From an uncultured Actinomycetes bacterium (GTDB taxonomy: Bacteria > Actinomycetota > Thermoleophilia > Gaiellales > JAICJC01), in the NCBI GenBank assembly GCA_963813245.1, contig CAWEYE010000005.1:114588-178587 (forward strand): a stretch of 64,000 bases of DNA. Direction: 5' to 3'. A program made the translations under genes and the position numbers. Shown one piece after another: positions 1-64,000 of this stretch. Within the stretch, counting starts at the first letter, position 1, and the number at the start of each line of letters is the position of its first letter. Below the pieces are notes generated by a model. It had not been told where the DNA came from, made no database searches, and saw nothing but the letters and a program-made list of their open reading frames with translations.

Positions 1-1376
1 TAGTAGGTGCCCTGCTGCTTCAGGTAGGCGGTGATCTGGTTGGCAGCCGCGGTCAGATGCGACTGCGCGATCTGCTGGTAACCCGACTTCTGCGAGATCG
101 CCTGCACGAGGGCCTGGTTCAGCTCGGTGCCGAGCAGGTCCTCCATCTTCGGCTCGTCCGGCGTGCGCGGCTTGGGGATGGAGTTGTCGACCGCGTCTGC
201 GATCGCCGGCAGCCACCGGTACTTGGTCGACAGGGCCGGGTCGCGCAGAGCTGATCCGGTCACCGCGGCGCTGCCGGTGCCCGCGAACTCCTTCTGCACC
301 TTGCTCGACGTGAACCACTCGAGGAACTTGACCGCGCCCGCCGTGTTCGGCGCACCCGAGGCGATGCCGCAGATGAACGTGCCGATGGCCGGCCCGCTCT
401 TGACCTGCTTCGGGGTGGCGGCGAAGTCGATCTTGCCCACGACCTTCGACTGGGTGGGGTCGTCGACGACATGGGCCGTGCCGGTGTACTCGGTCATGGC
501 CGTGCAGTGGCCCTGCAGCATGACCGCGGTCTCCTGGCTGGTGTCGAAGGCGGCGACGCCGCTCGGCATGTACGGGATGAACTCGAACAGCCGCTCGAGC
601 GCCGCGACGCCCTCGGGGCCGGCGAAGCCCGGCGACCAGTCGTCGTTGGCGAAGTTGCCGCCGTAGGAGTTGAGCAGCGGCAGGTAGGTCTGCACGATCG
701 GGTTGCCGGCGACGCCGCGCGGCGACCAGCCGTACAGGCTCGGCGGATGGGACTTGGTCTTCGCGACTGTGAACACGTCGTCCCACGTCACGGGCGGCGA
801 CGAGAAGTAGTCCTTGTTGTAGTACAGGATCTCGACATCGTCGATGATCACGAGCGAGAACAGCTCGGGTGTGGCGCTCGCGAACGCCTTCAGCCGCGGG
901 CCGGACTTGGGCGGCCAGTAGCCCTGCTCAAGCCCTTTCTCGAGGATGTCCGGGTTGACCTTGAGGCCGAGCTTGTCGAGGCTCTGGACGATGCCGCTGG
1001 CCGCGTACTCGGGCACCCAGTTGTCGTCCATGACGTAGATGTCGTACGCGCCGGTCTTCTGCAGGCCGTCGGTCTTCGAGTTCTGGTACCAGGCGTTGTA
1101 GTTGGTCTGGTGGTAGTTGACCTTGATCCCGGTCTCGGCCGTGAACTTCGGCAGAAAGACCTTCTGGAAGGGCACCATGGCCGGGTCGGAGAACGTTCCG
1201 ATCGTGATCGAGCCGCCGCCGGCGCCGCCGCTCGAGCCGGACGAGCTCGAGCTGCTTCCGCAGGCGGCCGCAAGCGGCGAGAGGCCGAGCACCGCGCCGG
1301 TGCCGAGCGCCCCTTTGACGATCTGGCGGCGGGTGTACGAGCGCGAGCTGCGCTCACTGGTCGTTGGGTCGCTCAT
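1..1376 (-). CDS. ABC transporter extracellular solute-binding protein (family 1, sugar type), lipoprotein-like N-terminus; stop codon runs off window edge
   Basis: Absent from the ORF track because the stop is cut (TA at 2..1). My own translation from ATG 1376 (GGAGGAG 7 nt upstream) gives MSDPTTSERSSRSYTRRQIVKGALGTGAVLGLSPLAAACGSSSSSSGSSGG...WYQNSKTDGLQKTGAYDIYVMDDNWVPEYAASG...ITAYLKQQGTY. It stays open to position 1. Confidence 0.8.
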   Translation of the reverse strand, partial: MSDPTTSERSSRSYTRRQIVKGALGTGAVLGLSPLAAACGSSSSSSGSSGGAGGGSITIGTFSDPAMVPFQKVFLPKFTAETGIKVNYHQTNYNAWYQNSKTDGLQKTGAYDIYVMDDNWVPEYAASGIVQSLDKLGLKVNPDILEKGLEQGYWPPKSGPRLKAFASATPELFSLVIIDDVEILYYNKDYFSSPPVTWDDVFTVAKTKSHPPSLYGWSPRGVAGNPIVQTYLPLLNSYGGNFANDDWSPGFAGPEGVAALERLFEFIPYMPSGVAAFDTSQETAVMLQGHCTAMTEYTGTAHVVDDPTQSKVVGKIDFAATPKQVKSGPAIGTFICGIASGAPNTAGAVKFLEWFTSSKVQKEFAGTGSAAVTGSALRDPALSTKYRWLPAIADAVDNSIPKPRTPDEPKMEDLLGTELNQALVQAISQKSGYQQIAQSHLTAAANQITAYLKQQGTY

Positions 1377-2520
1377 GCAACGCTCCTCCTTCGAGGGCCG
1401 GTTCGGACGGAGATGGTTCGGGGGTCGACGGGGCGGATGGCGGGGGCTCCTCCTTGTGTGCGGGCGCCGCGGTGATCGCCGCGCCGGTGGTGGCGTCGAA
1501 CAGGTGCAGGTGGGCGCGGTCGGGGGCGAGGCCGACCGGCGTGCCGATGGCCGGCTCGACGCCGGCGGCGACGCGCAGGTTGACGAGCTCTGCGCCGAGC
1601 GCGACCGTGATCAGCGTCTCGTTCCCGAGCGGCTCGACCACGTAGACCTCGGCGCGCAGCGTGTTCGGGTCGCCCGGCGCCGCCATCGCCGCGTGCTCGG
1701 GCCGAAAGCCGAGCTTGGCCGGCCCGCGCACCGTGTCCGTGCCGAGCGCGATCGAGCCGGCGGCGTGGGTGAAGACGCCGCCCGCGACCTCGCCTTCGAG
1801 GACGTTCATCGGCGGCGAGCCGCAGAAGCGGGCGACGAACAGGTTGACCGGGCGGGCGTACAGGTCGGCCGGCGCGGCCAGCTGCTGCAGGCGGCCGTCG
1901 TGCATGACGGCCACCATGTCGGCCATCGTCATCGCCTCGACCTGGTCGTGGGTGACATAGAGCGTCGTCACCCCGAGCTGCTTCTGCAGGCGCTTGATCT
2001 CGATCCGCATCTGCAGGCGCAGCTGCGCGTCGAGGTTGGAGAGCGGCTCGTCCATCAGGAACACGCGCGGCTCGCGGACGATCGCGCGGGCGAGCGCGAC
2101 CCGCTGGCGCTGCCCGCCCGAGAGCGCGCGCGGCATGCGGTCGAGCAGGCCGTCGATCGAGAGCATCCGCGCCACCTCGGCCACCCGCTCGGCCCGCTCG
2201 GGCTTGGGCACCTTGCGCACCCGCAGCGGGTAGGCGATGTTGTCGGCGACGCTCTTGTGCGGGTAGAGCGCGTAGCTCTGGAACACCATCGCGACGTCGC
2301 GATCCTTCGGCTGCAGGCGGGTGACGTCGCGGTCGCCCAGGTACACGTTGCCCGCGGTCGGCTCCTCGAGCCCGGCCAGGATCCGCAGCGCGGTCGTCTT
2401 GCCGCAGCCCGACGGGCCGAGCAGCGCCAGGAAGGTGCCGTCGGGGACATCCAGCTCGAGGTCGATCAGAGCCTCCACGCCCGCGAACGTCTTGGACACG
2501 TGCTCGTAGCGGACCTGCAT
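1354..2520 (-). CDS. Sugar ABC transporter ATP-binding protein (MalK/UgpC/MsiK-like)
   Basis: Walker A GPSGCGKTT, signature [14 protein letters not shown], Walker [12 protein letters not shown], and a MalK-type C-terminal domain. It has an unusual Pro/Ser-rich tail that overlaps the solute-binding protein (SBP) start. Confidence 0.93.
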   Translation of the reverse strand: MQVRYEHVSKTFAGVEALIDLELDVPDGTFLALLGPSGCGKTTALRILAGLEEPTAGNVYLGDRDVTRLQPKDRDVAMVFQSYALYPHKSVADNIAYPLRVRKVPKPERAERVAEVARMLSIDGLLDRMPRALSGGQRQRVALARAIVREPRVFLMDEPLSNLDAQLRLQMRIEIKRLQKQLGVTTLYVTHDQVEAMTMADMVAVMHDGRLQQLAAPADLYARPVNLFVARFCGSPPMNVLEGEVAGGVFTHAAGSIALGTDTVRGPAKLGFRPEHAAMAAPGDPNTLRAEVYVVEPLGNETLITVALGAELVNLRVAAGVEPAIGTPVGLAPDRAHLHLFDATTGAAITAAPAHKEEPPPSAPSTPEPSPSEPALEGGALHERPNDQ

Positions 2521-3467
2521 CAGCCGGCCCTCCTGGCGGGGCCGGTCGATCCGCGGGCCACGAGCTCGGCCGGCATGACCACGCTGCGGCCGGCGTGCTC
2601 GCCGGCGGCGATCGCCGAGAGCGCCATCTCGGCCGCGAGCCGGCCCATCTCCTCGGCCGGCTGGCGCACGGTGGTGAGGTCGATGCGGCGATGCGACGCG
2701 AGCGGGATGTCGTCGAAGCCCACCACCGACACGGCCTCCGGCACGCGGCGGCCGCCGCGCTCGAGCCGGTCCATGAGCGCCATCGCGATCACGTCGTTGG
2801 TGCAGCAGACGGCCGTGGCGCCCTCGTCGTGCGGCACGGGCGCGAGGCCGCGGCGGGCAAGCGCCGCCGCGAGCGCGTCGGGGCGGCGGTCGACAGACTC
2901 CTCGTGCGCGCCGGAGTGCGCGAAGGCGATCCGCTCGTGGCCGAGGCTGGTCAGGTGCGCGACCACCTGCTCCATGGCGGCGTACTCGTCGACGGCGATC
3001 ACACCCAGGCGGGGGTCGGCGCCTTCGAACGAGACGACGACGACCGGGACGCCGCGGTCGAGCAGCTCCGACGGAATGGTCGAGCCGGCGGTGACGGCCG
3101 GGAAGATCACGCCGTCGACGCGCCGGCCGACGAGCGCCCGCACCTGCGCCGACTCGGTGGCCGGGTCGTTCTCGGTCTCGGCGATGAGCACGGCGAACCC
3201 GTCGCGGTGGGCGCGGCGCTCGACCTGCAGGGCGACCGTGGCGTGGAACGGGTTCATGGCGTCGGGGATGACGACCCCGAGCGTGCGCGTCGAGCGCCGC
3301 TTGAGCGACCGGGCCACCTCGTTCTGGCGGTAGCCGAGCTCCTCGATCGCCGCCAGCACCCGCAGCCGGGTCGACTCGGACACCGGCGCCGTCGAGTGCA
3401 GGACGTTCGAGACGGTACCCAGCGAGACACCGGATCTGCGGGCGACGTCGAGCATCGTCACCGTCAC
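2520..3467 (-). CDS. LacI family transcriptional regulator
   Basis: N-terminal HTH MLDVARRSGVSLGTVSNVLH plus a periplasmic-binding-fold effector domain. Its start overlaps the stop of the upstream isomerase. Confidence 0.93.
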   Translation of the reverse strand: MTVTMLDVARRSGVSLGTVSNVLHSTAPVSESTRLRVLAAIEELGYRQNEVARSLKRRSTRTLGVVIPDAMNPFHATVALQVERRAHRDGFAVLIAETENDPATESAQVRALVGRRVDGVIFPAVTAGSTIPSELLDRGVPVVVVSFEGADPRLGVIAVDEYAAMEQVVAHLTSLGHERIAFAHSGAHEESVDRRPDALAAALARRGLAPVPHDEGATAVCCTNDVIAMALMDRLERGGRRVPEAVSVVGFDDIPLASHRRIDLTTVRQPAEEMGRLAAEMALSAIAAGEHAGRSVVMPAELVARGSTGPARRAG

Positions 3468-4427
3468 CCGACCGGGACTTCCGCCAGCGCGAGCGCGGCC
3501 CGCAGCGCCGCGAGCGAGGTCTCGATGCCCTCCTCGGCCCTCATGCGCGGGTCCTCATGCTCGATCGAGATATCGCCGTCATACCCGGCAGCGCGCAGCG
3601 CGGCGAGGAGCGCGGCCCAGGTGGCGGTGTCGTGGCCGGTGCCGACGGCGGCGAAGTGCCACGTCTCCAGGTCGGGGTCGACCGGGAAGCGGCAGTCGAT
3701 CAGGCCGTTGCGGCGCACGCGGTCGGCGTGCACGAGCGTGTCCTTGCCGTGCGCGAAGCCGATGCGGTCGCCGACGTCCTCGATGACGCACAGCGGATCG
3801 ATCCCCTGCCACCAGAAGTGGCTGGGGTCGAAGTTCACACCCAGGTTCGGCCCGGCGTGCTCGGCCAGGCGCAGGAACGACGCGCTCGAGTACGCCGACG
3901 CGCCCGGGTGCAGCTCGAGGCAGATGCGCACGCCGGGCGCCGCGCCCGCAGCCCATCCGCACAGCTCGCGCCAGAACGGCGCCAGCCGCTGCTCGAGCTG
4001 CCATTCCCACAGCGACTCGTCGTCGGGCGTGAGCGCCCACGGGGCGAAGACCGGCGTCTCCCCGCCGTCGCGGCTGCCCGGGCATCCGCTCATCGTGACG
4101 ACGCGGTCGACCCCGAAGCGCATGGGCGAGCTCGATCGCGCCGTGCACGAGCGCCGCATGCCGGGCGCCGACGTCGGCCTGTGGATGCAGGGGATTGCCG
4201 GCCGCGTTCACGCACGAAAGCTGCAGGCCATGCTCGCGCAGCTCGCCCGCCAGCCGGTCGCGGGCGGCCGGCTCGCGCAGGAGCGCGTCCAGATCCAGCT
4301 GGTGGGAGGCCTGCGCCCAGCCGCCCACTCCCATCTCGATGCGGCCGATCCCGCGCTCCGCGCACCAGGCGAACGCCTGCTCGCGCGAATGCTGCGCCAG
4401 GCCGTCGTTGAACACACCTATCTGCAA
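3464..4427 (-). pseudogene. Sugar phosphate isomerase/epimerase (xylose-isomerase-like TIM barrel), broken by one apparent +1 insertion near 4121
   Basis: Track ORFs 3579..4547 (...LQIGVFNDGLAQHSREQAFAWCAERGIGRIEMG...ALVHGAIELAH) and 3464..4159 (RFGVDRVVTMSGCPG...NFDPSHFWWQG...ISIEHED) join seamlessly if base ~4121 is removed. Start taken at TTG 4427 with GGGGAG upstream. Confidence 0.8.
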
Positions 4428-4446
4428 CCGGGACTCCCCGCGTCGG

Positions 4447-4464
4447 GGTTGAAACGTTTCAACC
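4447..4464. promoter_or_regulatory. LacI-family operator: 18-bp perfect palindrome GGTTGAAACGTTTCAACC
   Basis: Perfect inverted repeat with the TGAAACGTTTCA core typical of LacI/GalR operators. It sits in the divergent intergenic region between the isomerase-LacI-ABC operon and iolC, and is AT-rich in a GC-rich context. Confidence 0.65.
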
Positions 4465-4501
4465 GATCGCGTATCTTCTGCCTCGAATTCCGCCTTGTCA
4501 A

Positions 4502-5479
4502 GTGGCGTTTTCTCCAAATCGAAACCTCCCCGTGTCGCCAGACCCATCCCCGAAAACCTCTCCCTCGCGACCGGAGGCGGTCGTCATGGGCCGGGCCGGG
4601 GTCGACCTGTATCCGATGCAGCTCGAGACGCCGCTCGAGGAAATCGAGGGATTTCACAAGTACGTGGGCGGGTTCGCCGCCAACGTCGCCACCGGCCTGG
4701 CCCGGCTCGGCGTGCGGGTGGCGATCATCTCGGCGGTCGGTGACGACGGCCACGGCCGCTTCGTGCGCAGGTTCCTCGAGTCGGAGGGGGTCGACTGCAG
4801 CTGGCTGGGCGTGCACCCGACGCTGCGAACGGCGCTCGCGTTTTGCGAGGCGTGGCCGCCCGACCGCTTCCCGATCACGTTCTACCGCACGCCCACGTGC
4901 CCCGACTGGGAGCTCACCCCGGGCGGGCTCGATCTGGCCGCCATCGCGGCAGCGCAGCTCGTGTACGTGAGCGGCACCGGCCTTGCCCGCGAGCCGTCGC
5001 GGCTCGCCACGATGGCCGTGGTCGAAGCCACGAGCGACGGCGATGCCACCACGGTGCTCGACCTCGACTGGCGCTCGATGCTGTGGGACGACCCGGCCGA
5101 CTACGCCGCCGCGGTGCGGGTGTGCGCCCGCATGGCCGATGTCGTGCTCGGATCCGACGAGGAGATCACCGCCGCCGCGGGTGCGAACGAGCCCGGCCGG
5201 ATCCTGCGCCTCGGGCCGCGGACGCTGGTGCAGAAGCACGGGCCCGACGGGGCGACGGTGCACGGGCGCGACGGCACCAGCGAGCGCATCGCCCCGCACC
5301 CCGTCGCGGTCGTGAACGGCCTCGGCGCCGGCGACGCCTTCGCGGCGGCCCTCGGCTGGCGGCTGCTGCGCGGCGACACCGCCGCCCGGGCGGCCGAGGT
5401 CGCCAACCGGGCCGGCGCGCACGTCGCCGCCCGGCTCGGATGCTCGATCGCGATGCCCAACGAAGGAGACCTGCTGTGA
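4502..5479 (+). CDS. iolC: 5-dehydro-2-deoxygluconokinase (PfkB family)
   Basis: MGRAGVDLYPMQLETPLEEIEGFHKYVGGFAANVATGLARLG...NGLGAGDAF, an IolC-like pattern. The exact start is uncertain (4502 or ATG 4586). Confidence 0.8.
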   Translation: MAFSPNRNLPVSPDPSPKTSPSRPEAVVMGRAGVDLYPMQLETPLEEIEGFHKYVGGFAANVATGLARLGVRVAIISAVGDDGHGRFVRRFLESEGVDCSWLGVHPTLRTALAFCEAWPPDRFPITFYRTPTCPDWELTPGGLDLAAIAAAQLVYVSGTGLAREPSRLATMAVVEATSDGDATTVLDLDWRSMLWDDPADYAAAVRVCARMADVVLGSDEEITAAAGANEPGRILRLGPRTLVQKHGPDGATVHGRDGTSERIAPHPVAVVNGLGAGDAFAAALGWRLLRGDTAARAAEVANRAGAHVAARLGCSIAMPNEGDLL

Positions 5480-6294
5480 GCGAGCTCATGCTGCGCGCCC
5501 CCGCGCCCGCCGTCACCCCCGCCGACGCGGGGTGGCGCTGGCTCTCGTACCGGTCGGAGCGGGTCGCCGGCAGCCTCGACATCCACACCGGGCCCGACGA
5601 GGTGTGCCTGGTCAACCTCGGCGGGTCGCTCGCCGCGGTCACGGCCGGCGAGCGCCACAGCCTGGGCGAGCGGGCCTCGCCCTTCGCCGACCTGCCCCGC
5701 TCGCTCTATCTGCCGCCGGAGACGGCGTGCACGGTGCAGGGCGAGGGCATGGTGGGCGTCTGCGCCGCCCGCGCCGACGCCGGCCACCCGGTGCAGCCGA
5801 TCCCGCCCGAGCAGGTGCGGGTCGAGGTGCGCGGGTCGGGCAACGCCACCCGCCAGATCAATCACATCATCCCGCCGGAGTTTTCCGCGCACCGCCTGCT
5901 CGTGGTCGAGGTGCTGACGCCGGGCGGCAACTGGTCGTCGTATCCGCCGCACAAGCACGAGCAGGAGCGGCTGCCGGCCGAGAACGACCTCGAGGAGGTG
6001 TACGCGTACCGGTTCGAGCGCCCGGAGGGCTTCGGCGTGCAGCGGCTCTACAGCCGCACGGGCGACCTGGACGAGACGTGGACGGTGCGCGACGGCGACG
6101 TGCTGCTCGTGCCGCGCGGATACCACCCCTTCTGCTCGGCCCACGGCTACCACGGCTACTACCTGAACGCCCTCGCCGCCGAGCGGCGCTCGATGGCGGC
6201 CGAGGACGACCCCGACCTGGCCTGGACGCGGGATACCTGGCCCACACTGGAGCGCGATCCACGCGTCCCCCTGACCGGAGAGGAGACACCATGA
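5476..6294 (+). CDS. iolB: 5-deoxy-glucuronate isomerase
   Basis: GNWSSYPPHKHEQ...EEVYAYRF...GFGVQRLY...VPRGYHPFCSAHGYHGYYLNAL is the IolB signature. The GTG start overlaps the iolC stop (GTGA). Confidence 0.88.
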   Translation: MSELMLRAPAPAVTPADAGWRWLSYRSERVAGSLDIHTGPDEVCLVNLGGSLAAVTAGERHSLGERASPFADLPRSLYLPPETACTVQGEGMVGVCAARADAGHPVQPIPPEQVRVEVRGSGNATRQINHIIPPEFSAHRLLVVEVLTPGGNWSSYPPHKHEQERLPAENDLEEVYAYRFERPEGFGVQRLYSRTGDLDETWTVRDGDVLLVPRGYHPFCSAHGYHGYYLNALAAERRSMAAEDDPDLAWTRDTWPTLERDPRVPLTGEETP

Positions 6295-7208
6295 GGGTCG
6301 CATCCGCACCGGTGTCGTTCGGCATATTCGAGCTGACGGCAGGCGATTCAGGACTGCCCGACCCGGTGGCGGTGCTCGACGCCATGGCCGACACGGGCCA
6401 CGAGGGCACGGAGCTCGGCCCGCCCGGGTACTTCGGCGACGCCGCCGGCACGGCCGCCGCGCTCGCCGAGCGCAACCTCGCGCTCGTGGGGTCGTTCCTG
6501 CCCCTGCGGCTCTCGCGCAAGGAGCACATCGACGAGGACATGGCCTTCCTCGACCGGGCGCTCGGCATCCTCGACGAGACCACGCCGCCGGGGGACACGC
6601 GGCCGATGGCGCTGATCTCGGACGCGTTCTGCGAGCCCGAGCGCCTGGCCGGCGCCGGCCAGATCGAGGAGCGGCCCGACGCATGGCTCGGCGACGCCCG
6701 GTTCGAGCTCCTGGTCGCAAACGCGCAGAGGGCGGCCGAGCGCTGCCTCGCCCGCGGCTACCGGCCGGCCTTCCACTACCACGGCGGCACCTACGTCGAG
6801 ACGCCGCGCGAGATCGACCGCTTCGCCTCGCTCGTCGACGCGAGCGTGCTGGGCTTCTGCTTCGACAGCGGCCATTCGCTCTTCGGCGGCGGCGATCCGG
6901 TGGCGTTCCTCGACACCTACGGCGAGCTCGTCACCCACGTGCACCTGAAGGATGTCGACGGCGCGGTCATGGACGAGATCCGCTCGCGCGGGCTCGGGAT
7001 GGAGGAGGCGTGGCGGCGGGGCGTGTTCTGCCGGTTCGGCGAGGGCAGCGTCGACCTCGCAGCGATCGTCGCCCGGCTGCGCGCACTCGGCTACGACGAC
7101 TGGGTGGTGGTCGAGCAGGACCGGCACCTGAAGCCGGGCCAGACGATCGCGTCGCTCACCGACGATGCCCGCCACAACCGCGAGGTGCTGCGGGAGCTGG
7201 GGGTGTAG
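6291..7208 (+). CDS. Sugar phosphate isomerase/epimerase family protein (IolE/IolH-like TIM barrel)
   Basis: MRVASAPVSFGIFELT...GHEGTELGPPGYF...HLKDVDG...DDWVVVEQD. The ATG overlaps the iolB stop (ATGA). Confidence 0.78.
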   Translation: MRVASAPVSFGIFELTAGDSGLPDPVAVLDAMADTGHEGTELGPPGYFGDAAGTAAALAERNLALVGSFLPLRLSRKEHIDEDMAFLDRALGILDETTPPGDTRPMALISDAFCEPERLAGAGQIEERPDAWLGDARFELLVANAQRAAERCLARGYRPAFHYHGGTYVETPREIDRFASLVDASVLGFCFDSGHSLFGGGDPVAFLDTYGELVTHVHLKDVDGAVMDEIRSRGLGMEEAWRRGVFCRFGEGSVDLAAIVARLRALGYDDWVVVEQDRHLKPGQTIASLTDDARHNREVLRELGV

Positions 7209-7224
7209 GGGCAGAATCCGCGAG

Positions 7225-7801
7225 GTGTTCGCCCCCGCCTACCCGATCGAGACCGAGCGGCTGCTGCTGCGCCCCTACCAAAAGGGCGACTTCGACGCGC
7301 TCCACGCGATCGAGTCGCGGGCCGACGTCAACCGCTATCTGTACTCGGAAGCGCGCGGCGGCGACGAGGTGCACGGCATCCTGCGCCGGAAGCTGGATGA
7401 GACCGGCCTGCGCGATGAGGGGGACACGCTTTCGGTGGCATGCGTGCGCAGGGACACGGGCGGCGATGATCGGCGGCTGCATTCTGCACTGGGCCAGCCG
7501 CGAGCACGGTCTGGGCGAGATCGGTTTCGTGCTCCACCCCGACCACCACGGCCACGGCTACGCGACCGAGGCCGCCCGCCCGCTGCTCGAGTTCGGCTTC
7601 GCCACCGTCGGCTTGCACCGGATCATCGGCCGGCTCGAGGCCAGAAACGTGGCATCGGCGCGCGTGCTCGAGAAGCTCGGCATGCGCCGCGAGGCGCTGC
7701 TCATCGAGAACGAGTGGGTCAAGGGCGAGTGGCAGAGCGAGCTCGACTACGCGATCCTCGACCGCGAGTGGCGGGCGCTGCGCGCGGTCGGCGGCGCTTG
7801 A
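7225..7801 (+). pseudogene. GNAT (RimJ/RimL-type) N-acetyltransferase, broken by one apparent +1 insertion near 7462
   Basis: N-terminal part IETERLLLRPYQKGDFDALHAIESRADVNRYLY...SVACVRRDTG is in the frame of ORF 7165. The continuation AMIGGCILHWASREHGLGEIGFVLHPDHHGHGYATEAARPLLEFGF...ARNVASARVLEKLGM is in the frame of ORF 6683..7801. Confidence 0.75.
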
Positions 7802-7931
7802 CAGCCGCCGCTCCCATCCGCCGTGCTCGAGGTCGCCGTAAGCCCCAACTTACGGTGAGTCTAGACGGCGAAGGCTGGACGGCACTCTTCGAGCTCTTCC
7901 GCAGCGTCGTCGCCGGCCGCTGAGGTTGGTC

Positions 7932-9653
7932 TTAGGCAGCCTGGCGCTGGTCGCCGGAGAGGAGCCCGTTGAAGAGCATCGTCGGCAGCGGCTTGCTGTA
8001 GAGGTAGCCCTGGCCGATCTCGCAGCCGAGGTCGCGCAGGAAGGTCAGCTGCGCCTCGGTCTCGATGCCCTCGGCGAGGCACTGGATGCCGAGCTTCGCG
8101 GCCATCGTGATCATGGTCTCGACGAGCACCCCGGCGTCGCGGTCGTCGGGCAGGTCCTTCACGAACGAGCGGTCGATCTTGATCATGCTCGGCCGCAGGC
8201 GCCGCAGCCGCCCGAGCGAGGAGTAGCCGGTGCCGAAGTCGTCGATTGCCAGGCGCAGGCCCTGGGAGTGGATCTCGTTCAGCATCGGATCGAGATCCGT
8301 GATGTCGGTCATCGCGGCCTGCTCGGTGAGCTCGATCATGATCCGGTCGGGGGTGAGCCCGAACGATTCGACCGTCGCGATCACGCGGCGGATGGCGGAC
8401 GCCTGCCAGTACGCCGGCGGCAGGTTGACCGAGGCGTACAGGTCGAGGTCGCGGTCGCACCAGCGCCGCGCCTCGATGCAGGCTCGCTCGAGCACCCATG
8501 CCGTCATCGGGCGGATCAGGCCCGTGCGCTCGGCGGCCGGCAGGAACGCGCCGGGCAGGAGCAGGCCGGCCTCGGGATGGTTCCACCGGATCAGCGCCTC
8601 GGCACCCACGATGCACGACTGCGTGAGGTCTACGATCGGCTGGTAGTACAGCTCGAGCTCGTCCCGCCGCTCCGCCAGCCGCAGCTGAGATGCGATCGCG
8701 AGCTCCCTGCTCGAGTCGCGCTTCGGCGGCTGGTACAGGCGGTAGCCGTCGCGGCCGCCGTCCTTGGCCGCGTACATGGCGATGTCGGCGTGCTTGAGCA
8801 GCGTCTCGGCGGTGTCGCCGTCGGCCGGAAAGAGGCTGGCGCCGATGCTCGGGGTGACGTAGAGGTCGGTGTTCGCGACCGCGAACGGCTTTGCGAGCGC
8901 CGCCCGCAGGTTCGCGGCCACGGTCTGCGCGGCCGTCTCGGGGGACGCCTCGGCGGCCGCTCCCTGCACGAGCACCAGGAACTCGTCGCCGCCCTGGCGG
9001 GCGACCACGTCACCGGCCCGGCACGACTCGCGCAGCCGCTTTGCGACCATCACGAGCAGTTCGTCGCCGACGGCGTGACCGAAGCTGTCGTTCACCAGCT
9101 TGAAGTCGTCGAGGTCGATGAACAGCACCGCGCCGCCCGAGTGCGAGCGCGCGGCGTTGGCGATCGCGACGGTGAGGTGCTCCTGGAAGAGCGCCCGGTT
9201 GGGCAGGTCGGTGAGCGGGTCGTGCAGCGCCAGGTGGGCGAGCCGCTCCTCGCCCGACCGGCGCTCGGTCACGTCGAAGAGGACGCCGTCGACATGCAGC
9301 ACGACGCCGTCGAGCCCGTAGACGCCCTGACCGTGGCCCTGCACCCAGCGCGTGCTCCCGTCGGCGTGGACCAGGCGATACTCGATCGCGTACGCCTCGC
9401 GGCGGTCGAGCGCGCCGCGGAAGAGCGCCGTCACCGCATCGAGGTCGTCGGGGTGGATGATGCTCGAGTAGGGGCGGCCGGCCTCGCCCAGGAGGGCGGA
9501 GGGCGGATAGCCGGTGATGGACTCGATCGACGGCGCGACGGCGCGCATGATCCAGCGCTCGTCCAGGCGCTCGTGCCGGTACGGCGTCCCCGGCAGCACC
9601 GAGACCTGCGCACCGGAGCGTCCACTCCAGGGTATGCCCGCGCGACTTTGCAT
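7932..9653 (-). CDS. PAS-GGDEF-EAL c-di-GMP signalling protein
   Basis: PAS (SIESITGYPPSALLG...IEYRLVHADGSTRWV), GGDEF (RQGGDEFLVL) and EAL (EALIRW...DDFGTGYSSL...KIDRSF...EGIE) domains. Start taken at ATG 9653 (GGGGGGA upstream). Confidence 0.9.
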   Translation of the reverse strand: MQSRAGIPWSGRSGAQVSVLPGTPYRHERLDERWIMRAVAPSIESITGYPPSALLGEAGRPYSSIIHPDDLDAVTALFRGALDRREAYAIEYRLVHADGSTRWVQGHGQGVYGLDGVVLHVDGVLFDVTERRSGEERLAHLALHDPLTDLPNRALFQEHLTVAIANAARSHSGGAVLFIDLDDFKLVNDSFGHAVGDELLVMVAKRLRESCRAGDVVARQGGDEFLVLVQGAAAEASPETAAQTVAANLRAALAKPFAVANTDLYVTPSIGASLFPADGDTAETLLKHADIAMYAAKDGGRDGYRLYQPPKRDSSRELAIASQLRLAERRDELELYYQPIVDLTQSCIVGAEALIRWNHPEAGLLLPGAFLPAAERTGLIRPMTAWVLERACIEARRWCDRDLDLYASVNLPPAYWQASAIRRVIATVESFGLTPDRIMIELTEQAAMTDITDLDPMLNEIHSQGLRLAIDDFGTGYSSLGRLRRLRPSMIKIDRSFVKDLPDDRDAGVLVETMITMAAKLGIQCLAEGIETEAQLTFLRDLGCEIGQGYLYSKPLPTMLFNGLLSGDQRQAA

Positions 9654-9772
9654 ATCCCCCCGGGTAGTCGGGTCATTTTGGCAACAGTTGATCACCTGAT
9701 CGAGGGACGGGTGCGTACAGCAGCCGGCGACGGGGCACCGTGCCGCAGCTACCGCAGGCTGGGGAGGGACGG

Positions 9773-9788
9773 ATGCCGCATGCGGCAT
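9773..9788. repeat. 16-bp perfect palindrome ATGCCGCATGCGGCAT upstream of the membrane GGDEF-EAL gene
   Basis: Read directly from the sequence. It lies in the divergent intergenic region between two c-di-GMP genes. Its function is unknown (operator or 5' hairpin). Confidence 0.5.
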
Positions 9789-9882
9789 GTACTGCCGGCC
9801 CGGTGCGCCGACCGTAAGGGGGGTGGTGCAGTCACCCCCTCATTCCGCCGTGCACACGATCCCGGGCATCGTGCGGTTCGGC

Positions 9883-12060
9883 ATGGCGGCGATGGTCGCG
9901 GCGGTCGCAGGCCAGGCGCTGCTGGCGACCCTCGGCCTCGACACAGGCGCCGACATCGCCGGTGGCCTGGTCGTGCCCCTGCTGGCGGCTCTGATCGTCG
10001 CCGAGCGGGTGCGGCGGACACATTCCGAGCGCACCGCCTGGTCCGCGGTCGTCGTGGCCCTCGGTCTTCTGATCGCCGGCAACGTCTACTGCGTGCTTGC
10101 GTTCGCCGATCCCGCGAACCCGCCCGTGCCCTCGCCGGCCGATATCGCCTACCTGTCCGAGTACCCGCTGATGTTCATGGCGCTCGGGCTGCTCGTGCGT
10201 GACCGGGCCGTCGGCTTCCGGCCCAGCCTCTGGATCGACGGCGTCGTGGCGACGCTCAGCGTCGCCGGAGTGTGGACAGCGCTCGATCCGCCGCACGTCG
10301 CCCACGCCGGGTCGATGCTGGAGGCGCTCACCCTGCACGCCTACGTCGTCGGCGACGTCGTCCTCGCCGCCGCCGCCGTCGGCACCTTCGCCCTGTTCTC
10401 GTGGCGGCCGGGGCCGGCCTGGCTCGTGATCGCGGGCGGCCTGGTGGCGCAGTCGGCCGCCGATCTGCTCACCACCATGTCCTCGAGCGGGCACAGCGCC
10501 GCAGTGCTGCAGCTGATCGGTGTGCTGTGGAGCGTGGCCGTGGCAACGTTCATCATCGCGGCCTGGCTGCCGACCACCAAGCGCCCCCACCACACGATCG
10601 CCGGCTGGCGGGCGCAGGCGCCGACGGTCGCCTTCTCGACCGTCGCGCTGGGCACGCTCGTGGCCGGCGTCGCCGGAGACGTGCCGGTGCTCGCCCGCAC
10701 CCTTGCGACCGCCGCCGTCGCCGCCGCGATGCTGCGGCTCCTGTGGACGGCAAACGAGAACGTCGGCCTCGAGTTCGCCCGCAGGCTCGCGGTCACCGAC
10801 GATCTGACCGGCCTCGGCAACCGCCGCCAGCTGTGGACCTCGATCCGGGCGGCCTGCGCGCGCCGGGAGCGGTTCGCGTTGCTCATGATCGACCTGGACG
10901 GCTTCAAGGAGGTGAACGACGCGCTCGGCCACAATGCGGGCGACCTCCTGCTGCAGGGGATGGCCGACCGGTTCTCGCGCCTGGTCCGGCCCGACGACGT
11001 GCTCACCCGCCTGGGCGGCGACGAGTTCGGCGTGCTCGTGCGGGCCTGCGACGAGGCCGCCGCGGTGGCCTTCGCCGACCGGGTCGGCGAGGTGCTCGAG
11101 ACCGGCTTCGAGGTGCACGGCATCACGGTCCGCGTCGCGGCCAGCGCCGGCATCGTGATCGCCACCGGCGACGACACCGCGCCGGAGCTCCTGCGCCGGG
11201 CCGACGTCGCGATGTACGAGGCCAAGCGCAATCGCAGCCGCCGCGAGGTGTACGACCCCGAGACCGACCAGCGCTCACCCGCCCGTCTGGGGATGATGGA
11301 CCAGCTGCGCCGGGCGATCGAGTCGCGCACGCTCGCCGTGCACTACCAGCCGAAGGCGCATCTGCGCTCGGGCGAGGTGTACGGGCTCGAGGCGCTCGTC
11401 CGCTGGCGCATGCCCGATGGCGAGCTGCTGATGCCGGCGGAGTTCCTGCCCCTGGCCGACAACGCCGGGCTCATGTACGAGCTGACGCTGTGCGTCCTCG
11501 AGCGCGCCCTCGCCGACGTGGCCCGCCTGCGCGTGCGCCGGCCGCAGCTGACGGTCGCGGTGAACGTGCCGCCGGTGGCGATCCTCGACGCCAACCTGGC
11601 GCTCGACATCGCCCGCCTGCTGGCCGCCGCCGGCCTGCCCGGCCGGGCTCTCGAGATCGAGATCACCGAGGAGAGCCTCATGGCCGACCGCCTGCGCGCC
11701 CGGTCGCTGATCGCCGGCCTGCGCGAGCTCGGGGTGGCCATCTCGATCGACGACTACGGCACGGGCTACTCGTCGCTCCCGTACCTGCGCGACCTCGAGG
11801 TCGACTCGCTCAAGCTCGACCGCTCGTTCGTGACCGGCCTCGCCCACAGCGGCAAGGCGGGCACCATCGTCGCCTCCACGATCAAGCTCGCCCACGCGCT
11901 CGGCCTGTGGGTGGTGGCCGAAGGGGTCGAGTCGAGCGACGACTGGCTCGCGCTCGACGCGCTCGACTGCGACGCCGTCCAGGGCTTCCTGCTCTCACGC
12001 CCCGTCCCGATCGAGGTCATCGCCGGGTCGCTCGGGTCCGCCGACGCGCAGGCCGCGTGA
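9883..12060 (+). CDS. Membrane-anchored GGDEF-EAL c-di-GMP signalling protein
   Basis: About 9 predicted hydrophobic helices, then GGDEF (RLGGDEFGVL) and EAL (EALVRW...DDYGTGYSSL...KLDRSF...EGVE). Start taken at ATG 9883 (MAAMVAAVAG). Confidence 0.9.
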   Translation: MAAMVAAVAGQALLATLGLDTGADIAGGLVVPLLAALIVAERVRRTHSERTAWSAVVVALGLLIAGNVYCVLAFADPANPPVPSPADIAYLSEYPLMFMALGLLVRDRAVGFRPSLWIDGVVATLSVAGVWTALDPPHVAHAGSMLEALTLHAYVVGDVVLAAAAVGTFALFSWRPGPAWLVIAGGLVAQSAADLLTTMSSSGHSAAVLQLIGVLWSVAVATFIIAAWLPTTKRPHHTIAGWRAQAPTVAFSTVALGTLVAGVAGDVPVLARTLATAAVAAAMLRLLWTANENVGLEFARRLAVTDDLTGLGNRRQLWTSIRAACARRERFALLMIDLDGFKEVNDALGHNAGDLLLQGMADRFSRLVRPDDVLTRLGGDEFGVLVRACDEAAAVAFADRVGEVLETGFEVHGITVRVAASAGIVIATGDDTAPELLRRADVAMYEAKRNRSRREVYDPETDQRSPARLGMMDQLRRAIESRTLAVHYQPKAHLRSGEVYGLEALVRWRMPDGELLMPAEFLPLADNAGLMYELTLCVLERALADVARLRVRRPQLTVAVNVPPVAILDANLALDIARLLAAAGLPGRALEIEITEESLMADRLRARSLIAGLRELGVAISIDDYGTGYSSLPYLRDLEVDSLKLDRSFVTGLAHSGKAGTIVASTIKLAHALGLWVVAEGVESSDDWLALDALDCDAVQGFLLSRPVPIEVIAGSLGSADAQAA

Positions 12061-12196
12061 CGCACCGCGCAGTCGCCCGAACGGGGGTGGCGCGGGCACT
12101 GGGCCGCCGCTATCACGAGAGAGCGGCCACCGACTTCGCCCAGCACCCCCGCTGCGACGTTGGCGCTCCTTCACCCAACGTCCCCCAGGTGATCCC

Positions 12197-12814
12197 GTGC
12201 GTAGACTCGCCCTCCTGCTCTGCCCCCTCGGTGCTGCCATCGCGGTGCTTGCAAGCGCCACGGCGTCTGCCGGCGCCGCCACCGTGAACACGACGTGCCT
12301 GCCCTCGACCACCCAGCCGTTTACGGCGGTGGGCGACACGAACGCGTACTTCCTGCTCTCCGGGGGAGCCTTCGAGGCCGGAACCGCGGCCTGGAACCTG
12401 ACCGACGGTGCGGCGGCGGCCGCCGGCAACAACACGGCCGGCGGCGACCCCCTCTCGAACACCACGTCGCTCTCGCTTCCGGCCGGGAGCTCCGCGACAA
12501 GCCCGGCGGTGTGCGTCGATCGTGAGATGCCGAGCATCCGCTTCTACGTGCGCAACACCGGGAACGCCGCCTCGAAGCTCGGCGTGACCGTGCTCTACAC
12601 GCTCCCGAACGGGAAGCCGGCATCTCTGCAGGTCGCCCAGATCACGGGCGCGCGCGTATGGCAGCCGAGCCCGGCGATCTTCTTTCACCTGAACATGCTG
12701 GCGATGGCGTCGCCGACCGGCACGACCAATGTCGCCTTCCAGTTCCGCCCGCTCGATGCGAGCGGCCAGTGGCGCGTGGACGACGTCTACGTCGATCCGT
12801 TCAAGCGCAGCTGA
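12197..12814 (+). CDS. Secreted hypothetical protein (possible beta-sandwich / CBM-like fold)
   Basis: GTG start and signal peptide MRRLALLLCPLGAAIAVLASATASAGA. Non-artefactual composition (N, T, F, Y, K present). C-terminal WRVDDVYVDP resembles jelly-roll binding modules. Confidence 0.6.
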   Translation: MRRLALLLCPLGAAIAVLASATASAGAATVNTTCLPSTTQPFTAVGDTNAYFLLSGGAFEAGTAAWNLTDGAAAAAGNNTAGGDPLSNTTSLSLPAGSSATSPAVCVDREMPSIRFYVRNTGNAASKLGVTVLYTLPNGKPASLQVAQITGARVWQPSPAIFFHLNMLAMASPTGTTNVAFQFRPLDASGQWRVDDVYVDPFKRS

Positions 12815-12879
12815 GCCCGCACGCCGACGCCTGCAAGCGACACTGAGAGTCGGCGCCGTCCCAGCCGATAACAGGGAGC

Positions 12880-14205
12880 GTGGCGCAGGTCCAGATTGAT
12901 GAGCTGGTGGAGCAGGCGCGGTCGCGACAGGTGCGACCGCTGACGCCGCGCGAGCGCATCACGGGGACGGCCATGGCGGTGGCCTTTCTGGCCGTCGCTG
13001 TGCCTCTGGCGGTCACGAGCGGCGCCGGCCTCTCCGACCTGCCGGCCCTCGCCCTGTGCATCGCCGTCTACGCCGCCGCCTCGGTGGTCGAGTTCGAGGT
13101 CGGCACGGGGTCGGCGGTCCCGACCCAGCTCGTCCTCGTGCCGATGCTGTTTGCGCTCCCGCTCGGGATCGTCCCGCTGGCCGCCGCCGCCGGCTACGTC
13201 GTCGGGGACGTCGCGCGCGCGGCCTTCCGGGGCGGCCATCGCCCGCGCCCGGTCCTGCTCGTCGGATCGTCCGCCTACGCGATCGGCCCGGTGGTGGTGC
13301 TGCTTGCCTTCGGCGGCGGCGAGCCCGCCTGGGATCGGTGGCCGGTCTACGTCGCGGCGTTCGCCGCGCAGTTCGGCTTCGACGCGGCCAGCACGATCAT
13401 CGGCGATGTCTGCGCGCTCGGGGTGCGGCCGTCCCTGTCGCTGCGCACGATCGGCTGGGTGTACGGCATCGATGCGCTGCTGGCGCCGGTCGGGCTCGCG
13501 TTCGCGCTGGCTCTCGGCGACGCCGCCGGCGTTCTCCTGGCGGTGCCGCTGCTGATCGTGATGGCGCTCTTCGCGCGCGACCGGCGCGCCCGCACCGATG
13601 CGCTGATCGACCTCGGCCGCACCTATCGCGGCACCGCGCTCGTGCTGGGAGACGTGATCGAGGCCGACGATACCTACACCGGCACGCACAGCCGCAACGT
13701 GCTCGAGCTCAGCCTGGCGGTCGCCGACGCGCTGCGGCTGGACGGAGCGGCCCGCCGGGAGGTCGAGTTCACATCGCTCCTGCACGACATCGGCAAGCTG
13801 CGCATCCCCAACGCGATCATCCAGAAGCCCGGCCCGCTGACGCCCGCCGAACGGGCGCTGATCGAGACGCACACGCTCGAGGGTGAGCGCATCCTGGGGC
13901 AGATCGGCGGCTTCCTGAGCCACATCGGCCGGATGGTGCGCTCGTGTCACGAGCGCTGGGACGGGGGCGGCTATCCGGACGGCCTGACCGGCGAGCGGAT
14001 CCCGGTCGCCGCCCGCATCGTGTCGTGCTGCGACGCGTTCGACGCCATGACGAGCGACCGGCCCTACCGGCGGGCGCGATCGACGCAGTTCGCGCTGGGA
14101 GAGCTCGCGGCCGGAGCCGGGTCGCAGTTCGACCCCGCCGTGGTGGCGGCTGTGGCGGCGATCGTCGCCGGCGGCGCCGGCGCGACCGCCCGCAAGGCCG
14201 CCTGA
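12880..14205 (+). CDS. Membrane HD-GYP domain protein (c-di-GMP phosphodiesterase type)
   Basis: Multi-TM N-terminus, then THSRNV...LLHDIGKL...CHERWDGGGYPDGL (canonical HD and GYP motifs). AGGGAG precedes the GTG start. Confidence 0.9.
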   Translation: MAQVQIDELVEQARSRQVRPLTPRERITGTAMAVAFLAVAVPLAVTSGAGLSDLPALALCIAVYAAASVVEFEVGTGSAVPTQLVLVPMLFALPLGIVPLAAAAGYVVGDVARAAFRGGHRPRPVLLVGSSAYAIGPVVVLLAFGGGEPAWDRWPVYVAAFAAQFGFDAASTIIGDVCALGVRPSLSLRTIGWVYGIDALLAPVGLAFALALGDAAGVLLAVPLLIVMALFARDRRARTDALIDLGRTYRGTALVLGDVIEADDTYTGTHSRNVLELSLAVADALRLDGAARREVEFTSLLHDIGKLRIPNAIIQKPGPLTPAERALIETHTLEGERILGQIGGFLSHIGRMVRSCHERWDGGGYPDGLTGERIPVAARIVSCCDAFDAMTSDRPYRRARSTQFALGELAAGAGSQFDPAVVAAVAAIVAGGAGATARKAA

Positions 14206-14210
14206 CCCGG

Positions 14211-16190
14211 CTAGTCCTCGGGCTCCGCGGAGTCGGGCGCGGCCGCAAGGCCCTCGACCGACTCGGCCAGGAGCGTCGCCACGTCGGCCACGCGCAGATC
14301 GCGACCCGAGGTGCGCACGCCGTCGTCGAGCATGATGGTGCAGTAGGGGCAGGCCACCGCCAGTGTCTCGGCGCCGGTCGCGGCCGCCTCGCGCACCCGC
14401 TCCTCGTTGATCCCCTGGCCGCGCTCCTCCATCCACATGTGCGCGCCGCCCGCCCCGCAGCAGAAGGTGCTGCGGCCGCTGCGCTCCATCTCGACCGGCG
14501 CTCCCACCGCCGCCACCAGCTCGCGCGGGTCCGAGAGCACGTCGTTGTGCCGGGCCAGGTAGCACGAGTCGTGGTAGGTGATGCGCCCCTGGCCCGCGGT
14601 GGGGGCGATGCGCCCGTCCCGCACGAGCTCGGCCAGCAGCTCGGAGTGGTGCACGACGTCGTAGCTGCCGCCGAAGTCCGGGTACTCGTTCGCGAGCGTG
14701 TTGAAGCAGTGCGGGCAGGAGGTGACGATCTTGCCGACGCCCGCGGTGTTCAGGGTCTCGACGTTCTGCTCGGCGAACGCCTGGTAGACGTACTCGTTGC
14801 CCATGCGCCGGGCGGGGTCGCCGGTGCAGGCCTCGCGGGGGCCGAGGATGGCGAAGTCGACCCCGGCCGCACGCAGGAGCTTGGCGGTCGACTCGGCCGA
14901 CGCGCGGGCGCGCTCGTCGAACGACGCCGCACACCCGACCCAGTAGAGCACCTCGGGGGCGGGGTCGCCCGGCTCGAGCACGCGCACGTCGAGGCCGGCC
15001 GCCCACGCCGCGCGGTCGGCCTGGGCCTTGCCCCACGGGTTGGACGAGCGCTCGACGTCGCGCAGCATGGGCTCGGCCTCGGCCGGGAAACGGGCCTCGG
15101 CCATGACCAGGTGGCGGCGCAGGTCGACGATGTGGTCGATGTGCTCGATCGACACCGGGCAGGCCTGCACGCAGGCGCCGCAGGTGACGCAGTCCCACAC
15201 GACGTCGTCGGTGACGGCGTTCGGCACGAGCGCCGCGGCCGCGACCGGCTCGCCGGCCGCACGGGCGGCCATCGCCAGCGGCCCCTCGGCGAACAGCTGG
15301 TCGCGCAGACCCATGATGAGCAGCTTGGGCGAGAGCGCCTTGCCGGTTGCCCAGGCCGGACAGGCATCCTGGCAGCGCCCGCACTCGGTGCACGAGTAGG
15401 TGTCGACGACCTGCTTCCACGTCAGGTCGGCGACGGTGCCCGAGCCCAGCCGCATGTCCTCCTCGGGCCCCTCCTCGTCGAAGCGCAGCGGCTCCAGCCG
15501 GCCGCGCGCGCGGGTGCGGCCGAAGTAGACGTTGACGACGGCGGTGGCGATGTGCAGGTGCTTGGAGCGTGGCAGGTAGACCAGGAACGAGAGCACGATC
15601 AGGATGTGCGCCCAGACGAGGACGCGCTCGGCGGCGTGGGTGCGGGAGCCGTGGCCGAACAGGTGCGAGAGCGCCTGCGACACCGGCGACCAGCCCGCCG
15701 GCCACTCGTTCAGGTGCAGGGCGATCAGCGACGCGTGCCATAGGAGCAGCGTTGTGACGATGCCGGCGATCAGGGCCAGGATCAGGTCGGCCTCGCCCAT
15801 ATGGCTGCCGTCGAACCGGGCGGGACGCTGGATCTTGCGGATGCCGAAGGCGGTCGCGACGCCGACCAGGACGAGCACGCAGAACACGTCCACGAGCAGC
15901 GCGAACCAGCCCTGCCGGCCCAGCCACGGGATCGTCTGGCCGCGGTCGACGACGGCGATCAGCGCCATCAGGATCGTCGGCAGGAGCACGATGAAGCCCC
16001 AGAAGATGAACGCGTGCATCAGCCCGGGGACGAGCCGCTGCAGCAGCTTGCGCTGGCCGAGGGCGATCACCGCCTCGTTGCGCAGACGCGCCGGCACGTC
16101 GCCCGAGCGGTCGCTCGGCTGCGCCGTCCGCACCAGCCCCACGAGCAGCAGGGCGCGACGGGCGAAGAGGGCGCCGGCCACCGCCACCAC
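14211..16190 (-). CDS. Membrane-bound (Fe-S)-binding oxidoreductase, EtfD/heterodisulfide-reductase-like
   Basis: N-terminal TM domain, two 4Fe-4S ferredoxin motifs (CTECGRCQDACP, CVTCGACVQACP) and CCG domains (CPHCFNTL, CCGAGG). Sits directly downstream of etfBA. Confidence 0.85.
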   Translation of the reverse strand: MVAVAGALFARRALLLVGLVRTAQPSDRSGDVPARLRNEAVIALGQRKLLQRLVPGLMHAFIFWGFIVLLPTILMALIAVVDRGQTIPWLGRQGWFALLVDVFCVLVLVGVATAFGIRKIQRPARFDGSHMGEADLILALIAGIVTTLLLWHASLIALHLNEWPAGWSPVSQALSHLFGHGSRTHAAERVLVWAHILIVLSFLVYLPRSKHLHIATAVVNVYFGRTRARGRLEPLRFDEEGPEEDMRLGSGTVADLTWKQVVDTYSCTECGRCQDACPAWATGKALSPKLLIMGLRDQLFAEGPLAMAARAAGEPVAAAALVPNAVTDDVVWDCVTCGACVQACPVSIEHIDHIVDLRRHLVMAEARFPAEAEPMLRDVERSSNPWGKAQADRAAWAAGLDVRVLEPGDPAPEVLYWVGCAASFDERARASAESTAKLLRAAGVDFAILGPREACTGDPARRMGNEYVYQAFAEQNVETLNTAGVGKIVTSCPHCFNTLANEYPDFGGSYDVVHHSELLAELVRDGRIAPTAGQGRITYHDSCYLARHNDVLSDPRELVAAVGAPVEMERSGRSTFCCGAGGAHMWMEERGQGINEERVREAAATGAETLAVACPYCTIMLDDGVRTSGRDLRVADVATLLAESVEGLAAAPDSAEPED

Positions 16191-16219
16191 GACGACCAGC
16201 GCAACGACGGCGGCCAGGT

Positions 16220-17200
16220 CTATCCGCCCCTCGCCTTCGCGATCTCGGCCGTGATCGCCGGCACCACCTCGTGCAGGTCGCCGATCACGGCGTAGTCGGC
16301 GTTCGCGACGATCGGGGCGTCAGGGTCGGTGTTGATCGCGAGGATGCGCTTGGCGCCCTTGCAGCCGGCCATGTGCTGGGTGGCGCCGCTGACCCCGCAC
16401 GGGATGTAGATCTCGGGCGCGATCTTCGTGCCCGTCTGCCCGACCTGGTCGGTGTGCGGGCGCCAGCCGGCGATCGTGACCGCGCGCGAGCAGCCCACCG
16501 CACCGCCGAGCGCGGCCGCGAGCGCCTCGATGGCCGCGAAGCCCTCGGCCGAGCCGACCCCGCGGCCGCCCGTCACGACCGCCTTCGCATCGGCGAGCGA
16601 GACCCCGCCGCCGGTATCGGTCTGCGTCCGCTCGGACACGCGCGCGACGAGATCCGCGCCGTGCAGCGCGGGCGTGAACTCCGCGACCATGGTCTGCACC
16701 GGCGCGGCGGCGGGCTGCGCCTCGACCGCGTGCGGGGCGACCGTGAGCAGCTTGACCGCGCCGTGCAGGCGGGCCTGCTCGAGCAGGCTCCCGCCCCAGC
16801 GCAGGCGCGTCACGGTCGCCGGGTCGCCGGGGGCCGCATCGACGCAGTTTGCGGCCAGCGGCAGGTCGGTGATCGCGGCCGCGTGCGCCATCGCCTCGGT
16901 GGCACGCTCGCTGCCCGGGGCGATCACCGCCGCCGGGGCGAGCCGCCCGATCAGCTCCGCGACCGTCCTGCCCCACGCCTGGGGCGCATACGCCGCAAAG
17001 GCGTCGTGCACGGCGACGTGCGCCGCGTGAACGCCGAGCTCGCCGAGCCCGGCCGCCGCCGCTGCGGCATCGGCGCCGATCAGCACGGCCTCGACCGGGC
17101 CGCCGCCCGCCTCGGCATAGCCGCGGGCGAGCGTGAGCGCCTGGCGGGAGACGTCGTCCGGGCCGCCGCCCGCGTGTTCGACCAGGACGAGCACGCTCAC
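16220..17200 (-). CDS. etfA: Electron transfer flavoprotein alpha subunit
   Basis: VSVLVLVEHAGG...VVTGGRGVGSAEGF...GWRPHTDQVGQTGTKIAPEIYIPCGVSGATQHMAG. The GTG start at 17200 overlaps the etfB stop. Confidence 0.9.
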   Translation of the reverse strand: MSVLVLVEHAGGGPDDVSRQALTLARGYAEAGGGPVEAVLIGADAAAAAAGLGELGVHAAHVAVHDAFAAYAPQAWGRTVAELIGRLAPAAVIAPGSERATEAMAHAAAITDLPLAANCVDAAPGDPATVTRLRWGGSLLEQARLHGAVKLLTVAPHAVEAQPAAAPVQTMVAEFTPALHGADLVARVSERTQTDTGGGVSLADAKAVVTGGRGVGSAEGFAAIEALAAALGGAVGCSRAVTIAGWRPHTDQVGQTGTKIAPEIYIPCGVSGATQHMAGCKGAKRILAINTDPDAPIVANADYAVIGDLHEVVPAITAEIAKARGG

Positions 17201-17965
17201 AGGACGCCCGCCTGGCGCAGGATCTCGACCACCGCCGGCGCCGCCTCGGCCCCGTGGCCGAGGATCTGGGCCTGCTTGCCCTGGCCCTCCGGCACGACCA
17301 GCCGCACCTTCTCGACGCCGGCGCCGGCGCGAACAGGCGTGCGCGTCTCGAGCGGCTTGCGCTTGGCCCGCATGCGCCCCGGCACCGACGGGTAGCGGGG
17401 CAGGTTCAGCCCCTCCTTGACCGTCACGACGGCCGGCAGCGGCAGGGTGTAGACGTCGCGCCCGCCCGGCACCTCCTGCTCGCAGCGCACGCTGCCGTCG
17501 GCGACGGCGACGCCCTTGAGGCCGGTCGCGCAGGGCCGGCCGAGGGCGTGGGCGACGCGGATCCCGACCTGGTAGTTGCCGGCGTCGGCCGACTCGTTGC
17601 CGAAGAAGATCAGGTCGTACTCGGTGCCCGCCGCCCGCTCGGCCTCGATCGCCTCGAGGATCGCCCGGGCGGTCGCCTGGCCGTCGAACTCCTCGTCGGC
17701 CAGGAGCAGGATCGCCCGGTCGATGCCGAGCGCCATGCAGTCGCGCAGCTGCTCCTCGGCCTCGGCCGGCCCGAGCGTGAGCACGGTCGAGCTGCCGCCG
17801 TGCTGCTCGACCAGGCGCACGGCCTCCTCGACGCCGCACTCCTCGTGCGGGCTGATCGTGAAGCCCAGGTGACGGGTCTCGATCGCCTGCTCGTCGGCGG
17901 TCGAGCACGATGCGGCCGCCGGTCATCGGCACCCGCTTCACGCAGCAGAGGATGTTGAGCGGCAC
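17197..17965 (-). pseudogene. etfB: Electron transfer flavoprotein beta subunit, broken by one apparent +1 insertion at ~17902
   Basis: MPLNILCCVKRVPMTGGRIVL (frame of ORF 16220..17965) continues as TADEQAIETRHLGFTISPHEECGVEEAVRLVEQHGG... (frame of ORF 17197..17820) once one base is removed. Confidence 0.85.
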
Positions 17966-20486
17966 TAGCTGCGGATCCTGGTGTTCTCGGGGTCGAAGAC
18001 GGGGGTCGCATCGGCCACGGCCACCGTGACAGGGTATCGCTCGCCCAGGTACTCGACGAGGAGCCGCTCGCCCGCCACCGCCTGCTCGGGCGGGAGGTAG
18101 GCCATCAGGATGTGCTTCCCGATCGACGGCCCCGCGCCGGCGCTCGTGACGTAGGCGCCGCGGCCCTTGCGGTCGACGAGGCGGCTGCCGTCGCGACCCA
18201 GGATCGGCTCGCGGCCGAGCATGTAGCGCTTGACGCCGCTCTTCGACGTGTGGTCATCGACCGTGAGCGTGCACAGGATGGCGGCCGGGTCCTCGTCGCG
18301 CTGGCGCAGATGGGCGTCGCGGCCGACGAAGTCCTCGTCCTTCACCTTGCCCCACGCCATGCCGGCCTCGACGACGTTGTACTCGCTCTCGAGCTCGAAG
18401 CCGTAGGCGCGGTAGCACTTCTCCAGGCGCCCGGTGGTGCCGTAGACGCCGATGCCGACCGGGACGAGGCCGTGCGGGCGGCCCTCCTCGAAGACCATGT
18501 CCCACAGCCGCCGGCCCTCCTCGATCGGCACGTAGAGCTCCCAGCCGAGATCGCCGACATACGAGATCCGCGAGGCGAGCACGCGCAGCGTGTCCATCTC
18601 GATCGTGCGGCAGGTGCCGAAGCGGAAGCCCTCGTGGGAGACGTCGTCGCGGGTGAGCGCGGCAAGGATGTCGCGCGCCCGCGGCCCCCACAGGCCGAGC
18701 GTCGTCCAGCCCGACGTGATGTCGGTCAGCTGGGCGCTAGCCGTCCGCCGGCAGGCGGTCCGAGAACCACTTGCGGTCGGCCGGCCCGTGGGCGCCGCCG
18801 GTGACGACGCGGAAGAGCTCGTCGCCGAGGCGCATGATCGTGAGGTCGGCCTTGAACCCGCCGCCGGGCGAGAGCACCGGCGTGTAGACCACCCGGCCGA
18901 TGGCGACGTCCATCTGCCGCATCGCCACCGTCTGCACCGCCTGGAGCGCGCCGGGGCCGGCGATGTCGAAGATCGTGAACGCGCTCAGGTCGACCATGCC
19001 GGCCCGGTCGCGCATCGCCAGGTGCTCGGCGTTGATGATGGGCGACCACCAGCGCGCGTCCCACTCGGCCTCGCGGCGGTTGATGCGGTCGCCGTACTCC
19101 TCGACGAGCGGGGCGTTCGAGCCGTACCACTGCGGCCGCTCCCAGCCGGCGGCCTCGAAGAACTCGGCCTCGAGCTCGACCTGGCGGGAGTGGAACGGCG
19201 CCAGCCGCACGTTGCGGTTCGACGCCCACTGCTCGCCCGGGTGGACGATGCCGTAGGTCTTGTTGAAGCCCTCGGCCGCGCGCGCGCGCACGTGCGCACG
19301 CGTCTTCTGGTGCTCCCAGAAGCGGGCGACGTCGGAGGAGTGCAGGTCGATCTCGGACTCGCCGTGCACCATCCACTCGGCCACCGACTTGCCGACGCCG
19401 GGGCCCTCCTTGACCCACACCGCCGCCACCGACCACAGGTTCTTCACCTCGGGCGTCTCGCCCAGCACCGGCATGCCGTCGGGCGTGAGCGAGAGCAGGC
19501 CGTTGATCGCGTACTTCACGCCCACCGTCTCGTCGCCGACGATCTCGGGGCAGAGCTCGAGCGCGTGCTCCATCTGCTGCTCGAAGTCGGCCTGGGTGAA
19601 CGGGAACTCCGTCGGCGAGAGCGCCGCCTCCTCGACCGAGGGGATTTCCTCGGGATCGTGCAGGATCGGCCGGTGGGCGTAGGAGCCGATCTCGAGGCCG
19701 GCGCCGTCCTGGCGCTCGTACATGTTCGTGTCCATGTCGCGCACGATCGGGTACTCGATGTGCGACTTGGCGGTGGCGAAGCGCGGCACCGGGCCGACGT
19801 CGATCATCTGGTGGACGGCCGGCGTGAGCGGGATCGAGGCCCCCGCCATCCGCGGCCAGCTTGGGGCTCCACACGCCGCAGGCGATGATGACGATCTCGG
19901 CCTCGATGTCTCCGCGCGTCGTGCGCACCCGGCGGACGACGCCGTGCTCGACGTCGATGCCGAGCACCTCGGTGTTCGCCTGGATGGTGAGCGCGCCGGC
20001 CGCCTGCGCCCGCTCGCGCATGAGGGTGCCGGCCCGCAGCGAGTCGACCACGCCGACGCCCTCGGTGTGGAACCCGCCGACCAGGATGCTCTCGTCGAGG
20101 AAGGGCACCATCTGCTTGATCTGGGCCGGCGTCACGAGCGACACGCCCTCGACGCCCCACGAGAGCGCCGAGGACATGCGCCGGCGCAGCTCCTGCATCC
20201 GCTCCTCGGTGCGCGCGACCTCGATGCCGCCGCTCTGCGTGAACACGCCGAGCTCCTTGTACTGGCGCACGCTGTCGGCCGTGAGCGCGGTCATCTCCTT
20301 CGAGTGGTCGACCGGGAAGATGAAGTTGGACGCATGCCCGGTCGAGCCGCCGGGGTTCGGGAACGGGCCCTTGTCGATCAGCACCAGGTCGCTCCAGCCC
20401 TGCTCGTGGAGGTGGTAGGCGACGCTGTTGCCCACGATCCCGGCGCCGATCACCACGGCGCGGGCGCGTCCCGGTAGCGTGCTCAT
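17965..20486 (-). pseudogene. FAD-dependent dimethylglycine/sarcosine dehydrogenase family protein (DAO domain + GcvT aminomethyltransferase-like domain), two apparent +1 insertions (~19850, ~18739)
   Basis: Three pieces join cleanly. (1) MSTLPGRARAVVIGAGIVGNSVAYHL...IIACGVWSPKLAA. (2) MAGASIPLTPAVHQMIDVGP...RKWFSDRLPADG. (3) SAQLTDITSGWTTLGLWGP...ISYVGDLGWELY...PVFDPENTRIRS. GAGGAGGA lies upstream of ATG 20486. Confidence 0.85.
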
Positions 20487-20555
20487 CGCGCGGTCCTCCT
20501 CGGTCGTCCAACTGAGGCGCCGCACTTGCCCGCGCCCCTCCGGTCTGGTAGACAA

Positions 20556-20567
20556 CTGATATATCAG
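20556..20567. promoter_or_regulatory. 12-bp perfect AT-rich palindrome CTGATATATCAG (candidate GntR operator)
   Basis: Lies in the divergent intergenic region between the dehydrogenase-etf operon and the GntR gene. It is one of the few AT-rich spots in the window. Confidence 0.4.
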
Positions 20568-20620
20568 AGCCGTCGCCCGCACGCAAGCGCCCTGCAACCG
20601 GGGCCGATGACGAGTCCGTC

Positions 20621-21238
20621 CTGCTCTCGGACCGCGCCTACGCGGCGCTGCGCGACCGGCTGATCACGCTCGCGATCGCGCCGGGGGCGGCCATCGACGA
20701 GGACGCGCTCTCGCGCGATCTCGGCATGGGCCGCACGCCGGTGCGCGAGGCCCTGCGCCGGCTCGCCCTGGAGGGCCTGATCGTCGTCTACCCGCGCCGC
20801 GGCACCTTCGCGTCGAGCGTGAACATCACGAGCCTCTCCGACATCACCGACGTGCGCGCCCAGCTCGAGCCGCACGCGGCCGAGCGGGCGGCCCGGCTGG
20901 CCGACGCCGCCGACCGCCGCGAGGTGGACGAGCTGATGGCGCTGCTCGCGGAGGGCACCTCGAGCCAGACGTCGCTGATCGAGCTCGACGCGCGCATCCA
21001 CCGCTTCGTGCACCGGTGCTCCCGCAACCCCTACCTCGCCCGCGACCTCGACCGCTACCTGAACATGTCGATCCGGATCTGGTACGTCACCTTCGACCGC
21101 CTGCCGCCGATGCAGGACCCAGTCTCCGAGCACCGGGCGCTGCTGACGGCAATCGCCGATGCCGACCCGGAGGCGGCGCGCACCGTCGCGCTCGAGCACG
21201 TGCTGGCCTTCGCCCGCGAGATGCGCGCAGCCCTGTAG
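20621..21238 (+). CDS. GntR family transcriptional regulator (FadR-type FCD domain); start codon unresolved
   Basis: wHTH LLSDRAYAALRDRLITLAIAPGAAIDEDALSRDLGMGRTPVREALRRLALEGLI plus an FCD domain. The in-frame region from 20552 has no ATG/GTG/TTG before 20726. 20621 is a CTG codon; an ATG at 20607 is out of frame. Confidence 0.75.
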   Translation: MLSDRAYAALRDRLITLAIAPGAAIDEDALSRDLGMGRTPVREALRRLALEGLIVVYPRRGTFASSVNITSLSDITDVRAQLEPHAAERAARLADAADRREVDELMALLAEGTSSQTSLIELDARIHRFVHRCSRNPYLARDLDRYLNMSIRIWYVTFDRLPPMQDPVSEHRALLTAIADADPEAARTVALEHVLAFAREMRAAL

Positions 21239-22426
21239 ATGGACGCCCGGTTGCACGACTCGATGGCCGCGCATGTCGCCGCCGGGCACCTGCCGGGGCT
21301 CGATCACGCTCGTGGCCCGCGGCGACGAGGTGCACGTCGACGTGATCGGCACGCCGTCGTTCGCGACGACCGCCCCCCTCGAGCGCGGATGCCATCTTCC
21401 GGATCGCCTCGCTCACCAAGCCCATCACCGCCGTGGCCGCGATGGCGCTCGTCGAGGCGGGCGTCCTGCGGCTCGAGCAGCCGATCGAGGGGCTCGTCCC
21501 GGAGCTGGCCGGCCGGCGCGTCCTGCGCGCGATCGACGCCGACCTGGACGACACGGTGGCCGCCGAGCGGCCGATCACGCTCGAGGACCTGCTCAGCTTC
21601 CGGCTCGGCTTCGGATCGGTGATGGCGCCGCCCGGCAGCTTCCCGATCCAGCGGGCCGAGGCGGAGCTCGGCCTGCAGAGCATCGGCGGCCCGCCGTGGC
21701 CGCCGGTCGCCCACGATGCCGACAGCTGGATCGGCGCGCTCGGATCGCTGCCGCTCATGTACCAGCCGGGCGAGCGCTGGCTCTACAACACGTCGGCCCA
21801 GGTGCTCGGCGTGGTGCTCGCCCGGGCCTGCGGCCGCGATCTGGAGCCGGTGCTGCGCGAGCGCGTCTTCGCGCCGCTCGGGATGGCCGACACGGGCTTC
21901 ACCGTCCCCGCTGAGAGCCTGCCCCGGCTCACCACCGCCTACCGGCCCGATCCCGAGACCGGCGCGCTCACTGTGCTCGACGATCCCGCCGGACAGCTGG
22001 TGGAGCACGCCGCCCTCGTTCCCGGACGCGAGCGGGTGGCTCGTGTCGACCATCGACGACTACTGGGCGTTCGTCTCGCAGGTCTTCGCGCCCGGCTCCG
22101 GGCGGGGCGGGCGCGTGCTGGCGCCGGCGACGGTCGCGCTCATGACGGCCGACCGGCTGACGCCGGCGCAGCGCGATGCCTCGGCGCTCTTCCTGGGCGA
22201 GCATGGGAGCTGGGGCCTGGGCCTGGCGGTGCCCGCGACCGGCTCGGCCGGCGCGCCCTTCCCCTGCGGAGTCGGCTGGGACGGCGGCACCGGCACCGCG
22301 TGGCGCACCAACCCTCGCACCGGCGTGACCGGCATCCTGTTCACGCAGCGCGCGGCGACGTCACCGGTGCCCTCCGCGCTCGTGAACGACTTCTGGGCCG
22401 GCGTGAACGCGGCCGCCACCGCCTGA
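21239..22426 (+). pseudogene. Serine hydrolase / beta-lactamase family protein, three apparent +1 insertions (~21299, ~21387, ~21997)
   Basis: Frames 2->0->1->2. MDARLHDSMAAHVAAGHLPG | SITLVARGDEVHVDVIGTPSFATTAPLER | DAIFRIASLTKPITAVAAMALVEAG (SxxK motif)...LDDPAGQ | WWSTPPSFPDASGWLVSTIDDYWAF...WDGGTGTAW. Confidence 0.8.
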
Positions 22427-22564
22427 CCGACGGCGTGCGCGGCACGGCCGGGAAGAACTCCGGACACCGCCGCGTCGAGTGGGTAGAGTCATCCCCCACG
22501 ACGGATCGCGATCGGGCAGGGCAACATGCGAGCGATCCCCCATCCGCACGACGGAGGCATGAGC

Positions 22565-23362
22565 ATGACCACCTTCCGGTACGGCAAGACGGCGGCGACC
22601 GCCGACCCGCGCGACCTCAAGTTCGGCACCTACAGGCAGCCGGCCGTGCCGCTCCCTGCGCCTCCGGCCGACTGGGGCTATGACAACGTCGTCGCCGCGG
22701 GCCTGTGGGGCATGCTCGGCAACGACCAGTGGGGCGACTGCGTGTGGGCGGGCGCCGCCCACGAGCACATCCTGACGAGCACGGTCGCCGGCAAGCCCGC
22801 GACCTTCAGCGCCGACGGCGTGCTGGCCGACTACTCGGCGACGACCGGCTTCGACCCGAACTCCGGCCCCCCGGGCGCCAATCCGACAGACCGGGGCACG
22901 AACGTCCGCGCCGCCCTCGGCTACCGCCGCTCGACGGGGATCGTCGACGCCGCCGGCGTGCGCCACAAGATCACGGCGTATCTCGCGCTCGACGTGTCCA
23001 GGATCCAGGCGGGCGACTTCTCGGAGGTGGCCGAGGCCGCCTACCTGTTCGGCGCGGTCGGCATCGGCATCCAGGTGCCGCAGTCGGCCGAGACGCAGTT
23101 CGGCGAGCACAAGATGTGGAGCTACGTCGCCGGCTCGCCGAACGCGGGCGGCCACTACGTGCCGATCGTCGCGCACCGCAAGCACGTGGAGTGCGTCACG
23201 TGGGGCCGTGTCCAGCCGATGGGCGACCGCTTCGTCTCCCACTGCGTGGACGAGGCCTGGGCGATCGTGAACCCCGACTTCCTGGATGTGCGCGGCCAGA
23301 ACCCCGAGGGGTTCGATATGCCGAAGCTCCTGGCCGACCTGGCGCAGCTGGGCGGCCCCTGA
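22565..23362 (+). CDS. Hypothetical protein with papain-like Cys/His motifs (candidate cysteine peptidase)
   Basis: GGAGG lies 7 nt before ATG 22565. LGNDQWGDCVWAGAAHE resembles the Q...C nucleophile helix of papain-fold enzymes, and GGHYVPIVAH...VTWG a His strand. No family assigned with certainty. Confidence 0.5.
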   Translation: MTTFRYGKTAATADPRDLKFGTYRQPAVPLPAPPADWGYDNVVAAGLWGMLGNDQWGDCVWAGAAHEHILTSTVAGKPATFSADGVLADYSATTGFDPNSGPPGANPTDRGTNVRAALGYRRSTGIVDAAGVRHKITAYLALDVSRIQAGDFSEVAEAAYLFGAVGIGIQVPQSAETQFGEHKMWSYVAGSPNAGGHYVPIVAHRKHVECVTWGRVQPMGDRFVSHCVDEAWAIVNPDFLDVRGQNPEGFDMPKLLADLAQLGGP

Positions 23363-23369
23363 GCGACGG

Positions 23370-24314
23370 CTACCGGTGGTGTAGGCCGGGCGGCTCGCCG
23401 CGGGCGAGGCGGGCCGCCCCGTAGAGCGCCGTGCGGTCGTTCAGGATCACGTGCACGGGCACCCGCTCGAGCAGGTCGGCGAAGCGGCCCTTCGCCGTGA
23501 ACGCGGCCATGAAGGCGCCCTCGCGCAGCTTGGGCAGGATCCGCGGCGCGATCCCGCCGCCGACGTAGACGCCGCCCGTCGCGAGCAGCTTGAGCGCCAG
23601 GTTCCCGGCCTCGGCGCCGTAGATCTCGATCATCATCTCGAGGGCGCGGACGCAGACGGGGTCGCTGCCGTCGAGGGCGGCGCTCGTGATGGCCGTCGCC
23701 TCGGCGCTCTCGCCGCCCAGGAACGCGTGGATCGCCACGAGCCCCATCCCCGAGCAGACGCGCTCGTAGCTCACGTGCGGGTGCTTCCCGGTCAGGTGCG
23801 CGCGCAGCGCGACCTCGGCGTCGTTGCGCGGGCCGAAGTCGGTGTGCCCGCCCTCGCTCGGGAAGACGTGGTGGCGCGCCCCGTCGAAGAAGAGGCCGGC
23901 CTCGCCCAGCCCCGTGCCGGCCGAGATGACCGCGGCGTTGCCGCCCACCGACGGGTCGCCGACGTGCAGCGTCGCCACATCGTCGGGGCCGAGCTCGGCG
24001 ATCCCGTAGGCGTTCGCCACCAGATCGTTCACGAGCCCCACCCGGTCGCGGCCGAGCATGGCGGCGATGCTCCTGGCATCGACCGGCCAGGCCAGGTTGG
24101 TCGTCTGCACATGGCCGTTCGTGACCGGCCCGGCGACGCCGAAGCAGGCCCGCTCGACCTGGGCCGGATGGGCCTTCAGGAACTCGCCCAGCATCGCCTC
24201 GAGGCCGTCGTGATCGCGGCTGGAGTACACCTCGAACGCGACCGGCGCCGCCGTCGGGGGATCGAACAGGGCCAGCCGCGTGTGCGTGGCGCCGATGTCG
24301 CCGGCGATGTCCAT
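23370..24314 (-). CDS. glk: Glucokinase (Glk family)
   Basis: MDIAGDIGATHTRLALF...NDLVANAYG...GTGLGEA...GGGIAPRILP. Start taken at ATG 24314 inside the longer track ORF. Confidence 0.85.
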   Translation of the reverse strand: MDIAGDIGATHTRLALFDPPTAAPVAFEVYSSRDHDGLEAMLGEFLKAHPAQVERACFGVAGPVTNGHVQTTNLAWPVDARSIAAMLGRDRVGLVNDLVANAYGIAELGPDDVATLHVGDPSVGGNAAVISAGTGLGEAGLFFDGARHHVFPSEGGHTDFGPRNDAEVALRAHLTGKHPHVSYERVCSGMGLVAIHAFLGGESAEATAITSAALDGSDPVCVRALEMMIEIYGAEAGNLALKLLATGGVYVGGGIAPRILPKLREGAFMAAFTAKGRFADLLERVPVHVILNDRTALYGAARLARGEPPGLHHR

Positions 24315-24347
24315 TGCCGGGCAACGTAGCGGGTAAGCTCGGGCCGC

Positions 24348-24839
24348 GTGACAGCGACGACGGATCGGGCGTGGCATGTCGGCGACTACGGGCCGCTCGG
24401 GTGGGCGGAGACGGCCGTCAAGGCCGTCGCATTCGTCTGCGCCTACATCGCCTTCGCCCACGCGCTCGACCGCACCCTGCACTCGCCGGACGCGATCCGG
24501 ATCGCCGAGCTCGTGCTGATCGGCATCGCCGAGGTCGGCCTCCTCGTGGCGATCGGCGAGCGCCTGATCGAGCGCGAGGCGATCGCGATGGGCTTCGTCG
24601 TCTTCAACAACGCCGCCCATATCGGCATGCTCTACGCGCTGCTCGCCGTACCCGGGCCGGGCGGCCTGGTGTCGCTCTTCTGCGGGCTGATGCTGACGGG
24701 CGAGGGGATCAAGCTCGTCTGGCTGCGCACGAGCGAGTTCCGGCTGCGCGAGATCGCGCCGCTGGTCGTCCAGGGCATCGTGGTGGCCTACGCCGTGGTG
24801 TACCTGGTGGCCCTGCTCATCTGGCAGTTCCTCAAATAG
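24348..24839 (+). CDS. Hypothetical integral membrane protein
   Basis: 163 aa with 4-5 hydrophobic helices (AVKAVAFVCAYIAFAHAL, LVLIGIAEVGLLVAIG, VVAYAVVYLVALLIWQF). No recognisable family. Confidence 0.55.
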   Translation: MTATTDRAWHVGDYGPLGWAETAVKAVAFVCAYIAFAHALDRTLHSPDAIRIAELVLIGIAEVGLLVAIGERLIEREAIAMGFVVFNNAAHIGMLYALLAVPGPGGLVSLFCGLMLTGEGIKLVWLRTSEFRLREIAPLVVQGIVVAYAVVYLVALLIWQFLK

Positions 24840-27510
24840 ACGGGGGCGGCGAGCTCTGGACGCGTTTGAGGGCGGCATTCACCGGCCACACGCGTACGAG
24901 CCGGGCGGCCCACTGCAGGTACCCGGCGCCGCGCTTGGGCAGGACGAGGATCGCGACCGAGAGCAGCACCCCGAGCAAGAGCCCGCACGCTGTGGTCAGG
25001 GCCGCCAGCAGGTATCCCGAGACGATCCAGTGCAGGACGAAGGGTGCCAGCGCGAGCGCGACCACCAGAGCGATGTAGACGGTCCGAAACGCGGTGCGCT
25101 TCGCCCCCGGCTGGGTATCGGCGAGGACGGCGTCGGCGCCCACGCGCAGCACGGGGCGCAGGCGCGCCTGCGCCGGCAGGCCGGCGTCGTCGCCGAGCGC
25201 CCGCAGGCCGGCCGCGCCGAGCTGGCCGATCACCTTGCGGCCGTCCTCGGAGTCGGCCAGCGTGACCACCTCGACCGCGTTCAGGGCCCGCATGGCGGTG
25301 GCGAGCTGCGCCGAGATGTCGGCGTCGGAGGCCGTCGCCGGCAGCTTGTAGGTGCTGCGCAGGATGGCGCGGTGGAACGGGCGCACGAGCTCGCCGGTCA
25401 GCCGCTCGACGACGTCGGCCGAGCGCACCTTCGCCCCCAGGTACGCCGTGAGCGCCGCATCGAGCGCGGGCGCGCGCTCAGGCCCCACCCACTCCAGCAG
25501 GTCCTGCCGCATCTGCTGCGGCGGGAGGGCGGGCTCGGCGTCGAGGCGCGCGAGCAGCATCCGCACCAGATGGGTGGCGCCGTCGAGCCGGCCCCACATC
25601 CAGTCGTAGTCGCGCCACTCCGACCGCAGGAACCCGCCGAAGTGCTTCAGGCGCAGCCCCATCAGCTTCCCCCGGATCGGGGCTCCGTCGCTGAAGAACG
25701 GCGTGCCGACGTTCGCACCGAACCGGCAGAAGCGAAACCGCGGCACGGGGTGATACGCGCCGATCGGAGCGGCGCACCGGCACACGACCTCGATCTTCGC
25801 GCAGGCGGCGACGAACGCCGCGCGCTGGGCATCGAGGTCCGAAGCCGCGACCTCGGGTGGCTTGGGCCCCAGGCCCGCGGCCACGAACGTGCGCAGGGCG
25901 GTCGCCACGATCGTCGCAATCTGCGCCCGCCGCGCCGGCGTCATCGCCTCGTCGAGCGCGTCCAGAATCTGCTTGTCGGGGATGGCGGCGCCAGGCTCGG
26001 CGGACAGCGCGATCCGCACGGCGTCGAGCACTTCGAGCCGCAGCTGGGCGAGCTGGATCAGCGCCACCGAGAGGTCGAAGAGGGCGTCGGCCACCGTTTC
26101 CGTGTTCGCGCCGTTTCGGGCCGGCGTCCGGGTCAGGCTGAGCGCGAGCCGCAGCACGCGCTCGGCGGCGGTGATGCCCGCGGGCCACGTGCCGTCGGGC
26201 GCGCCGGCGGCGGCGGGCGCCGCGATCTCGTCGACCGGCACCGAGGGGTCGTCCGGCGGGCGGCCAGACTCGAGCAGCAGCCGCACCTCGTTCAAGACCG
26301 CCTCGTCCTGGCGCGTGCGATAGACCGGCGCGAGCGCCGTCGCGGCGGCGTCGAGATCGCCCTGCAGCGCGCTTGTGAGCAGGTCGGCGTCGGTGTCGAC
26401 GCGGACGGCGATCTCGCGCTCCATCTCGCCGAGCCGGTGCAGCTGGTTCAGGAGGTTCGTCTCGCGGGGGAGGTTGAGGGCCGCCGACACCGTCTCGATC
26501 ATGCCCGGGGTGACGGCGATGTCGTCGTCGTCGCGCGGCGCGCTTGCGTCCTCGGGATCGATGTAGGCCACGATCCGGTCGACGTCACGGGTGATCGCGC
26601 GGCACGCGATCCGGTCGAGCACCGGTGCGAACGGCTCGTTGTCGAGCACGCCCCCGTCGATCATCCAGCGCGACTCGTCCATTCCCGCCGTGTCCCGCAT
26701 CGACACCTGCACCGCCGGCGAGTGGCGGTTGTCGACCGTGTCGCCGGCGCGGAAGAACGTCGGCTCGAAGGCCGCGGGGAACGACGCCGATGCCCGCGCC
26801 GCCCGGGTCAGGCGGTCGTTGGCGGTCTCGTCGTTGAACTCATCCGGGCCGAGCAACGGCCGCCGGAACCGGCAGACGACGCGGTACTCGACCTGGGGGA
26901 ACCGCTGGCAGGTGGAGTCGGTGAACCGCTCGGCCTGTCCCCGCATCGAGGTGGCGGTCGTGAACAGCGTGACCCCGCGGGGCGCCTTCTCCTCCTGCCG
27001 CAGCCGCTCGCGCAGATCCGCGGGCACCGCGGGCTCCGGCCGGTTCGTGAGGGCGGTGAACACATCCGCCACGCTCTGCGTGAGCAGGCTGCCGTTCAGG
27101 ATCGAGAGCCGATCGCCGGCGGGCTGGTCGGCGTTCGACGCCAGGTTCTCGATCGAGCCGACCGAGTGCCACGTGTCCTGCAGCTCCGGCAGCGGCTTGC
27201 CGCGCGCGATCGCGGTGGCGAGCACGGCGCCGTTCAGGCCGCCGGCGCTCGCACCTGCGATCACATCCACGTTCAGCCGCACGCCGAGCCGGCCGAGCAG
27301 GTGCTGCCAGCGCTCGAGCACCGGGTCGCGCTCGGCCTCGCCCGGCTCGATGAGCTCCGGGTACGCGGCGCGGCGCATGCGGTCGATCTCGGCCGTCACG
27401 CCCCCCATCCACACGGCCAGCGAGACGCCGCCGTTCAGCACAAGGGCGAGCCGCATCTCATACGGCGACCCGGCGGGGGCGGTCACATCGTCGTTCGGCT
27501 GCGTGCCCAT
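24832..27510 (-). CDS. Patatin-like phospholipase, large (892 aa) form with long C-terminal extension and C-terminal TM segments
   Basis: Oxyanion loop LVLNGGVSLAVWMGG, nucleophile elbow GASAG and catalytic Asp in IDGGVLDNEPF. C-terminal hydrophobic helices (VYIALVVALALAPFVLHWIVSGYLLAALTTACGLLLGVLLSVAILVL). Confidence 0.9.
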   Translation of the reverse strand: MGTQPNDDVTAPAGSPYEMRLALVLNGGVSLAVWMGGVTAEIDRMRRAAYPELIEPGEAERDPVLERWQHLLGRLGVRLNVDVIAGASAGGLNGAVLATAIARGKPLPELQDTWHSVGSIENLASNADQPAGDRLSILNGSLLTQSVADVFTALTNRPEPAVPADLRERLRQEEKAPRGVTLFTTATSMRGQAERFTDSTCQRFPQVEYRVVCRFRRPLLGPDEFNDETANDRLTRAARASASFPAAFEPTFFRAGDTVDNRHSPAVQVSMRDTAGMDESRWMIDGGVLDNEPFAPVLDRIACRAITRDVDRIVAYIDPEDASAPRDDDDIAVTPGMIETVSAALNLPRETNLLNQLHRLGEMEREIAVRVDTDADLLTSALQGDLDAAATALAPVYRTRQDEAVLNEVRLLLESGRPPDDPSVPVDEIAAPAAAGAPDGTWPAGITAAERVLRLALSLTRTPARNGANTETVADALFDLSVALIQLAQLRLEVLDAVRIALSAEPGAAIPDKQILDALDEAMTPARRAQIATIVATALRTFVAAGLGPKPPEVAASDLDAQRAAFVAACAKIEVVCRCAAPIGAYHPVPRFRFCRFGANVGTPFFSDGAPIRGKLMGLRLKHFGGFLRSEWRDYDWMWGRLDGATHLVRMLLARLDAEPALPPQQMRQDLLEWVGPERAPALDAALTAYLGAKVRSADVVERLTGELVRPFHRAILRSTYKLPATASDADISAQLATAMRALNAVEVVTLADSEDGRKVIGQLGAAGLRALGDDAGLPAQARLRPVLRVGADAVLADTQPGAKRTAFRTVYIALVVALALAPFVLHWIVSGYLLAALTTACGLLLGVLLSVAILVLPKRGAGYLQWAARLVRVWPVNAALKRVQSSPPPSI

Positions 27511-27607
27511 GCTGCCTCCTGCTCTGGTGCTGCGGTCGGAGATATGCGCCTGCGCGCATCAAATCACGGCCGAGCATGACGGTGTCCGCGCGCGGCGTCG
27601 TTGCCCG

Positions 27608-27646
27608 CGCTCACGCCGGGCGCGTGAGCGACGTCACGTGTAGGAT
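27608..27646 (+). promoter_or_regulatory. Inverted repeat CGCTCACGC-N5-GCGTGAGCG followed by TAGGAT (-10-like) upstream of the haem-enzyme operon
   Basis: 9-bp arms at 27608..27616 and 27622..27630. TAGGAT at 27641..27646 fits the TANNNT -10 pattern, 48 nt before the first operon gene. Function inferred only. Confidence 0.35.
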
Positions 27647-27693
27647 GGGCGCGCAATCGGCTATGCCCGCGGGCAGGGGCAAGGGGGTCGGAG

Positions 27694-28092
27694 ATGCGCA
27701 CCGGTGGCGCTCCCGGTTTCGCACGAGTCGCACTGGCGATGATTCGGATCGCAAACGGATCCACGGCACTGGTCGCGCCCACCGTGCTCACGCGCAATCT
27801 CGGCGTCGGCCGGGCGGACAACCAGGCGATCCGGTACGTCTTTCGCATGTTCGGGGTGCGCACTGTCCTGATCGGCCTCGAGCTCCTGCTGCCCGACGGC
27901 GAGGTGCGCGCGGCGGCCGTGCGCGTCGCCCCGGTGATCCACGCGAGCGACACCGCATCGGCGGCGTTCGCCGGGCTGACCCGCCAGATCCCGGCCCGAT
28001 CGGCCGTGATCGCAACGTCGATCTCGGCGCTCAACACGGCGCTCGCGCTCACCGCCCGGGCCGGGCTGCGCGAGCCGGAGGCCGCGGCATGA
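27694..28092 (+). CDS. Small membrane protein, DUF4267-like (paralogue 1 of 3)
   Basis: 132 aa. RYVFRMFGVRTVLIGLELLL aligns with ATRLFGVRNATLGVGLL and MLQLFAVRDAMLGVGLV of the two paralogues at 33.2-33.9 kb. The stop overlaps the next start (ATGA). Confidence 0.6.
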   Translation: MRTGGAPGFARVALAMIRIANGSTALVAPTVLTRNLGVGRADNQAIRYVFRMFGVRTVLIGLELLLPDGEVRAAAVRVAPVIHASDTASAAFAGLTRQIPARSAVIATSISALNTALALTARAGLREPEAAA

Positions 28093-30017
28093 GCCTGCCG
28101 CGGCTCCTGCGCACGGGCGTCGCCGTGGGGCTCGGCGCGGTCGTCGGCAAGGCGGTCTGGCAGCGGCTTTCCGCCTCCGACGGGCCGGATCCCGTCTCGG
28201 GATCCCGCTATCGCGACTCGCTCGGCTGGCGCCTGTACGACAACGCCGCGGCCGCGGCCGACCGCTGCGTCGGCTGGGACAAGCTGCCGACGCCGCTCGG
28301 CCTCGCCGTGCTGGAAGGCCTGCGCAACATCCTGCGCCAGGAGAACCTGTACGACACGAGCGGCGAGCCGAGCGTGAACACGCCGGCGGTGCCGCCGCTT
28401 GCGCCCGAGTTCCTGTCCGCGCGCACAGAGCAGGGCATCTACAACGACCTCGCCCAGCCGAGCATGGGCATGGCCGGCTCGCGCTTCGGCCGCAACGTCC
28501 CGCTCGCGGCCACCGAGCGCGAGCCGGACGATCTGCTGATGCAGCCGAACCCGCGCACGGTCAGCCGCGAGCTCCTCACCCGCGAGACGTTCATCCCGGC
28601 CGAGACGCTGAACCTGTTCGCCGCCTCGTGGATCCAGTTCATGATCCGCGACTGGTTCAGCCACGGCCGCGGCGACCCCGAGCACAAGTTCGAGCTGCCC
28701 CTCGAGCCCGGCGATCCCTGGCCTGCGCCGCCGCTCGAGGTGCTGAAGACGCTGCCCGACACGACCCGGCCGCCCGGCGCGACCTTCCCGCCGACGTTCC
28801 TGAACACGACGACGCACTGGTGGGACGGCTCGCAGCTCTACGGCACCGACCCGGCCGTCCAGCAGATGGTGCGCACGGGGGCGGGCGGCAAGCTCCACAT
28901 CGGCCCCGACGGGATCGTGCCGTTGCCGACCGACCCCAGGCTCGACCCGCGGCTCGTGCCGGGCTGGTGGCTGGGCCTGCAGATGCTCGTGAACCTGTTC
29001 ACGCTCGAGCACAACGCGATCTGCGACCGGCTGGCCCGGGACTACCCCGGCTGGGACGACGACCAGCTGTTCGCCCACGCCCGCCTGATCGTGGCGGCCC
29101 TGCTCGCCAAGATCCACACGGTCGAGTGGACGCCCGCGGTGATCGCCCATCCCACGATGGAGATCGGCATGCGCGCCAACTGGTACGGGATCGCCGGCGA
29201 GCGGGTGAAGAAGGCGTTCGGCCGCATCAGCGCGAGCGAGATCGTGAGCGGCATCCCCGGGTCGGCCCACGATCACTTCGGCGTGCCCTACGCGCTCACC
29301 GAGGAGTTCACGATCGTCTACCGCATGCACCCGCTGATCGCCGACGACTACACCTTCCGCTCGGCGGCCGACGGCCACGAGCTCGAGCAGCGCACCCTGC
29401 CCGAGCTGGCCGGCCCCAACTCGCAGCCCGTGCTCGAGCGGATCGGCATGCGCGACCTGCTGTACTCGTTCGGTATCGCCAACCCGGGCGCGATCGTCCT
29501 CAACAATTTCCCTCGCTTCCTGCAGGAGTTCACGCGCCCGGACGGCAAGCTGATGGACATCGCCGCCACCGACATCCTGCGCTCGCGCGAGCTCGGGGTG
29601 CCGCGCTACAACGAGTTCCGGCGGCTGCTGCACCTGCGCCCGGCGACGGACTTCGCCGACGTCACCGACGACACGGCGCTGGCCGAGCGGATGCGCACGC
29701 TCTACGGCGGCGACATCGAGCGGCTCGACGTGATCGTCGGCATGTTCGCCGAGAAGCGCCCCCAGGGGTTCGCGTTCAGCGACACCGCCTTCCGGATCTT
29801 CATCCTGATGGCATCGCGGCGGATCAACAGCGACCGGTTCCTGACCGACGACTACACGGCGTCGACGTACACCCAGGCCGGGATCGATTGGGTCGAGAAC
29901 ACCCGCTTCGTCGACGTGCTCCAGCGGCACTACCCGGATCTGGCCCCGTCGCTGCGCGAGCTCGTGAACGGCTTCAAGCCGTGGTCGACCGTGGGCGGCG
30001 GGAGCGCCGGTGCCTGA
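28089..30017 (+). CDS. Haem peroxidase-cyclooxygenase superfamily protein, fatty-acid alpha-dioxygenase/COX-like
   Basis: AASWIQFMIRDWFSH, LTEEFTIVYRMHPLIADD (Tyr411/His414 = catalytic Tyr and proximal His pattern Y-R-M-H) and RELGVPRYNEFRRLL match plant alpha-DOX/PIOX signatures. Start taken at ATG 28089 inside track ORF 27576..30017. Confidence 0.88.
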   Translation: MSLPRLLRTGVAVGLGAVVGKAVWQRLSASDGPDPVSGSRYRDSLGWRLYDNAAAAADRCVGWDKLPTPLGLAVLEGLRNILRQENLYDTSGEPSVNTPAVPPLAPEFLSARTEQGIYNDLAQPSMGMAGSRFGRNVPLAATEREPDDLLMQPNPRTVSRELLTRETFIPAETLNLFAASWIQFMIRDWFSHGRGDPEHKFELPLEPGDPWPAPPLEVLKTLPDTTRPPGATFPPTFLNTTTHWWDGSQLYGTDPAVQQMVRTGAGGKLHIGPDGIVPLPTDPRLDPRLVPGWWLGLQMLVNLFTLEHNAICDRLARDYPGWDDDQLFAHARLIVAALLAKIHTVEWTPAVIAHPTMEIGMRANWYGIAGERVKKAFGRISASEIVSGIPGSAHDHFGVPYALTEEFTIVYRMHPLIADDYTFRSAADGHELEQRTLPELAGPNSQPVLERIGMRDLLYSFGIANPGAIVLNNFPRFLQEFTRPDGKLMDIAATDILRSRELGVPRYNEFRRLLHLRPATDFADVTDDTALAERMRTLYGGDIERLDVIVGMFAEKRPQGFAFSDTAFRIFILMASRRINSDRFLTDDYTASTYTQAGIDWVENTRFVDVLQRHYPDLAPSLRELVNGFKPWSTVGGGSAGA

Positions 30018-30468
30018 CACGCTGATCGACGTCCCCGCCCTGATGGCGATGTCCCAGGCCGAGCTCGACGCGACGTTCCGCGGGAGCCCGGCGGGCGACA
30101 TCCCGGCCGGTGAGGCCGAGGGCACCGTGCTCGTCGCGCCCGGCACCGCGCTGACCGGGATCGCGGCCAAGCTGATCCACCTGCTCGCGTGGAAGGGCAA
30201 GGTGTTCGACGCCGACCGGGGCGAGCTTCGCAACGAGGTGCTCCTGACCGGCATCCACGCCGTCCAGGCCAAGGTGTACAAGGAGGCGAGCTGGTACGAC
30301 GGGCAGGAGTGCATCGTGCTCGACTACTCGCACACGTCGCTCATCGCACACTGGATCCGTGACGAGATGCGCCTGGTCGCCCCGAACCTCTACCTGGGGA
30401 TCGTGTTCTGGGATCACACGAAGCTGATCGACTTCGTGCTGCGGTTCCCGGCCGCCGACGGAGGATGA
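30010..30468 (+). CDS. GXWXG/DUF4334-like small protein
   Basis: LLAWKGKVFD fits the GxWxG motif. WYDGQECIVLDYSHTSLIAHWIRDEMRLVAPNLYLGIVFW resembles the DUF4334 C-terminal pattern. Overlaps both neighbours by a few nt. Confidence 0.5.
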   Translation: MPDTLIDVPALMAMSQAELDATFRGSPAGDIPAGEAEGTVLVAPGTALTGIAAKLIHLLAWKGKVFDADRGELRNEVLLTGIHAVQAKVYKEASWYDGQECIVLDYSHTSLIAHWIRDEMRLVAPNLYLGIVFWDHTKLIDFVLRFPAADGG

Positions 30469-31745
30469 GCGCCGCGCAGACGTGGGCGCCGCAGGTGGCG
30501 GTGACGGTGATCGCAGAGGTGCGGGAGGGGCGCGGGCGAGCGCTCGAGCGGCTGCTGCACTCGATGGGCGACGGCGTCTCGAACGAGCGCGTGATCGCCT
30601 TCGGCGACCTCACGGGCGTGCACTTCGCCAGGCTCGTGCTGGTACCGCCGGTCGATCCGCGCGACGCCTCGACGCTGATCCTGATGAGCGACGTCGACGG
30701 GGCGCAGGACGACCATCTGGCCGAGCTGGCGGAACATCACGGCGAGGGCATGGACGAGGTGTTCACGCACTGCAGCGGGTATCCGCAGGTGCCGTCGAGC
30801 GCCCCGGCGCGGCTCGCCTTTCTCCGTGCCCGGGCGGTGCGCGCCGACACGAGCTACGTCAACCGGCCGGGACGCACCGTCGCCCAGGTGCGCGACGAAG
30901 CCCGGCTGCGCGACGCGATCGAGACCTACCTCGACTCGGCCCGCCCCGAGCTCGAGACCCGCTCGGCCCTGGACGCGCGGGCGCAGGTGCAGGCCTTCGT
31001 CGCGGGCGACCCCGCCCTCGCCTTCGCCGCCACGCCGGCGCCGGAGCCGGAGCTGGGCGAGCGCGTGCGCTCCGCGCTCGACTGCCTGCGGCTGCCGGCG
31101 ACGCTGCTCGTGCTCTCGCCGCTCCTGGTCGTCGCCGCGGGGCCCTGGATCGTGCTGCTGCGCATCCACGAGCGCCACGACCCGGCCCCGGACATCCGCC
31201 CCGACCCGGCCGCCGTCGCGCTGATCGCCGGCCTCGAGGATCACCTCGCGCAGAACTCGTTCACCGCCGTCGGCCGGGTCAAGCCCGGCCCATTCCGGCG
31301 CCTGACCTCGACCGCGCTCCTGTGGGTCGCCGACTGGGCGACGCCGCACCTGTTCGCGCATGCCGACCTGGCCGGGGTGAAGACGATCCACTTCGCCCGC
31401 TGGGTGTTCCTCGACGGAAAGAGCCGCCTGGTCTTCGCGAGCAACTACGACGGCAGCCTCGAGACGTACATGGGCGACTTCATCGACAAGGTGGCGTGGG
31501 GCCTGAACGCGATCTTCTCAAACGGCGTCGGCTATCCGCGCACGAACTGGCTCTTCTGCGACGGCGCCTGGGACGAGGGGGCGTTCAAGCACTACATCCA
31601 TACGCATCAGGTGCCGGTGCACGTGTGGTATTCGGCGTACGGAAACCTCACGAACGCAAACATCGAACAGAACGCCCAGATCCGGACCGGGCTCCACGGC
31701 CGGATGACGGCGACGCAGGCGGAGCGATGGCTCGAGCTGCTGTGA
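30465..31745 (+). CDS. Uncharacterised 426-aa protein with duplicated (V/I)HFAR(L/W)V motif and a central hydrophobic segment
   Basis: GVHFARLVLVPP near the N-terminus and TIHFARWVFLDGKSRLVFASNYDGSLETYMGDFIDKVAWGL near the C-terminus. Hydrophobic LPATLLVLSPLLVVAAGPWIVLL lies between them. Translationally coupled to the DyP gene. Confidence 0.6.
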   Translation: MSAAQTWAPQVAVTVIAEVREGRGRALERLLHSMGDGVSNERVIAFGDLTGVHFARLVLVPPVDPRDASTLILMSDVDGAQDDHLAELAEHHGEGMDEVFTHCSGYPQVPSSAPARLAFLRARAVRADTSYVNRPGRTVAQVRDEARLRDAIETYLDSARPELETRSALDARAQVQAFVAGDPALAFAATPAPEPELGERVRSALDCLRLPATLLVLSPLLVVAAGPWIVLLRIHERHDPAPDIRPDPAAVALIAGLEDHLAQNSFTAVGRVKPGPFRRLTSTALLWVADWATPHLFAHADLAGVKTIHFARWVFLDGKSRLVFASNYDGSLETYMGDFIDKVAWGLNAIFSNGVGYPRTNWLFCDGAWDEGAFKHYIHTHQVPVHVWYSAYGNLTNANIEQNAQIRTGLHGRMTATQAERWLELL

Positions 31746-33151
31746 TCAGGTCCCCTGATACCATCGAGCTGGACGACATCCAGGGGCTCGTGGTGCGCGG
31801 GTATGCGCACCTGCAGGCGGCCCGCTACGTGCTGCTCGGCATCCGCGACGCGGCGGCGGCGCGGCACTTCATCGCCGACACCATCCCGGCGATCACCACC
31901 GCGGCGGCGGCCGGGCCGGGCCGGGCGGTGCACCTCGCGCTCACGGCCGCCGGGCTCGCCCGCCTGGAGCTGCCCCGGGCGGCCCTGGCCGGGTTCCCAC
32001 CGGAGTTCACCGAGGGCATGGTCGCCCCCGCCCGCAGCCGCGTGCTGGGCGACGTCGACGAGAGCGCGCCGGAGGCGTGGGCGTGGGGCGGGCCGGCCAC
32101 GGATGGGATCGACCTGCTGCTGCTCCTGTACGCGCACGACGCCGGGGCGCTCGAGGAGCTCCACCGGCCGATCGAGGCGGCGTACGCGCACGGCGGCGTG
32201 GCCGAGGTGCACCGGCTCGAGACCGAGGCGATCGGAAACCGCGAGCACTTCGGCTTCCGCGACGGCATCTCGCAGCCGATCATCGCGGGCCTCGGCCGCA
32301 CCGGGCCGGCCAAGCACATGGTGCGTGCGGGGGAGTTCGTGCTCGGCTACGCCAACGAGTACGGCCTGCTCACCGACCGCCCGCTCGTGCCCGCAGACGC
32401 CGATCCGCAGGCCGTGCTGCCGGTCGACGCGGCCACCGGCGAGCACGACCTCGGTCGCAACGGCAGCTACCTGGTCGTGCGCCAGATGCAGCAGGACGTG
32501 CCGGGCTTCTGGCGGTTCGTGCGCGAGGCGGCGGGCGCCGGCGACCCGGTCGCGCTGGCGTCCAAGATGGTCGGCCGCTGGCCGAGCGGGGCGCCGCTCG
32601 TCGCCGCCCCCCAAAGCGACGACCCGGCGCACGCGACCGCGAACGAGTTCGGCTACGCGAACATCGATGCGGCCGGCCTGCGCTGCCCGGTCGGCGCCCA
32701 CGTGCGCCGCGCCAACCCGCGCGACTCGCTCGACCCCAACCCTGGAACGGCCGACTCGATCGCGGTCAACCGCCGCCACCGCCTCCTGCGCCGAGGCCGC
32801 AAGTACGGGCCGCCGGCCGACGTCGCCGCGCTGCAGTCCGGGACCGGGACGGATGACACGAGCGATCGCGGTCTGCACTTCATCTGCGTCGGGGCGAACA
32901 TCGCCCGCCAGTTCGAGTTCGTGCAGCGGGCCTGGGTCGGCAGCCCCAAGTTCGCCACGCTCTACGACGACGCCGACCCGCTGATCGGCCGCCACGCGCC
33001 GCTGGGCGGCACGTTCACGATCCCGGCGCAACCGGTGCGGCGGCGTGTGACCGGGCTGCCGCAGTTTGTCACCGTACGCGGCGGCGCATACTTCTTCTTG
33101 CCGAGCATCCGGACGTTACGTTACATCGGTTCGCTGAAGTCGATGATGTAA
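31727..33151 (+). CDS. DyP-type (dye-decolorizing) haem peroxidase
   Basis: DIQGLVVRGY, GXXDG motif FGFRDGISQP, proximal-His region CPVGAHVRRANPRD, RRGRKYG, and C-terminal GGAYFFLPS. Start taken at ATG 31727 inside track ORF 30482..33151. Confidence 0.9.
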   Translation: MARAAVIRSPDTIELDDIQGLVVRGYAHLQAARYVLLGIRDAAAARHFIADTIPAITTAAAAGPGRAVHLALTAAGLARLELPRAALAGFPPEFTEGMVAPARSRVLGDVDESAPEAWAWGGPATDGIDLLLLLYAHDAGALEELHRPIEAAYAHGGVAEVHRLETEAIGNREHFGFRDGISQPIIAGLGRTGPAKHMVRAGEFVLGYANEYGLLTDRPLVPADADPQAVLPVDAATGEHDLGRNGSYLVVRQMQQDVPGFWRFVREAAGAGDPVALASKMVGRWPSGAPLVAAPQSDDPAHATANEFGYANIDAAGLRCPVGAHVRRANPRDSLDPNPGTADSIAVNRRHRLLRRGRKYGPPADVAALQSGTGTDDTSDRGLHFICVGANIARQFEFVQRAWVGSPKFATLYDDADPLIGRHAPLGGTFTIPAQPVRRRVTGLPQFVTVRGGAYFFLPSIRTLRYIGSLKSMM

Positions 33152-33153
33152 CG
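33119..33153. terminator. Hairpin CGTTACAT-N19-ATGTAACG spanning the DyP stop codon, within a GACGTTAC-repeat patch
   Basis: 8-bp arms read directly. GACGTTAC recurs at 33112 and 33161. Sits between convergent genes with a locally low GC. No U-tract, so only a weak terminator candidate. Confidence 0.3.
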
Positions 33154-33164
33154 CGGGCGTGACG

Positions 33165-33542
33165 TTACACGTCGTCCTCGGCGAGGGCGGCGATGCCGAG
33201 GCCGATGGCAACGAGGCCGGCGCCCGAGAGGATCGCCACCGAGCGCACGTCGCCCGGTATGCGCCCCTTGCGAGCGCCGACGAGGGCCGCGAGCATGTCG
33301 GCCGCGTCGCAGACGATGCCCACCCTCCACCACAGGCGGCGGTCGTCGCCCGCGCTCGCGAGCAGGCCGACGCCCAGCGTCGCGTTGCGTACGCCGAAGA
33401 GCCGGGTCGCGTAGGCCGCCTCGGGGTTGCGGCTCGGGTCGAGGCCGAACATCACGAGCGTGAACCGGGGCGCGACCCACGCGGTGGTGCCCAGCGCCAG
33501 CCTGATCCCCACGAGCGTCCGCCCCGGGAACGACCGCACCAC
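33165..33542 (-). CDS. Small membrane protein, DUF4267-like (paralogue 2 of 3)
   Basis: GTG 33542 with GGAGGA 8 nt upstream gives 125 aa. ...AAYATRLFGVRNATLGVGLLASAGDDRRLWWRVGIVCDAADM... Confidence 0.6.
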   Translation of the reverse strand: MVRSFPGRTLVGIRLALGTTAWVAPRFTLVMFGLDPSRNPEAAYATRLFGVRNATLGVGLLASAGDDRRLWWRVGIVCDAADMLAALVGARKGRIPGDVRSVAILSGAGLVAIGLGIAALAEDDV

Positions 33543-33546
33543 GGGT

Positions 33547-33924
33547 CTAATCCTCCTCGGCGGCGAGCGCGGCGGCCCCGAGCGCGGCACCCAGGAGCGG
33601 CGAGGCGACGAGCATGAGCGCCGTGCGGCCGTTGCGCGGGATCCGCCCTGCCCCCGTCTCGATCAGCGCCGCGGCCGCATCCGCCAGATCGCAGGCGATG
33701 CCGACCTTCCACCACGTCCGGCGAGCGGCGCCGGAGCTCGCCACAAGGCCCACGCCGAGCATCGCGTCGCGCACGGCAAAGAGCTGCAGCATGTAGGCGG
33801 CCTGCGGATTTCGGCCCGGGCGCAGCCCGCCGACGCGCAGGGCGGGCACGGGCAGGAGGAACGCGCCGCCGCCGATCAGGAAGCGCCCAGCGACCAGGAG
33901 CTTTGCGGGAGTCGATGCGACCAC
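33547..33924 (-). CDS. Small membrane protein, DUF4267-like (paralogue 3 of 3)
   Basis: GTG 33924 gives 125 aa, the same length as paralogue 2. ...AAYMLQLFAVRDAMLGVGLVASSGAARRTWWKVGIACDLADA... The N-terminal part of the longer track ORF looks like an artefact. Confidence 0.6.
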   Translation of the reverse strand: MVASTPAKLLVAGRFLIGGGAFLLPVPALRVGGLRPGRNPQAAYMLQLFAVRDAMLGVGLVASSGAARRTWWKVGIACDLADAAAALIETGAGRIPRNGRTALMLVASPLLGAALGAAALAAEED

Positions 33925-33955
33925 GGCGAGATGATAACGTCGGCGGCGAGGCACG

Positions 33956-35131
33956 ATGGGCCGCCTGAAACGCACCTTCTGCGATGCCCTGGTCGCGCTC
34001 GCAAACTGCGAGCGGCGGCTCGATCCGTACTTCCGCGACGGCTTCGACCGCGTCGCCCAGCGCCCGCTGGCGGCCGCCACCCAGACGGTGATCGGCTGGA
34101 CGCGGTCGGATCCGAAGGATCTCGAGCCGGCCGAGGAGCGGGCCATCCCCGGCGAGGAGCGGATCACGGCCGAGATCGTCTCCGCCATGTCGGCGTTCCT
34201 GCACGACACCTACCCGCACGGCCATGCCCTGCGAGCCGGGAACACCAAGACCTACGGGGTCGTGCGCGGGGAGCTGCGCGTCCACGCCGACCTCCCGGCG
34301 CGCTACCGGCACGGAGTGTTCCGGCCGGGCCGCCGCTATCCCGTCTGGGTGCGCTTCGGCGGACCCGGTCCGCTGGCGCCGCCTGACCCCAAGGACAACG
34401 GGGTGCTGAGCATCGGCATCAAGCTCATGGGCGTCGAGGGCGAGAAGCTCCTGGACGACGAGCGCTTCACGCAGGACTTCACCGGCATCAGCGCCCCCAC
34501 CTTCACGACCCCGAACGTCGCCGAGAACCTGAAGCTGCAGCGCCAGCTCGTCCAGGGGACACCGGTGTGGTACTTCGTGAACCCGCTCGACTCGCACCTG
34601 CTGGACGGGATCATGCAGGGCCTGTACGCGCGCCTCAACTCGAGCCCGCTCGAGGTCACGTACTGGAGCTGCGTCGCGTATCTGCTCGGGCCGGGCCAGG
34701 CGATGCACTACATCGTGCGGCCGCAGTCGGATGCCCGCAGCCAGATCCCGCGCCCGCCCGGCGCGGACTACCTGCGCGAGGCGATGGCGGCGACGCTCGC
34801 CCGCCGGGAGGTGCGGTTCGACTTCCTGATCCAGCTCCAGGCCGACCCGTGGCGGATGCCGATCGAGAACGCAGCGGTGCGCTGGAGTGAGACGGAGTCC
34901 GTGCCCGAGGCCGTCGCCGAGCTCGTGCTCCCGCCGCAGCGCTTCGACTCGGCGGCGCAGCTGCAGTTTGCCGGCAACCTCGCCTACAACCCGTGGCACA
35001 GCCTGCCCGAGCATCGCCCGCTCGGCAACCAGAACCGTGCCCGGCGCACGATCTACCAGGAGCTCAGCAGGCTGCGCCAGCGCATGGACGGCGAGGCCCA
35101 CATCGAGCCGACGGGAGAGGAGACGTTCTGA
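33956..35131 (+). CDS. Catalase-related haem protein (y4iL / mini-catalase / allene-oxide-synthase-like family)
   Basis: LRAGNTKTYGVVRG aligns to catalase RxxHAKGxG, with Asn96 at the distal-His position. NQNRARRTIYQELSRLR matches the proximal R-x-x-x-Y...R motif (Tyr367). NPWHSLPEHRPLG is typical of the y4iL-like group. Confidence 0.78.
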   Translation: MGRLKRTFCDALVALANCERRLDPYFRDGFDRVAQRPLAAATQTVIGWTRSDPKDLEPAEERAIPGEERITAEIVSAMSAFLHDTYPHGHALRAGNTKTYGVVRGELRVHADLPARYRHGVFRPGRRYPVWVRFGGPGPLAPPDPKDNGVLSIGIKLMGVEGEKLLDDERFTQDFTGISAPTFTTPNVAENLKLQRQLVQGTPVWYFVNPLDSHLLDGIMQGLYARLNSSPLEVTYWSCVAYLLGPGQAMHYIVRPQSDARSQIPRPPGADYLREAMAATLARREVRFDFLIQLQADPWRMPIENAAVRWSETESVPEAVAELVLPPQRFDSAAQLQFAGNLAYNPWHSLPEHRPLGNQNRARRTIYQELSRLRQRMDGEAHIEPTGEETF

Positions 35132-35368
35132 CTAGGCCTGGGCGAGGAGCAGCGACTTGCGCACCTGATCGAGCTCGGTGCGCAGCTCGTCGCCCCCGAG
35201 CCGGCCGTCGATCGCCTCGCCGATCAGAAACTCGATCCTGTACGCGACCCGCGGTGCTTCTAAATTGCTCCAGGTCAGCTCCGCAAGTGCTCCCTGGAGA
35301 GCGTCCAGGTCGTACTCGCGATCGAGGTAGTACCCGAGCATCTCGCTGAGTTCGCGCTCCATCGCCAT
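35132..35368 (-). CDS. Small hypothetical protein (about 78 aa)
   Basis: MAMERELSEMLGYYLDREYDLDALQGALAELTWSNLEAPRVAYRIEFLIGEAIDG... Acidic, helical-looking, non-artefact composition, locally lower GC. No family recognised. Confidence 0.4.
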   Translation of the reverse strand: MAMERELSEMLGYYLDREYDLDALQGALAELTWSNLEAPRVAYRIEFLIGEAIDGRLGGDELRTELDQVRKSLLLAQA

Positions 35369-35372
35369 CACC

Positions 35373-35708
35373 TTGCCCCTTCGCAAAGCCTACGTTAGCC
35401 CAGACGACCTCCGCGACATCTTCGACCGCGGCCGGTACTCGGAGCGCGCCGACGCCGGCGAGCTGATCGAGCGTGAGCTCGTGCGCGGCCGGCCGTCGCT
35501 CTCATCCGCGCACCCGCCGGAGGCGATCAGCCGCCGGGTCGGCTACTACGACGAGGAGGGGCGGGAGCTGGCCGTCGCCCACGAGCTGATCCTCCCCGAC
35601 GGGACGATCGGGGGCAGCGGCCGCCCCGACCCCATGCGGGTGGACGTGGACGGCACGCTCTACATCTCGACCGGGCGGTTCATCACCCGCCGGCCGAGCG
35701 CCGGTTAG
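35373..35708 (+). CDS. Hypothetical protein (111 aa)
   Basis: TTG start. ...[45 protein letters not shown]3 rises after the first ~10 codons. No family recognised with confidence. Confidence 0.4.
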
Positions 35709-36223
35709 GACGCTCGGCGGGCGATGAGGGGATAGCGGCCGGCCGGCATCTCGATCAGGCCCTGCAGCACGAAGGCCTCGCCGATCAGCGTCGCGGCCGA
35801 GATGGCCACCGACAGGTAGATCGCTGCCGGCGAGTAGGTCGTGAGCGCGTGCAGCGAGGTGCTCTGCGCGAACGTGGTCGCGACGACGTTTGCGAGCGCG
35901 AGCGCGGCGACGTCGAACAGGCCGAGCACGGCCAGCGTGGCCAGGTAGGTGACGTGCAGGCCGCGGTACGACGACACGACGAGCTTCACCATGAGCGCCT
36001 GGATGAGCAGCCCCGGCAGGAGCAGCCGTACGAGCGCGTAGGTGACGTGGCGGTGGTCGGCTCCGGCCAGGTTGGCCGGCGTCAGAAGGCCGCCGCCGCC
36101 GACGCTCGTCAGCCGGACGGCCGAGACGAGCGCCACCTCGGCCAGGCGGGCCGCCAGGCCGGTCGCGATCAGGATCACGACCATCGTCGCAACCCCGAAC
36201 ACGGAGACGTGATGTGTTCTCAT
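35705..36223 (-). CDS. Hypothetical integral membrane protein
   Basis: 172 aa with 4-5 hydrophobic helices ([58 protein letters not shown]). Confidence 0.5.
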
Positions 36224-36283
36224 ACTTCGGTTATCCCCCGGACGGGGGTTGACGTCAAGCGCCGCGTGCTACGGTCGCCGCGG

Positions 36284-37342
36284 ATGGAGATCGGCGTCTA
36301 CACCTTCGCCGAGCTCGCGCCGGACCCCGACACCGGGCGCACGATGTCGGCCGAGCGGCGACTGCGCGAGCTGATCGAGGAGGCCGAGCTGGCCGAGCAG
36401 GCGGGCCTCGAGGTGTTCGGCGTGGGCGAGCACCATCGCGCCGACTTCGCCGTCTCGGCTCCCGCCGTCGCCCTCGCCGCCGTCGGCGAGCACACGGAGC
36501 GCATCCGCCTCACGAGCGCCGTGAGCGTGCTCAGCTCGGATGACCCGGTACGGGTGTTCCAGGCGTTTGCCACGCTCGACCTGCTCACGGGCGGCCGCGC
36601 CGAGATCATGGCGGGCCGGGGGTCGTTCATCGAGTCGTTCCCCCTGTTCGGCTACGACCTGGACGACTACGACGAGCTGTTCGCCGAGAAGCTCGACCTG
36701 CTGCTCGCGCTGCGCGCCTCCGAGCGGGTGACCTGGTCGGGACGACACCGGCCGCCGCTTGACGACCTCGGCGTCTACCCGCGCCCGCTGCAGGATCCGC
36801 TGCCGATCTGGATCGCCGTCGGCGGCACGCCGCAGTCGGTCGTGCGGGCGGGCACGCTCGGGCTGCCGCTCGCCGTCGCCATCATCGGCGGCGCGCCGGC
36901 CCGGTTCGGGCCGCTCGTCGATCTCTACCGCGAGGCCGCCCGCCTGGCCGGGCACGACCGGGCCTCGCTGCCGGTCAGCATCAACTCGCACACCTACGTG
37001 GCCGAGACCTCGCAGCGGGCGGCCGCCGAGTTCTACCCCGGCTACGCCGCCATGATGACGCGGATCGGGCGCGAGCGCGGCTGGCCGGCGATGACACGGG
37101 AGCAGTTCGACGCCCTGCGCGCGCCCGATGGGGCGCTCCTGGTCGGCAGCCCCCAGGAGGTGGTCGAGAAGATCCTGCAGGAGCACGAGATCTTCGGCCA
37201 CGACCGCTTTCTCGCCCAGATGAGCGTCGGCACGATGCCGCACCGAGAGGTGATGCGCGCGCTCGAGCTGCTCGGCGGCGAGGTCGCCCCGGCGGTGCGG
37301 GCGCAGCTCGCCCGGGCAGCGCCGGCTCGGCCCGCGCCGTAG
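36284..37342 (+). CDS. LLM-class (luciferase-like) flavin-dependent oxidoreductase
   Basis: [15 protein letters not shown]...[20 protein letters not shown]...[18 protein letters not shown]...[11 protein letters not shown]. Start taken at ATG 36284 inside track ORF 35849..37342. Confidence 0.88.
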
Positions 37343-37384
37343 CGGCGCCTTCACTCCCCGGCGGCCCGGCCGATCTTCCGGGAT

Positions 37385-37407
37385 ATCGGTTGCACACGTG
37401 AACCGAT
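37385..37407. promoter_or_regulatory. Inverted repeat ATCGGTT-N9-AACCGAT (CACGTG in the spacer) 10-32 nt upstream of the MshEN-GT2 start
   Basis: 7-bp arms read directly, in an AT-richer patch (gatgcaaatcctATG). Function inferred only. Confidence 0.3.
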
Positions 37408-37416
37408 GCAAATCCT

Positions 37417-39428
37417 ATGGATCGTCCCGGAAGCACGCCAACGCCGAAGCGCCGTCTCAGCGACGGGTACGTGCCGCTGCACGCGCTGCCAGCGGCCGCC
37501 CCGGCCCCACTGCGCGAGCAGCTCGGAGCCGCGCTCGTCGACCGCGGTCTGCTGAGTGCGGACCAGCTCGAGTGGGCCCTCGACGCCCATCGGCGCACCG
37601 GTGAGCGGCTCGGCCGGGTGCTGCTCGCGGCCGGCCTCGTCCGCCGCCAGACGCTCTACTCGGTGCTGGCGGAGCTGTGGGGCTGCGGCTTCGTCGACCT
37701 CGTGCACACGCCCCCCGACGCGGCCGTGGCCGGGCTGTTCGACCCCGAGCAGATGGCGCTCGAGGGCTGGATCCCGCTCGAGCTGCGCGGTGGTGTGCTG
37801 CACGTCGCCACCTCGGAGCCGCCCTCGCCTGACCTGCGCCGGCGCATCCTTCACGCGTGCCCACCCCGCGACGCGAACGACATCGTCGCGATCACCTTCG
37901 CCGCCACCACGGACTGGGATGTGCTGGCCGCGATCCGGGCCCGGTTCGCGCACGAGCTCCGGCACGAGGCGGCGTACGGGCTCTCGGAGCGGGATCCGGC
38001 TCGATCGGCGCGGGGAGGCCTCAGCCGCGGGCAGCGGGTCGTGCTCGGCCTGGCCCTCGCCGGTCTGGTCGCGGCCGGCATCTTCGACCCCGGCGCGCTC
38101 CTGATCGGCGCGATCGTCGTCCTGCAGACAACCTTCGTCGCGGGGGTGCTGTTCAAGCTGGTCGCGTCGCTGGCCGGCATCCGCAGCACGCGCCGGCGCG
38201 GCCGGCGGGCTCCGGCGCAGCGCATCCCCGACCACGAGCTGCCGGTCTACACGGTGCTCGTGCCCGTCTACCACGAGGCCAATATCGTCGGCGGGCTGAT
38301 CGAGCACCTGCGCCGGCTCGACTATCCCGCCGGAGAAGCTCGAGATCCTGCTGCTCATGGAGGAGGACGACACCGAGACCATCGCGGCCGCGCGGGCGGC
38401 CGACCGCCCGGACACCGTGCGCTTCATCGTCGTCCCCGACGGCGCAGCCGAAGACCAAGCCGCGCGCCTGCAACGTCGGCCTGTTCTTCGCCCGCGGCGA
38501 GTACCTCGTGATCTACGACGCCGAGGACCGCCCCGAGCCCGGCCAGCTGCGCGAGGCCGTGGCGGCCTTCCGGGCCGGCGCCGACGACCTCGTGTGCGTG
38601 CAGGCGCGCCTCAACTACTTCAACGCCCGCCGAGAACGTGCTCACCCGGATGTTCACGCTCGAGTACTCGTACTGGTTCGACTACATGCTGCCCGGGCCT
38701 CGACCGGCTGTCGCTGCCGATCCCGCTCGGCGGCACCTCCAACCACTTCCGCGCCGACCGGCTGCGCGAGCTCGGCGGGTGGGACCCGTTCAACGTGACC
38801 GAGGACGCCGACCTCGGCCTGCGCGCCGGCGGCGAAGGGCTACACGGTCGGCATCATCGACTCGACGACCTACGAGGAGGCCTGCTCGCAGATCGGCGCC
38901 GTGGATCCGCCAGCGCACCCGCTGGATCAAGGGCTACATGCAGACCGCGCTCGTGCACTCGCGCCGGCCCGTGAAGTTCACCCGCGAGGCCGGGCTGCGC
39001 GGCCTGGCCGGCTTCCTGCTCCTGATCGCGGGCACGCCCGCCACGTTCCTGGCGACGCCCATCCTGTGGCTGCTCACCGCCGTGTGGATCTCCGGCGCCG
39101 CCTCGGGCGGCGGCCGTGTCACACCTCTTCCCGCATCCGTTCGACACGCTCGCCGAGCTCAGCCTCGTCGTCGGCAACCTGAGCATGATCGGCCTGAACG
39201 CGCTCGCCGTCCTGCGGCGGCGGATGTTCCATCTGCTGCCGTTCGCGCTGCTCGCCCCGCTCTACTGGGTGCTGCACTCGATCGCCGCCTGGCGAGCGCT
39301 CGAGCAGCTCATCCGGCGGCCCGTTCATGTGGGAGAAGACGCCGCACGGCCTGCAGGGCTCGCAGCCGGCCCCGGCGGCCGTGGACACGATCGAGACGGA
39401 GGCGCCGCCCCTGAGGGCAGCCGCCTAA
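37417..39428 (+). pseudogene. MshEN (GspE-N type c-di-GMP receptor) domain fused to TM segments and a GT2 family glycosyltransferase; catalytic half carries eight apparent +1 insertions
   Basis: The N-terminal 305 aa are intact (frame 1). The GT2 half is then read through frames 2,0,1,2,0,1,2,0: LDYPA|EKLEILLLMEEDDTE...VVPDG|QPKTKPRACNVGLFFARGEYLVIYDAEDRPE...NYFNAR|ENVLTRMFTLEYSYWFDYMLPG|LDRLSLPIPLGGTSNHFR...EDADLGLRA|AAKGYTVGIIDSTTYEEACSQIGA|WIRQRTRWIKGYMQT...|VSHLFPHPFD...LIRRP|FMWEKTPHGLQ... Confidence 0.8.
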
Positions 39429-40828
39429 GCCGCCAGCGCCAGCGTGGCGACGTGGGCATTGAGCGCCGCGAACGGCTCGGCGAAGAAGGCGGTGCCGACG
39501 TCGCCGCGCATCAGGTCGAGCGCGGCCGGCGACGGCATGGGATCGCGGTAGGGCCGCCGCGCGGTGAGCGCGTCGTAGACGTCGGCGCAGGCGAGCACAC
39601 GGCTGATCGCGGGGATCGCCTCGCCGGCCAGGCCGCGGTGGTAGCCGCGCCCGTCGACCCGCTCGTGGTGGGCGCCCGCGGCCTCGGCGAGGCCCGAGAA
39701 GATCGGCACGTGGCGCAGGATCGCCTCGGTGTCGCGCGGATGGCGCTTCACGGCCGCGTACTCGGCGTCGGTCAGCTTCCCGGGCTTGTCCAGGATCGAG
39801 TTGGAGACGCCGAGCTTGCCGATGTCGTGCAGGAGCCCCGCGCGGCGCAGGTCGCGCAGCTCGCCCTCGCCCCAGCCGAGCGCGCGGCCGATGCCGACGG
39901 CGTAGGCCGAGACCCGGTCGGAGTGGCTGGCGGTGAAGGGGCTCTTGGCGTCGATCATCGAGGCGAAGGCCTTGGCGATCCGGTCGACGCGGGCATCGTC
40001 CGCGGCCACGAGGCCGCCGTCGGCGGGCGCGGCGGCGAAGCGCTCGCCGGCGAGGTCGGCGAAGAGCCGGTCGGAGTCGGGCAGCGCGAGGAACGCGTCG
40101 GCGACCTGCGGGTCAAACCAGCGGCCGCGGCGCACGCGCACCATCTCCCGGGCGGTCTCGACGCCGTCCTGGGCGATGAAGACGTCGGCCGTCTGCGCCA
40201 GGCAGGCGATGCGGGCGAGCAGCGGGATGCCATTGCCGCGCAGCTTGTAGGGCTGGCCGCGCCCGTCCCAGTGCTCGTCGAGGTATCTGACGGTGTCGGC
40301 GGCGGCGGCGGGGAACTCGAGCATCGTGACGATGCGGGCGCCGCGATCGCAGCGCGTCTCGACCGCCAGGTTGCCCTCGCGGGCCATGTCGCGCAGGGCG
40401 GTCAGCACCCGCCGGGCGCGCGCGAGGCTCGAGTCGTTGCGGCCGGCCTCGCGCACGACCATGCCGATCGCCGCACTCGGCCTGGCCCAGTCGATGCGCT
40501 TCGCGATCCGCTTCAGCTCGAGGTCGTCGGCGGCGAAGATCTCGGCCATCCGCGCGGCCGACGAGGAGCAACCGGCGTCCTTGAGCAGCATGGCGTAATA
40601 GAGGCTTGTGTGCTCCTCGGCGGTGAGCGTGAGCGCGTCGGCCAGGCGCAGCGCGATCAGGCAGCTGCGCTTGGCGTGCCCCGGGGGCTGGCCCTCGGTC
40701 AGGTCGAGGGCGTGCGAGAGCGCCGCGACGACCTCGCCCACGGCGAAGGTCTGCGGCGCCGGCTCGGGCGCGGAGCGGAGGTGGGCGGTCATCTCGACGG
40801 TTATCGGCCCCCGCCGGCGCCCGTACAC
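39425..40828 (-). CDS. Cytoplasmic tandem HD-GYP protein: degenerate first domain + near-canonical second domain
   Basis: Domain 1: GHAKRS...LLKDAGC...DEHWDGRGQPYKL (HD->KD, GYP->GQP). Domain 2: SHSDRVS...LLHDIGKLGV...HHERVDGRGYHRGL. The start could instead be ATG 40792. Confidence 0.85.
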   Translation of the reverse strand: MYGRRRGPITVEMTAHLRSAPEPAPQTFAVGEVVAALSHALDLTEGQPPGHAKRSCLIALRLADALTLTAEEHTSLYYAMLLKDAGCSSSAARMAEIFAADDLELKRIAKRIDWARPSAAIGMVVREAGRNDSSLARARRVLTALRDMAREGNLAVETRCDRGARIVTMLEFPAAAADTVRYLDEHWDGRGQPYKLRGNGIPLLARIACLAQTADVFIAQDGVETAREMVRVRRGRWFDPQVADAFLALPDSDRLFADLAGERFAAAPADGGLVAADDARVDRIAKAFASMIDAKSPFTASHSDRVSAYAVGIGRALGWGEGELRDLRRAGLLHDIGKLGVSNSILDKPGKLTDAEYAAVKRHPRDTEAILRHVPIFSGLAEAAGAHHERVDGRGYHRGLAGEAIPAISRVLACADVYDALTARRPYRDPMPSPAALDLMRGDVGTAFFAEPFAALNAHVATLALAA

Positions 40829-40848
40829 CCCGGCTGGAGGGATCTACG

Positions 40849-41646
40849 ATGGGCGGCATGGCGAAGGCGATCGGCATCCTGCACCCGGGCGCGATGGGTG
40901 CCGCCGTCGGCGCGGCCCTGCGCACCGCGGGGCACGACGTCGTCTGGGCCGCAGACGGGCGCAGCGACGCGACCGCGGAGCGGGCCGCGGCCGCCGGGCT
41001 GCGTGACATCGGCACGGCCGCCGAGATGACCGGGGCGTGCGCCGTCGTCGTGTCGGTCTGCCCGCCGCACGCCGCGCTCGCCGTCGCCCGCGAGACGGCC
41101 GGCTTCCGCGGCACCTACGTCGACGCGAACGCCGTCTCGCCCGCGACCGCCCGGGCGATCGGCGCGGTCGTGACCGCGGGCGGGGCGCGCTTCGTCGACG
41201 GAGGCATCATCGGCCCGCCGCCCCATGCCGCGGGGACGACGCGGCTGTACCTGGCCGGTGCCGATGCCGCGGCGATCGCCGCCGCCTTCGCCGGCACGGC
41301 GCTCGACGCGCGGGTCGTCTCCGCGCGGCCCGGCGACGCCTCGGCCGTGAAGATGGCCTACGCCGCGTGGACGAAGGGCTCGGCCGCGCTCCTGCTCGCC
41401 GCCCGGGCCGTCGCGCGGGCGGAGGGCGTCGAGGACGTGCTCCTACAGGAGTGGGCGCTCTCCCTGCCGGAGCTCGAGTCCGAGTACGCGCGCGCCGGCC
41501 GGTCGGCGGCGGCAAAGGGCTGGCGGTGGGTCGGCGAGATGGAGGAGATCGCCGCGACGTTTGCGGCCGCCGGAGAGCCCGACGGCTTCCATCTGGCGGC
41601 GGCGGAGGTCTTCCGCCGCCGGGGGGTCACGGACTCCAGGCCGTGA
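40849..41646 (+). CDS. NAD(P)-binding 6-phosphogluconate-dehydrogenase-like oxidoreductase (DUF1932-type C-terminus)
   Basis: IGILHPGAMGAAVGAAL Rossmann motif and GGAGGG upstream of ATG 40849. 265 aa. Confidence 0.7.
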   Translation: MGGMAKAIGILHPGAMGAAVGAALRTAGHDVVWAADGRSDATAERAAAAGLRDIGTAAEMTGACAVVVSVCPPHAALAVARETAGFRGTYVDANAVSPATARAIGAVVTAGGARFVDGGIIGPPPHAAGTTRLYLAGADAAAIAAAFAGTALDARVVSARPGDASAVKMAYAAWTKGSAALLLAARAVARAEGVEDVLLQEWALSLPELESEYARAGRSAAAKGWRWVGEMEEIAATFAAAGEPDGFHLAAAEVFRRRGVTDSRP

Positions 41647-42835
41647 CCGCGGCGCCTTCCGTGAAGATCATCCCGCCTGCGATCGCCGGCTGGCCGGCGG
41701 TGGCCACGCTGCTCGCGAAGAGCACCTGGCCCGTGCGAGCGTCGAGCGCCTCCAGCGTATCGGAGTCGACGCCGTAGACGACTCCGCCCGCCACCGCGGC
41801 CGGCGAGAACTGATCGCCCTGGGCCCGCGGATCGCGCCAGAGCACACGGCCCGTGGCCGCCGAAAGGGCGCAGAAGCAGGGCCCTTCCTGGAAGCCGACG
41901 AACACCCGCCCGCGCGTCACGGTCGGGGTCGTGAAGAGGCCGCCGGGCTGCGCCGGGAACGCGTGCGACCACAGCCGCTGCCCGGCCGGCGTGAAGGCCG
42001 TGACGGCTCCGACCCCGCCCACGTAGACCACCCCGCCGCTGACCGACGGCGACTGGAAGACGCCGCCCGCAGGGTTGCGCGACCAGCGCAGGTGGCCGGT
42101 GGCCGCATCGAAGGCGACGAGCCGGCCCGGCTGCGTCTGCGGCACGGAGCCGAAGTCGCCCGATGTGGCGGCGTAGGCCACGCCCCCGGCGACGGCCGGC
42201 GAGAGCGCTCCGCCGGCGGTGGCGATGGTGCGGTGCCAGAGCGGGGCGCCGCCGCCCGCCGTGAACGCGTACTCGGCTCCCGGCTGGGCCTGGCCGGGAG
42301 CGCCCGTGGCCACGAACACGCGGCCGCCGGCGACGGTGGGCGCGTCGACCCACCCCGAAGCGTCTGTGTGCCTGCTCCACAGGCGCTGGCCGGTCGCCGC
42401 CGAGAGCGCCACGAGGTCGTCGACCGGCGCCCCCACGCCGACGTAGACGACGCCGCCGGCGACGGCCGGCGTCGAGAGCCCGGAGCCGGCATGCAGCGTG
42501 ACCGTCCACCGGTGCGCGCCGGTGGCCGCGGCGAGGGCGTAGAGCACGCCTCCGGGCGAGCCGGCGAACACGGTGGCGCCTGCCACGATGGGCGACGGCT
42601 CGGGTCCCGCGCCGTCCGACCCCAGGCTGACAGGCACCGACCAGACGGCGTGCAGATGCCCGACCGCCGATCGCGCGGGCGCCGCCGAGGCCGCAGCCGC
42701 GCCGGCGTGCGCCGCCGAGCCGCCGTACTGACCCCAGCCGGGCACGGGCGCCCCCGCCGCCTGCCCGGCTCCCAGCACGGCCGCCGCGCACACCGCCGCG
42801 GCCAGGGTTGCAACAATCGGCACCCGTCTGCCCAC
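41627..42835 (-). CDS. Secreted PQQ-like beta-propeller repeat protein
   Basis: Signal peptide MGRRVPIVATLAAAVCAAAVLGAGQAAGA. Repeated xGGVVYVG...LxAxxAATGxxxW blades (at least 7 repeats by eye). Confidence 0.75.
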   Translation of the reverse strand: MGRRVPIVATLAAAVCAAAVLGAGQAAGAPVPGWGQYGGSAAHAGAAAASAAPARSAVGHLHAVWSVPVSLGSDGAGPEPSPIVAGATVFAGSPGGVLYALAAATGAHRWTVTLHAGSGLSTPAVAGGVVYVGVGAPVDDLVALSAATGQRLWSRHTDASGWVDAPTVAGGRVFVATGAPGQAQPGAEYAFTAGGGAPLWHRTIATAGGALSPAVAGGVAYAATSGDFGSVPQTQPGRLVAFDAATGHLRWSRNPAGGVFQSPSVSGGVVYVGGVGAVTAFTPAGQRLWSHAFPAQPGGLFTTPTVTRGRVFVGFQEGPCFCALSAATGRVLWRDPRAQGDQFSPAAVAGGVVYGVDSDTLEALDARTGQVLFASSVATAGQPAIAGGMIFTEGAAVTAWSP

Positions 42836-42860
42836 GGCGCGGATCGTACCCCGGGTCGGC

Positions 42861-43932
42861 CTACCCGTTTGGGTGGGTTTTGGCCGCCCGCACGAGCTCG
42901 TCGCCGACCTCGCCGGTGCCGGCCGTGCCGCCCAGATCGGGGGTGCGCACGGCGCCCGCGCCGAGCACGCCTTCGAGCGCCGCCATCACCCGGGCCGCCG
43001 CCGCACCCTCGCCGAGGTGGTCGAGCATCATCGCGCCGGCCCACACGGCGCCCACCGGGTTTGCCAGCGAGCGGCCGGCGATGTCGGGTGCCGACCCGTG
43101 CACCGGCTCGAACAGGCCCGGGCCCGTGCCGGCGGGCGAGACGTTCGCGCTCGCGGCGAGGCCCATCCCGCCCTGGATGGCGGCGCCGATGTCGGTGATG
43201 ACGTCGCCGAACAGGTTCGAGGCGACCATGACGTCGAACCGCTGCGGCTGGGTGACCATGTAGGCGCAGGCGGCGTCGACCAGGATCCGGTCGAGCTCGA
43301 CGTCGGCGAAGTCCGCGTGCACGGCGCCCACGATCTCGTCCCACATGACGAAGTGGTGCGGGCTCGCGTTCGACTTCGTGATGCTCGCGAGCTTGCCGCG
43401 CCGCGACCGGGCGAGCGCGAACGCGTGGCGGACGACGCGCTCGACCCCGACGCGGGTGAAGACGTCCACCTGCAGGCCGACCTCGTGGCCCATGCCGACG
43501 TGCACGCGCCCGCCGAGCGCCGGCGTACTCGCCCTCGGTGTTCTCGCGCACGCACACCATGTCGATGTCGGCGGCGGAGCGGCCGGCGAGCGGCGTGGCC
43601 ACGCCGGGCAGGAGCCGGATCGGGCGGATGTTCAGGTAGAGGTCGAAGCGCTGCCGGATCGGCAGCAGCAGGCCCCACAGGGTGACGTGGTCGGGCACGC
43701 CGGGCGAGCCGACCGCGCCGAGGTAGACGGCGTCGTGCTGCTCCAGCCGGCGCAGTCCGTCGGCCGGCATCATCGCGCCGGTGCGGGCATGGTGGTCGCT
43801 GCCCCAGGGCAGGTGCTCCCACTCGAGCCGGCACTCCTCGCCGCAGGCCGCATCGAGCACCCGGATGCCCTGCTCGATCACCTCCGGCCCGACGCCGTCG
43901 CCGCCGATCACGGCGATCCGGTGCCGCCTCAC
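42861..43932 (-). pseudogene. Isocitrate/isopropylmalate dehydrogenase family (tartrate dehydrogenase-like), one apparent +1 insertion at ~43518
   Basis: RIAVIGGDGVGPEV...MVCVRENTEGEYAG | LGGRVHVGMGHEVGLQVDVFTR...SNLFGDVITDIGAAIQGGMGLAASAN. The two pieces are in adjacent frames. GTG 43932 or the upstream 43968 could be the start. Confidence 0.8.
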
Positions 43933-43942
43933 CGCGCCACCG

Positions 43943-44771
43943 TCAGCCGCCCTTGATCGCGCCGGCAACCAGACCCCGCATGAAGAAGCGCTGGCCGAAG
44001 ATGTAGAGCGCGAAGATCGGCAGGGTCGCGATCGAGAGGCCGGCCATCACCACGGGGATGTTGAGGTTGTAGCGGTTCTGGAACCCGGTCAGCCCGGCCA
44101 TCAGCGTGAGCGAGTTCTCGCTCTGCAGGAAGACGAGGGCGATCAGAAGCTCGTTCCACACCCACAGCGCGTTCACGACCGCGAGCGTGATCAGCGGCGC
44201 GCCGGAGAGCGGCACGACCACGCGCAGGAACACCTGCAGCGACGAGGCGCCGTCGATCTCGGCGGCCTCGATCAGCGACCGCGGGATCGTGCGGAAGTAG
44301 GCCGCGAGCATGTACACCGAGAACGGCATCATCAGGCCGACGTAGATCGCGATCACGATCCGGCGGGTGTCGATCAGGTTGAGCTCGGCGCCGAGCAGGA
44401 AGAGCGGCACGACCAGCACCACCGGCGGGATCACCATCAGCGAGATGATCAGCGAGAGCATCACCTCACGGCCCACGAACTGCCAGCGCGAGAGCCCCCA
44501 GGCGGCCAGCGACGCGAACACGAGCGTGATCACGACCGACGCGATGGTCAGGATCAGGCTGTTCAGGAGCCACTGCGGGAAGTGGTTGTTGAGCGCCGTG
44601 TGGTAGGCGTTCAGGCGCGGCGACGGTGGGCAGGCCCAGGGGATGGTTCAGGAAGTCGCTCTGCGTGCGCAGCGACCCCGAGAGCATCACGTACACCGGC
44701 AGGAGCGCCGAGACCGTGAACGCGATCAGCACGAGCTGGCGCAGGAGCCGGCCGCCGCGCTCGACGATCAT
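43943..44771 (-). pseudogene. Carbohydrate ABC transporter permease (MalG-like), one apparent +1 insertion at ~44621
   Basis: MIVERGGRLLRQLVLIAFTVSALLPVYVMLSGSLRTQSDFLNHPLGLPTV | PRLNAYHTALNNHFPQWLLNS...EAAEIDGASSLQVFLRVVVPLS (EAA loop). Confidence 0.82.
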
Positions 44772-45692
44772 GCCGGCCTCCGGCGCGAGTAGCCGAAGCG
44801 GACGACCAGGAAGGCCGCGGCGACCGCGGTCACGCCGATCAGGAGCAGGGTCGCGGCAGCCGCCGCGAGCCAGCGGGATGTCCGACGTGAACGCGTTCTG
44901 GTAGATGTAGGTCTCGGTCACCTGGGTGGCCTGGCCGGGGCCGCCGCCGGTCATCACGAACACGTAGCTGAACACCCACGACATGAGCGTGATCGCCTCG
45001 ATCACGAGGTAGAAGCCGATGATCGAGCGCATCATCGGCAGCGTCACGTGCCAGTGGGTGCGAAACCAGCCGGCGCCGTCGACGCGCGCGGCGTCGAAGA
45101 CGTTCTGCGGCAGCGACAGCAGCCGGGCCAGGAAGAGGATCACGCCGAAGCCGAGCTCGCGCCAGATGATCACGCCCGCGAGCGAGCGCAGCGCCCAGTC
45201 GGGGTTGCCCAGCCAGTCCTGCACCAGGAAGTTCAGGTGCAGCGTCTGCAGCGTCGTGTTGAGCGCCCCGTGCAGCGTCAGGAGCTCGCCGAAGAGCACG
45301 CCGACGACGGTCACCGGCAGCATGTAGGGGATGAACACCGCCACGCGGTGGAAGCGCCATCCGCGCATGCCCTCGTACAGCAGGATCGCCATGAGGAGCG
45401 CGATCCCGATGATGATCGGGAGCGTCAGGAGCAGGCGCAGGTTGTTGCCGAGCGCCTGGCGGAAGAACGGGTCGTCGATCGCGATCCGCAGGTTGCCGAG
45501 GCCGACCGGCTCGCCGTCGCGGTGGGTCGCCTCGATCACGAGGCGGTAGATGCTGTAGCCGTAGACGACGCCGATCGCAGCGAGCGCGGGCGCGATCCAC
45601 AGGAACGCCTGCCACGGAGGGCGGCGGGAGCGGCCGCGTACGGCCGCCCCCGTGCCCCGGTCGCCCGGTGACGCTACTGCTGTCCCGTCCAC
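44768..45692 (-). pseudogene. Carbohydrate ABC transporter permease (MalF-like), one apparent +1 insertion at ~44870
   Basis: ...WQAFLWIAPALAAIGVVYGYSIYRL...FDAARVDGAGWFRTHWHVTLPMM...TETYIYQNAFTSDIPL | LAAAAATLLLIGVTAVAAAFLVVRFGYSRRRPA. The stop overlaps the next ATG (ATGA). The GTG 45692 start is tentative. Confidence 0.78.
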
Positions 45693-47038
45693 TTCTTGAA
45701 GTTGTGCGATCAGGTCGGGCTCGATCGTCCTGATCCGGGCCATGTCGGACTCCATCGTGGCGGCCGCCTGGGCGGCGGTCGTCTTGCCGGCGAACATCAG
45801 CTGCACGCCGCCGAAGTTGGCCTTCGAGTCGAGGTCGGTGGGGATGAAGTTCTCCAGGTAGGGAGCGCCGTTCTGCGAGTAGTCGTACAGCTGCTTCACC
45901 TGCGGCACGTCGATCTGCGAAGAGTCGAAGCGGTCGTCGGCCGGCAGCGCGCCCGTGTCCTTGTAGAACAGCGCCAGCTCCGCCGGCGTGTGCATGAACA
46001 TGATGAAGTCGGCCGACTGCTGCTTGTACGGCGACCACGAGCTGATCGCAAGCGTCTGCGACGTCGAGCCCAGCTTGCCGGCGCCGACGCCGTTTGCGTA
46101 CTTGGGCATCGTCATGACGCCGACCTTGCTCGCCGCCGACCTGGGTGACGAACTTGCGCACGTCGGTGCCGGCCGTGACCGTCATCGCGCTCTTGCCGTC
46201 GACCCAGGTCTGCTGGGCCTGGTACAGGTCGAGCGAGCCGATGTCGTCGTTCCAGCACTTGGCGCTGATCATCTGCCCGAGGCGCGTCCACCACTCGGCC
46301 AGGTCGGGGTCGGTGAACTTCTTCGTCCCGACGACGGCCTGCTTCAGCTCGTCGACCGAGGTCAGCGACTCCGAGCCGAGGATCGAGAAGAGCCATCCGC
46401 CGAACCAGCCGTCCTTGACGCCGCCGGCGATCGGGGTGATGCCCTTCGACCGCAGCGTCGAGCAGTCCGACAGGAGCTGGCTCCAGGTGGTGGGCGCCGA
46501 GGCGATGCCGGCCCGGGCGAGGACGTCCTTGCGGTACAGGATCGGGAACGACGGCTGCACGTACCACGGGGCGCTCCAGAGCTTGCCGTCCCAGGTGTCC
46601 TCGGACGCGTTCAGGTAGTGCGCACGCTCGGCCGCCGGGATGTAGTCGGAGATCGGCGCGAGGTTCCCGTCCCACGCGTCCTGGAGCGCCCAGATGCCGC
46701 CCCAGCGGTACTCGATGTCCGGCCCCTTCTTGGCCTTCGCCGCCGCGGCGAAGTTGGGCATCAGGTTGTCGGTCGACTGCAGCACGGTGTTGATCTTGAT
46801 GTTGGGGTGCAGCGGCCTCGTACTTGCTCACCGAGGTGGCGAGGAACGTGGACAGGCCGTGCGCCTCCTGGTTGCCCCAGTACCACATGGTCAGGGTGAC
46901 CGGGCCGCTCGGCGCGGCCGAGCTGCCGCCTCCGGAGCTGCCGCCGCTGCTGCTGCTGCCGCAGGCCGCTGCGGCGAGCACGATCATGGTGGCGGCCGCA
47001 AACCGCCGCCGGCTGCTTGTGAGGAGCCTGCTGGACAT
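45674..47038 (-). pseudogene. ABC transporter extracellular solute-binding protein (sugar type), three apparent +1 insertions (~46810, ~46128, ~45704)
   Basis: MSSRLLTSSRRRFAAATMIVLAAAACGSSSSGG (lipobox)...SVSKYEAA | HPNIKINTVLQSTDNLMPNF...TAGTDVRKFVTQVGGE | KVGVMTMPKYANGVGAG...IRTIEPDLIA | NFKKWTGQQ-stop. GGGAGGG lies upstream of the ATG. Confidence 0.8.
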
Positions 47039-47065
47039 GAACCCTCCCTGGGACGCTGGGAAGGA

Positions 47066-47097
47066 AGTAAACGCTATAGCATTCCCGGCGTCAAGAG
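47066..47097 (-). promoter_or_regulatory. Promoter/operator element copy A: (minus strand) TCTTGACG-N9-GCTATAGC-g-TTTACT
   Basis: TTGACG and TTTACT are separated by 17 nt, with the perfect palindrome GCTATAGC in the spacer. It lies ~21 nt upstream of the SBP start, in the divergent region shared with the ATPase gene. Confidence 0.5.
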
Positions 47098-47133
47098 CGC
47101 CCGGGGGCGCATGTGCGATGAGGAGTCTCTGAC

Positions 47134-48292
47134 GTGGCCGGAATCGACCTTCTCAACCTCACGAAGGTGTACGCCAACGGGGTGCGGGCCGTCGACGCGA
47201 TCGACCTCGAGATCCGCGACGGCGAGTTCATGGTGCTCGTCGGCCCGTCCGGCTGCGGCAAGTCGACGCTCCTGCGGATGATCGCCGGGCTCGAGGAGGT
47301 GTCGGAGGGCACGGTGCGGATCGACGACCGCGACGTGACCGCGCTCGCACCGCGGGCGCGCGACATCGCGATGGTGTTCCAGGACTACGCGCTCTACCCG
47401 CACATGACGGTGCGCCAGAACCTGGCGTTCGGGCTCAAGCTGCGCCGGGTGAACCGGCGCGAGATCGAGCAGCGCGTGCAGGCGGTGGCGACGACGCTCG
47501 GCCTGCAGGACTACCTCGCGCGGCGGCCGGCGGCGCTCTCGGGCGGGCAGCGCCAGCGGGTCGCGATCGGCCGCGCGATGGTGCGCGAGCCGAAGGCGTT
47601 CCTGATGGACGAGCCGCTCTCGAACCTCGACGCCAAGCTGCGGGTGACGATGCGGGCCGAGCTCGCCCGGCTGCACGAGCGCCTGGCGGTGACGACGGTC
47701 TACGTCACCCACGACCAGACCGAGGCGATGACGCTCGGGCAGCGGGTCGCCGTGATCCGCGACGGCACGGTGCAGCAGTGCGACACGCCGCAGGAGCTGT
47801 TCGACCGGCCGAACAACCTGTTCGTGGCGGCGTTCATCGGGTCGCCGGCGATGAACCTCGTGGCGGCGACGGTCGACGACACGACGATCCGCTTCGCCGA
47901 CATCGCCCTGCCGCTGGCCGAGGGGGCGGCCGTGCGCGGGCCAGAAACGCGACGTGATCCTCGGGATCCGGCCGACCGACTTCGAGCTCCCCGACCGCGC
48001 CGCCGACCCGGGGCTGCCGCGGATCCGGGTCGCGCCCGAGGTGATCGAGGGCCTCGGGGCCGAGACCAACGTGATCTTCCCGCTGGCGGCGCCGCGGGTC
48101 GACAGCGACACGGTGCGGTCGGCGGCCGAGGGCGGCGACGTGGGCACGCTGCTCGCCGATGACGACCGCGCGCTCTTCACCGCCCGCATCGCCACCCGCA
48201 CGCCGCTCGCCCAGAACGGGCCGATCGAGCTCGTGGTGCACAACGCGAGCCTGCACTTCTTCGACCCGGACACCGGCGCAGCGCTGCGCTGA
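47134..48292 (+). pseudogene. Sugar ABC transporter ATP-binding protein (MalK-like), one apparent +1 insertion at ~47944
   Basis: [34 protein letters not shown]...[14 protein letters not shown] | [15 protein letters not shown]...LHFFDPDTGAAL. GTG start. Confidence 0.85.
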
Positions 48293-48296
48293 ATAC

Positions 48297-48311
48297 CGGT
48301 GCCTGGCACCG
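48297..48311. terminator. Palindrome CGGTGCC-T-GGCACCG just after the ATPase stop, followed by a second GC-rich hairpin
   Basis: 7+1+7 palindrome read directly. A GGTCCCCGGGGCCGGAGACC stem follows at 48317..48336. There is no clear U-tract. Sits between convergent operon ends. Confidence 0.3.
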
Positions 48312-48345
48312 CTTGCGGTCCCCGGGGCCGGAGACCGTGCCGGGA

Positions 48346-48377
48346 ATGAAAAGCTCTAGCATCTAGCATGTCAAGAG
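48346..48377 (-). promoter_or_regulatory. Promoter/operator element copy B: (minus strand) TCTTGACA-N9-GCTAGAGC-t-TTTCAT
   Basis: Same architecture and spacing as copy A (17-nt spacer). It overlaps the stop codon of the muconolactone-isomerase-like gene and points into the 3' end of the convergent ATPase gene. Confidence 0.4.
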
Positions 48378-48652
48378 CCGGACTCGAGCGGGTGCACGGC
48401 GAGAGGCTCCACGCGGACGTCCATGTAGGGCCAGAGCGGCAGCGAGGTCACGGCAGCGTGGAGCTCGGTGGCGTCGGCGGCGCGGTAGAGCGAGATGTTC
48501 GCGAACCGGCCGGGCAGCCGCCAGATGCGCACGAGCAGGCCCTGCTCGATCAGCTCGCGGCCGCGCCGGTGCTCGGCGGCGAGCAGCTCACGGCGCCGGT
48601 CCTCGGGCAGGCCCTCCGGCAGGGTGATGTCGATGTGGACGAGGAACTCCAT
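48371..48652 (-). CDS. Muconolactone delta-isomerase family protein
   Basis: MEFLVHIDITLPEGLP...GLLVRIWRLPGRFANISLYRAADATELHAAVTSLPLWPYMDVRVEPLAVHPLE matches the family pattern end to end (93 aa). Confidence 0.75.
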   Translation of the reverse strand: MEFLVHIDITLPEGLPEDRRRELLAAEHRRGRELIEQGLLVRIWRLPGRFANISLYRAADATELHAAVTSLPLWPYMDVRVEPLAVHPLESGS

Positions 48653-48654
48653 CG

Positions 48655-49644
48655 TCACCCCGCCGCCCGGCCGGCCTCGGCGTAGGCGGGGTTCACAATC
48701 GCCGCGACCGGCCTTCCGGCCAGGAAGTCGATGGCCTGACGGGTGGCGAGCACGGGCAGGTCGGCCAGGGCCGCGGCCGAGTACCAGGCGGCATGCGGGC
48801 TGAGCGTGACCGTGGGCAGCTCCCGCAGCGGGCTCTCCGCCGGCGGCGGCTCGGCCTCGAACACGTCCAGCCCCGCCCCGGCCAGATGGCCGGCGTGCAG
48901 GGCATCGGCCAGTGCGCGCTCGTCGACGAGCCCGCCGCGGCAGGTGTTGACCAGGCGCGCCCCGCGGCGCATGGCGGCGATCGCCGCAGCGTCGATCATG
49001 TGCTGCGTGTCGGCGGTCAGCGGCAGGTGCAGCGTGAGGATGTCGGCGCCGCCGAGCGCCTCCGCCAGCGTCGCGGGCGTCAGGCCGTCGTCGCGGATCC
49101 GCCGCTCGCTCACGTAGCGGTCGTGCACGAGCACCCGGAAGCCGGTCGCCCGCAGCGCCGCCGCAACCCGCACGCCGATCCGGCCGTAGCCGATGACCGC
49201 GACGGTGCTCGTCGAAGGCCGGGCGGCATCGGGATACGAGGCCGGCGCCGCCCACCGGCCGGCGCGCACCGCCCCGTCGAGCGCGCGCACGCCCCGGGCC
49301 TGGTCAAGCACGAGCGCCAGGGTGTGGCAGGCGACCTCCTCGATGCAGTAGTCCGGCGTGTTGGCGACGGCGACTCCGCGCTCGGTGGCCGCCTCGACGT
49401 CGATCATGTCGTAGCCGATGCCGAGCCGGCTGATCATGCGCAGGCCCGGCATGGCGTCGAGCACGCGGGCCGAGACGGGCGCCCACTGCACGATCAGCGC
49501 GTCCGCCCCCGCGCACTGGTCGATCACGTCCTGCTCGCTGCGGCAGTCCGCCCTGCGCGCCTGCAAGCCCGCCTCATCTAGCAGCCGCTCCTCGGCGCCG
49601 TCCGAAGGCAGGTCGGAGTCCGTGACCACGACGAGCGGGCTCAT
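48655..49644 (-). CDS. D-isomer-specific 2-hydroxyacid dehydrogenase (PGDH-like)
   Basis: VAVIGYGRIGVRVA NAD motif, NTCRGGLVDE, and LDVFEAEP...PHAAWYS. Start taken at ATG 49644. Confidence 0.88.
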   Translation of the reverse strand: MSPLVVVTDSDLPSDGAEERLLDEAGLQARRADCRSEQDVIDQCAGADALIVQWAPVSARVLDAMPGLRMISRLGIGYDMIDVEAATERGVAVANTPDYCIEEVACHTLALVLDQARGVRALDGAVRAGRWAAPASYPDAARPSTSTVAVIGYGRIGVRVAAALRATGFRVLVHDRYVSERRIRDDGLTPATLAEALGGADILTLHLPLTADTQHMIDAAAIAAMRRGARLVNTCRGGLVDERALADALHAGHLAGAGLDVFEAEPPPAESPLRELPTVTLSPHAAWYSAAALADLPVLATRQAIDFLAGRPVAAIVNPAYAEAGRAAG

Positions 49645-50324
49645 GCCGGATCCTCGGGCACACCGGCCAGCGAGCGCTCGATCCGGTGCGCGGCGACCTG
49701 GATGTGGCGCGCCATCTCGGCCTGGGCCCGCTCGGGATCGCCGCCGGCGATGGCGTCGACAAGGTCGACGTGGCTTGCGGCGTGGGCGCGCAGCTCGTGG
49801 GCGGGCAGGCTGCGCGTCGCCGCCCGCAAGAACGCGGCCACCCGGCCGCGCACCTGCGCAGCCACCTCGTTCAGCAGCGAGTGGTCGGAGATCTCCCACA
49901 AGAGGCCGTGGAACTCCTGGTCGAGCTCAACCAGCGCGTCGACGCCGCCCGCGTCGGCCGCGTCGGCCATGCGCGCGGCGATCGACCGCAGCCGGGCCTC
50001 GGCCGCGGGCGTCAGCCGCTCCTGGGCGCGGCGCACGACAAACCCCTCGAGCACGATGCGAAGCGACGAGATCTCGGCCAGCCCGACCGGCGTCAACCCC
50101 GCCACCCACGCACCCCGGCGTGGGATCCGCTGCACCAGGCCCTCGTCGGCCAGCCGCGCGAGCGCCTCACGGACGGGGATGTGCGAGACGCCGAGCTGGC
50201 CTGCGATCGTGCGCTCCACGAGCTTCGTGCCGGGCCGGTAGACGCCGTCCTGGATCGCGGCGCGCACGCTCTCGGCGACCCGGTCGGACAGGCTGTGGTC
50301 GCGGAGTCGCTCGAGCTCGGTCAT
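49641..50324 (-). CDS. GntR family transcriptional regulator (FCD domain)
   Basis: LSDRVAESVRAAIQDGVYRPGTKLVERTIAGQLGVSHIPVREALARLADEGLV plus an FCD domain. Start taken at MTELERL (the track ORF extends to 50360). Confidence 0.85.
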   Translation of the reverse strand: MTELERLRDHSLSDRVAESVRAAIQDGVYRPGTKLVERTIAGQLGVSHIPVREALARLADEGLVQRIPRRGAWVAGLTPVGLAEISSLRIVLEGFVVRRAQERLTPAAEARLRSIAARMADAADAGGVDALVELDQEFHGLLWEISDHSLLNEVAAQVRGRVAAFLRAATRSLPAHELRAHAASHVDLVDAIAGGDPERAQAEMARHIQVAAHRIERSLAGVPEDPA

Positions 50325-50328
50325 CGCC

Positions 50329-51081
50329 TCAGACGATCCAGCCCTGCGCCGACCAGCCACCGTCGACCCGCAGCGTCGTGCCCGTTACGAACGAGGAGTC
50401 CTCGTCGTCGGCCAGGTAGGCGACCGCGCGGGCGATCTCGTCCGGCTCCCCGAAGCGGTGCATCGGCGTGCGGTTGTGGTAGCGCTCGACGTCGATTACG
50501 CCATCGTCGATGCCCTTCTGGACGAGCGCGGTGCGGGTGACGCCGGGGGCGACCGCGTTCACGCGCACGCCGCGGCCGGCCCACTCGATCGCGAGCACCT
50601 CGGTCATCGCGACGACGGCCGCCTTGGCCGCGCAGTAGGCCAGGCGCATCGGGAACGCGTCCCACGCGTTGATCGAGCTGATGTTGACGATCACGCCCGA
50701 GCCGCGCTCGAGCATGTGCCGCCCGACCGCCTGCGAGCACAGAAAGACGCCGGTCTGCATGATGCCGATCGAGGTGTCCCAGTCAGCGTCCGAGTACGTC
50801 TCCGACGGCCCGGCGATGGCCACGCCGGCGTTGTTCACGAGCACGTCGATGCGGCCGTGGCGCGTGAGCGTCTCCGCCGCCGCGGCCTCGACGGCGGGAC
50901 GGCTGGACACGTCGCACGCATGCGCGCTGCCCGCGAGCGCCTCGGCGGCAGCGGCGGCGACCTGCGCGTCGACGTCCCAGACGGCGACGGTCGCGCCGGC
51001 CGCGTGGAAGCGGCGGCCGATCGCCTCGCCGATGCCGCGGCCGCCGCCGGTGACGACGCAGACCTTGCCGGCCAGGCTCAC
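50329..51081 (-). CDS. SDR family oxidoreductase
   Basis: TGGGRGIGEA, NNAG, and the YCAAK catalytic motif. 250 aa. Confidence 0.9.
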   Translation of the reverse strand: MSLAGKVCVVTGGGRGIGEAIGRRFHAAGATVAVWDVDAQVAAAAAEALAGSAHACDVSSRPAVEAAAAETLTRHGRIDVLVNNAGVAIAGPSETYSDADWDTSIGIMQTGVFLCSQAVGRHMLERGSGVIVNISSINAWDAFPMRLAYCAAKAAVVAMTEVLAIEWAGRGVRVNAVAPGVTRTALVQKGIDDGVIDVERYHNRTPMHRFGEPDEIARAVAYLADDEDSSFVTGTTLRVDGGWSAQGWIV

Positions 51082-51554
51082 CGGGCACCGGCCGCGGGCG
51101 GAGGGGCGAAGAGCTCACAGACGTGCCCGTCGGGGTCGCGCACGTACACGCACCGGCCGCCGGCGTTGGCCCCGGTGTCGACATCCGCCGGCGGGCCGAG
51201 CGGCGTGCCGCCGGCGGCGACGAGCCGCTCGAGCAGGCCGTCGACGTCCGGGCAGGCCACGCAGATGTGGCTGAAGCCGACGTCGGCCGGGCGCCCGCTC
51301 ACATGGCCGCCCGGCGGCTGCACGTATTCGAAGAGCTCGATCCGGGGGCCGCCGCCGGGGAACTCCAGGTGCACCATGCGCACATGTGCGCCCGGCTCGC
51401 GCACAATCGCCTCCAGATAGCCGCCCCGCTTCTCCTGGCTCATCGCCTCGCGCATCCCCAGGGCGTCGCGCCAGAACAGGAGCGACCGGTCGAGGTCGGA
51501 GACCGTCAGGCCGGTGTGGACGATCGCCGTCGCCGGCGGGCGCTCGCCGCTCAT
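51078..51554 (-). CDS. VOC (glyoxalase/bleomycin resistance/dioxygenase) family protein
   Basis: HTGLTVSDLDRSLLFWRDALGM...FSHICVACPDVDG...VYVRDPDGHVCEL. Confidence 0.8.
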   Translation of the reverse strand: MSGERPPATAIVHTGLTVSDLDRSLLFWRDALGMREAMSQEKRGGYLEAIVREPGAHVRMVHLEFPGGGPRIELFEYVQPPGGHVSGRPADVGFSHICVACPDVDGLLERLVAAGGTPLGPPADVDTGANAGGRCVYVRDPDGHVCELFAPPPAAGAR

Positions 51555-52657
51555 GCCGCCTCCGTCCCCGGATCGGCGGCGAGGCCGAGCGGATGGCGCG
51601 AGAGCACCCGGCAGCCGTCGGCGGTCACGACCGCCACGACCTCGACGCGTACACCGATGCCACCACGGTAGGCGCCGGGCTCGAGCGCGACGACCATCCC
51701 CGGCTCGAGCACGGTCGCGCTCTCGGGGACGATGCGCGGCTCCTCGTGCCAGCCGAACCCGAGGCCGTGGCCGGTGTGGTGCGGATAGGAGTGGCCGGCC
51801 GCCTCGACCTCGCCGCGGACGGTGCGGTCGACGTCACCGGCGACGGCGCCCGGGCGCAGCGCGCCCAGGCCGGTTGCGAGCGCGCTCGAGGCCAGGGCGT
51901 GCATCTGCACCGCCGCGGGCGGCGGCTCGCCGAGCGCCCAGGTGGCGCAGGAGTCGCCCCAGATCCCGTTCAGGCGCGGGACGATGTCGGCCAGGACCAG
52001 GTCGCCCGGCCGCAGCGCGCGCGGCACCGGCGGGCCGCCGATGTCCTCGGTGCGAGGGCCGCTCAGAAGGTCGGCGATCACCGTCGTGCGCGCGCCCGCC
52101 GCCGCCTCGATCGCTGCGCTCACCGCCGCCCACAGCTCGAGCTCCGAGGCGCCCTCGCGGGTGGCGGCCCGGGCCGCCGCGTGGCCGGCCTCGCACAGCC
52201 GCAGCGCCGCCTCGACCGCCTCCACCTCGGCCGGAGTCTTGCGGGCAGGCAGCATGGCCAGCCCGGCGAGCGGCGCGGCGACGGCGCCGGCGATGCCCGG
52301 CATGAGCCCCGCCGGCACGCTCGCACCGTCGACCAGCGTGCGCGCGGCGCTCGTGCCGGCGGCCGCCATCGCCGCACCCAGCGCCGCGGCCGCCCCGGCG
52401 AGCGGGTCAAGCGGCGCCGTCGTGAAGCCCTCGTAGAGGTGTGTGTGCTCGCCTGCGGGCGCCTCATCGACCGAGCACACGAGCTGGGCGGACGCCGCGC
52501 GCGCGGCCACGGCCAGCGCCGGCAGCTGGAACGGCGAGGGGCCGAAACCGACCTCGCCGGCGTGCCCCGTCAGCATGCGCACGAGGCCCGGATCGGCGGT
52601 CACGAGCGCGTCGGCGGCGCACGCGTCGAGGTAGGCCTCAAGGCGCGGATCGGCCAC
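51551..52657 (-). CDS. M24 family metallopeptidase (Xaa-Pro peptidase/creatinase fold)
   Basis: HHTGHGLGFGWHEEPRIV...VVALEPGAY...VRVEVVAVVT, the metal-ligand pattern of M24. Confidence 0.85.
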   Translation of the reverse strand: MADPRLEAYLDACAADALVTADPGLVRMLTGHAGEVGFGPSPFQLPALAVAARAASAQLVCSVDEAPAGEHTHLYEGFTTAPLDPLAGAAAALGAAMAAAGTSAARTLVDGASVPAGLMPGIAGAVAAPLAGLAMLPARKTPAEVEAVEAALRLCEAGHAAARAATREGASELELWAAVSAAIEAAAGARTTVIADLLSGPRTEDIGGPPVPRALRPGDLVLADIVPRLNGIWGDSCATWALGEPPPAAVQMHALASSALATGLGALRPGAVAGDVDRTVRGEVEAAGHSYPHHTGHGLGFGWHEEPRIVPESATVLEPGMVVALEPGAYRGGIGVRVEVVAVVTADGCRVLSRHPLGLAADPGTEAA

Positions 52658-52658
52658 C

Positions 52659-53396
52659 CTAGAACCCCACCGTCAGCGCGCCGTCGGCGACGATCCGCGC
52701 TCCGCTCACGTAGGAGTTCTCGGCCGAGAGCAGGAACGCGACCACGGCCGCCATCTCGTCCGGCTCCGCCGCTCGCCCGACGGGCAGCCGCCCGCTCTCG
52801 ACGTAGCCGGTGCGGAACCAGTCGGTCTCGAGCTCGTCCTGCCCGTCGACGACCGACATCCGCGTGCGCACGAAGCCGGGGGCGATGCTGTTGACGAGCA
52901 CGCCGCGGGAGCCGAGCTCGATCGCGAGCGTGCGCGTGGCCGCATCCAGGCCGCCCTTCGCCGCGTCATAGCTGAGCGCCGTGCGCTCGCTGTGGGTGGC
53001 GTGGATCGAGGTCACATTGACGATCCGCCCGCCGCCGTGGGCGGCCATGTGCAGGCCGGCCGCGCGGGCGAGCCAGATCGGGCCGTCGAGCATGACGCCG
53101 AGCTGGCGCCGGTAGGCGGCGACGGTGAGGTCGGCCACCGCCTCGGGGACGAAGATGCCGGCCACGTTCACGAGCCCCCAGATGCGGCCGTGCTCGGCGG
53201 CGATGGCCGCGATCAGCGCCTCGTGGCCGTCGATGTCGGCCACGTCCACCTCGAGCGACGGCGTAAACGTGCACGCCTCGACGTCGAGGCCGATCACGAG
53301 CCGGCCGTCGGCCTGCAGGCGCCGGGCCACGGCCGCGCCGATGCCGTTTCCGGCGCCGGTGACGACAACCGCTCCCGATCCCGAACCTGGCCCCAT
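52659..53396 (-). CDS. SDR family oxidoreductase
   Basis: TGAGNGIGAA and the YDAAK catalytic motif. First gene of a 7-gene overlapping operon. Confidence 0.88.
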   Translation of the reverse strand: MGPGSGSGAVVVTGAGNGIGAAVARRLQADGRLVIGLDVEACTFTPSLEVDVADIDGHEALIAAIAAEHGRIWGLVNVAGIFVPEAVADLTVAAYRRQLGVMLDGPIWLARAAGLHMAAHGGGRIVNVTSIHATHSERTALSYDAAKGGLDAATRTLAIELGSRGVLVNSIAPGFVRTRMSVVDGQDELETDWFRTGYVESGRLPVGRAAEPDEMAAVVAFLLSAENSYVSGARIVADGALTVGF

Positions 53397-53406
53397 GCTG
53401 GCGAAG

Positions 53407-53438
53407 AGTAAAGCGCTATAGCGTATAGCTCGTCAAGC
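53407..53438 (-). promoter_or_regulatory. Promoter/operator element copy C: (minus strand) CTTGACG-N9-GCTATAGC-gc-TTTACT
   Basis: 18-nt spacer, with the palindrome CGCTATAGCG (53414..53423). The -10-like box ends ~11 nt before ATG 53396, implying a near-leaderless transcript. Confidence 0.5.
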
Positions 53439-53459
53439 CCGAGCCGCTGCGAAGCGCCG

Positions 53460-54212
53460 CTACTGGATCGTGTAGCCGCCGTCGACGATCAACGTCTGCC
53501 CCGTCATCCACGCGCTGTCATCGCAGAGCAGGAACACGGCCGGGCCGCCCATGTCATCGGGCGCGCCGATCCGGCGCAGCGGGTGGCGGGCGGCGATCGC
53601 GTCGATCTGGTCGTCGAAGTCCGGCCGGTTGACGTAGGCGAGCGGCGTTCGCACCACCCCCGGCGCGAGCACGTTCACGCGCACGCCGCTCGGCCCGGCG
53701 TCGGCGGCGAGCGCGCGGGCGAGCGCGGTGACACCGCCCTTCGCGGCCGTGTAGGCGGCATAGCCGGGGGCGCCGATGTGGGCCAGCTGGCTGCCCACCA
53801 GCACGAACGAGCCCGCCCCCGCCGCCATCATGGGCCGCAGCGCCGCCCGCGCCACCCGCAGCGTCGCGCCGAGGTTCGCATCGAGGAACGCGCGCAGCTC
53901 CGCGTCGCCGCTCTCGCGCAGGTCCTCGCCCCGCCACACCGTCCCGGCGGCGTGGACGACCCCGTCCACGCGCCCGATGCGCGCGACCGCCGCGGCGATC
54001 ATGGCCTCGGGAGCGCCGGGGGTGAGCAGATCGGCGGCGTGGGCGTGCACCGCCCCCTCCGGCGCCTCGGCCACGAGCTCCCGCAGCGCATCCTCGCGAC
54101 GGCCGGACGCGAGCACCTGCGCACCTTCCCGCGCGCACCGAAGCGCGATCGCGCGCCCGATCCCGGACGACGCGCCGGTCACCACCACGCCTCGGCCTGC
54201 GAGCCTGCTCAC
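53460..54212 (-). CDS. SDR family oxidoreductase
   Basis: TGASSGIGRA and YTAAK. 250 aa. Confidence 0.9.
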   Translation of the reverse strand: MSRLAGRGVVVTGASSGIGRAIALRCAREGAQVLASGRREDALRELVAEAPEGAVHAHAADLLTPGAPEAMIAAAVARIGRVDGVVHAAGTVWRGEDLRESGDAELRAFLDANLGATLRVARAALRPMMAAGAGSFVLVGSQLAHIGAPGYAAYTAAKGGVTALARALAADAGPSGVRVNVLAPGVVRTPLAYVNRPDFDDQIDAIAARHPLRRIGAPDDMGGPAVFLLCDDSAWMTGQTLIVDGGYTIQ

Positions 54213-54271
54213 GACGGCGTAAGCATACGGTCGCGTGCCGCGGCGGCGCCGGCCCTCTATGATCGCCGGCC

Positions 54272-55006
54272 GTGAGCCCGTTCGATCCGCTGGACGTGCA
54301 GAGCACGCCGCACCTGGCGCCGCTCGTGCCGGTGCTGCCCATCCGTCTGCGCCGGACCGAGATCCTCACGATCGTCTACCGCACCGACCGCGCAGCCGCC
54401 GACGCGCTCATCCCGGCGCCGCTCGAGCTCACCGGCGACCTGTGCATCGCGCACGTCTACAAGATGCACGATGCAGAGTGGTTCGGCGTCTACTGCGAGT
54501 CGGCCTTCCAGATACCGGTGCGCCTGCCCGACGGCCGGCCCGCCGTCTACTCGCCGTTCCTCGTGCTCGAGTCTGACGGCGCCGTGGCCGCCGGCAGGGA
54601 GACCTACGGGCAGCCGAAGAAGGCGGGGCAGGTCTCGCTCGAACCGGCCGGCGACCTGCTGGTCGGCCGGATCGGCCGAAACGGCATCGACGTCGCCACG
54701 GCGACGATGTGCTGGAAGCAGACGCCCGCGGCGTCCGCCGACCTCGAGCGGCTGGTGCCGGGATCCGGCCTGAACGTGAACCTGCGCGTGCGCCAGGAGG
54801 AGGCCGGACGGGTGAGCCGCGAGCTGGTCGTGCGCTCGTTCACGGACGTCGTCGAGCACGAGGCGTGGACCGGCCCGGGCACGCTCGAGCTGCGCCCGAA
54901 CGCCCAGCTGCCCGTGCACGTGCTCGCGGTGGGAGCGGTCGAGCTCGCGCTTCACCGCATGTGCGACCTGACCCTCGCACCGGGCGCCGTCGTACACCGC
55001 TACTAG
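54272..55006 (+). CDS. Acetoacetate decarboxylase (ADC) family protein
   Basis: AGRETYGQPKK motif and overall ADC-like length. TATGAT sits 9 nt before GTG 54272, suggesting a leaderless transcript. Confidence 0.82.
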   Translation: MSPFDPLDVQSTPHLAPLVPVLPIRLRRTEILTIVYRTDRAAADALIPAPLELTGDLCIAHVYKMHDAEWFGVYCESAFQIPVRLPDGRPAVYSPFLVLESDGAVAAGRETYGQPKKAGQVSLEPAGDLLVGRIGRNGIDVATATMCWKQTPAASADLERLVPGSGLNVNLRVRQEEAGRVSRELVVRSFTDVVEHEAWTGPGTLELRPNAQLPVHVLAVGAVELALHRMCDLTLAPGAVVHRY

Positions 55007-55091
55007 CCGGTGGACGGCGTGAGGCTGCGCGCCGAGATCGAGGCGGCTGGGAGCTCGACCGCGGCTACATCGAGCGGTACCGGCTCGACCG

Positions 55092-56213
55092 CTAGCGGTA
55101 GCGCAGCCGCTCGACCAGCTCGTCGTTCAGCCGGATGCCGAGCCCCGGGCCGGCGGGAACGGCCACGCGGCCCTCGCCGTCGAGCGCGAACGGCTCGGTC
55201 AGCAGGCCGTTCACGAGCGGCGAGTCGGCGACCGAGAACTCCGAGTACGTGGCGCCCGCGATCGCCGCGGTGAAGTGCAGCGACGCGGCGACCAGGATCC
55301 CCGTCGAGAAGCAGTGCGGCACCACCTCGGTGCCGGTGGCCGCGGCCATCTCGGCGATCTGGCGGCCCACGGTGAACCCGCCGCAGCGGGCCAGGTCGGG
55401 CTGGAGCACGTCGACGTGGCCGAGCTCGACGAGCGCCCGGTAGGCGCGCAGGCCGGAGTCGGCCTCGCCGGCGGCGATCCGCACGGCCACCGCGTCGGAG
55501 AGCCGCCGATAGCCGTCGTAGTCGTCGGCCAGAAGCGGCTCCTCGAGCCAGTGGATCCCGAACGGCTCGAGCTCGCGCACGAGCTGGATCGCGCGCTTGA
55601 CCGAGTAGGCCATGCCACCGTCGATCATGAGCGCGCGCTTCGGCCCGAGCTCCTCGCGGGCCGCCGCCACGAGCTCGACGTCACGCTCGAGGCTCGCCCC
55701 CAGCGGCCCCCAGCCCAGCTTGAGCGCCCGGTAGCCGGCCGCGACCGCGCGGCGGGCGATGGCGCGCACCTCCTCGGGCGACTCCGGCATCACCTCGCTC
55801 GCGTACACCGGCATGGCCTCGGCGCGGCGCCCGCCGAGCAGCGCCGACACCGGCACGCCCGCCGCCTGCCCGGCGATGTCCCAGAGGGCGATGTCGATCG
55901 CGCTCATCGCGTGCAGGGCGGCGCCCGCCCGGCCGTAGTGGTAGGAGCCCCAGTACATGCGATCCCAGAGCTCGCCGACGCGGGCCGGATCCTGGCCGAT
56001 CAGGAGCTCCCCGAGGCCGCGGGCGACGGCGTGCGACGACGGCATCTCGACGATCGTGCGGGCGATATAGGGGGACGTGTCGGCCTCGCCGATCCCGACC
56101 AGACCCTCATCGGTGTGCACGCGCACGACGAAGGCGTCCTGCGTGCCGTCGGCGCGGGTCGTGTCGACCTGGTCGAGGCGCAGGATGATCGGTTCGATCG
56201 CGGTGATCTGCAT
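55092..56213 (-). CDS. Mandelate racemase/muconate lactonizing enzyme family (enolase superfamily)
   Basis: MQITAIEPIILRL...GIGEADTSP...KLGWGPLG...MIDGGMAY...WLEEPL...AAGEAD. Start taken at ATG 56213. Confidence 0.88.
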   Translation of the reverse strand: MQITAIEPIILRLDQVDTTRADGTQDAFVVRVHTDEGLVGIGEADTSPYIARTIVEMPSSHAVARGLGELLIGQDPARVGELWDRMYWGSYHYGRAGAALHAMSAIDIALWDIAGQAAGVPVSALLGGRRAEAMPVYASEVMPESPEEVRAIARRAVAAGYRALKLGWGPLGASLERDVELVAAAREELGPKRALMIDGGMAYSVKRAIQLVRELEPFGIHWLEEPLLADDYDGYRRLSDAVAVRIAAGEADSGLRAYRALVELGHVDVLQPDLARCGGFTVGRQIAEMAAATGTEVVPHCFSTGILVAASLHFTAAIAGATYSEFSVADSPLVNGLLTEPFALDGEGRVAVPAGPGLGIRLNDELVERLRYR

Positions 56214-56259
56214 GAGCGCGGGCGCCCGCCCGAGCGGGCCGTGCGATGATACCGACCTC

Positions 56260-57219
56260 GTGAAGGCACTCATGTGGCACGGGGGCGCCGACCTCCGCTA
56301 CGGCGACGAGCCGGCCCCCGAGGCCGGCCCCGGTGCCGTCCCGTTCCGGGTGACACTCGCCGGGGTGTGCGGATCCGACCTGCATCCGTACCGCGGCCAT
56401 CACGGGCCGCGCACGCCGCCGCTCGTGCTCGGGCACGAGGCGATCGGCCGGGTCGACGGCGACGAGCACCGCTATGTCGTGTTCCCAATCGTGTCGTGCG
56501 GCGCGTGCCCGGCGTGCCTGCGCGGCGAGGAGAACCTGTGCGCGACGCGCGGCCTGCTCGGGCTCGACCGGCAGGGCGTGTTCGCCGAGACGGTGGCCGT
56601 CGACCCGCGCTCGCTGACACAGGTCCCCGCGGCCGTCGACGACCGCGTGGCCGTGCTCACCGAGCCGTTCGCCTGCGCGGTCTCCGCGCTGCGCTACGCC
56701 GGCGCCGCCCCGGGGCAGCACGTCCTCGTCGTGGGCGGCGGCCCGATCGGGCTCCTCACCACCTACGCCTGCGCGATCCAGGGGATCGAGGTCTCGGCCG
56801 TCGAGCCGGTCGCGAGCCGGCGCGCGCTCGCCGCCGAGCTCGGGGCGACCCGAGTGGCGGCGGCGGTCTCCGACGCGAGCCTGCCCGTGGCCGACATCGC
56901 CATCGACGCCGTCGGGATCGAGGCCACGTGGCAGGGCGCGATCGGCAAGGTGCGCACGGGCGGCTCGGTGACGGTCATCGGCCTCGGCCAGGCCGAGGGC
57001 GCGGTGGCCGTCGGCGACATGGTGCGGCGGGCGATCACGCTGCGCGGCCACTACGCCTACACACGGGCCGACTTCGACGCCGCCCTTGCCCTGCTGGCCG
57101 AGCATCCGCCCGGCCTGGACTGGGTGACGGTGATGCCGCTGCGCGACGGGGCCGAGGCCTTCCGCCGGCTCGTCGAGGAGCCGGCGGGGACGGTCAAGGC
57201 GCTGCTCGCGACGCCCTAG
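56260..57219 (+). CDS. Zinc-dependent alcohol dehydrogenase (MDR family)
   Basis: GVCGSDLH, GHEAIG, CGACPACLRGEENLC and VVGGGPIGLL. GTG 56260 lies inside track ORF 56077..57219. Confidence 0.9.
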   Translation: MKALMWHGGADLRYGDEPAPEAGPGAVPFRVTLAGVCGSDLHPYRGHHGPRTPPLVLGHEAIGRVDGDEHRYVVFPIVSCGACPACLRGEENLCATRGLLGLDRQGVFAETVAVDPRSLTQVPAAVDDRVAVLTEPFACAVSALRYAGAAPGQHVLVVGGGPIGLLTTYACAIQGIEVSAVEPVASRRALAAELGATRVAAAVSDASLPVADIAIDAVGIEATWQGAIGKVRTGGSVTVIGLGQAEGAVAVGDMVRRAITLRGHYAYTRADFDAALALLAEHPPGLDWVTVMPLRDGAEAFRRLVEEPAGTVKALLATP

Positions 57220-57854
57220 ATCAGGCCCTCGCGGACGGCCTGGGCAACCGCCTGTGAGCGCGTCTTGGCGTGGAGCTTGGTCGTGACGTCGTGCATCACG
57301 GCCTTGATCGTCCGCTCGCTGTAGCTCAGCCGCTCGGCCACCTCGCGGGTCGGCAGGCCGTCGGCGACGAGCCGCAGCACGTTGCGCTCGCGCGTCGTGA
57401 GCGCGGTCAGCGACAGGCCGCGCGGCTCGAGCACGTCGCGCGACACCACCGCCAGCGTGCGCAGCAGGCTGCCGAGCACGTCGGGCGGCAGGACGCCGGC
57501 GCCGGAGTGGACGGCGCGGACGCCGGCGGCCAGCGTCTCGGGCGTGAGCGTGTCCTTCGTCAGGTAGCCGCACGCGCCGGCCTGGACGGTGTCGAGCAGC
57601 CCGGGCTCGTCGAACGCCGCGGCGCAGATCAGCACCCGCGGCCGCCCGGCCGGGCGCAGCCGGCGCACGAACTCGCAGCTGCCCTCGACGTCGCCGTCGA
57701 GCACGACCACGTCCGCGCTCGCAAGGTTGGGATCGAGCTCCGCCGAGCGCGGCCCCTCGGCCTCCCACACCTCGTCGATCTCCGCAAGCGCGGCGAGGCT
57801 GGCCACGAGGCCTCGGCGGTAGATCGGATGTGGATCGATGATGTAGACCCGCAC
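57216..57854 (-). CDS. LuxR/NarL-family response regulator
   Basis: VRVYIIDPHPIYRRGL receiver domain plus C-terminal LTTRERNVLRLVADGLPTREVAERLSYSERTIKAVM HTH. GTG 57854. The longer track ORF extension is an artefact. Confidence 0.85.
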   Translation of the reverse strand: MRVYIIDPHPIYRRGLVASLAALAEIDEVWEAEGPRSAELDPNLASADVVVLDGDVEGSCEFVRRLRPAGRPRVLICAAAFDEPGLLDTVQAGACGYLTKDTLTPETLAAGVRAVHSGAGVLPPDVLGSLLRTLAVVSRDVLEPRGLSLTALTTRERNVLRLVADGLPTREVAERLSYSERTIKAVMHDVTTKLHAKTRSQAVAQAVREGLI

Positions 57855-57939
57855 GGCACCCCCACCGCACCGTTTGCTCAGTCGAGCCGCACGCGAGATA
57901 GTACGAAAGTCCAAGCGCCTTTGCAGACCCGGGGGACCC

Positions 57940-58278
57940 ATGCCCAACGTAGTGACCACGAACGACACCATCATGTGCATCCACGGCGGGACGGTCGTCC
58001 TCACGCCGAAGCAGACCGTCGTCATGGCCCAGGGCGGCGCCGTCCTGCGCGAGACCGACCTGATCGGCGCGCCCATCGTCGGCTGCGCCCAGCCGCCGAG
58101 CATCGCCAGCAAGCCCTGCACCACCGTGATCTCGACCCTCCCCGGCGGGAGCGCGCCCACGGTCCTGGTCGGTGGGCTGCCGGCGCACATCTCGACGCTC
58201 TCGGGCATCACCGACGGCGTCCCGCCGGGCACGATCATGGTGGCCGCGCCGGGCGCTCCGCTCGTCCAGGCGTCGTGA
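57940..58278 (+). CDS. Small Cys-containing protein, PAAR-like/DUF4280-like (tentative)
   Basis: MPNVVTTNDTIMCIHGGTVVLTP...IGAPIVGCAQPPSIASKPCTTV...VLVGGLPAHI...GTIMVAAPG. The pattern of short beta-strands with conserved C/G resembles DUF4280. GGGGGA precedes the ATG. Confidence 0.4.
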   Translation: MPNVVTTNDTIMCIHGGTVVLTPKQTVVMAQGGAVLRETDLIGAPIVGCAQPPSIASKPCTTVISTLPGGSAPTVLVGGLPAHISTLSGITDGVPPGTIMVAAPGAPLVQAS

Positions 58279-58299
58279 CCGCTACCCCGGGGAGACACG

Positions 58300-60522
58300 G
58301 TGGCTGATCAGCCCCGCCAGGTCGGCAGGTTCCAGATCGTCCGCGAGATCGGCCGCGGCGGCATGGCCGCGGTGTACCTGGCCCGCCAGACCGACCTCGA
58401 CCGCGACGTCGCGCTGAAGGAGCTGAACGCGTTCCACGCCGCCGATCCCGCCTTCGCCGAGCGGTTCGTGCGCGAGTCGCGGGTCGCGGGCTCGATGCAG
58501 CACCCGAACATCGTGACGGTGTACGAGTTCCTGAACGAGAACGGGACGCCCTACATCGCGATGGAGTACCTCGAGCGCGGCTCGCTGCGCCCGTACGTGG
58601 GCCGGACGACGCTGGCGCAGACGATCGGCGTGCTCGAGGGCGCCCTGGCCGGCCTGGCCCAGGCGGAGCGGCGCGAGATCGTGCACCGCGACATCAAGCC
58701 CGAGAACCTGATGGTGACCTCCGACGGCGAGGTGAAGATCGCCGACTTCGGCATCGCGAAGGCGCTGACCGACGCGGGCGGGCCGAACCTCACGGCCACG
58801 GGCACCACGGTCGGCACGCCGGCCTACATGGCACCGGAGCAGGCCACGGCGGGCGACGTGGGGCCGTGGACCGATCTGTACTCGGTCGGGATCACCGCCT
58901 ACGAGATGACCGTCGACCGGGTGCCGTTCCACGACTCGACGACGCCGGTGGCCGTGCTCATGCGCCAGGTGAGCGAGGAGATCCCCTCGGCCGTGTCGGT
59001 CAACCCGAGCGTCGACCGGCGCTTCTCGGACTGGATCGACCGGCTGCTCGTCAAGGACCCGGCCAAGCGCACCCAGAGCGCCCGCCAGGCCTGGTACGAG
59101 CTCGAGGAGATCGCCGTCGCCGCCCTCGGGCCGCTGTGGCGGCGCGAGGCCCGCCTGCTCGTGTCGGGCACCGACCGGGCGGCCGGCCCGCTGACGCCGG
59201 CGCCGTTTGACCGCGCGACGCCGCCCGCCCAGGAGGCGAGCGCAGGCTACGAGACCTACCTGGGCGAGTCGCCCGCGGCGGCCCCACCGCCGCCGCCCCC
59301 GCCACCGCCGCCCGTGCAGCCGCCCGCCACGCTCGAGGGCCAGCCGCTCCAGCCCGTCCCGGCCGCCGCCGGGGGGCAGGCGACGGTCGCCCCGGCCGCC
59401 GCGGCCGCCGCAGCCGCGGCGGGCACCCCCGGTGCGGGCGAGACCTTCCAGTGGCCGGCCGCCGGCGGCGGCCGCAGCCGGATGCTGATCGTGGTCGCGG
59501 TCGTCCTGATCGCCGCGATCGCCGCGGGCGCCTTCTTCTGGAGCAAGTCAGGCGGATCCGGGTCGGCTGCGAAGACCACGACGACCACGAAGCACCACAC
59601 GCAGACGACCCACCCGCCGGCCCTGCCGACTGTGGCCGCGGTGCCCGCGCAGTTCCAGGCGGGCAAGCTCCAGAGCGTGGCGCCGTTCGCCGGTCACGCG
59701 TGGGCGCTCGACCACAAGAAGCCGCGCCGGATCGTCGACCTGCAGGGGGCAACCACGGGGTCGATCCCCGCCGGCAAGGGCGCCGCGAATCTGGCGAGCG
59801 GCGAGGGCGCGCTGTGGGTGAGCGCCCAGACTCCGACCGGCGGCGAGGTGCGCCGGTTCGTGCCGGGGTCGACCGCGCCGCCGTCGGCGCCGATCCCCTA
59901 CCCCGGCCACCCCGCGCCCGCGCGCGTGGTCGTGAGCGCGGGCACGATCTGGCAGCCGACGAACCAGGGCCTGCTCAAGATCTCCGAGCAGGGCGGCGCG
60001 CCGGTGGCGGTGAAGGGGATCAACTTCACGCCGGCCTCGCTCGAGCTCGAGGCCGGGTTCATCTGGGCGACGGACGGCAAGGGCAAGCTCGCCCAGGTGC
60101 CCGTGACGACCCCGCAGCCCGTGGCGACCATCGTCCCGCTCCCCGGCGCGGGCTGGATCACGGGCGACAGCAAAGCGGTGTACGTCGTCAGCTCGACCGG
60201 CGTCATGAAGGTGGATCCGGCCGCTCCGACGACGCAGACGCCCGTGAGCGGCATCACGACGCCGCCGGTGCGGATCGCGGTCGTGGGCGACTTCCTGTGG
60301 ACGGCCACGTACGGGCCGCCGGCGGCGGGCGTGCGCATCGGCACGCTCGAGGGCTACGACCTCGTCCACCCCGGCAAGCAGACGGTGCCGTTCGCCTTCA
60401 AGACCGAGGCGAAGGGCGCGTACGTGACCAAGCTGGTCGCGATCAACAATGCGTTCTGGCTGACCGCGCTCGGACCCGACGGCAAGTCGGTCGGCCTCGA
60501 GCCGTTCACCATCACGGGCTGA
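58300..60522 (+). CDS. Transmembrane Ser/Thr protein kinase with Pro/Ala-rich linker and large extracellular domain
   Basis: GRGGMAAVYLA...ALK, HRDIKPENL, DFGIA and GTPAYMAPE. One TM helix (MLIVVAVVLIAAIAAGAFFW), then ~300 aa of extracellular beta-rich sequence. Confidence 0.93.
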   Translation: MADQPRQVGRFQIVREIGRGGMAAVYLARQTDLDRDVALKELNAFHAADPAFAERFVRESRVAGSMQHPNIVTVYEFLNENGTPYIAMEYLERGSLRPYVGRTTLAQTIGVLEGALAGLAQAERREIVHRDIKPENLMVTSDGEVKIADFGIAKALTDAGGPNLTATGTTVGTPAYMAPEQATAGDVGPWTDLYSVGITAYEMTVDRVPFHDSTTPVAVLMRQVSEEIPSAVSVNPSVDRRFSDWIDRLLVKDPAKRTQSARQAWYELEEIAVAALGPLWRREARLLVSGTDRAAGPLTPAPFDRATPPAQEASAGYETYLGESPAAAPPPPPPPPPPVQPPATLEGQPLQPVPAAAGGQATVAPAAAAAAAAAGTPGAGETFQWPAAGGGRSRMLIVVAVVLIAAIAAGAFFWSKSGGSGSAAKTTTTTKHHTQTTHPPALPTVAAVPAQFQAGKLQSVAPFAGHAWALDHKKPRRIVDLQGATTGSIPAGKGAANLASGEGALWVSAQTPTGGEVRRFVPGSTAPPSAPIPYPGHPAPARVVVSAGTIWQPTNQGLLKISEQGGAPVAVKGINFTPASLELEAGFIWATDGKGKLAQVPVTTPQPVATIVPLPGAGWITGDSKAVYVVSSTGVMKVDPAAPTTQTPVSGITTPPVRIAVVGDFLWTATYGPPAAGVRIGTLEGYDLVHPGKQTVPFAFKTEAKGAYVTKLVAINNAFWLTALGPDGKSVGLEPFTITG

Positions 60523-61276
60523 GCGCCTGGTAGAAACGGGTCACCTCGGCCGCTTCATCAAACCCCAGACGGCGATAGATCCGCCGACCCGCGGCGCTTG
60601 CGTCGAGGCCGGCCTGCGCGGCTCCCGCAGCCCGGGCGGCGTGCAGCGCCGCGGATGTCATCGCCAGGCCGACGCCGCGCCGGCGCCAGCCCGGATCGGT
60701 GTTGACGAACATGACGCGAGCGTACGCACCGAACGCGCCCCAGCCCGATGTCCCCCGCACCACCCCGCCGGCATCGACGGCGGCCATCAGCCGAAACGCC
60801 GGCGGCAATGATCTCAGGTACCCTGCGAACACCTCCGGCGCGTCCTCGATGCCCGGATCGGCCCGCATCGCCGCCGCAACCGCGTCGGCCAACGCCACAC
60901 CTTCAGGCGCGTCGCCGGCGAGGCGTCGCACCGGCCACAGCGCGAGCGCGTCGGGCAGCCGAGCGCCGGGCACCGTACCCAGGTCCTGGCACGTCATCGC
61001 CGTCGCCTCGCCGTTCCGCCACGCCAACCCGCCGACGAGCAGCTCGCGGCATCGCGCCGCCGCAGCGAACACGGTGATGCTGCCCGCGGCGAGGTCGGGG
61101 AGGATCGCTCCGAGCGCACCGTGGGCGCGATCGTCCGTCACCAGCAGCCGGGCGAACGGGTCATCGCTCGAGGGGAGCAGCCCATGCAGGCCCGGCGTCT
61201 CGACCTGCGGCCGCTCGTTCCGCCGCAACGGATCGCACCGTGCCAGGAACGACCCGACGTAGACGTCGACCGCCAA
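60512..61276 (-). CDS. GNAT family N-acetyltransferase
   Basis: C-terminal VMFVNTDPGWRRRGVGLAMTSAAL...RIYRRLGF (acetyl-CoA motif A). TTG start. Its 3' end overlaps the kinase 3' end by 11 nt. Confidence 0.65.
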   Translation of the reverse strand: MAVDVYVGSFLARCDPLRRNERPQVETPGLHGLLPSSDDPFARLLVTDDRAHGALGAILPDLAAGSITVFAAAARCRELLVGGLAWRNGEATAMTCQDLGTVPGARLPDALALWPVRRLAGDAPEGVALADAVAAAMRADPGIEDAPEVFAGYLRSLPPAFRLMAAVDAGGVVRGTSGWGAFGAYARVMFVNTDPGWRRRGVGLAMTSAALHAARAAGAAQAGLDASAAGRRIYRRLGFDEAAEVTRFYQALSP

Positions 61277-61282
61277 CCGGGG

Positions 61283-62800
61283 TCAGCGCAGGAGCTGGCG
61301 GGCGGCGTCGAGCTGGAGCTGGTAGCGGCCCCGGTACTGGGCGGCCGGGCGCTCGATGTCGGCGATCCAGTCGCCGTAGTGGTTGGGATCGTGGCCGAAT
61401 CCGGCGACGCCCTCGCGCAGCCGCGTCGCCTTGAGCGTCTGGGCCTCGTCGATGAACCAGCGCAGCTGCAGGCGCGGGTCCTTGGGGAAGCCCGCGTACT
61501 TGCCGTGATCCCAGATCGACGTGCGCATCTGGAAGAACCCGAGCGAGTCGCGGTCGCCGTAGTTGTCGTTCTTGAGCCCCGACTCGACGAGGGCGGCCAT
61601 CACCGGCAGCTCGCGCGGCAGGCCGGCCCGCTGGGCGGCGTCGCCCATCCAGGCCGCGATCGCGCTGCGGGGGGCGTGATCGCCCGGGTAGGCGCCGATG
61701 ATCGCGTCGAGCGCCCCGGCGCCGGCGCCGTGTGCGGCGTCGATTGCGGGAGGCACGGCGGCGATGCTGCCGATGGTCGAGTGCACGCCCGCCGAGTTGG
61801 GGGCAAGGGCCGGCGCCGGCGGGGCGGGCGAGCCGGCAACGGCGCTCATGCCGAGCGTCCCGGAGGCGGGTGCAGGCGCGGGCGCCGGGGTGCCGGCCGC
61901 CGCCACCGCCGGCATGCCGACCCCCGCGGGCGCGTCGGGCACCACCCGGCGCGCGCCCATGAAGTACGGCTTGAAGACGTCGACCGACTCGTACTCGACG
62001 TGCCCGCCCGTGTGCGGGGCGGCGATGACCTGGCCGTGGCCGGCGTAGATGACGACGTGGGTGGCGCCTGCGCCCGGGCCCTCGAAGTTCGAGAAGATCA
62101 GATCGCCGGGCTTGAACTGGCCCCACGCGACGGCGTGGCCCTCCTTGACCTGGTCCCAGGTCGTGCGGTCGAGGTTCACGCCGATCTGCTTGTAGCAGTA
62201 CTGCACGAGCCCGGAGCAGTCGAACCCGCCGGGGCTCGAGCCGCCCCAGACGTACGGCGTGCCGATGTACTTGGAGGCGATGTGGACGACGTGCTGGCCG
62301 GCGTCGAGCTGGGTGTGGTCGACGGCCGCGGCCGCCTCGGCCATGACGCCGGGGCCGGTGCCGACCGCGGGCAGCGCGGCCGCCGGCGCGGGCGCCCCTG
62401 CCCCGACCAGGCCCTCGGCCGCGTGCGCGCCCGCGGCATGGCCGGCCGGGGCGTGCTGGCCGGCCTTGTCGACCGCCTGACGCGCGATCTCGGCGACGTC
62501 GCCGCCCAGGTGCGTGCGCATGTGCTCGGCGAACTGGTACACGGCCGCGCCCTCGGCCGCCGCGGCCATCAGCAGGCCGGCGAGGCTCGACTTCGACTCG
62601 CGGATCTCGAGCGTCTGCGCCGCAGCCCCCGCTCCCGAGAACTCGGCCGCAGCCTCGTCGAGGCCGGCCGCGAGGCAGGCGCCCGAGGGGTCGCGCCGGA
62701 AGGTGCGGCGGAAGTCCGGGTCGCTCAGGAGCCGCTGCAGCACCTCGACCGCGCGGGCGTTCTGGTCGCCGCTGGGAGTGGGCCGGGCCGCCTCAGACAC
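61283..62800 (-). CDS. Bifunctional-looking peptidoglycan hydrolase: NlpC/P60 endopeptidase + SLT-like transglycosylase domain, with a leader-peptide-like N-terminus and no Sec signal
   Basis: NlpC/P60: YIGTPYVWGGSSPGGFDCSGLVQYCY...THVVIYAGHG. C-terminus: ALVESGLKNDNYGDRDSLGFFQMR (E-S...S-x-G-x-x-Q). N-terminus: VEVLQRLLSDPDFRRTFRRDPSGACLAAGL. Confidence 0.82.
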   Translation of the reverse strand: MSEAARPTPSGDQNARAVEVLQRLLSDPDFRRTFRRDPSGACLAAGLDEAAAEFSGAGAAAQTLEIRESKSSLAGLLMAAAAEGAAVYQFAEHMRTHLGGDVAEIARQAVDKAGQHAPAGHAAGAHAAEGLVGAGAPAPAAALPAVGTGPGVMAEAAAAVDHTQLDAGQHVVHIASKYIGTPYVWGGSSPGGFDCSGLVQYCYKQIGVNLDRTTWDQVKEGHAVAWGQFKPGDLIFSNFEGPGAGATHVVIYAGHGQVIAAPHTGGHVEYESVDVFKPYFMGARRVVPDAPAGVGMPAVAAAGTPAPAPAPASGTLGMSAVAGSPAPPAPALAPNSAGVHSTIGSIAAVPPAIDAAHGAGAGALDAIIGAYPGDHAPRSAIAAWMGDAAQRAGLPRELPVMAALVESGLKNDNYGDRDSLGFFQMRTSIWDHGKYAGFPKDPRLQLRWFIDEAQTLKATRLREGVAGFGHDPNHYGDWIADIERPAAQYRGRYQLQLDAARQLLR

Positions 62801-62809
62801 GACCGCAGC

Positions 62810-64000
62810 CTAGCGGTCGCGCCGCATCATGAGCGGCTTGCCGACCGAGATCACGATGGGAAGGAAGAGCATGGCGTAGAAGATCCCGAACAGTGCCCAT
62901 ACGACCGCTCGATTGCCCGCCAGCGCGACCAGCACGTGGTAGTAGCGGGTCGAGACAAGTATGGCAAAGCAGGCGCAGCCCAGCAACCAGCCGAGGGCGG
63001 CGACGGCATAGAGATCGGCCGACCGCGAGAGGCCGGGAGGCACCGGCCGCCCCGCCAGGCGCAGCTGCAGCCGCTGCCGCGACCGCGCCCGCAGGCCGGG
63101 CTGGCGCAGCAGGTCGACCAGGATGTGATAGCCGTCGCGGTCGAGGAGCGGGTTCAGGTTGAAGAGCCCGCCGATGTAGGCGCCGAGCGCGATCTGGAAC
63201 GCGATGTCGGCGCCGGTGCCGTGCCCGAGCGTCGTCACGATCGCCGCCGCGCCCGCGACGATCAGGTCGGTGGCCGGGCCGGCGGCGCTCACGGCGATGC
63301 GGCGGCGGCGGGGCTCGAACCACGCATCCGAGGTGTCGACGAACCCGAACGGGAAGATCAGGATCAGCTTCACCCCGGCCCGGCGGACGCGGCGGCCGAA
63401 CGAGGCGACGGCGAGCCCGTGCCCGATCTCGTGCAGCGAGACGGCCGCAAGCCGGCCGGCGAGGAACACGGCCGCGCCCCAGCCGAGGTGGTCGGCGACG
63501 ACGAACGGCGTCACGTGCTGGAAGAGCGCGAGGCGCAGGAACGCCACGAAGCCGACGGCCGCGATCGTGCCGAGCACGGCGAGCCCCGGCGCCGAGAAGA
63601 ACAGCCAGCCGCCGTAGCGGTAGACGGCCTGGAAGACGGCGTCGGGGTTCTGAAACGCCCACTCGCGCGGCTTGAACATGCGCTCGAGCAGGCCGGGATC
63701 GTGCTCGAAGGGGTCGTAGGCGTCGCCGGTCTGCTCGAGCAGGCCGTGCTCGCCGAGGTCGGCCAGGAGCCGCGCGAGCCGGGGCGGCCCGGCGGCGCCC
63801 TGGTCGCGCTCGCTCGCGGCCAGCAGATCCTCGAGCGAGGCGCCGGCGGCCAGCACCTGCACCAGGGACGCCTCGGCATCGCCCATGCGCAGGTACTTGG
63901 CCCCGTCCTCGTCGCGCAGCACCCAGCGCTGGTCGCCCTCGTCCTCCTCGAGCTGCTTGAGCGCGCACCCCGGCCGCAGCCGCGGCCGCGACGAGACGTG
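62810..64000 (-). CDS. M50-family membrane zinc metalloprotease with N-terminal PqqD/RRE-like domain (5' end outside the window)
   Basis: HEIGH zinc motif in a TM helix, multiple TM segments and NLNPLLDRDGYH. The frame stays open upstream of the track start to position 64000 (...RPRLRPGCALKQLEEDEGDQRWVLRDEDGAKYLRMGDAEASLVQVLAAGASLEDLL). Confidence 0.78.
   Translation of the reverse strand, partial: HVSSRPRLRPGCALKQLEEDEGDQRWVLRDEDGAKYLRMGDAEASLVQVLAAGASLEDLLAASERDQGAAGPPRLARLLADLGEHGLLEQTGDAYDPFEHDPGLLERMFKPREWAFQNPDAVFQAVYRYGGWLFFSAPGLAVLGTIAAVGFVAFLRLALFQHVTPFVVADHLGWGAAVFLAGRLAAVSLHEIGHGLAVASFGRRVRRAGVKLILIFPFGFVDTSDAWFEPRRRRIAVSAAGPATDLIVAGAAAIVTTLGHGTGADIAFQIALGAYIGGLFNLNPLLDRDGYHILVDLLRQPGLRARSRQRLQLRLAGRPVPPGLSRSADLYAVAALGWLLGCACFAILVSTRYYHVLVALAGNRAVVWALFGIFYAMLFLPIVISVGKPLMMRRDR

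Follow-up and report, generated by a model that had tools for sequence, protein, structure and literature searches.

Bacterial genomes in decay that are rich in pseudogenes, for example those of Mycobacterium leprae and Leifsonia xyli, contain many genes interrupted by frameshifts. Real decay of this kind also involves deletions, stop codons, IS insertions and relaxed dN/dS, and its lesions are common to the strains of a lineage. Single-base indels which split conserved genes have been described in Nanopore-only assemblies, where they are assessed by truncated-protein tests of the IDEEL type (Sereika et al. 2022, PMC9262707). It has also been reported that metaFlye merges genomes of ~97.6–98.7% identity into one consensus (Strainberry paper, PMC8302730). 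The Microflora Danica (MFD) MAGs, which are the nearest genomes to the DNA analysed here, were obtained from Nanopore reads using Flye (--meta --nano-hq) and one round of Medaka, without short-read polishing (PMC12313526).

The 64,000 nucleotides long stretch of DNA studied here (the window) carries 23 frameshifts. They are present in the sequence but are almost certainly consensus errors of long-read metagenome assembly and not marks of dead genes, in line with the initial annotation, which had preferred an insertion-biased sequencing or assembly artefact to pseudogenisation. The window most likely derives from a Nanopore-type long-read MAG of a Gaiellales-like actinobacterium, the platform being judged from its relatives, and was probably assembled without short-read polishing.

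BLAST comparison reveals that at each of the 23 junctions the window is longer by exactly one base than every relative covering the site (Table 1). The initial annotation had listed 23 frameshifts, all of them +1, with eight in the family-2 glycosyltransferase (GT2) gene; both counts are exact, and its coordinates lie within 0–7 nt of the BLAST placements. Frame-aware alignment of the intact proteins of relatives to the window likewise gave frame steps which are solely +1. Deletions or multi-base events were looked for at the 23 sites and none was found, which leaves the claim of insertions standing and argues for an artefact. Window-specific deletions of 1 or 2 bases are also absent from positions where at least two relatives agree. 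The remaining consensus indels are multiples of three, except for a +1/−2 pair at 33936–33970, located at the 5′ end of a gene starting at 33956. No further coding frameshift came to light in any checkable stretch of the window, and where relatives are missing the ORFs are long and their Pfam domains complete. At 40853 there may be a 24th extra base, a G, just 5′ of a gene start, where it is not a coding frameshift. The bias in direction and the clustering proposed earlier both withstand statistical testing: 23 insertions against 0 deletions give a two-sided binomial p of 2.4e-7, and the variance/mean ratio of 3.6 in 2-kb bins was matched in 0 of 20,000 uniform simulations.

Table 1. Repaired genes and individual extra bases in the window (nucleotide positions in the window; L numbers denote relatives, which lack the base where "+1 vs" is given)
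Feature	Position	Strand	Position in initial annotation	Details
Xylose-isomerase-like TIM barrel protein	3464..4547	-		360 aa repaired; AP_endonuc_2 1-248 of 249, one stretch
GNAT acetyltransferase	7165..7801	+		Acetyltransf_3 1-138 of 138
Electron transfer flavoprotein beta subunit (etfB)	17197..17965	-		ETF 7-177 of 181
839-aa FAD oxidoreductase with aminomethyltransferase domains	17965..20486	-		Dimethylglycine/sarcosine-dehydrogenase-like; DAO 2-353 of 353, FAO_M, GCV_T 2-254 of 255
Class-C beta-lactamase-like serine hydrolase, 394 aa	21239..22426	+		Beta-lactamase 5-313 of 329
MshEN-domain family-2 glycosyltransferase, 667 aa	37417..39428	+		Uninterrupted ORF after removal of 8 bases; MshEN + Glyco_tranf_2_3 3-230 of 230
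Isocitrate/isopropylmalate dehydrogenase family	42861..43932	-		Iso_dh 2-347 of 348
ABC permease B	43943..44771	-		BPD_transp_1 3-178 of 184
ABC permease A (start approximate)	44768..45683	-		BPD_transp_1 2-179 of 184
Extracellular solute-binding protein, 453 aa	45674..47038	-		ORF restored; 96% identical in amino acids to JGI contig L083
ABC ATPase (MalK-like)	47134..48292	+		ABC_tran 2-136 of 137 + OB_MalK
Extra A, xylose-isomerase-like TIM barrel gene	4116	-	4121	Sole indel vs JGI contig L080 over 3-7208
Extra C, GNAT gene	7461	+	7462	+1 vs JGI contig L079; L080 concurs at 7462
Extra C, etfB	17902	-		+1 vs L005, L007, L013 (3/3)
Extra A, DAO/GCV_T dehydrogenase	18739	-		+1 vs 3/3 relatives; window TA, relatives T or A
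Extra G/C, DAO/GCV_T dehydrogenase	19855	-	19850	+1 vs 4/4 relatives + L082 (97% identity); window CG, relatives C or G
Extra A, serine hydrolase	21303	+	21299	+1 vs L082
Extra G, serine hydrolase	21387	+		+1 vs L082
Extra A, serine hydrolase	21993	+	21997	+1 vs L082
Extra base 1/8, MshEN-GT2 gene	38325	+		+1 vs 7/7 relatives + L163; window TC, relatives T or C
Extra base 2/8, MshEN-GT2 gene	38444	+		+1 vs 7/7 relatives + L163
Extra base 3/8, MshEN-GT2 gene	38632	+		+1 vs 7/7 relatives + L163
Extra base 4/8, MshEN-GT2 gene	38699	+		+1 vs 7/7 relatives + L163
Extra base 5/8, MshEN-GT2 gene	38827	+		+1 vs 6/7 relatives + L163; L013 carries an insertion of its own nearby
Extra base 6/8, MshEN-GT2 gene	38896	+		+1 vs 7/7 relatives + L163
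Extra base 7/8, MshEN-GT2 gene	39113	+		+1 vs 7/7 relatives + L163
Extra base 8/8, MshEN-GT2 gene	39319	+		+1 vs 7/7 relatives + L163
Extra A, Iso_dh (IPMDH-like) gene	43516	-	43518	+1 vs 12/12 relatives; tblastn frame -2 to -3
Extra G, ABC permease B	44626	-	44621	+1 vs L084 (identical flanks) + L010
Extra base, ABC permease A	44874	-	44870	+1 vs L001, L010, L084; window GC, relatives G or C
Extra G, solute-binding protein	45706	-	45704	+1 vs L001, L010, L083, L084, L085, L086
Extra C, solute-binding protein	46134	-	46128	+1 vs L001, L010, L083, L084, L085, L086
Extra base, solute-binding protein	46813	-	46810	+1 vs six relatives; window CG, G in three relatives and C in three
Extra C, ABC ATPase	47937	+	47944	+1 vs L001, L010, L083; window CG, relatives G or C

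Removal of the 23 bases yields 11 full-length ORFs without internal stops and with end-to-end Pfam matches in a single stretch. The repaired serine hydrolase is 96% identical over 100% coverage to an intact protein of 394 aa (P0121), and the repaired MshEN-GT2 is 94% identical over 100% coverage to an intact protein of 666 aa (P0241). Substitutions in the repaired genes fall mostly at third codon positions, as in their intact neighbours; one codon phase takes 60–82% of the mismatches to relatives (~55–100% in intact control genes). Thus, once the lesions are removed, the interrupted genes show no evolutionary decay and their constraint is intact. Both the stop-free frames with a third-position pattern similar to that of intact neighbours and the complete Pfam matches of the repaired proteins argue for an artefact. 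Genuine pseudogenisation, in which 23 real frameshifts inactivate an ABC transporter, EtfB, a dehydrogenase, a serine hydrolase and a glycosyltransferase, agrees with the presence of the extra bases in the deposited sequence, and two of the blocks lie in accessory genes which vary among relatives and could in principle be dispensable. However, it would require eight independent insertions in one 2-kb gene which, after repair, displays neither stops nor deletions and keeps its third-position substitution bias, and it would require zero deletions although bacterial mutation is deletion-biased.

Independent assemblies bear on the same question. Sequences from the same or sister populations with 93–97% nucleotide identity (L082, L163, L083, L084, L080 and L079) are free of every insertion that they cover, which is a further reason for reading the lesions as artefacts. 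The JGI contig L082 (97.1% over 19529–23817) is without 4 of 4 insertions and L163 (NCBI GCA_047520365.1; 97.1% over 36680–43296) without 8 of 8, so that all 12 insertions covered at 97% identity are missing from assemblies of the same population, contrary to what pseudogenisation predicts. The insertions are likewise missing from L083 (94.2%; 4 of 4), L084 (5 of 5) and, at 4116 and 7461, from L080 and L079. Other relatives concur on their absence, from 3/3 to 12/12 per site, and none of the relatives compared shares the lesions of the window.

Several of the sister MFD MAGs contain clustered 1-nt errors of their own, which are insertion-biased and located at positions other than those of the window. 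Unique insertions and deletions number 30:5 in L001, 32:3 in L003, 10:0 in L071 and 5:1 in L005, L001 and L003 being, together with L013, related MAGs from one sample (MFD10113). In the same multiple alignments no unique insertion was found in L002, L004, L008 and L010, nor in the short stretches available for the non-MFD sequences L064 and L079–L082. The occurrence of similar errors elsewhere in Nanopore-only Flye and Medaka MAGs supports the artefact reading. Similar errors at other sites in the MAGs of one pipeline, with none in the short non-MFD stretches aligned, also speak against pseudogenisation, which we regard as extremely unlikely. Programmed recoding, by which ribosomal frameshifting or transcriptional slippage would restore the frames in vivo, could account for the uniform direction and for coding sequence that is intact on both sides. 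However, homologues at 85–97% identity have a continuous frame at every site, eight recoding sites would be needed in one gene, no slippery motif is shared and the sites differ between sister MAGs, leaving this explanation a practically negligible probability.

The nature of the inserted bases gives an indication of how the errors might have arisen. At 14 of the 22 scorable sites in the window the extra base is identical to the other allele of a polymorphic column next to it, compared with 23 of 184 simulated insertions (12.5%; all relatives, odds ratio 12, p = 4e-7). The same holds across MAGs, where 42 of 75 events against 77 of 584 simulated ones (13%) show this doubling (odds ratio 8.4, p = 1.5e-15). 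In the window, codon position 3 accounts for nine of the 14 doubled columns (p = 0.02). An 84-nt segment (21303–21387) is 10.7% divergent from L082 while its flanks are ~2% divergent, which is compatible with a short haplotype switch. In blocks 2 and 3 segment-wise identity does not alternate clearly between haplotypes, and local divergence inside the blocks is not obviously raised.

None of the 23 insertions lies in a run of three or more bases, the longest run after insertion being two. Thirteen insert a non-repeated base unlike both neighbours, and in ten the insertion doubles a single base, giving a 2-base run. Extension of homopolymers is rarer than in simulated insertions (32% vs 49%). 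On inspection, no sequence motif shared by the 23 sites was seen. Homopolymer-length miscalls (454, Ion Torrent or older Nanopore chemistry) or basecalling errors at methylation motifs would find some support in the ten 2-base runs, but the thirteen non-repeated bases, the lack of longer runs, the depletion of extension and the lack of a shared motif are opposed to them. Motif errors are typically substitutions. We consider explanations of this class very unlikely, although no long-read artefact is better known than homopolymer indels (PMC9262707).

Noise in a low-coverage consensus deserves more weight. Few reads over the three blocks would let random errors survive polishing, with no second haplotype involved. 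Nanopore-only assemblies below ~40x are known to keep gene-breaking indels (PMC9262707), according to the MFD authors, their lower-coverage MAGs contain errors associated with Nanopore sequencing (PMC12313526), and the block lengths of 1–4.4 kb are, by our own reasoning, on the scale of a read. The alternative allele is also absent at 8 of the 22 scorable sites, five of which have just one relative for comparison. However, random errors should include deletions and be commonest in homopolymers, in contrast to the one-sided direction and the sequence context described above. Nor would they explain the agreement of the inserted base with a neighbouring alternative allele, which is five times more frequent than by chance, or the enrichment at codon position 3. 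Low-coverage noise is therefore possible but rather improbable. The 'low-quality segments' of the initial annotation are thus right as to an artefact, but in view of the doubled alleles and the lack of runs of three or more bases, merged segments of two haplotypes are more probable than mere low coverage.

On the two-haplotype explanation, two closely related haplotypes would have been present together, and in the three stretches the consensus of the assembler or polisher would have been drawn from reads of both. At certain polymorphic positions, most of them synonymous and third in the codon, both alleles would have been written in tandem instead of one, adding one base and shifting the frame. 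Such doubling would account for every event being a +1 insertion, for the clusters in blocks of 1–4 kb, for the avoidance of homopolymers and for the conserved-looking gene sequence on either side of the junctions. Both the second haplotype among the reads of the window and the software step emitting the doubled base are what we infer from these patterns. A back-of-envelope likelihood indicates that a doubled consensus is not obviously favoured at realistic read error rates, and we found no paper describing allele doubling by Flye or Medaka. Taken as a whole, consensus errors in a long-read MAG, with both alleles written in two-haplotype blocks, appear to us a likely explanation.

We lean slightly towards a broader reading, in which the window exemplifies a systematic and apparently undescribed failure in the consensus building of long-read metagenome assembly (by metaFlye and/or Medaka, where related haplotypes are collapsed). 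Both alleles of a SNP would be emitted in tandem, giving insertion-only frameshift blocks in public MAGs, among them representatives of GTDB species and one MAG deposited as a complete chromosome, and these would be recognisable and repairable from sequence alone. The biological interest is low, but there is some practical value as a caution on public MAGs. Compared with known systems, the window resembles decaying genomes of the Mycobacterium leprae or Leifsonia xyli type in its interrupted genes but is without their mixed, strain-shared lesions and relaxed constraint. It resembles the collapsed-strain contigs of metaFlye in that its errors are at sites variable among close relatives; what is reported there, however, is a hybrid consensus and lost strain variation and not tandem alleles (PMC8302730), and the second haplotype of the window is putative. 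The closest likeness in form is to the single-base indels of Nanopore-only assemblies (PMC9262707), as those of the window similarly split conserved genes, have no counterpart in short-read or independent assemblies and are concentrated in Flye and Medaka MAGs without short-read polishing. However, whereas those errors mainly concern homopolymer length and run in both directions, the errors in the window are insertion-only, lie outside runs of three or more bases and occur mostly at polymorphic columns.

ORF lists are very noisy at the 72% G+C of the window, and comparison with relatives was therefore used as the main approach. When GTDB species representatives were scanned with an intact protein of the window (39425-40828, minus strand) as query, the closest relatives proved to be 'uncultured Actinomycetes'/Gaiellales MAGs, nearly all with the prefix MFD (Microflora Danica MAG catalogue). 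Protein identity to the query is 95% for L001 and 87-88% for L002, L003 and L010. Loci of the relatives are syntenic with the window at 15.8-24.8, 27.6-48.3 and 55.1-64 kb. For six remaining junctions, further relatives were obtained from protein searches and a metagenome scan. JGI contig L080 is 92.8% identical to the window across 3-7808, JGI contig L082 is 97.1% identical across 19529-23817 and L163 (NCBI GCA_047520365.1) is 97.1% identical across 36680-43296.

All 23 apparent +1 frameshifts listed by the initial annotation are confirmed by comparison with relatives, each within 7 nt of the coordinate first assigned (see table). Alignment of the window to 14 relatives, retaining only indels agreed among the relatives, reveals eighteen +1 events, each of them one surplus base in the window, and 17 of these are junctions of that list. 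Position 33936 is the eighteenth; it is paired with a -2 at 33961-70, by the 5' end of a gene starting at 33956. All other consensus indels in this screen are multiples of three, and no 1-base deletion specific to the window was present in it. Translated proteins of the relatives match the window in successive frames, every step being +1. The claims of a single direction and of clustering also hold, as 23 of 23 events are +1 (p = 2.4e-7) and none of 20,000 simulations with uniform placement attained the observed variance/mean ratio (3.6, 2-kb bins). Where relatives are absent, the genes form long ORFs whose Pfam domains are complete; the stretches described as free of frameshifts are therefore clean as far as testable.

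Surplus bases in the window and 1-nt events unique to one related sequence (locations in window coordinates)
Feature	Location	Observation	Compared with
Single site	4116	surplus A, the only indel before 7208	L080 (JGI)
Single site	7461	surplus C	L079 (JGI)
Block 1 (17.9-22.0 kb)	17902, 18736-39, 19853	+1 events	consensus of the 14-relative screen
Block 1	19855 (same site as 19853), 21303, 21387, 21993	one surplus base each; two intergenic indels are the other length differences	L082 (JGI)
Block 2 (38.3-39.3 kb)	eight within 38325-39320	+1 events	consensus of the 14-relative screen
Block 3 (43.5-47.9 kb)	43515-16, 44873-84, 45704-06, 46133, 46813, 47937	+1 events	consensus of the 14-relative screen
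Block 3	44626	surplus G, flanks identical	L084
Allele pair	18739	window TA	relatives T or A
Allele pair	19855	window CG	relatives C or G
Allele pair	38325	window TC	relatives T or C
Allele pair	44874	window GC	relatives G or C
Allele pair	46813	window CG	G in three relatives, C in three
Allele pair	47937	window CG	relatives G or C
L001 (CAVQXH010000001.1)	44.06-46.68 kb	30 unique insertions, 5 deletions	
L003 (CAVPQP010000009.1)	29.7-36 and 57.4-60.2 kb	32 unique insertions, 3 deletions	
L071		10 unique insertions, 0 deletions	
L005 (OY969568.1)		5 unique insertions, 1 deletion	
L013		4 unique insertions, 0 deletions	
L002, L004, L008		0 unique insertions, 0 deletions	
L010		0 unique insertions, 2 deletions	
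Non-MFD (L064, L079-L082)		0 unique insertions, 0 deletions; 1.6-3.8 kb coverage each in these alignments	

The remaining block-3 sites are confirmed by JGI contig L083 and by L084, and none of the eight insertions in the family-2 glycosyltransferase (GT2) gene is present in L163. Relative to the window, L163 has 2 bases fewer at 39076 and 1 fewer at 39125, which looks like a compensated frameshift across ~16 codons of its own GT2; near these positions, only the +1 at 39108-39113 was flagged against the other relatives in the 14-relative screen. Several nearby indels were rejected as further events. The indel at 20502 is intergenic and is +1 against L005 and L013 but absent against L082; 38403/38411 compensate each other and occur against L001 alone; 46967/46971 also compensate each other, within a signal peptide; and 47103, upstream of the start of the solute-binding protein (SBP), is a difference specific to L010. 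A G-run at 40853, located within a few bases of a plus-strand gene start (40849/40858), inside the gene or ahead of it, varies in length (GGG in the window, GG in L163, GGGCGGG in L001) and may be either a 24th, non-coding spurious insertion or a real length polymorphism.

Removal of the 23 bases yields eleven full ORFs. In ten of them Pfam matches run as a single stretch, essentially end to end across the junctions: AP_endonuc_2, Acetyltransf_3, ETF, Beta-lactamase and Iso_dh; DAO, FAO_M and GCV_T together in an 839-aa protein; MshEN and GT2 in the glycosyltransferase; and two BPD_transp_1 permeases and ABC_tran with OB_MalK in the ABC transporter. The eleventh, the SBP, was outside the Pfam scan and is restored as a 453-aa ORF with 96% amino-acid identity to L083. 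The repaired serine hydrolase and GT2 match intact proteins of 394 aa (96% identity) and 666 aa (94% identity), both at 100% coverage. In each repaired gene 60-82% of the mismatches to relatives fall in one codon phase, as compared with ~55-100% in intact neighbours. Eight true successive frameshifts in one gene should be accompanied by neutral substitutions, stops and deletions, and none of these signs of decay was found in the repaired genes. There is no biological loss of function from the 23 frameshifts, and the ABC sugar transporter, EtfB, the dimethylglycine/sarcosine-dehydrogenase-like enzyme, the serine hydrolase and the MshEN-GT2 should be treated as intact.

Gene content differs among relatives at 43940-56200, 37300-39420 and 21240-22500. 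The first of these is an island with the ABC sugar transporter, a 2-hydroxyacid dehydrogenase, a GntR regulator, three SDRs, a glyoxalase and an M24 peptidase, which is absent in L002, L003, L005, L006, L007 and L071. The transporter operon (43000-47000) has a G+C of 0.68-0.70, against 0.72-0.77 elsewhere, and an AT skew of up to 0.16, a composition in keeping with an acquired island. Towards its left end (1797-2489), the window encodes a second MalK-like ABC ATPase, with ~73% DNA identity to the relatives' copies of the block-3 ATPase (window 47200-47860). The MshEN-GT2 gene is absent in L005, L006, L007 and L064, and the serine hydrolase gene in L005, L007 and L013. The repaired GT2 (37417-39428; 667 aa) is a fusion of an N-terminal MshEN domain, a domain type for which c-di-GMP binding is known, with a membrane GT2; its JGI homologues are named 'XagB' or cellulose/PNAG-synthase-like. 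Pfam annotation of L080 orthologues points to two GGDEF-EAL proteins at 7932-9653 and 9787-12060. On the minus strand, 14211-20486 is a contiguous cluster in which a likely etfB/etfA pair and a CCG/4Fe-4S oxidoreductase accompany the 839-aa DAO-GCV_T dehydrogenase, as is usual where an amine dehydrogenase is ETF-linked.

Analysis of the inserted bases reveals that none of the 23 sites lies in a homopolymer run of three or more bases, and 13 insertions are of a base unlike either neighbour. Across MAGs, 32% of real events extend a homopolymer, compared with 49% of simulated random insertions. Several insertions generate GC-rich palindromes, e.g. GCTAGC, CCGCGG and GGCGCC; a restriction- or methylation-type motif was rejected, since such 4-6-mers are ubiquitous at this G+C and no common motif emerged. 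Very often the inserted base is the alternative allele of the adjoining alignment column, so that both alleles of a polymorphic site stand in tandem (allele doubling). In a control where random bases were inserted near real sites and realigned, doubling was found for 77 of 584 simulated events, against 42 of 75 real events in all MAGs (odds ratio 8.4, p = 1.5e-15). When the window is compared with all relatives, the figures are 14/22 real and 23/184 simulated (odds ratio 12, p = 4e-7), five of the eight allele-negative sites being compared with one relative only. Third codon positions, where natural polymorphism is located, hold nine of the 14 doubled columns (p = 0.02). Plain low-coverage noise, the main rival explanation, accounts for the clustering; however, it leaves the direction, the allele signature and the codon-position bias unexplained.

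Multiple alignments, in which 1-nt indels private to a single sequence were counted, reveal the same error class in sister MAGs. The events in L001 all lie within the ABC-transporter operon that holds block 3, and L005 is deposited as a complete chromosome. L001, L003, L071 and L005 are MFD MAGs serving as GTDB species representatives. Recurrence in sister MAGs indicates, as judged from these alignments, that the insertion-only phenomenon is a property of an assembly class and not of this organism. The initial preference for an artefact over pseudogenisation is supported by the relatives without insertions, the intact repaired ORFs and the sister-MAG errors, and the 23 extra bases are almost certainly artefactual.

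It is likely that the artefact arises by allele doubling between mixed haplotypes. Two related haplotypes probably contributed reads to the consensus in the three blocks, and at some SNPs both alleles would have been written in tandem, leaving one surplus base. Such a process would explain why all events are +1, why homopolymers are avoided, why the sites fall in blocks and why the peptides on either side are intact. In the MFD pipeline, Flye 2.9.2 (--meta --nano-hq) assembled the Nanopore reads and one Medaka 1.8.0 round followed, with no short-read polishing (PMC12313526); Flye collapses genomes that are ~98% identical (PMC8302730). The mechanism fits this collapsing, the origin of three related Gaiellales MAGs (L001, L003 and L013) from one common sample, the position of two blocks within accessory genes variable among relatives, and an 84-nt segment (21303-21387) that is 10.7% divergent from L082 against ~2% around it. 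Apart from this segment, segment-by-segment identity between insertions gives no clear haplotype alternation, and in a local comparison with L082 and L001 the blocks are not clearly more divergent than the sequence outside them. A Nanopore origin of the window, a second haplotype in its reads and the choice of program that would emit the doubled base are inferred rather than observed.

The 23 insertions are not a biological feature and their residual value is methodological. Taken at face value, they would break 11 genes into more than 30 fragments and so bias the numbers of genes, the calling of pathways and pseudogene statistics. The papers found treat indels and collapsed strains in general terms only; none describes an allele-doubling artefact. 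As a warning, Nanopore MAGs of close relatives that are public in GTDB contain dozens of such insertion-only errors within ~20 kb. Their signature, a +1, non-homopolymer event whose extra base matches the other allele at a variable site next to it, offers a sequence-only means to flag and repair consensus errors in public long-read MAGs.

Follow-up and report, generated by a model that had tools for sequence, protein, structure and literature searches.

The window, by which we mean the whole stretch of 64,000 nucleotides that was analysed, carries a gene in which an MshEN domain is followed by a hydrophobic hairpin, a GT2 glycosyltransferase core and a second set of transmembrane (TM) helices. 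The features of this gene are as follows:

37417..39428, + strand: MshEN-GT2 synthase, whole gene, 667 codons plus stop codon plus 8 extra bases
37417..38511, + strand: open reading frame (ORF) as it stands, 364 aa, genuine to about residue 304 and then continued by an out-of-frame tail
37519..37590, + strand: MshEN motif 1, QLGAALVDRGLLSADQLEWALDAH, residues 35-58, aligning to MshE residues 9-32
37591..37605, + strand: spacer RRTGE, 5 residues, between MshEN motifs 1 and 2
37606..37677, + strand: MshEN motif 2, RLGRVLLAAGLVRRQTLYSVLAEL, residues 64-87, aligning to MshE residues 38-61
37678..37959, + strand: MshEN_C alpha/beta subdomain, residues 88-181 (PF05157; AF2; Foldseek match to 5HTL)
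38029..38181, + strand: hydrophobic hairpin of two TM helices, residues 205-255 (hydropathy; AF2 helices 204-223 and 225-262)
38254..38925, + strand: GT2 catalytic core, read across all three frames in the window
38254-38277, + strand: VLVPVYHE motif of the GT2 core
38514-38528, + strand: YDAED (DxD) of the GT2 core
38798-38815, + strand: TEDADL of the GT2 core
38911-38925, + strand: QRTRW (QxxRW) of the GT2 core
38995..39289, + strand: C-terminal set of four TM helices, at 525-622 in the repaired protein (hydropathy; AF2 helices 516-561, 572-597 and 601-630)
39330..39347, + strand: WEKTPH motif past the last TM helix, invariant in the family alignment A1

Translation of 37417-38511 (+) puts both MshEN motifs and the spacer exactly where the preliminary description of this DNA had located them. 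As it had also stated, all Leu, Gly and hydrophobic positions of the consensus RLGxx(L/V/I)(L/V/I)xxG(L/V/I)(L/V/I)xxxxLxxxLxxQ are matched in both copies, and the sole departures are R1->Q and Q24->H in motif 1 and Q24->L in motif 2. The region forms a 53-residue unit with L2, G3, hydrophobic residues at positions 6/7, G10, hydrophobic residues at positions 11/12, L17 and L21. Among all six reading frames of the 64 kb, this hydrophobic/Gly skeleton was found at two places only, namely motifs 1 and 2, and 30 codon-block shuffles did not produce it once; thus, the match exceeds chance. At its polar ends, each motif is expected to begin (position 1) with Arg (or K/L/P/N) and to finish (position 24) with Gln or a different polar residue. 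Of the four positions, R64 alone fits, and Q35, H58 and L87 deviate. Because of these positions 1 and 24, the relaxed screening pattern of Wang et al., [RKPN]h G...[QNKRYWST], fails in both copies and gave no match in the window.

A profile search, as had been suggested in the preliminary description, placed the MshEN region above the curated cut-offs of two models: NCBIfam NF053729.1 ('c-di-GMP_motif, MshE-related') matches residues 35-86 with 55.5 bits (cut-off 38), the alignment spanning model positions 1-52 of 53, and Pfam MshEN PF05157 matches residues 88-181 with 35 bits (cut-off 23.1; E 1.4e-8). Using phmmer, residues 32-151 were aligned gapless and in register to residues 6-125 of Vibrio cholerae MshE 5HTL (E 5.7e-10) and, likewise gapless, to Thermus thermophilus PilF (E 7e-25). 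The AF2 model of the MshEN domain (pLDDT 87) consists of helices 32-42, 48-61, 65-71 and 77-88 followed by the alpha/beta part, for which pLDDT reaches about 96. AF2, Foldseek and Pfam agree on this layout of a four-helix bundle plus an alpha/beta MshEN_C (T2SSE N1-like) subdomain. The top PDB match of the model in Foldseek was the c-di-GMP-bound MshE 5HTL_B (TM 0.81, rmsd 2.8 A) and the second was the c-di-GMP-bound PilF GSPII-B. These results confirm that the tandem motifs are real and mark an MshEN domain, a known type of c-di-GMP sensor. With MshE (PDB 5HTL; PMC5013675) and PilF GSPII-B (PDB 8PDK; PMC11731258), the domain shares the 53-residue tandem motif, the 5-residue spacer, the alpha/beta subdomain, a fold match of TM 0.76-0.81 and every Leu/Gly contact position. 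It differs from them in three of its four polar end residues, which are Q, H and L, in the family-specific residues Trp88 and Arg77, and in sitting on a glycosyltransferase rather than on a secretion or pilus ATPase.

Conservation was assessed across 76 homologues of 49-83% identity. L2, G3, L6, G10, L17 and L21 are 90-100% conserved in both motifs, R60, T61 and G62 of the spacer are mostly kept, Trp88 is invariant and Arg77 near-invariant. Position 24 is Gln in 49 and His in 27 of the members in motif 1; in motif 2, Leu is the family norm at this position, with 49 Leu and only 7 Gln. The latter finding would fit a subfamily whose MshEN is degenerate and, like XpsE or PilF GSPII-A, serves as a structural or protein-interaction module that exerts no c-di-GMP gating, as both Gln24 residues give polar contacts in MshE and PilF, and the fold search also retrieved the non-binding relatives PilF GSPII-A, XpsE and X. 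citri PilB. In addition, PilF GSPII-A loses binding through small deviations and other structural features (PMC12002112). We consider this unlikely, however, since XpsE lost binding via eight changes including key Gly/Leu residues, none of which is altered here, the ligand-contacting Leu/Gly residues are strongly conserved across phyla, the curated c-di-GMP-motif HMM is well above its cut-off, and NfrB binds with more deviations. The latter protein binds c-di-GMP despite P1, Q10 and R24 and a 4-residue spacer (PMC8669469). Mutation of Arg9 or Gln32 in MshE shifts Kd less than 5-fold (PMC5013675), and PilF GSPII-B, without any Arg, binds c-di-GMP 83-fold more tightly than MshEN; in the same protein, Q190E costs about 80-fold in binding and Q190E plus Q218E abolishes it (PMC11731258). 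Gln24 thus matters in PilF, and Q35, H58 and L87 are not to be taken as neutral by default. Leu87, Trp88 and Arg77 could also shift the specificity towards another ligand, for instance a cyclic dinucleotide of another kind or a linear degradation product, and the support for this consists of the family-wide departure at motif 2's position 24, the invariant Trp88 and the near-invariant Arg77. Such a shift seems very improbable to us, as every guanine-sandwiching residue of MshE is kept, no MshEN domain with a different ligand was found in the literature searched, and the adjacent gene encodes a c-di-GMP-type phosphodiesterase.

With regard to the remainder of the protein, the orthologues comprise 653-667 aa and have the order MshEN, 2 TM, processive GT2 and 4 TM, and the gene in the window shares synteny with L001, in which the orthologue is intact. 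The TM hairpin is predicted to join MshEN to GT2 such that both domains would be cytoplasmic. Pfam GT2 families match separate frame pieces of the window gene as well as the intact orthologue P0001. After repair, the ORF contains the catalytic signatures DxD (YDAED), TED (TEDADL) and QxxRW (QRTRW), none of which varies across the family. In the AF2 model of P0001 (pLDDT 90, pTM 0.90), a GT-A domain sits on a TM bundle of 2 + 4 hydrophobic helices, and Foldseek matched this model to BcsA, hyaluronan synthases and chitin synthase with E values of 1e-12 to 1e-14 (lowest 2.6e-14). Residues 35-87, i.e. motifs plus spacer, are the same in P0001 and in the window. The preliminary description had the motifs at the N-terminus of a GT2 enzyme, fused to it through TM segments, which is true for the gene and for its orthologues but not for the ORF in the window: this ORF comprises 364 codons and stops at 38511, since the reading frame is shifted in the GT2 part, and no single frame spans both domains. 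The shifts are due to eight insertions:

38329, + strand: frameshift 1, extra G, missing from L001, L085, L086 and L082
38444, + strand: frameshift 2, extra G
38632, + strand: frameshift 3, extra G
38692, + strand: frameshift 4, extra C, the same extra C being present in L083
38824, + strand: frameshift 5, extra C
38895, + strand: frameshift 6, extra G
39111, + strand: frameshift 7, extra C
39323, + strand: frameshift 8, extra C or G, at a site where relatives vary (C or G)

All eight are +1 insertions of G or C that are missing from the four close relatives L001, L085 (a JGI contig), L086 and L082, and deletion of the eight bases yields a clean ORF of 667 aa, with whose product the intact P0165 and P0170 share 96% identity. 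Several of the insertions fall at allele-variable sites and look like merges of both variants. When a degenerate pattern across the insertion site 38632 was used for a metagenome scan, no match was obtained; the same pattern matches L001 and L082. Programmed frameshifting was rejected in view of eight shifts in the same direction, unrelated sequence contexts and intact close relatives. An old pseudogene was ruled out, since neither substitution density nor dS is raised; in the catalytic half, dN/dS is 0.43 compared to 0.28 in the N-terminal part.

Most likely, the insertions are consensus errors of the long-read metagenome assembly, and the organism therefore probably has an intact synthase gene. 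A possible, though clearly less probable, alternative is a real, recently inactivated pseudogene of this strain, in which the insertions are true mutations and the product is an MshEN plus TM-hairpin fragment of at most 304 residues with a nonsense tail, so that no polysaccharide would come from the locus. The tight clustering of the insertions within one gene points in this direction (8 in 1 kb versus about 1 frameshift per 10 kb elsewhere), as does the comparison of the surrounding 6.6 kb to L001, which, outside the gene, revealed no indels beyond a 1-base intergenic one and a 6-base in-frame one. Moreover, the copies in L082 and L083 are also broken, at other positions, and L082 has no neighbouring HD-GYP gene, which hints at a dispensable locus. 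On the other hand, there are eight insertions, no deletions and no stop-creating substitutions on a flat substitution density and dS, whereas neutral decay producing eight indels would be expected to add many substitutions (an expectation, not a computed figure), and intact copies of 96% identity are common. Furthermore, frameshifts occur in ordinary window genes with metabolic or transport annotations too; a single frameshift breaks the coding sequence in each of at least three further window genes, counted only where Pfam profiles are split, with a GC3 frame plot and an ORF-signal scan being noisy. Sister long-read contigs have different indels in different genes, scattered as is typical of long-read consensus error, and L086 keeps the synthase gene intact. 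For users of the assembly, this means that the synthase gene and several others carry single-base indels and need to be checked against reads before pseudogenes are called.

The L083 copy holds a mosaic segment of about 80% identity over exactly the same 1 kb as the insertions and is additionally frameshifted in its MshEN_C part; its sensor half is about 98% identical to that of the window, the corresponding value for L082 being about 90%. The catalytic half could accordingly be a real hot spot of change between strains of the natural population and, as a separate point, the family Leu at position 24 of motif 2 together with Trp88 could be the sign of a variant binding mode; we regard this combination as rather improbable. 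If the hot spot were real, a surface-glycan synthase would have been inactivated or replaced time and again, and phage pressure would be one possible cause because phage N4 uses the glycan made by NfrB as its receptor.

Among the closest characterised proteins is Escherichia coli NfrB, which was shown experimentally to be a c-di-GMP-activated GT2 exopolysaccharide synthase (PMC8669469, PMC8669472). Like the protein described here, NfrB combines a processive GT2, TM helices and MshEN within one polypeptide. The GT2-TM cores are distant homologues (20% identity over 426 aa, E 8e-4 in BLASTP), and both proteins carry, past their last TM helix, the motif W(E/D)KTxH, which reads WEKTPH here and WDKTTH in NfrB. 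The order of the domains is reversed, MshEN being N-terminal here and C-terminal in NfrB. Of the NfrB equivalog model NF008411, the MshEN part only was matched (E 4e-8), the score being 32 bits where the cut-off is 1170. tblastn revealed no homologue in the window of the E. coli operon partners NfrA, an outer-membrane pore, and YbcH. In contrast to NfrB, an actinobacterial host is suggested here by neighbouring proteins that match Gaiellales-annotated ones at 90% identity or more. The nearest solved folds to the GT2-TM part are those of BcsA and hyaluronan synthases, the DxD/TED/QxxRW chemistry being common to all; the match to the CelA/BcsA equivalog TIGR03030 reaches 50.8 bits compared to a cut-off of 699. 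BcsA is c-di-GMP-activated via PilZ, whereas here the receptor is MshEN and located at the opposite end of the protein; Pfam detected no PilZ domain in the synthase.

Taken together, the profiles, the fold, the Leu/Gly conservation and the architecture of the orthologues make a c-di-GMP-gated synthase the best reading of this gene. We thus think it likely that the locus encodes an MshEN-gated, processive GT2 membrane synthase switched by c-di-GMP and that the insertions are artefacts. Following the logic of NfrB, binding of c-di-GMP would be expected to switch on polymer synthesis. In this scheme, the bundle of four helices (MshEN_N) is the predicted c-di-GMP-binding part of a cytoplasmic N-terminal regulatory module and, in analogy to NfrB and BcsA, one c-di-GMP would be clamped between the two 24-residue motifs, chiefly by the conserved Leu and Gly residues. 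Clamping might alter the packing of MshEN against the catalytic domain, and this repacking would then allow polymerisation of a beta-linked polysaccharide and its export via the TM channel of the enzyme itself.

The preliminary description had proposed such a c-di-GMP-gated exopolysaccharide synthase partly on the grounds that the gene is surrounded by c-di-GMP turnover genes, which are the following:

39425..40828, - strand: convergent gene with two HD_5 (HD-GYP-type) stretches, Pfam HD_5 E 8e-48
7932..9788, - strand: PAS-GGDEF-EAL gene, 28 kb away
9787..12060, + strand: GGDEF-EAL gene, distant context
12880..14205, + strand: HD-GYP (HD_5) gene, 23 kb away

All of these genes exist, but the synthase gene adjoins none of them except the convergent HD-GYP gene; the rest are 23-30 kb off. 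The stop codons of the convergent gene and the synthase gene overlap, and the two are syntenic in L001, L083 and L085. The N-terminal HD-GYP copy is degenerate and the C-terminal one has HD and GYH; this phosphodiesterase may lower c-di-GMP locally. As a c-di-GMP enzyme gene lies within 10 kb at only 16 of the 80 family loci examined, we dropped the neighbourhood as an argument. What the proposal retains is the support from the profiles, the fold and the architecture of the orthologues, and what it loses is the single-frame fusion and the gene surroundings. Neither a BcsB-like gene nor the recurrent downstream membrane protein is present in the window, and a BcsB-like neighbour was found at only 26 of the 80 family loci. 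At gathering thresholds, a search of the 64 kb for RNA families revealed neither a c-di-GMP riboswitch nor any other family.

The idea of an MshEN-controlled glycosyltransferase is not new. The architecture 'MshEN - Glyco_trans_2_3' was listed by Wang et al. in 2016 (Supplementary Table 4; PMC5013675) for Actinobacteria, Firmicutes and Proteobacteria, with Rsph17029_0522 of Rhodobacter sphaeroides as example and without citation of experimental work for this architecture. The domain order and the Pfam families are identical here, with no difference in kind. As this catalogue entry and the experimental precedent of NfrB exist, the gene adds only one more member to a known family and, the fusion being already picked up by the standard models of Pfam and NCBIfam, the finding adds little in itself. 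The subfamily with N-terminal MshEN is nevertheless very large, with at least 7,888 significant matches among 8,000 candidates scored, and spreads over Actinomycetota, Chloroflexota, Gemmatimonadota, Cyanobacteria, Aquificota and others. Since we found no experimental study of this subfamily in the literature searched, a single study of binding and activity would annotate thousands of genes. In JGI annotations, members of the family go by the names 'glycosyltransferase XagB' and 'cellulose synthase/PGA synthase-like'.

The open reading frame that starts at position 37417 on the forward strand encodes, near the N-terminus of its product, two 24-residue MshEN motifs, exactly where the preliminary description had placed them:

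37519-37677, + strand: motif 1 QLGAALVDRGLLSADQLEWALDAH, spacer RRTGE and motif 2 RLGRVLLAAGLVRRQTLYSVLAEL, beginning at residue 35

Each copy satisfies all Leu, Gly and hydrophobic positions of the published consensus, and the departures from it are Q35, where Arg is expected, and H58 and L87, where Gln is expected. Across all six translated frames of the 64 kb, the hydrophobic/Gly skeleton occurs at no other site, and it appears in none of 30 shuffles; the relaxed screening pattern of the motif authors (Wang et al.) was passed by neither motif. Using phmmer, residues 32-151 were aligned without gaps to residues 6-125 of V. cholerae MshE (5HTL, E 5.7e-10), in a register pairing Q35 with Arg9, H58 with Gln32, R64 with Arg38 and L87 with Gln61, and the GSPII domains of T. 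thermophilus PilF were also matched (E 7e-25). The preliminary description had proposed a search with an MshEN profile: NCBIfam NF053729.1 ('c-di-GMP_motif, MshE-related'), a 53-position model of the tandem-motif unit with a cut-off of 38 bits, scored 55.5 bits over residues 35-86, and Pfam MshEN (PF05157) scored above cut-off on the alpha/beta subdomain directly after the motifs (residues 88-181). The AlphaFold model of residues 1-204 (pLDDT 87) agrees with these assignments, showing four helices and then an alpha/beta part, with MshE in complex with c-di-GMP as top PDB match (TM 0.81, rmsd 2.8 Å) and c-di-GMP-bound GSPII-B of PilF as the next; non-binding relatives in the fold search have the same fold.

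The conservation of the putative binding site was assessed in 76 homologues with 49-83% identity. In both motifs, L2, G3, L6, G10, L17 and L21 show 90-100% conservation, and the positions of the consensus departures are occupied as follows.

Residues at motif positions 1 and 24 among the 76 homologues
Motif 1, position 1: R in 45, P in 15, Q in 3
Motif 1, position 24: Q in 49, H in 27
Motif 2, position 24: L in 49, Q in 7

Since Leu is found at position 24 of motif 2 in 49 of these sequences, L87 represents the family norm and no local defect. Together with Trp88 and Leu84, which are invariant across the family alignment, and Arg77 (74/76), this Leu may be the mark of a subfamily-specific binding mode. 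MshE mutants at Arg9, Asp12 and Gln32 shifted the affinity less than 5-fold, while the Gly and Leu residues were critical (PMC5013675), and GSPII-B, which has Lys and Leu at position 1, binds 83-fold tighter than MshEN (PMC11731258). In E. coli NfrB, a proven c-di-GMP binder (PMC8669469), position 1 is Pro, position 10 is Gln, position 24 of motif 1 is Arg, and the spacer is 4 residues long. Based on the conserved Leu and Gly residues and this literature on positions 1 and 24, the predicted binding of c-di-GMP by the MshEN domain is likely. The proposed c-di-GMP gating matches the accepted family annotation, but the changes of Gln24 are not trivial, as PilF Q190E lowered the affinity about 80-fold and Q190E plus Q218E abolished binding (PMC11731258).

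The frame-stitched protein, searched against the database, gave at least 7,888 significant matches among 8,000 candidates scored. The best matches listed were proteins of 653-667 aa with Pfam MshEN and GT2 families from Actinomycetota, Chloroflexota, Gemmatimonadota, Cyanobacteria, Aquificota and others, some carrying the JGI names 'glycosyltransferase XagB' or 'cellulose synthase/PGA synthase-like'. The closest intact orthologues among them, P0165 and P0170, are 96% identical to the window protein repaired by removal of eight extra bases; P0001, encoded on the syntenic contig L001, is 94% identical to it and 93% to the first stitched query. In the model of P0001 (pLDDT 90, pTM 0.90), MshEN leads via a hairpin of two TM helices into a GT-A domain, after which come four more TM helices; a structure search found its GT2-TM part to be similar to BcsA, hyaluronan synthases and chitin synthase (E down to 2.6e-14). 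DxD (YDAED), TED and QxxRW are present in the repaired protein and invariant in the family. The Pfam families, the P0001 model, its BcsA/hyaluronan synthase-like fold and these motifs identify the gene product, with activity predicted from sequence and model, as a processive polysaccharide synthase that is embedded in the membrane and carries MshEN as a cytoplasmic domain at its N-terminus. P0001, our 'intact' reference, has a compensated -2/-1 frameshift of its own (L001 2390-2436, equivalent to window 39075-39124), due to which one TM helix reads RRVDLRRRLGRGRVT; at the equivalent site, the sequences of the window and of the related contigs L082, L085 and L086 are in agreement.

Fusion of the domain to glycosyltransferases was stated in the main text of Wang et al. 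2016, and Supplementary Table 4 of that study lists both 'Glyco_trans_2_3 - MshEN' (NfrB) and 'MshEN - Glyco_trans_2_3', the latter with R. sphaeroides Rsph17029_0522 and for Actinobacteria, Firmicutes and Proteobacteria (PMC5013675). The architecture was thus already catalogued in 2016, and the preliminary interpretation is essentially the accepted family annotation, to be qualified by frame breaks, a weak neighbourhood argument and the Gln24 changes. Distant homology links the GT2-TM core to that of NfrB, and a W(E/D)KTxH motif is common to both:

39330-39347, + strand: WEKTPH after the last TM helix, aligned with WDKTTH of NfrB

In NfrB, WDKTTH lies just ahead of the MshEN domain, whereas the domain order is reversed in the window protein; the two families look as if one GT2-TM core had been combined with MshEN in permuted order. 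Membership in the NfrB family itself was rejected on the basis of this order, a score of 32 bits, below the cut-off of 1170, and the partners NfrA and YbcH, which were not found in the window.

As a mechanism, we propose that the four-helix bundle would hold one c-di-GMP molecule between its two motifs, with MshEN tethered to TM1 via a long helix in a predicted fixed packing (pTM 0.90). The bound domain would relieve inhibition of GT2 or activate it directly, and the activated GT2 domain would polymerise and export a beta-linked glycan. By analogy, such gating would parallel that of PilZ-gated BcsA and of NfrB through MshEN; in NfrB, MshEN mutations impairing binding abolish function (PMC8669469).

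The location of the motifs at the N-terminus of a GT2 protein holds for the orthologues and the repaired ORF, but in the window the frame is broken past residue ~304 (frame path 0>1>2>0>1>2>0>1>2). Insertions were called by alignment to the syntenic intact L001 (97% nucleotide identity), L085 (a JGI contig), L086 and L082:

38329, 38444, 38632, 38692, 38824, 38895, 39111 and 39323, + strand: eight window-only +1 bases, all G or C, absent from all four contigs

They fall within a 1-kb stretch of the GT2 catalytic region, and their deletion gives a clean 667-aa ORF. Were they genuine, the gene would be a very recent real pseudogene, which we regard as unlikely: this kilobase shows no rise in substitution density or dS, its dN/dS of 0.43 compares with 0.28 for the N-terminal part, and several insertions fall at sites that vary between alleles and look as if both variants had been merged. 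Most likely, in our reading, the eight bases are consensus errors of long-read metagenome assembly, clustered where reads of other strains or species would map onto the conserved catalytic core. Further window genes are split:

~19850, - strand: DAO/FAO_M/GCV_T oxidase gene, single frameshift, Pfam profile split between frames
~21985, + strand: beta-lactamase-family gene, single frameshift, Pfam profile split between frames
~43520, - strand: Iso_dh gene, single frameshift, Pfam profile split between frames
~46130, - strand: solute-binding protein (SBP) gene, probably split
~47930, + strand: MalK-type ABC ATPase gene, probably split

These splits suggest an assembly with residual indel errors. 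The sister contigs, called long-read solely from their names 'contig_N' in consecutive ENA analyses, have indels of their own: in L086 the synthase gene is intact and neighbouring genes are split, and in L082 and L083 both are split. Outside 38270-39290, L083 shares ~98% identity with the window; inside, the identity is ~80%, with many indels. This divergent stretch (L083 5560-6560), exactly the catalytic kilobase, represents a mosaic allele or else a chimeric consensus.

The locus had also been described as surrounded by c-di-GMP turnover genes:

39425-40828, - strand: convergent HD-GYP gene with two HD_5 domains (Pfam, sequence)
7.9-14.2 kb: PAS-GGDEF-EAL, GGDEF-EAL and HD-GYP genes, 23-30 kb from the synthase gene

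All of these genes are real, but the distance of the latter group and the presence of any such gene within 10 kb in only 16 of 80 family loci make this a weak argument. In the convergent gene, the N-terminal HD_5 copy is degenerate (KD for HD, GQP for GYP), and HD and GYH are found in the C-terminal one. The stop codons of this gene and of the synthase gene overlap (CTAA). L001, L083 and L085 show the same gene pair; in L082 the HD-GYP gene is deleted. Three neighbours recur in the 80 family loci: a polytopic membrane protein without Pfam match, downstream on the same strand, in 55; a BcsB-like protein, upstream, in 26; and a small putative outer-membrane protein in 16. None of them was found within the window. 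Proteins encoded nearby cluster at ≥90% identity with Gaiellales-annotated proteins, which makes a host from the Thermoleophilia probable. Rfam gave no family at gathering score on either strand of the whole 64 kb (1-64000).

Follow-up and report, generated by a model that had tools for sequence, protein, structure and literature searches.

The glycosyltransferase gene and its eight frame breaks

The window (the whole 64-kb stretch of DNA analysed here, with a G+C content of 72.8%) contains a gene for a protein that combines an MshEN domain, a membrane segment and a GT2 glycosyltransferase domain, and that converges with an HD-GYP gene transcribed from the opposite strand (Table 1). The conserved protein can be read between its start codon (ATG, 37417) and its stop codon (TAA, 39426–39428) only by passing through the frames 1, 2, 0, 1, 2, 0, 1, 2 and 0 (modulo 3), and a three-frame translation along this path takes eight +1 steps without a stop codon or a lost residue. 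A frame plot that is independent of homology (GC3-based, with Viterbi decoding) switches at 38324, 38440, 38624, 38691, 38835, 38905 and 39105; the eighth switch is not seen because it is masked by the convergent gene. Nucleotide alignments to three related contigs (L001, L002 and L086; see below) place one extra window base at each of eight positions. This is the path that a sequence-only reading of the same DNA had traced, with one extra base at each of eight junctions, and every aligned position lies within 5 nt of the coordinate given there. The same reading had described the first part of the gene and the HD-GYP gene as clean, which the alignments bear out: there is no 1-bp indel relative to L001 in 36680–38328, and the segment 39324–43296 has a single one, at 40853, together with one in-frame 6-bp repeat difference. 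Neither the first 912 nt, which encode the N-terminal part, nor the HD-GYP gene thus has a frame-breaking indel relative to L001, and both are clean in this sense. Two further candidates, at 39076 and 39125, were rejected as window insertions; they are a compensated −2/−1 pair in L001, which departs at this point from the family consensus seen in the window and in the other homologues.

The eight insertions form a 1-kb cluster that is statistically real. When 22 insertions are placed at random in 64 kb, eight within 1 kb were obtained in 0 of 200,000 placements, so uniform random error is rejected, and the local rate is about 25 times the window average.

Table 1. Genes and one-base insertions in the window, in order of position (inserted bases in square brackets)
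Feature	Position	Strand	Evidence
+1 break, xylose-isomerase-like TIM-barrel gene (sugar-phosphate isomerase)	4100..4140 (about 4122, +/-20 nt)	-	frame plot; AP_endonuc_2 25-315 across junction
+1 break, GNAT acetyltransferase gene	7450..7485 (about 7466, +/-20 nt)	+	frame plot; Acetyltransf_3 14-155 across junction
+1 break (second), DAO/GCV_T oxidase gene	18720..18750 (about 18733)	-	GCV_T cut at profile position 125/255; protein resumes in next frame
+1 break (first), DAO/GCV_T oxidase gene	19830..19865 (about 19848)	-	frame plot; DAO 10-370 across junction
Two +1 breaks 80 nt apart, beta-lactamase-family gene	21290..21400 (about 21303, 21383)	+	Beta-lactamase 9-248 across both junctions
MshEN, transmembrane and GT2 glycosyltransferase gene	37417..39428	+	frame broken eight times as given; stitched product about 666-667 aa
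Undisturbed 5′ part of the GT2 gene (MshEN domain and membrane segment)	37417..38328	+	no indel relative to L001; single frame in frame plot
Extra base 1, G in TATCCC[G]CCGGAG	38329	+	absent from L001, L002, L086; Pro codon CCC in L001, CCG in L002
Extra base 2, G in GACGGC[G]CAGCCG	38444	+	L001 CAG, L002 GAG, window GCAG
Extra base 3, G in CGCC[G]AGAAC	38632	+	alignments to L001, L002, L086
Extra base 4, one C of CTGCC[C]GGGC	38692..38694 (aligned at 38694)	+	alignments to L001, L002, L086
Extra base 5, C in GCGC[C]GGCGGCG	38827	+	codon GCG in L001, GCC in L002 by eye; no match scored in formal allele test
Extra base 6, G in ATCG[G]CGCCG	38896	+	alignments to L001, L002, L086
Extra base 7, C in GGCGG[C]GGCCG	39111	+	family consensus ...SHLFPHPFD legible only past the shift
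Extra base 8, G in GGCCC[G]TTCATG	39323	+	Pro codon CCC in L001, CCG in L002 and L086
Convergent HD-GYP gene, undisturbed	39425..40792	-	ORF; no indel relative to L001; 3′ end overlaps GT2 gene by 4 nt
Extra G, not frame-breaking, just upstream of or at 5′ end of DUF1932 gene	40853	+	L001 alignment
Extra base, Iso_dh (isopropylmalate/tartrate dehydrogenase-like) gene frameshifted	43516	-	absent from L002, L083, L084, L085, L086; Iso_dh domain spans junction
Extra base, ABC permease 2	44624..44626	-	alignments to relatives
Extra base, ABC permease 1	44873..44874	-	window CC[GC], L083 CCG, L084 CCC
Extra base close to 3′ end of solute-binding protein gene	45704..45706	-	alignments to relatives
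Extra base, solute-binding protein gene	46128..46129	-	protein reading and alignments to L083, L084
Extra base, 5′ part of solute-binding protein gene	46813..46815	-	alignments to relatives
Extra base, MalK-like ATPase gene	47937..47938	+	window GGCC[CG]CGC (alignment orientation), L083 G, L084 C; OB_MalK spans junction

The protein stitched together across the eight junctions has Pfam matches to MshEN at residues 88–181 (36.5 bits, cut-off 23.1), to Glyco_tranf_2_3 at 278–504 (85.5 bits, cut-off 27) and to Glyco_trans_2_3 at 363–555 (88.5 bits), with the GT2 domain as a whole extending from 278 to 555. It is co-linear with the intact 666-aa protein P0001 encoded by L001 (93–94% identity, 100% query coverage) and with eight other homologues. 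The catalytic motifs DAED, TED and QRTRW are invariant columns in the alignment of the stitched protein with these nine homologues; the residues corresponding to the D,DxD, TED and Q(R)xRW signatures are D367–D370, T460–D462 and Q497–W501. The domain order, length and invariant motifs match those of at least 120 listed homologues; among the matches listed by a separate scan of genome contigs with the stitched protein, the best is 61% identical. The predicted product is an ordinary member of a widespread MshEN-GT2 family. The JGI labels for these homologues are either 'glycosyltransferase XagB' or those of cellulose or poly-beta-1,6-GlcNAc synthase-like proteins. The product is probably a c-di-GMP-responsive polysaccharide synthase whose gene adjoins an HD-GYP gene, with both the binding of c-di-GMP and the making of a polysaccharide predicted only from what the domains are called and from this neighbour.

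Insertions elsewhere in the window and in related contigs

Several related contigs provide points of reference. The closest of these over the GT2 gene is L001, a 6.6-kb metagenome contig with 97.1% nucleotide identity to positions 36680–43296 of the window and the same gene order (luciferase-like, GT2, convergent HD-GYP, DUF1932 and PQQ genes); its HD-GYP gene product has HD_5/HD Pfam matches, and the convergent HD-GYP gene is also kept in L002. Comparison with relatives had been proposed as a check in the sequence-only reading, and it is informative here in that this close sister encodes the intact protein and lacks all eight extra bases. L002 is more distant (79% nucleotide identity) and has an intact 653-aa GT2 gene. 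L086 (90% nucleotide identity), which was found by a protein search with the N-terminal half (two matches), has its own private 1–2-bp deletions within the GT2 gene. To the right of the GT2 gene the references are L083 and L084, both JGI contigs with about 86% identity in which all five genes of the 42.9–48.3 kb region are intact, and L085, which is 93–97% identical to the window across 40135–60998 and whose gene calls are likewise fragmented.

We searched for further breaks by checking whether a stop codon lies at each same-strand switch of the frame plot and by following the protein sequences through these boundaries. Outside the GT2 gene there are at least 14 more +1 insertions, 13 of which frameshift eleven other genes (Table 1). 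Two genes (those for the DAO/GCV_T oxidase and the beta-lactamase-like protein) are hit twice and the solute-binding protein gene three times, and all four parts of one ABC transporter (both permeases, the solute-binding protein and the MalK-like ATPase) carry the lesion. For six stitched proteins a single Pfam domain spans each junction tested. In the 42.9–48.3 kb region the window carries an extra base at each site relative to both L083 and L084. In total the window has 22 single-base insertions and not one uncompensated single-base deletion (sign test, p = 5e-7). The sequence-only reading held that the neighbours are spared and the problem confined to 1 kb, but this is true of the immediate flanks only, and because the same +1 lesion is found in other genes we regard the GT2 gene as the place where a patchy error process that affects the whole contig is densest.

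The related long contigs have comparable lesions at other places. A four-way alignment of the window, L083, L084 and L085 over 5.4 kb has six private 1-bp insertions and no private 1-bp deletion in the window, 14 private insertions and three private deletions in L085, and neither in L083 or L084. There is no overlap between the private indel sites of the window and those of L085 in this alignment, and none of the window lesions is common to L001, L085 or L086. The lesions are thus private to each long contig; they are neither inherited nor tied to a fixed motif.

L002, L085 and L086 are long contigs with contig_N names from ENA metagenome assemblies, the form of name that Flye gives. The window itself is part of a 371,999-bp contig in NCBI and ENA, to which seven of ten window proteins were assigned by exact matches in the protein collection. 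As these ENA contigs are the nearest long relatives, the window is likely to derive from a long-read metagenome assembly as well. One large soil catalogue in ENA that uses contig_N names was produced from Nanopore reads with Flye and one round of Medaka (PMC12313526), and long-read metagenome assemblies are known to suffer from frameshifts caused by indels, the more so with soil Nanopore data (PMC13087279).

Nature and origin of the extra bases

Most of the extra bases do not lengthen a homopolymer. At least 11 of the 16 insertions for which there is a reference either differ from both neighbouring bases or split a run (e.g. CCC[G]CC, GGC[G]CAG, GG[C]GG and CCC[G]TTC), and homopolymer miscalling is rejected as the main cause. 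In many instances the extra base and its neighbour together correspond to the two alleles present in the relatives, as at 47937, 44873, 38444 (window [GC]AG) and 39323 (window CC[CG]). We scored an insertion as matching if the inserted base is present in at least one relative at either flanking column, and took random positions in the same alignments as the null. Five of the eight insertions in the GT2 gene match (null expectation 0.145, p = 0.002), as do four of six elsewhere in the window (0.141, p = 0.005) and seven of 14 in L085 (0.153, p = 0.002), giving a combined 16 of 28 with an expectation of 0.15 (p = 3e-7). These matches suggest that both alleles of a strain polymorphism have been written into one consensus. 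The doublets do not correspond to the natural SNP spectrum, since the inserted base is G or C in 26 of 28 cases whereas C<->G changes account for only about 42% of the differences between the window and L001. Either transitions rarely yield doublets, therefore, or an insertion error biased towards G and C also acts, and the latter may be an additional contributor. Two other features were considered and dropped: the codon position of the insertions as a sign of SNP sites, as the value of 11 of 15 is uninformative when an insertion in either of two among a codon's three slots is next to position 3, and a shared CpG or methylation-type motif, CpG being too common at 73% GC.

We conclude that the eight frame breaks are very probably technical, single-base insertion errors in an error-prone assembly consensus and reflect neither a pseudogene nor recoding. 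This verdict comes from comparison only. As the window has the same insertion errors at 14 or more other places, the organism itself most probably carries an intact gene, under selection, for a 666-aa MshEN-GT2 membrane glycosyltransferase. Of the two explanations offered in the sequence-only reading, an assembly-quality problem is therefore upheld, in a form that is contig-wide and patchy and not very local, and a biological cause, by recent inactivation or template-specific polymerase error, is not.

If the strain had itself acquired the eight insertions in the catalytic half, and the gene were a genuine and very recent pseudogene, then the tight grouping of the breaks in one functional half with clean flanks would have a ready explanation. 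The substitutions can also be read in this way in part. The GT2 insertion cluster overlaps a patch with 2–4 times more window-private substitutions: the segment 38329–38900, which has six of the eight insertions, has 12 of them when polarised with L001, L086 and L002 (2.1%, compared with 0.5–0.9% in the flanks), and nine of the 12 are at codon positions 1 or 2, as relaxed selection would give. Five residues of the stitched protein (R330, V338, V339, E379 and P456) are unique among the ten sequences, differing from all nine homologues. However, the overall codon-position spectrum is the same in the two halves, with differences from L001 at positions 3, 1 and 2 numbering 19, 9 and 5 in the intact half and again 19, 9 and 5 in the broken half when read in the corrected frame. 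Because four other private states (L362, E450, D480 and W494–I495) recur in distant functional homologues, we tentatively take 38329–38900 to be a tract of naturally higher divergence, which may include some substitution errors, and not a product of neutral decay. There are eight insertions with no deletion and no stop codon, every catalytic motif is retained, and the same lesion is in eleven other genes within 64 kb, including the complete ABC transporter. The argument in the sequence-only reading that natural decay would mix types of lesion is sound, and the ratio of 22 insertions to no deletions strengthens it. A pseudogene is thus very unlikely; the tests for one fail because the lesions are of a single type, the motifs survive and the sisters do not have the lesions, with L085 and L086 bearing private sets of their own.

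Recoding, either by programmed +1 ribosomal frameshifts or by correction at the transcript level at eight sites, would account for a product that is whole and conserved once every extra base is passed over. No slippery sequence or in-frame stop is common to the eight sites, the extra bases are in no homologue even at 97% identity, and genes of either strand that are unrelated to this one have the same lesion. Programmed +1 frameshifting fails its tests for want of a motif and of conservation, and the lack of conservation effectively refutes recoding. It is also very improbable that the extra bases are genuine and come from a mutational process that places the alternative allele beside the resident one at polymorphic sites; a candidate would be faulty heteroduplex repair after recombination between co-existing strains, which would leave clustered +1 insertions along the recombination tracts.

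Within the artefact reading, the explanation that we somewhat favour is that of a collapsed-strain consensus. Reads of two or more closely related, co-occurring strains would have been collapsed into one sequence, and at some single-base differences between the strains both alleles would have been written side by side, for a net change of +1. The catalytic half of the GT2 gene would be one such polymorphic patch. Errors would be patchy under this model, since neither strain-level polymorphism nor the ratio of strain coverages is uniform along a genome, and the model accounts for two local correspondences: the raised private divergence in the GT2 patch, and the identity between the window and L085 of 92.9% in the error-dense 40–48 kb region compared with 96.8%, both contigs being most error-ridden there. 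Directly observed are the presence of the insertions, their restriction to this contig, their single direction and their excess of alternative alleles from the relatives; we infer the strain mixture, the exact consensus step that would create the doublets and the local cause of the 1-kb density, as well as the sequencing technology.

An artefact with no mixing of strains is a possible but rather unlikely alternative, in which insertion-biased read errors were left at random places in stretches of low coverage or failed polishing. It would fit the window's 1-base indels, which are all insertions and are patchy, and the 26 G or C bases among the 28 insertions at 73% GC; residual indels in such assemblies are linked to low coverage (PMC12313526; PMC13087279). 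Moreover, 12 of the 28 insertions have no matching allele in the few relatives compared. Randomly placed errors leave unexplained the 16 of 28 that do match where 15% are expected (p = 3e-7), and also the coincidence of error-dense patches with higher divergence between strains in two independent contigs. The collapsed-strain consensus offers an explanation for both.

Relation to known systems

The value of these observations is practical and without biological significance. If the contig were annotated as given, a dozen genes would be wrongly labelled pseudogenes, among them that for a probable c-di-GMP-regulated polysaccharide synthase and those for an entire sugar ABC transporter. The error signature is one in which insertions are the only lesion, are mostly outside homopolymers and are patchy, and in which the inserted base is the allele of a sister strain; such errors could be flagged or corrected by comparative data alone when reads are absent.

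The stitched protein has the domain order, length and motifs of the MshEN-GT2 family, whereas the window gene as written has no single open reading frame. Programmed +1 ribosomal frameshifting, as in prfB, takes place at a single conserved position marked by a defined motif, which homologues retain. In both cases the product is restored by a shift of +1, but here there are eight sites, without a motif and present in no homologue. Genuine pseudogenes, such as those of Mycobacterium leprae, have a mixture of deletions, insertions, stop codons and relaxed substitution, and are usually common to sister strains. Multiple frameshifts are a point of likeness, but the mixed decay and the sharing with sisters are not seen here.

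The nearest parallel is with the indel frameshifts, or false pseudogenes, of long-read genome and metagenome assemblies that are measured by IDEEL-type protein-length tests. These are usually described as errors in homopolymer length, and deletions are common among them. The lesions described here differ in that all 22 are insertions, mostly outside homopolymers, and that the base is often the alternative allele of a neighbouring polymorphic site. In other respects the two are alike: conserved genes are split, with many instances in one contig, the lesions are absent from independent assemblies of close relatives, and related long contigs are hit at other sites.

Private indels in related contigs

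The error-rich stretch of L085, a related long contig from an ENA metagenome assembly, matches the position of the window's own error-rich stretch. Within 5.4 kb it carries fourteen 1-bp insertions, two 2-bp insertions and three 1-bp deletions that are private to it, and these break up its solute-binding protein (SBP), permease and Iso_dh genes. When the window and L085 are taken together, 26 of the 28 private inserted bases are G or C. At 45640–45720 in the window, the frame break at 45706 masks the SBP stop codon, and the SBP frame as written enters the first permease gene directly, without an intervening stop. The GT2 gene of a second such contig, L086, is broken up by private 1–2-bp deletions at window 38325, 38410 and 38976. 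L086 also lacks the entire HD-GYP gene, with nothing corresponding to window 39471–40841; either its gene content truly differs here or its assembly is collapsed.

Segments of the two related metagenome contigs with private indels
Contig	Source	Position	Feature
L085	ENA ERZ25039558 contig_133532	12592–18010	Corresponds to window 42886–48293
L086	ENA ERZ25039457 contig_26331	10001–11845	Fragmented GT2 gene

Substitutions and length variants

Five residues of the stitched GT2 product (read with the eight extra bases skipped) are unique to the window, all of them within the frameshifted patch. One is the Arg encoded by CGC at 38404–38406, which may be a C/G substitution error; each of the nine aligned homologues carries Pro (ADPPD) at this position. 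Between 36680 and 39440, C<->G transversions account for 17 of the 28 window-private substitutions, compared with 7 of 24 that are private to the 97% sister contig, L001. Together with the bases inserted in the window and L085, this amounts to a surplus of C/G confusion.

L001 has a compensated -2/-1 frameshift pair at 2391–2437 (window 39076–39125) that swaps 16 residues (RRVDLRRRLGRGRVT); the window and seven other homologues have TAVW..G..SH. Either the pair is a genuine compensated change in a membrane loop, or the L001 assembly is in error here. The in-frame 6-bp difference from L001 in the DUF1932 gene (window 41258; GGTGCC, one copy against two) is an ordinary tandem-repeat length variant.

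The GT2 and HD-GYP gene pair

The window (37417–40792), L001 (738–4102) and L002, a 79% relative (10001–13324), share one arrangement of the MshEN-GT2 gene with a convergent HD-GYP gene. The two 3′ ends have a 4-nt overlap in L001 and in the window, and they abut in L002. The retention of this arrangement suggests that in this Gaiellales-like lineage the pair forms a conserved polysaccharide module under c-di-GMP control.

Follow-up and report, generated by a model that had tools for sequence, protein, structure and literature searches.

The DNA analysed here, a stretch of 64 kb (hereafter the window), carries three short repeats, and the question raised by this locus is whether they are control elements that join an ABC transporter to a catabolic operon and, if so, which protein reads them. 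The copies lie on the same strand and share the pattern CTTGACR-N8-GCTAKAGC-N1-2-TTT:

47066-47097, minus strand: copy A, CTTGACGCCGGGAATGCTATAGCGTTTACT; predicted promoter and operator, from the pattern match and relatives
48346-48377, minus strand: copy B, CTTGACATGCTAGATGCTAGAGCTTTTCAT; probable orphaned promoter/operator relic, from the pattern match and comparison with L001 and L002
53407-53438, minus strand: copy C, CTTGACGAGCTATACGCTATAGCGCTTTACT; predicted promoter and operator of a 7-gene operon, from the pattern match and relatives

A search of all 64 kb with CTTGACR-N8-GCTAKAGC-N-TTT, at up to three mismatches, matched exactly A, B and C. The chance expectation is 0.03 sites, and none of 100 dinucleotide-preserving shuffles gave three. 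The sequence-only reading, which had reported three minus-strand repeats at these positions, is thus borne out, although its spacing needs correction: the gap is N8 after TTGACR (equivalent to N9 after TTGAC). The search pattern which it proposed, TTGAC-N10-GCTANAGC, has no match, being one nucleotide too long, whilst TTGAC-N9-GCTANAGC has three exact matches. We consider it likely (probability roughly 0.75) that the repeats are sigma-70-type promoters with the operator of a pathway-specific repressor in the spacer, that the GntR-family protein encoded in the operon is the candidate binder, and that copy B is a relic.

Site C precedes seven genes that overlap or abut, in an order kept in L001 and L002. 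The elements of the site and the operon, including the regulator gene, are:

53432-53436, minus strand: putative -35, TTGAC
53415-53422, minus strand: palindrome GCTATAGC (12-mer at 53413-53424)
53407-53412, minus strand: -10-like hexamer, TTTACT
48371-53396, minus strand: 7-gene operon, predicted to be regulated by site C
52659-53396, minus strand: SDR, first operon gene
51551-52657, minus strand: M24-family hydrolase
51078-51554, minus strand: VOC/glyoxalase
50329-51081, minus strand: second SDR
49641-50324, minus strand: GntR-family regulator with an FCD effector domain (FadR subfamily; Pfam), fifth operon gene
48655-49596, minus strand: D-2-hydroxyacid dehydrogenase
48371-48661, minus strand: muconolactone-isomerase-like protein (MIase)

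The two hexamers of site C are 18 nt apart, and the palindrome has an additional GCTA half-site 7 nt upstream of it. The first gene starts with an ATG 10 nt past TTTACT, with no Shine-Dalgarno sequence; as this distance is 10 and not 6 nt, the operon mRNA may have a leader of 3-4 nt.

Site A is located in a 95-bp divergent region between an SBP gene (minus strand) and an ABC ATPase gene (plus strand). Its elements and the genes around it are:

47090-47094, minus strand: putative -35, TTGAC
47071-47082, minus strand: perfect 12-mer, ATGCTATAGCGT
47066-47071, minus strand: -10-like hexamer, TTTACT
43943-47038, minus strand: ABC uptake operon downstream of site A (SBP and two permeases)
45674-47038, minus strand: SBP, with three +1 frameshifts at ~46813, ~46134 and ~45706
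~44768-45660, minus strand: permease 1, with a frameshift near 44870
43943-44771, minus strand: permease 2, with a frameshift near 44610
47134-48292, plus strand: MalK/MsiK-like ABC ATPase, divergent from site A, with a +1 frameshift at ~47937

The hexamers of site A are separated by 17 nt, and the SBP mRNA predicted to start there would have a leader with a Shine-Dalgarno sequence, AGGGAGGG. A TAGCAT on the opposite strand, within the operator, could act as the -10 of the ATPase gene. The gene context given earlier for A (SBP and permeases) and for C (a 7-gene operon) is correct. Its 'sugar transporter' holds as an ABC transporter; sugar as the substrate is a family-level guess, from a CUT1-type SBP (matches to Pfam SBP_bac_1/8) and a MalK-like ATPase.

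The same element is present at orthologous positions in related Gaiellales/Thermoleophilia-like MAGs. L001-4, 6, 9 and 10 carry site C at the orthologous position, whilst site A is kept in L001, L002, L004 and L010, and in the metagenome contigs L092, L122, L134 and L140. Upstream of the first SDR, TTGAC and GCTATAGCG do not vary among eight genomes with M24 protein identities of 61-92%; pairwise identity over the 31-nt motif is 86%, compared with 33% for the 30 nt just upstream. Comparative footprinting, which had been suggested as a check, therefore finds the repeats kept at orthologous positions between diverged flanks, supporting the view that they are promoter/operator elements under selection and the proposal of a small regulon joining the ABC transporter to the catabolic operon. 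A scan of soil metagenomes with TTGAC-N9/10-GCTATAGCG-N0/1-TTTACT returned 92 contigs, where a rough estimate gives a handful by chance; as the pattern itself picked these sites, they are bound to agree at the specified positions, and they are informative in their location, neighbouring genes and unspecified positions only. All 80 contigs fetched are 66-76% G+C, and in them the element is located ahead of orthologues of genes in the window; at the 74 sites with a callable downstream ORF, this ORF best matches the first SDR in 58 and GntR in seven, and is the SBP in four. Taken together, the comparative data point to the repeats as functional cis-regulatory sites.

The repeats appear to consist of two separable layers, a promoter skeleton and an operator. 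The skeleton comprises a -35-like TTGAC(R), a spacer of 17-18 nt and a -10-like TTTACT. TTGAC, which is near TTGACA, occurs in all three window copies and is invariant at every orthologous site found without use of the motif. Of 62 unique sites, 33 have a spacing of 17 nt and 29 one of 18 nt, within the 16-18 nt of sigma-70 promoters. Nearly all sigma-70 promoters have an A at position 2 of the -10; the hexamers here (TTTACT/TTTCAT) have T6 and lack A2, so that the -10-like box reported earlier is present at all three copies, although in non-canonical form. A scan of 43800-56400 with a strict sigma-70 consensus called no promoter-like sites, owing to the missing A in TTTACT. We regard the assignment of the -35 and -10 as inferred.

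In 29 of the 62 unique sites the start codon lies exactly 6 nt past TTTACT; were the transcript leaderless, the hexamer would occupy -12 to -7. Orthologous sites have a distance of 6-9 nt. At site C and most orthologous sites this geometry (6-10 nt, site C included), together with the lack of a Shine-Dalgarno sequence, suggests an operon mRNA with no leader or almost none. Promoters of leaderless mRNAs are well documented in Actinobacteria, including mycobacteria and Streptomyces. Site C and most orthologous sites resemble them in start-codon distance and in lacking a Shine-Dalgarno sequence, but differ in the hexamer, which is TTTACT and not TANNNT; a well-conserved -35 TTGAC is also less usual among actinobacterial promoters.

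The operator layer is a 12-bp, A/T-centred palindrome, AYGCTATAGCRT, derived from 101 unique site contexts. Exact GCTATAGC occurs 133 times in 595 kb of fetched loci (the 101 unique contexts), compared with roughly 4.5 expected from base composition. In 27 contexts the palindrome occurs without TTGAC/TTTACT, 1-25 nt before the start codons of other cluster genes (the upstream SDR, a second SBP, an SDR2-like gene and an M24-like gene). In relatives the regulon comprises more than three sites. The symmetrised flanks of these 27 contexts extend the palindrome to AYGCTATAGCRT, with flank positions holding 1.1-1.7 bits even at sites without the skeleton. The (near-)palindrome noted earlier in the spacer is real, but it extends over 12 bp and can occur apart from the -35 and -10. 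In every site class it falls within about -21 to -1, counted from the start codon or the predicted transcription start, and so overlaps the core promoter; in the repeats that also carry the skeleton, its centre is ~17 bp upstream of the predicted start of transcription.

Copy B departs from this picture. Its elements are:

48370-48374, minus strand: TTGAC, overlapping the MIase stop codon
48353-48360, minus strand: degenerate core, GCTAGAGC
48346-48351, minus strand: -10-like hexamer, TTTCAT

The hexamer spacing (17 nt) and a half-site 7 nt upstream of the palindrome, as at site C, are retained. Site B lies between convergent genes, however, a context that the sequence-only reading had missed: it starts at the MIase stop and faces the 3′ end of the ATPase gene; no minus-strand gene follows it before that gene, and beyond the site there are ~40 nt of former 5′ leader and then the ATPase 3′ end. 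In L001 and L002 the orthologous B site reads GCTATAGC and is located ahead of an operon for an APC-family permease, an SDR, a DUF4432-like protein and another SDR, which is missing in the window. The palindrome core at B carries a T-to-G change absent from orthologous B sites. With its operon deleted in the source genome and its core mutated, site B is most likely a non-functional relic. The convergent setting, the missing operon and the mutated core do not bear out the idea of B as a working link of the regulon, and the 'K' in the consensus first drawn up reflects decay at B, not tolerated variation.

The regulator encoded by the fifth operon gene contains an N-terminal GntR wHTH domain (PF00392; residues 12-74; 72.7 bits, cut-off 27) and a C-terminal, all-helical FCD effector/oligomerisation domain (PF07729; residues 84-209; 86.7 bits, cut-off 24.3). 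No NCBIfam equivalog reached its cut-off, the best being phnR_burk (103 bits against 271). The protein aligns over its full length with the FCD structures 7xp0, 4p9f and 3fms; the closest solved structures are 7xp0 (a 'probable transcriptional regulator'; E-value 1e-20) and E. coli McbR/YncC (4p9f; 2e-16), in which the wHTH and FCD domains both align, although the similarity is distant. Its recognition helix, GVSHIPVREA, has SHIP where 7xp0 has SRGP and McbR SITP, the first two residues of the helix being different; all 41 GntR orthologues share SHIP(V/L)REA. We know of no operator shared with 7xp0 or McbR.

The link between this protein and the palindrome comes from context. Of 28 contigs that extend 3 kb or more past the site, 25 carry a GntR orthologue and three show none. 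Seven contigs have the site immediately ahead of the GntR gene; in the window the gene belongs to the operon that follows site C, so that its own transcription unit is preceded by a site. The L004 GntR gene follows, in the same orientation, the ATPase gene divergent from site A. L008 provides a natural control: TTGCAT-N17-TGTACT-N6-ATG is kept upstream of the same SDR, the palindrome is absent, and there is no GntR orthologue within 10 kb. In L005 the site is present, with no GntR orthologue within 10 kb. The co-occurrence, the sites ahead of GntR genes and the L008 control agree with the earlier suggestion of the embedded GntR as binder, and the GntR/FCD protein is the best candidate to bind the GCTATAGC palindrome.

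The arrangement is reminiscent of FadR-subfamily (FCD-domain) repressors of catabolic operons, such as E. coli DgoR, LldR, PdhR and UxuR/ExuR, which also combine a GntR wHTH with FCD. The usual target of this subfamily is an A/T-centred palindrome, in many cases accompanied by a further half-site at a distance of 7-12 nt (PMC4494728). Shared features are a regulator gene embedded in the operon it controls, giving autoregulation, a short A/T-centred palindromic operator overlapping the core promoter, a single site in a divergent intergenic region which can serve both operons, and, at B and C, a further half-site 7 nt away (PMC4494728). The host differs, being an uncultured Thermoleophilia/Gaiellales-like actinobacterium, as does the operator core, TGCTA.TAGCA, which has CT/AG in place of the GT/AC (TKGT/ACMA) that is the hallmark of the subfamily (PMC4494728): each half-site, YGCTA, has a C in place of the consensus G, and all collected occurrences carry CT/AG because GCTATAGC itself was the search query. 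As the palindrome does not match the consensus, the assignment rests on context. The operator nonetheless has the length and A/T centre of canonical sites with 2-nt GT-AC spacing (UxuR, GntR), differing at one position per half-site. BioR (TTATMKATAA) and NanR (direct repeats of TGGTATAW) show that the subfamily tolerates operators without canonical GT-N-AC (PMC4494728); unlike these, the operator here is still a simple inverted repeat.

On this basis, the FCD-type GntR would bind the 12-bp palindrome as a dimer and so block RNA polymerase at sites C and A, and probably at the divergent ATPase promoter as well; its action at site C would amount to autoregulation. The repressor would be released when its FCD domain binds a substrate or intermediate of the pathway. 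The switch would be of an ordinary kind, a GntR repressor with a promoter-embedded operator, with which uncultured soil actinobacteria most likely control a catabolic operon together with its transporters.

It is unlikely that the palindrome is the target of another transcription factor, the product of a gene elsewhere in the genome, whilst the embedded GntR recognises a different sequence. The missing GT/AC hallmark (PMC4494728), the three long site-bearing contigs without GntR and the L005 site would fit such a factor, but the sites directly ahead of GntR orthologues, the absence of both palindrome and nearby orthologue in L008 and the existence of non-consensus members such as BioR and NanR (PMC4494728) speak for GntR, and the annotated parts of the fetched loci showed no further regulator gene. 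A role of GntR as activator or dual regulator, offsetting a poor -10 hexamer, is somewhat less likely again. Without A2, TTTACT may make a weak promoter that needs help; L008, however, keeps the similar TGTACT without the palindrome, so that the promoter does not appear to be site-dependent, and in all site classes the palindrome is in the spacer or over the -10/start, as is typical of repressors. To our knowledge, only MerR-type proteins activate from within the spacer, and theirs span 19-20 nt, compared with 17-18 nt here.

We regard as improbable the idea that the 31-nt block is a strong lineage-specific promoter consensus with no operator, GCTATAGC being read by polymerase or a special sigma factor. 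The palindromes lacking TTGAC/TTTACT, at varying start-codon distances, and the L008 skeleton lacking a palindrome are at odds with it, as are the annotated parts of the fetched loci, where no sigma-factor gene was seen beside the cluster. The block is very uniform, and an inner TAGCGT fits the actinobacterial -10 TANNNT, but this hexamer is merely 12 nt from TTGAC and fails at site C, where the sequence is TAGCGC or TAGCGA. We give almost no credence to a REP/MITE-like origin, as a small repeat linked to mobility or recombination, or to an element acting at the RNA level. Three similar ~31-nt copies do occur within 6.4 kb, A and B flanking a single inverted gene, but orientation and distance to start codons are fixed across diverged genomes whilst the spacer sequence varies. 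A dispersed repeat was rejected, as the copies point to gene starts, keep a constant distance to them across genomes and match no Rfam family. As for RNA, no significant structure was predicted near B, the loop-free 8-bp palindrome is unable to form a useful hairpin, and at the predicted leaderless sites the element would lie upstream of the transcript. The preferred reading remains a repressor operator within a promoter.

The ABC transporter genes behind site A and the ATPase gene carry several frameshifts, a correction to the sequence-only reading; these were called from three-frame translation and alignment to the intact SBP of L134. The ATPase orthologue in L001 is intact, encoding 385 aa, with 95% DNA identity to the window gene.

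All three copies of the promoter/operator element claimed by the sequence-only reading are present on the minus strand of the window:

47066–47097, minus strand, site A: CTTGACGCCGGGAATGCTATAGCGTTTACT
48346–48377, minus strand, site B: CTTGACATGCTAGATGCTAGAGCTTTTCAT
53407–53438, minus strand, site C: CTTGACGAGCTATACGCTATAGCGCTTTACT

A search with the pattern of letters shared by the three copies, allowing up to 3 mismatches, returned sites A, B and C as the sole matches in 64 kb (0.03 expected by chance, from shuffles, vs 3 observed); since the G+C content of the window is ~73%, the A/T-rich blocks of the element are conspicuous. The gap is N8 after TTGACR, equal to N9 after TTGAC; the pattern suggested earlier for genome-wide searching, TTGAC-N10-GCTANAGC, consequently needs correction, as it has zero matches and the true spacing is N9. 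Taken as a whole, the element is a real, conserved promoter–operator system. The type is familiar, the operator sequence is unreported and the pathway is unnamed; literature searches for the operator sequence, with GntR or alone, returned nothing relevant.

Site C is followed by seven overlapping or abutting minus-strand genes, in the order SDR, M24 hydrolase, VOC, SDR, GntR/FCD regulator, D-2-hydroxyacid dehydrogenase and muconolactone-isomerase-like (MIase-like) protein. Site A is located in a 95-bp divergent region. The principal genes are:

52659–53396, minus strand, first SDR gene
49641–50324, minus strand, GntR/FCD regulator gene
ending at 48371, minus strand, MIase-like gene
47134–48292, plus strand, MalK-like ABC ATPase gene, on the other side of site A
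minus-strand side of site A, CUT1-type solute-binding protein (SBP) gene, then two permease genes

Site B begins at the stop codon of the MIase-like gene and reads towards the convergent ATPase gene, whose 3′ end it faces; zero genes are downstream on its own strand. In an NCBIfam scan the regulator and the enzymes all scored below the equivalog cut-offs, and the pathway substrate is therefore not nameable.

The loci of relatives (L001–L010) were selected by an M24 protein scan of species-representative genomes, independently of the motif; they come from uncultured Actinomycetes, Gaiellales and Thermoleophilia MAGs, with M24 identities from 92% down to ~52%. A C-type site occupies the equivalent position in L001, L002, L003, L004, L006, L009 and L010, L001, L002, L004 and L010 carry an A-type site, and L001 and L002 a B-type site. 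Among the C-type sites TTGAC and GCTATAGCG are invariant, and the palindrome-anchored 31-nt motif has 86% pairwise identity vs 33% for the 30 nt immediately upstream, the pattern expected for a constrained cis-regulatory site.

A metagenome scan with TTGAC-N9/10-GCTATAGCG-N0/1-TTTACT matched 92 soil contigs, of which 80 were fetched (G+C of all of them 66–76%), where a rough calculation from the number of specified bases (20) gives only a few expected by chance. The pattern-specified positions in these contigs are conserved by construction, and the informative features are where the sites lie, which genes adjoin them and how the unspecified positions read. The motif is directed at a gene start in every fetched contig. 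A downstream ORF could be called at 74 sites; its best match was the first SDR at 58 (55–95% identity) and the GntR regulator at 7 (55–65% identity), and at 4 it is the SBP. The commonest arrangement is SDR–VOC–ADC–GntR–2-hydroxyacid dehydrogenase, frequently with an APC permease/SDR unit next to it and a DUF4432 gene that diverges from it.

At the level of the promoter, the spacing between TTGACN and TTTACT is 17 nt in 33 and 18 nt in 29 of the 62 unique sites. The first ATG or GTG lies exactly 6 nt past TTTACT in 29 of the 62, and at 5–10 nt in 20 more; with the 6-nt gap, a transcript starting at the start codon would have TTTACT at positions −12 to −7, and such an mRNA would be leaderless. 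Leaderless mRNAs are common in Actinobacteria. Site C of the window has a 10-nt gap with no Shine-Dalgarno sequence, and a leader carrying AGGGAGGG is present at site A. A strict sigma-70 and terminator scan of 43.8–56.4 kb called nothing, because TTTACT does not have an A at position 2. Two other −10 assignments were rejected: TAGCGT, inside the palindrome, is merely 12 nt from TTGAC and reads TAGCGC or TAGCGA in C-type sites, and TACTNN would have transcription begin within the start codon at the many sites that have a 6-nt gap.

The operator is a separate layer. Exact GCTATAGC occurs 133 times in the 595 kb of the window plus loci (101 unique contexts), compared with ~4.5 predicted from base composition, and every context has the flanks of a recognisable site class and lies just upstream of a gene. 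Twenty-seven of the contexts have neither TTGAC nor TTTACT at the canonical distances and sit 1–25 nt ahead of the start codons of upstream SDR, second SBP, SDR2-like and M24-like genes. Symmetrised, these 27 still carry A (81%) and C/T in the two flanking positions next to the core, giving the palindrome AYGCTATAGCRT; the palindrome is thus conserved independently of the promoter boxes. The converse case is found in L008 (~9230–9275), where the promoter TTGCAT-N17-TGTACT-N6-ATG lies ahead of the orthologous first SDR gene and both the palindrome and, within 10 kb, a GntR orthologue are absent. A longer dyad, comprising the palindrome with either TTTACT or TTGAC, was rejected as asymmetric, the palindrome also being kept at sites without those boxes.

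These two cases, the palindromes that are free of the promoter skeleton and the L008 skeleton that is free of the palindrome, contradict a reading of the block as a promoter only. A mobile repeat or RNA element is likewise contradicted by the data, including zero matches to RNA families in an Rfam scan of 43.8–56.4 kb. There remains the choice of binding protein, for which the sequence-only reading had named the embedded GntR, and another transcription factor is the rival. The genomic context favours the GntR protein: an orthologue is present on 25 of the 28 contigs that reach at least 3 kb beyond the site, the site stands immediately ahead of the regulator gene in 7 contigs, in L004 the regulator gene comes after the ATPase gene that diverges from an A-type site, and the annotated portions of the loci showed no other regulator gene. 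What fails to fit is the operator sequence expected for this protein class. With a GntR winged helix-turn-helix and an FCD domain, the regulator belongs to the FadR subfamily, whose operators are A/T-rich palindromes with TKGT/ACMA boxes, a GT–AC spacing of 2 or 3 nt and, often, a further half-site 7–12 nt away (PMC4494728). In its architecture the motif TGCTA.TAGCA belongs with the 2-nt class, with CT/AG standing in place of GT/AC. The system thus seems to resemble a FadR-type operator but lacks its sequence hallmark, and the GntR protein is the candidate binder, assigned from context. The recognition helix reads G(V/I/T)SHIP(V/L)REA in all 41 orthologues (52–97% identical), where the closest solved homologues read SRGP, SITP, SFTP or SRTP at the equivalent spot; the His-Ile pair may underlie specificity for CT/AG rather than GT/AC.

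An extra GCTA half-site is found 7 nt upstream of the palindrome in sites B (48361–48367) and C (53423–53429) of the window, and also in L001, L002, L103, L118 and L129; its sequence is ATGCTAGATGCTATAGC in B-type sites and AGCTATACGCTATAGC in the C-type sites of the window clade, and site A is without it. Its position resembles that of the additional box 7–12 nt away in GntR-family sites (PMC4494728).

The palindrome lies at about −21 to −1 relative to the start codon or predicted transcription start in all site classes, either within the spacer or covering the −10 and the start, which is the geometry of a repressor. Activation would be the alternative; activation from within the spacer is known only from proteins of the MerR type, at spacers of 19–20 nt, and the spacers here are 17–18 nt. 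We therefore propose repression, based on the palindrome geometry and on spacers shorter than those of the MerR type. In this proposal, binding by the GntR protein would repress by occlusion, site C would place the regulator in control of its own gene (autoregulation), and an effector bound by the FCD domain would release the repressor. On the opposite strand of site A the operator contains TAGCAT; were this the −10 of the ATPase gene, a single operator would serve both directions. In many of the fetched metagenome contigs (e.g. L093 ~2600, L118 ~1150) a DUF4432 (aldose-epimerase-like) gene of ~334 aa diverges from an SDR1-type or GntR-type site, with its start codon 28–33 nt from the palindrome. 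TAGCAT in the operator may be the −10 of this gene also, in which case a single operator would act on both divergent promoters.

Comparison with relatives suggests that site B is a relic. The orthologous sites of L001 and L002 have the perfect core GCTATAGC and are followed after ~60 nt by a gene for a 491-aa APC-family permease, then an SDR gene, a DUF4432-like gene (L001 only), another SDR gene and the convergent ATPase gene. The distant metagenome contigs L082, L103, L118, L129 and L158 likewise have a B-type site ahead of an APC permease orthologue, and the B–APC linkage is therefore ancestral. The window follows L001 and L002 across site B and ~40 nt of leader, then jumps to just past the ATPase stop codon (junction 48293–48345), the 3–4 kb operon (L001 14342–18474; L002 14342–17361) being missing. 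In L010 the MIase gene, site B and the APC operon are all absent, so the junction is variable among relatives. The core of site B in the window carries a T-to-G change (GCTAGAGC); together with the deletion of the operon, this indicates an orphaned operator/promoter that is beginning to decay. Any transcript from site B would be antisense to the 3′ end of the ATPase gene. Folding of the stub past site B, on both strands, gave no stability excess over shuffles (z −0.6 and −1.6) and did not support a structured sRNA or terminator beyond an ordinary hairpin. A reading of A and B as the boundaries of an ATPase cassette that had been inserted or inverted was rejected, as they are direct repeats and B is, in relatives, part of a separate operon between the MIase and ATPase genes.

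The genes examined from 48.3 to 57.2 kb have intact reading frames. At least seven frameshifts cluster in 43500–48000, at least six of them in the ABC transporter:

~47937, ATPase gene, +1 insertion relative to intact orthologues
~46813, 46134 and 45706, SBP gene, +1 insertions relative to intact orthologues
near 44870, permease 1 gene, frame change
near 44610, permease 2 gene, frame change
near 43500, IMDH/tartrate-dehydrogenase-like gene, frame change

Frameshifts also occur in several of the related MAGs. To judge from their clustering in the window, either the uptake system is undergoing pseudogenisation or the assembly is locally faulty. With the APC operon deleted, the orphan operator mutating and the ABC transporter frameshifted, the organism of the window may have been caught losing substrate uptake; the enzymes and repressor are intact while the uptake genes are deleted or frameshifted.

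For a gene cluster found repeatedly in many soil metagenomes, all of the organisms involved being uncultured, the outcome is a candidate regulator together with a cis-regulatory motif, AYGCTATAGCRT, that is well supported. With this motif the extent of the regulon in MAGs can be mapped, and the effector of the regulator would reveal the substrate of a pathway that the enzyme families do not name. The predicted operator extends the FadR-subfamily range to a CT/AG core, and the relic site and the promoter without an operator provide natural controls for operator decay; understanding of this class of switch is unchanged. A broader reading, which we consider speculative and to which we give well under even odds, is that the operator marks an uncharacterised catabolic regulon, widespread among soil Actinomycetota (SDRs, M24, VOC, ADC-like, DUF4432, 2-hydroxyacid dehydrogenase and MIase-like proteins, with APC and ABC uptake), that the organism of the window is losing uptake, and that the CT/AG operator and invariant His-Ile helix form a specificity switch; if true, this would be a clean natural example of such a switch within the FadR subfamily.

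Two further variants were observed. L005 has a variant site, TTGAC-N10-GCTATAGCGTGTACT (11170–11205), after the M24 gene and before a gene for a 539-aa SBP; the first SDR gene of L005 is preceded by a degenerate CGCTATAGG, and a GntR orthologue is absent within 10 kb. Upstream of the SDR gene at 53460–54212, the window (54213–54230) reads CCGTATGCTTACGCCGTC, and at the equivalent SDR many metagenome contigs read CCGTATGCTATAGCG(TTT/CCC)ATG, placing the operator 3 nt before the start codon; in the window and its close relatives this operator appears to have been lost and the TATGCT box kept.
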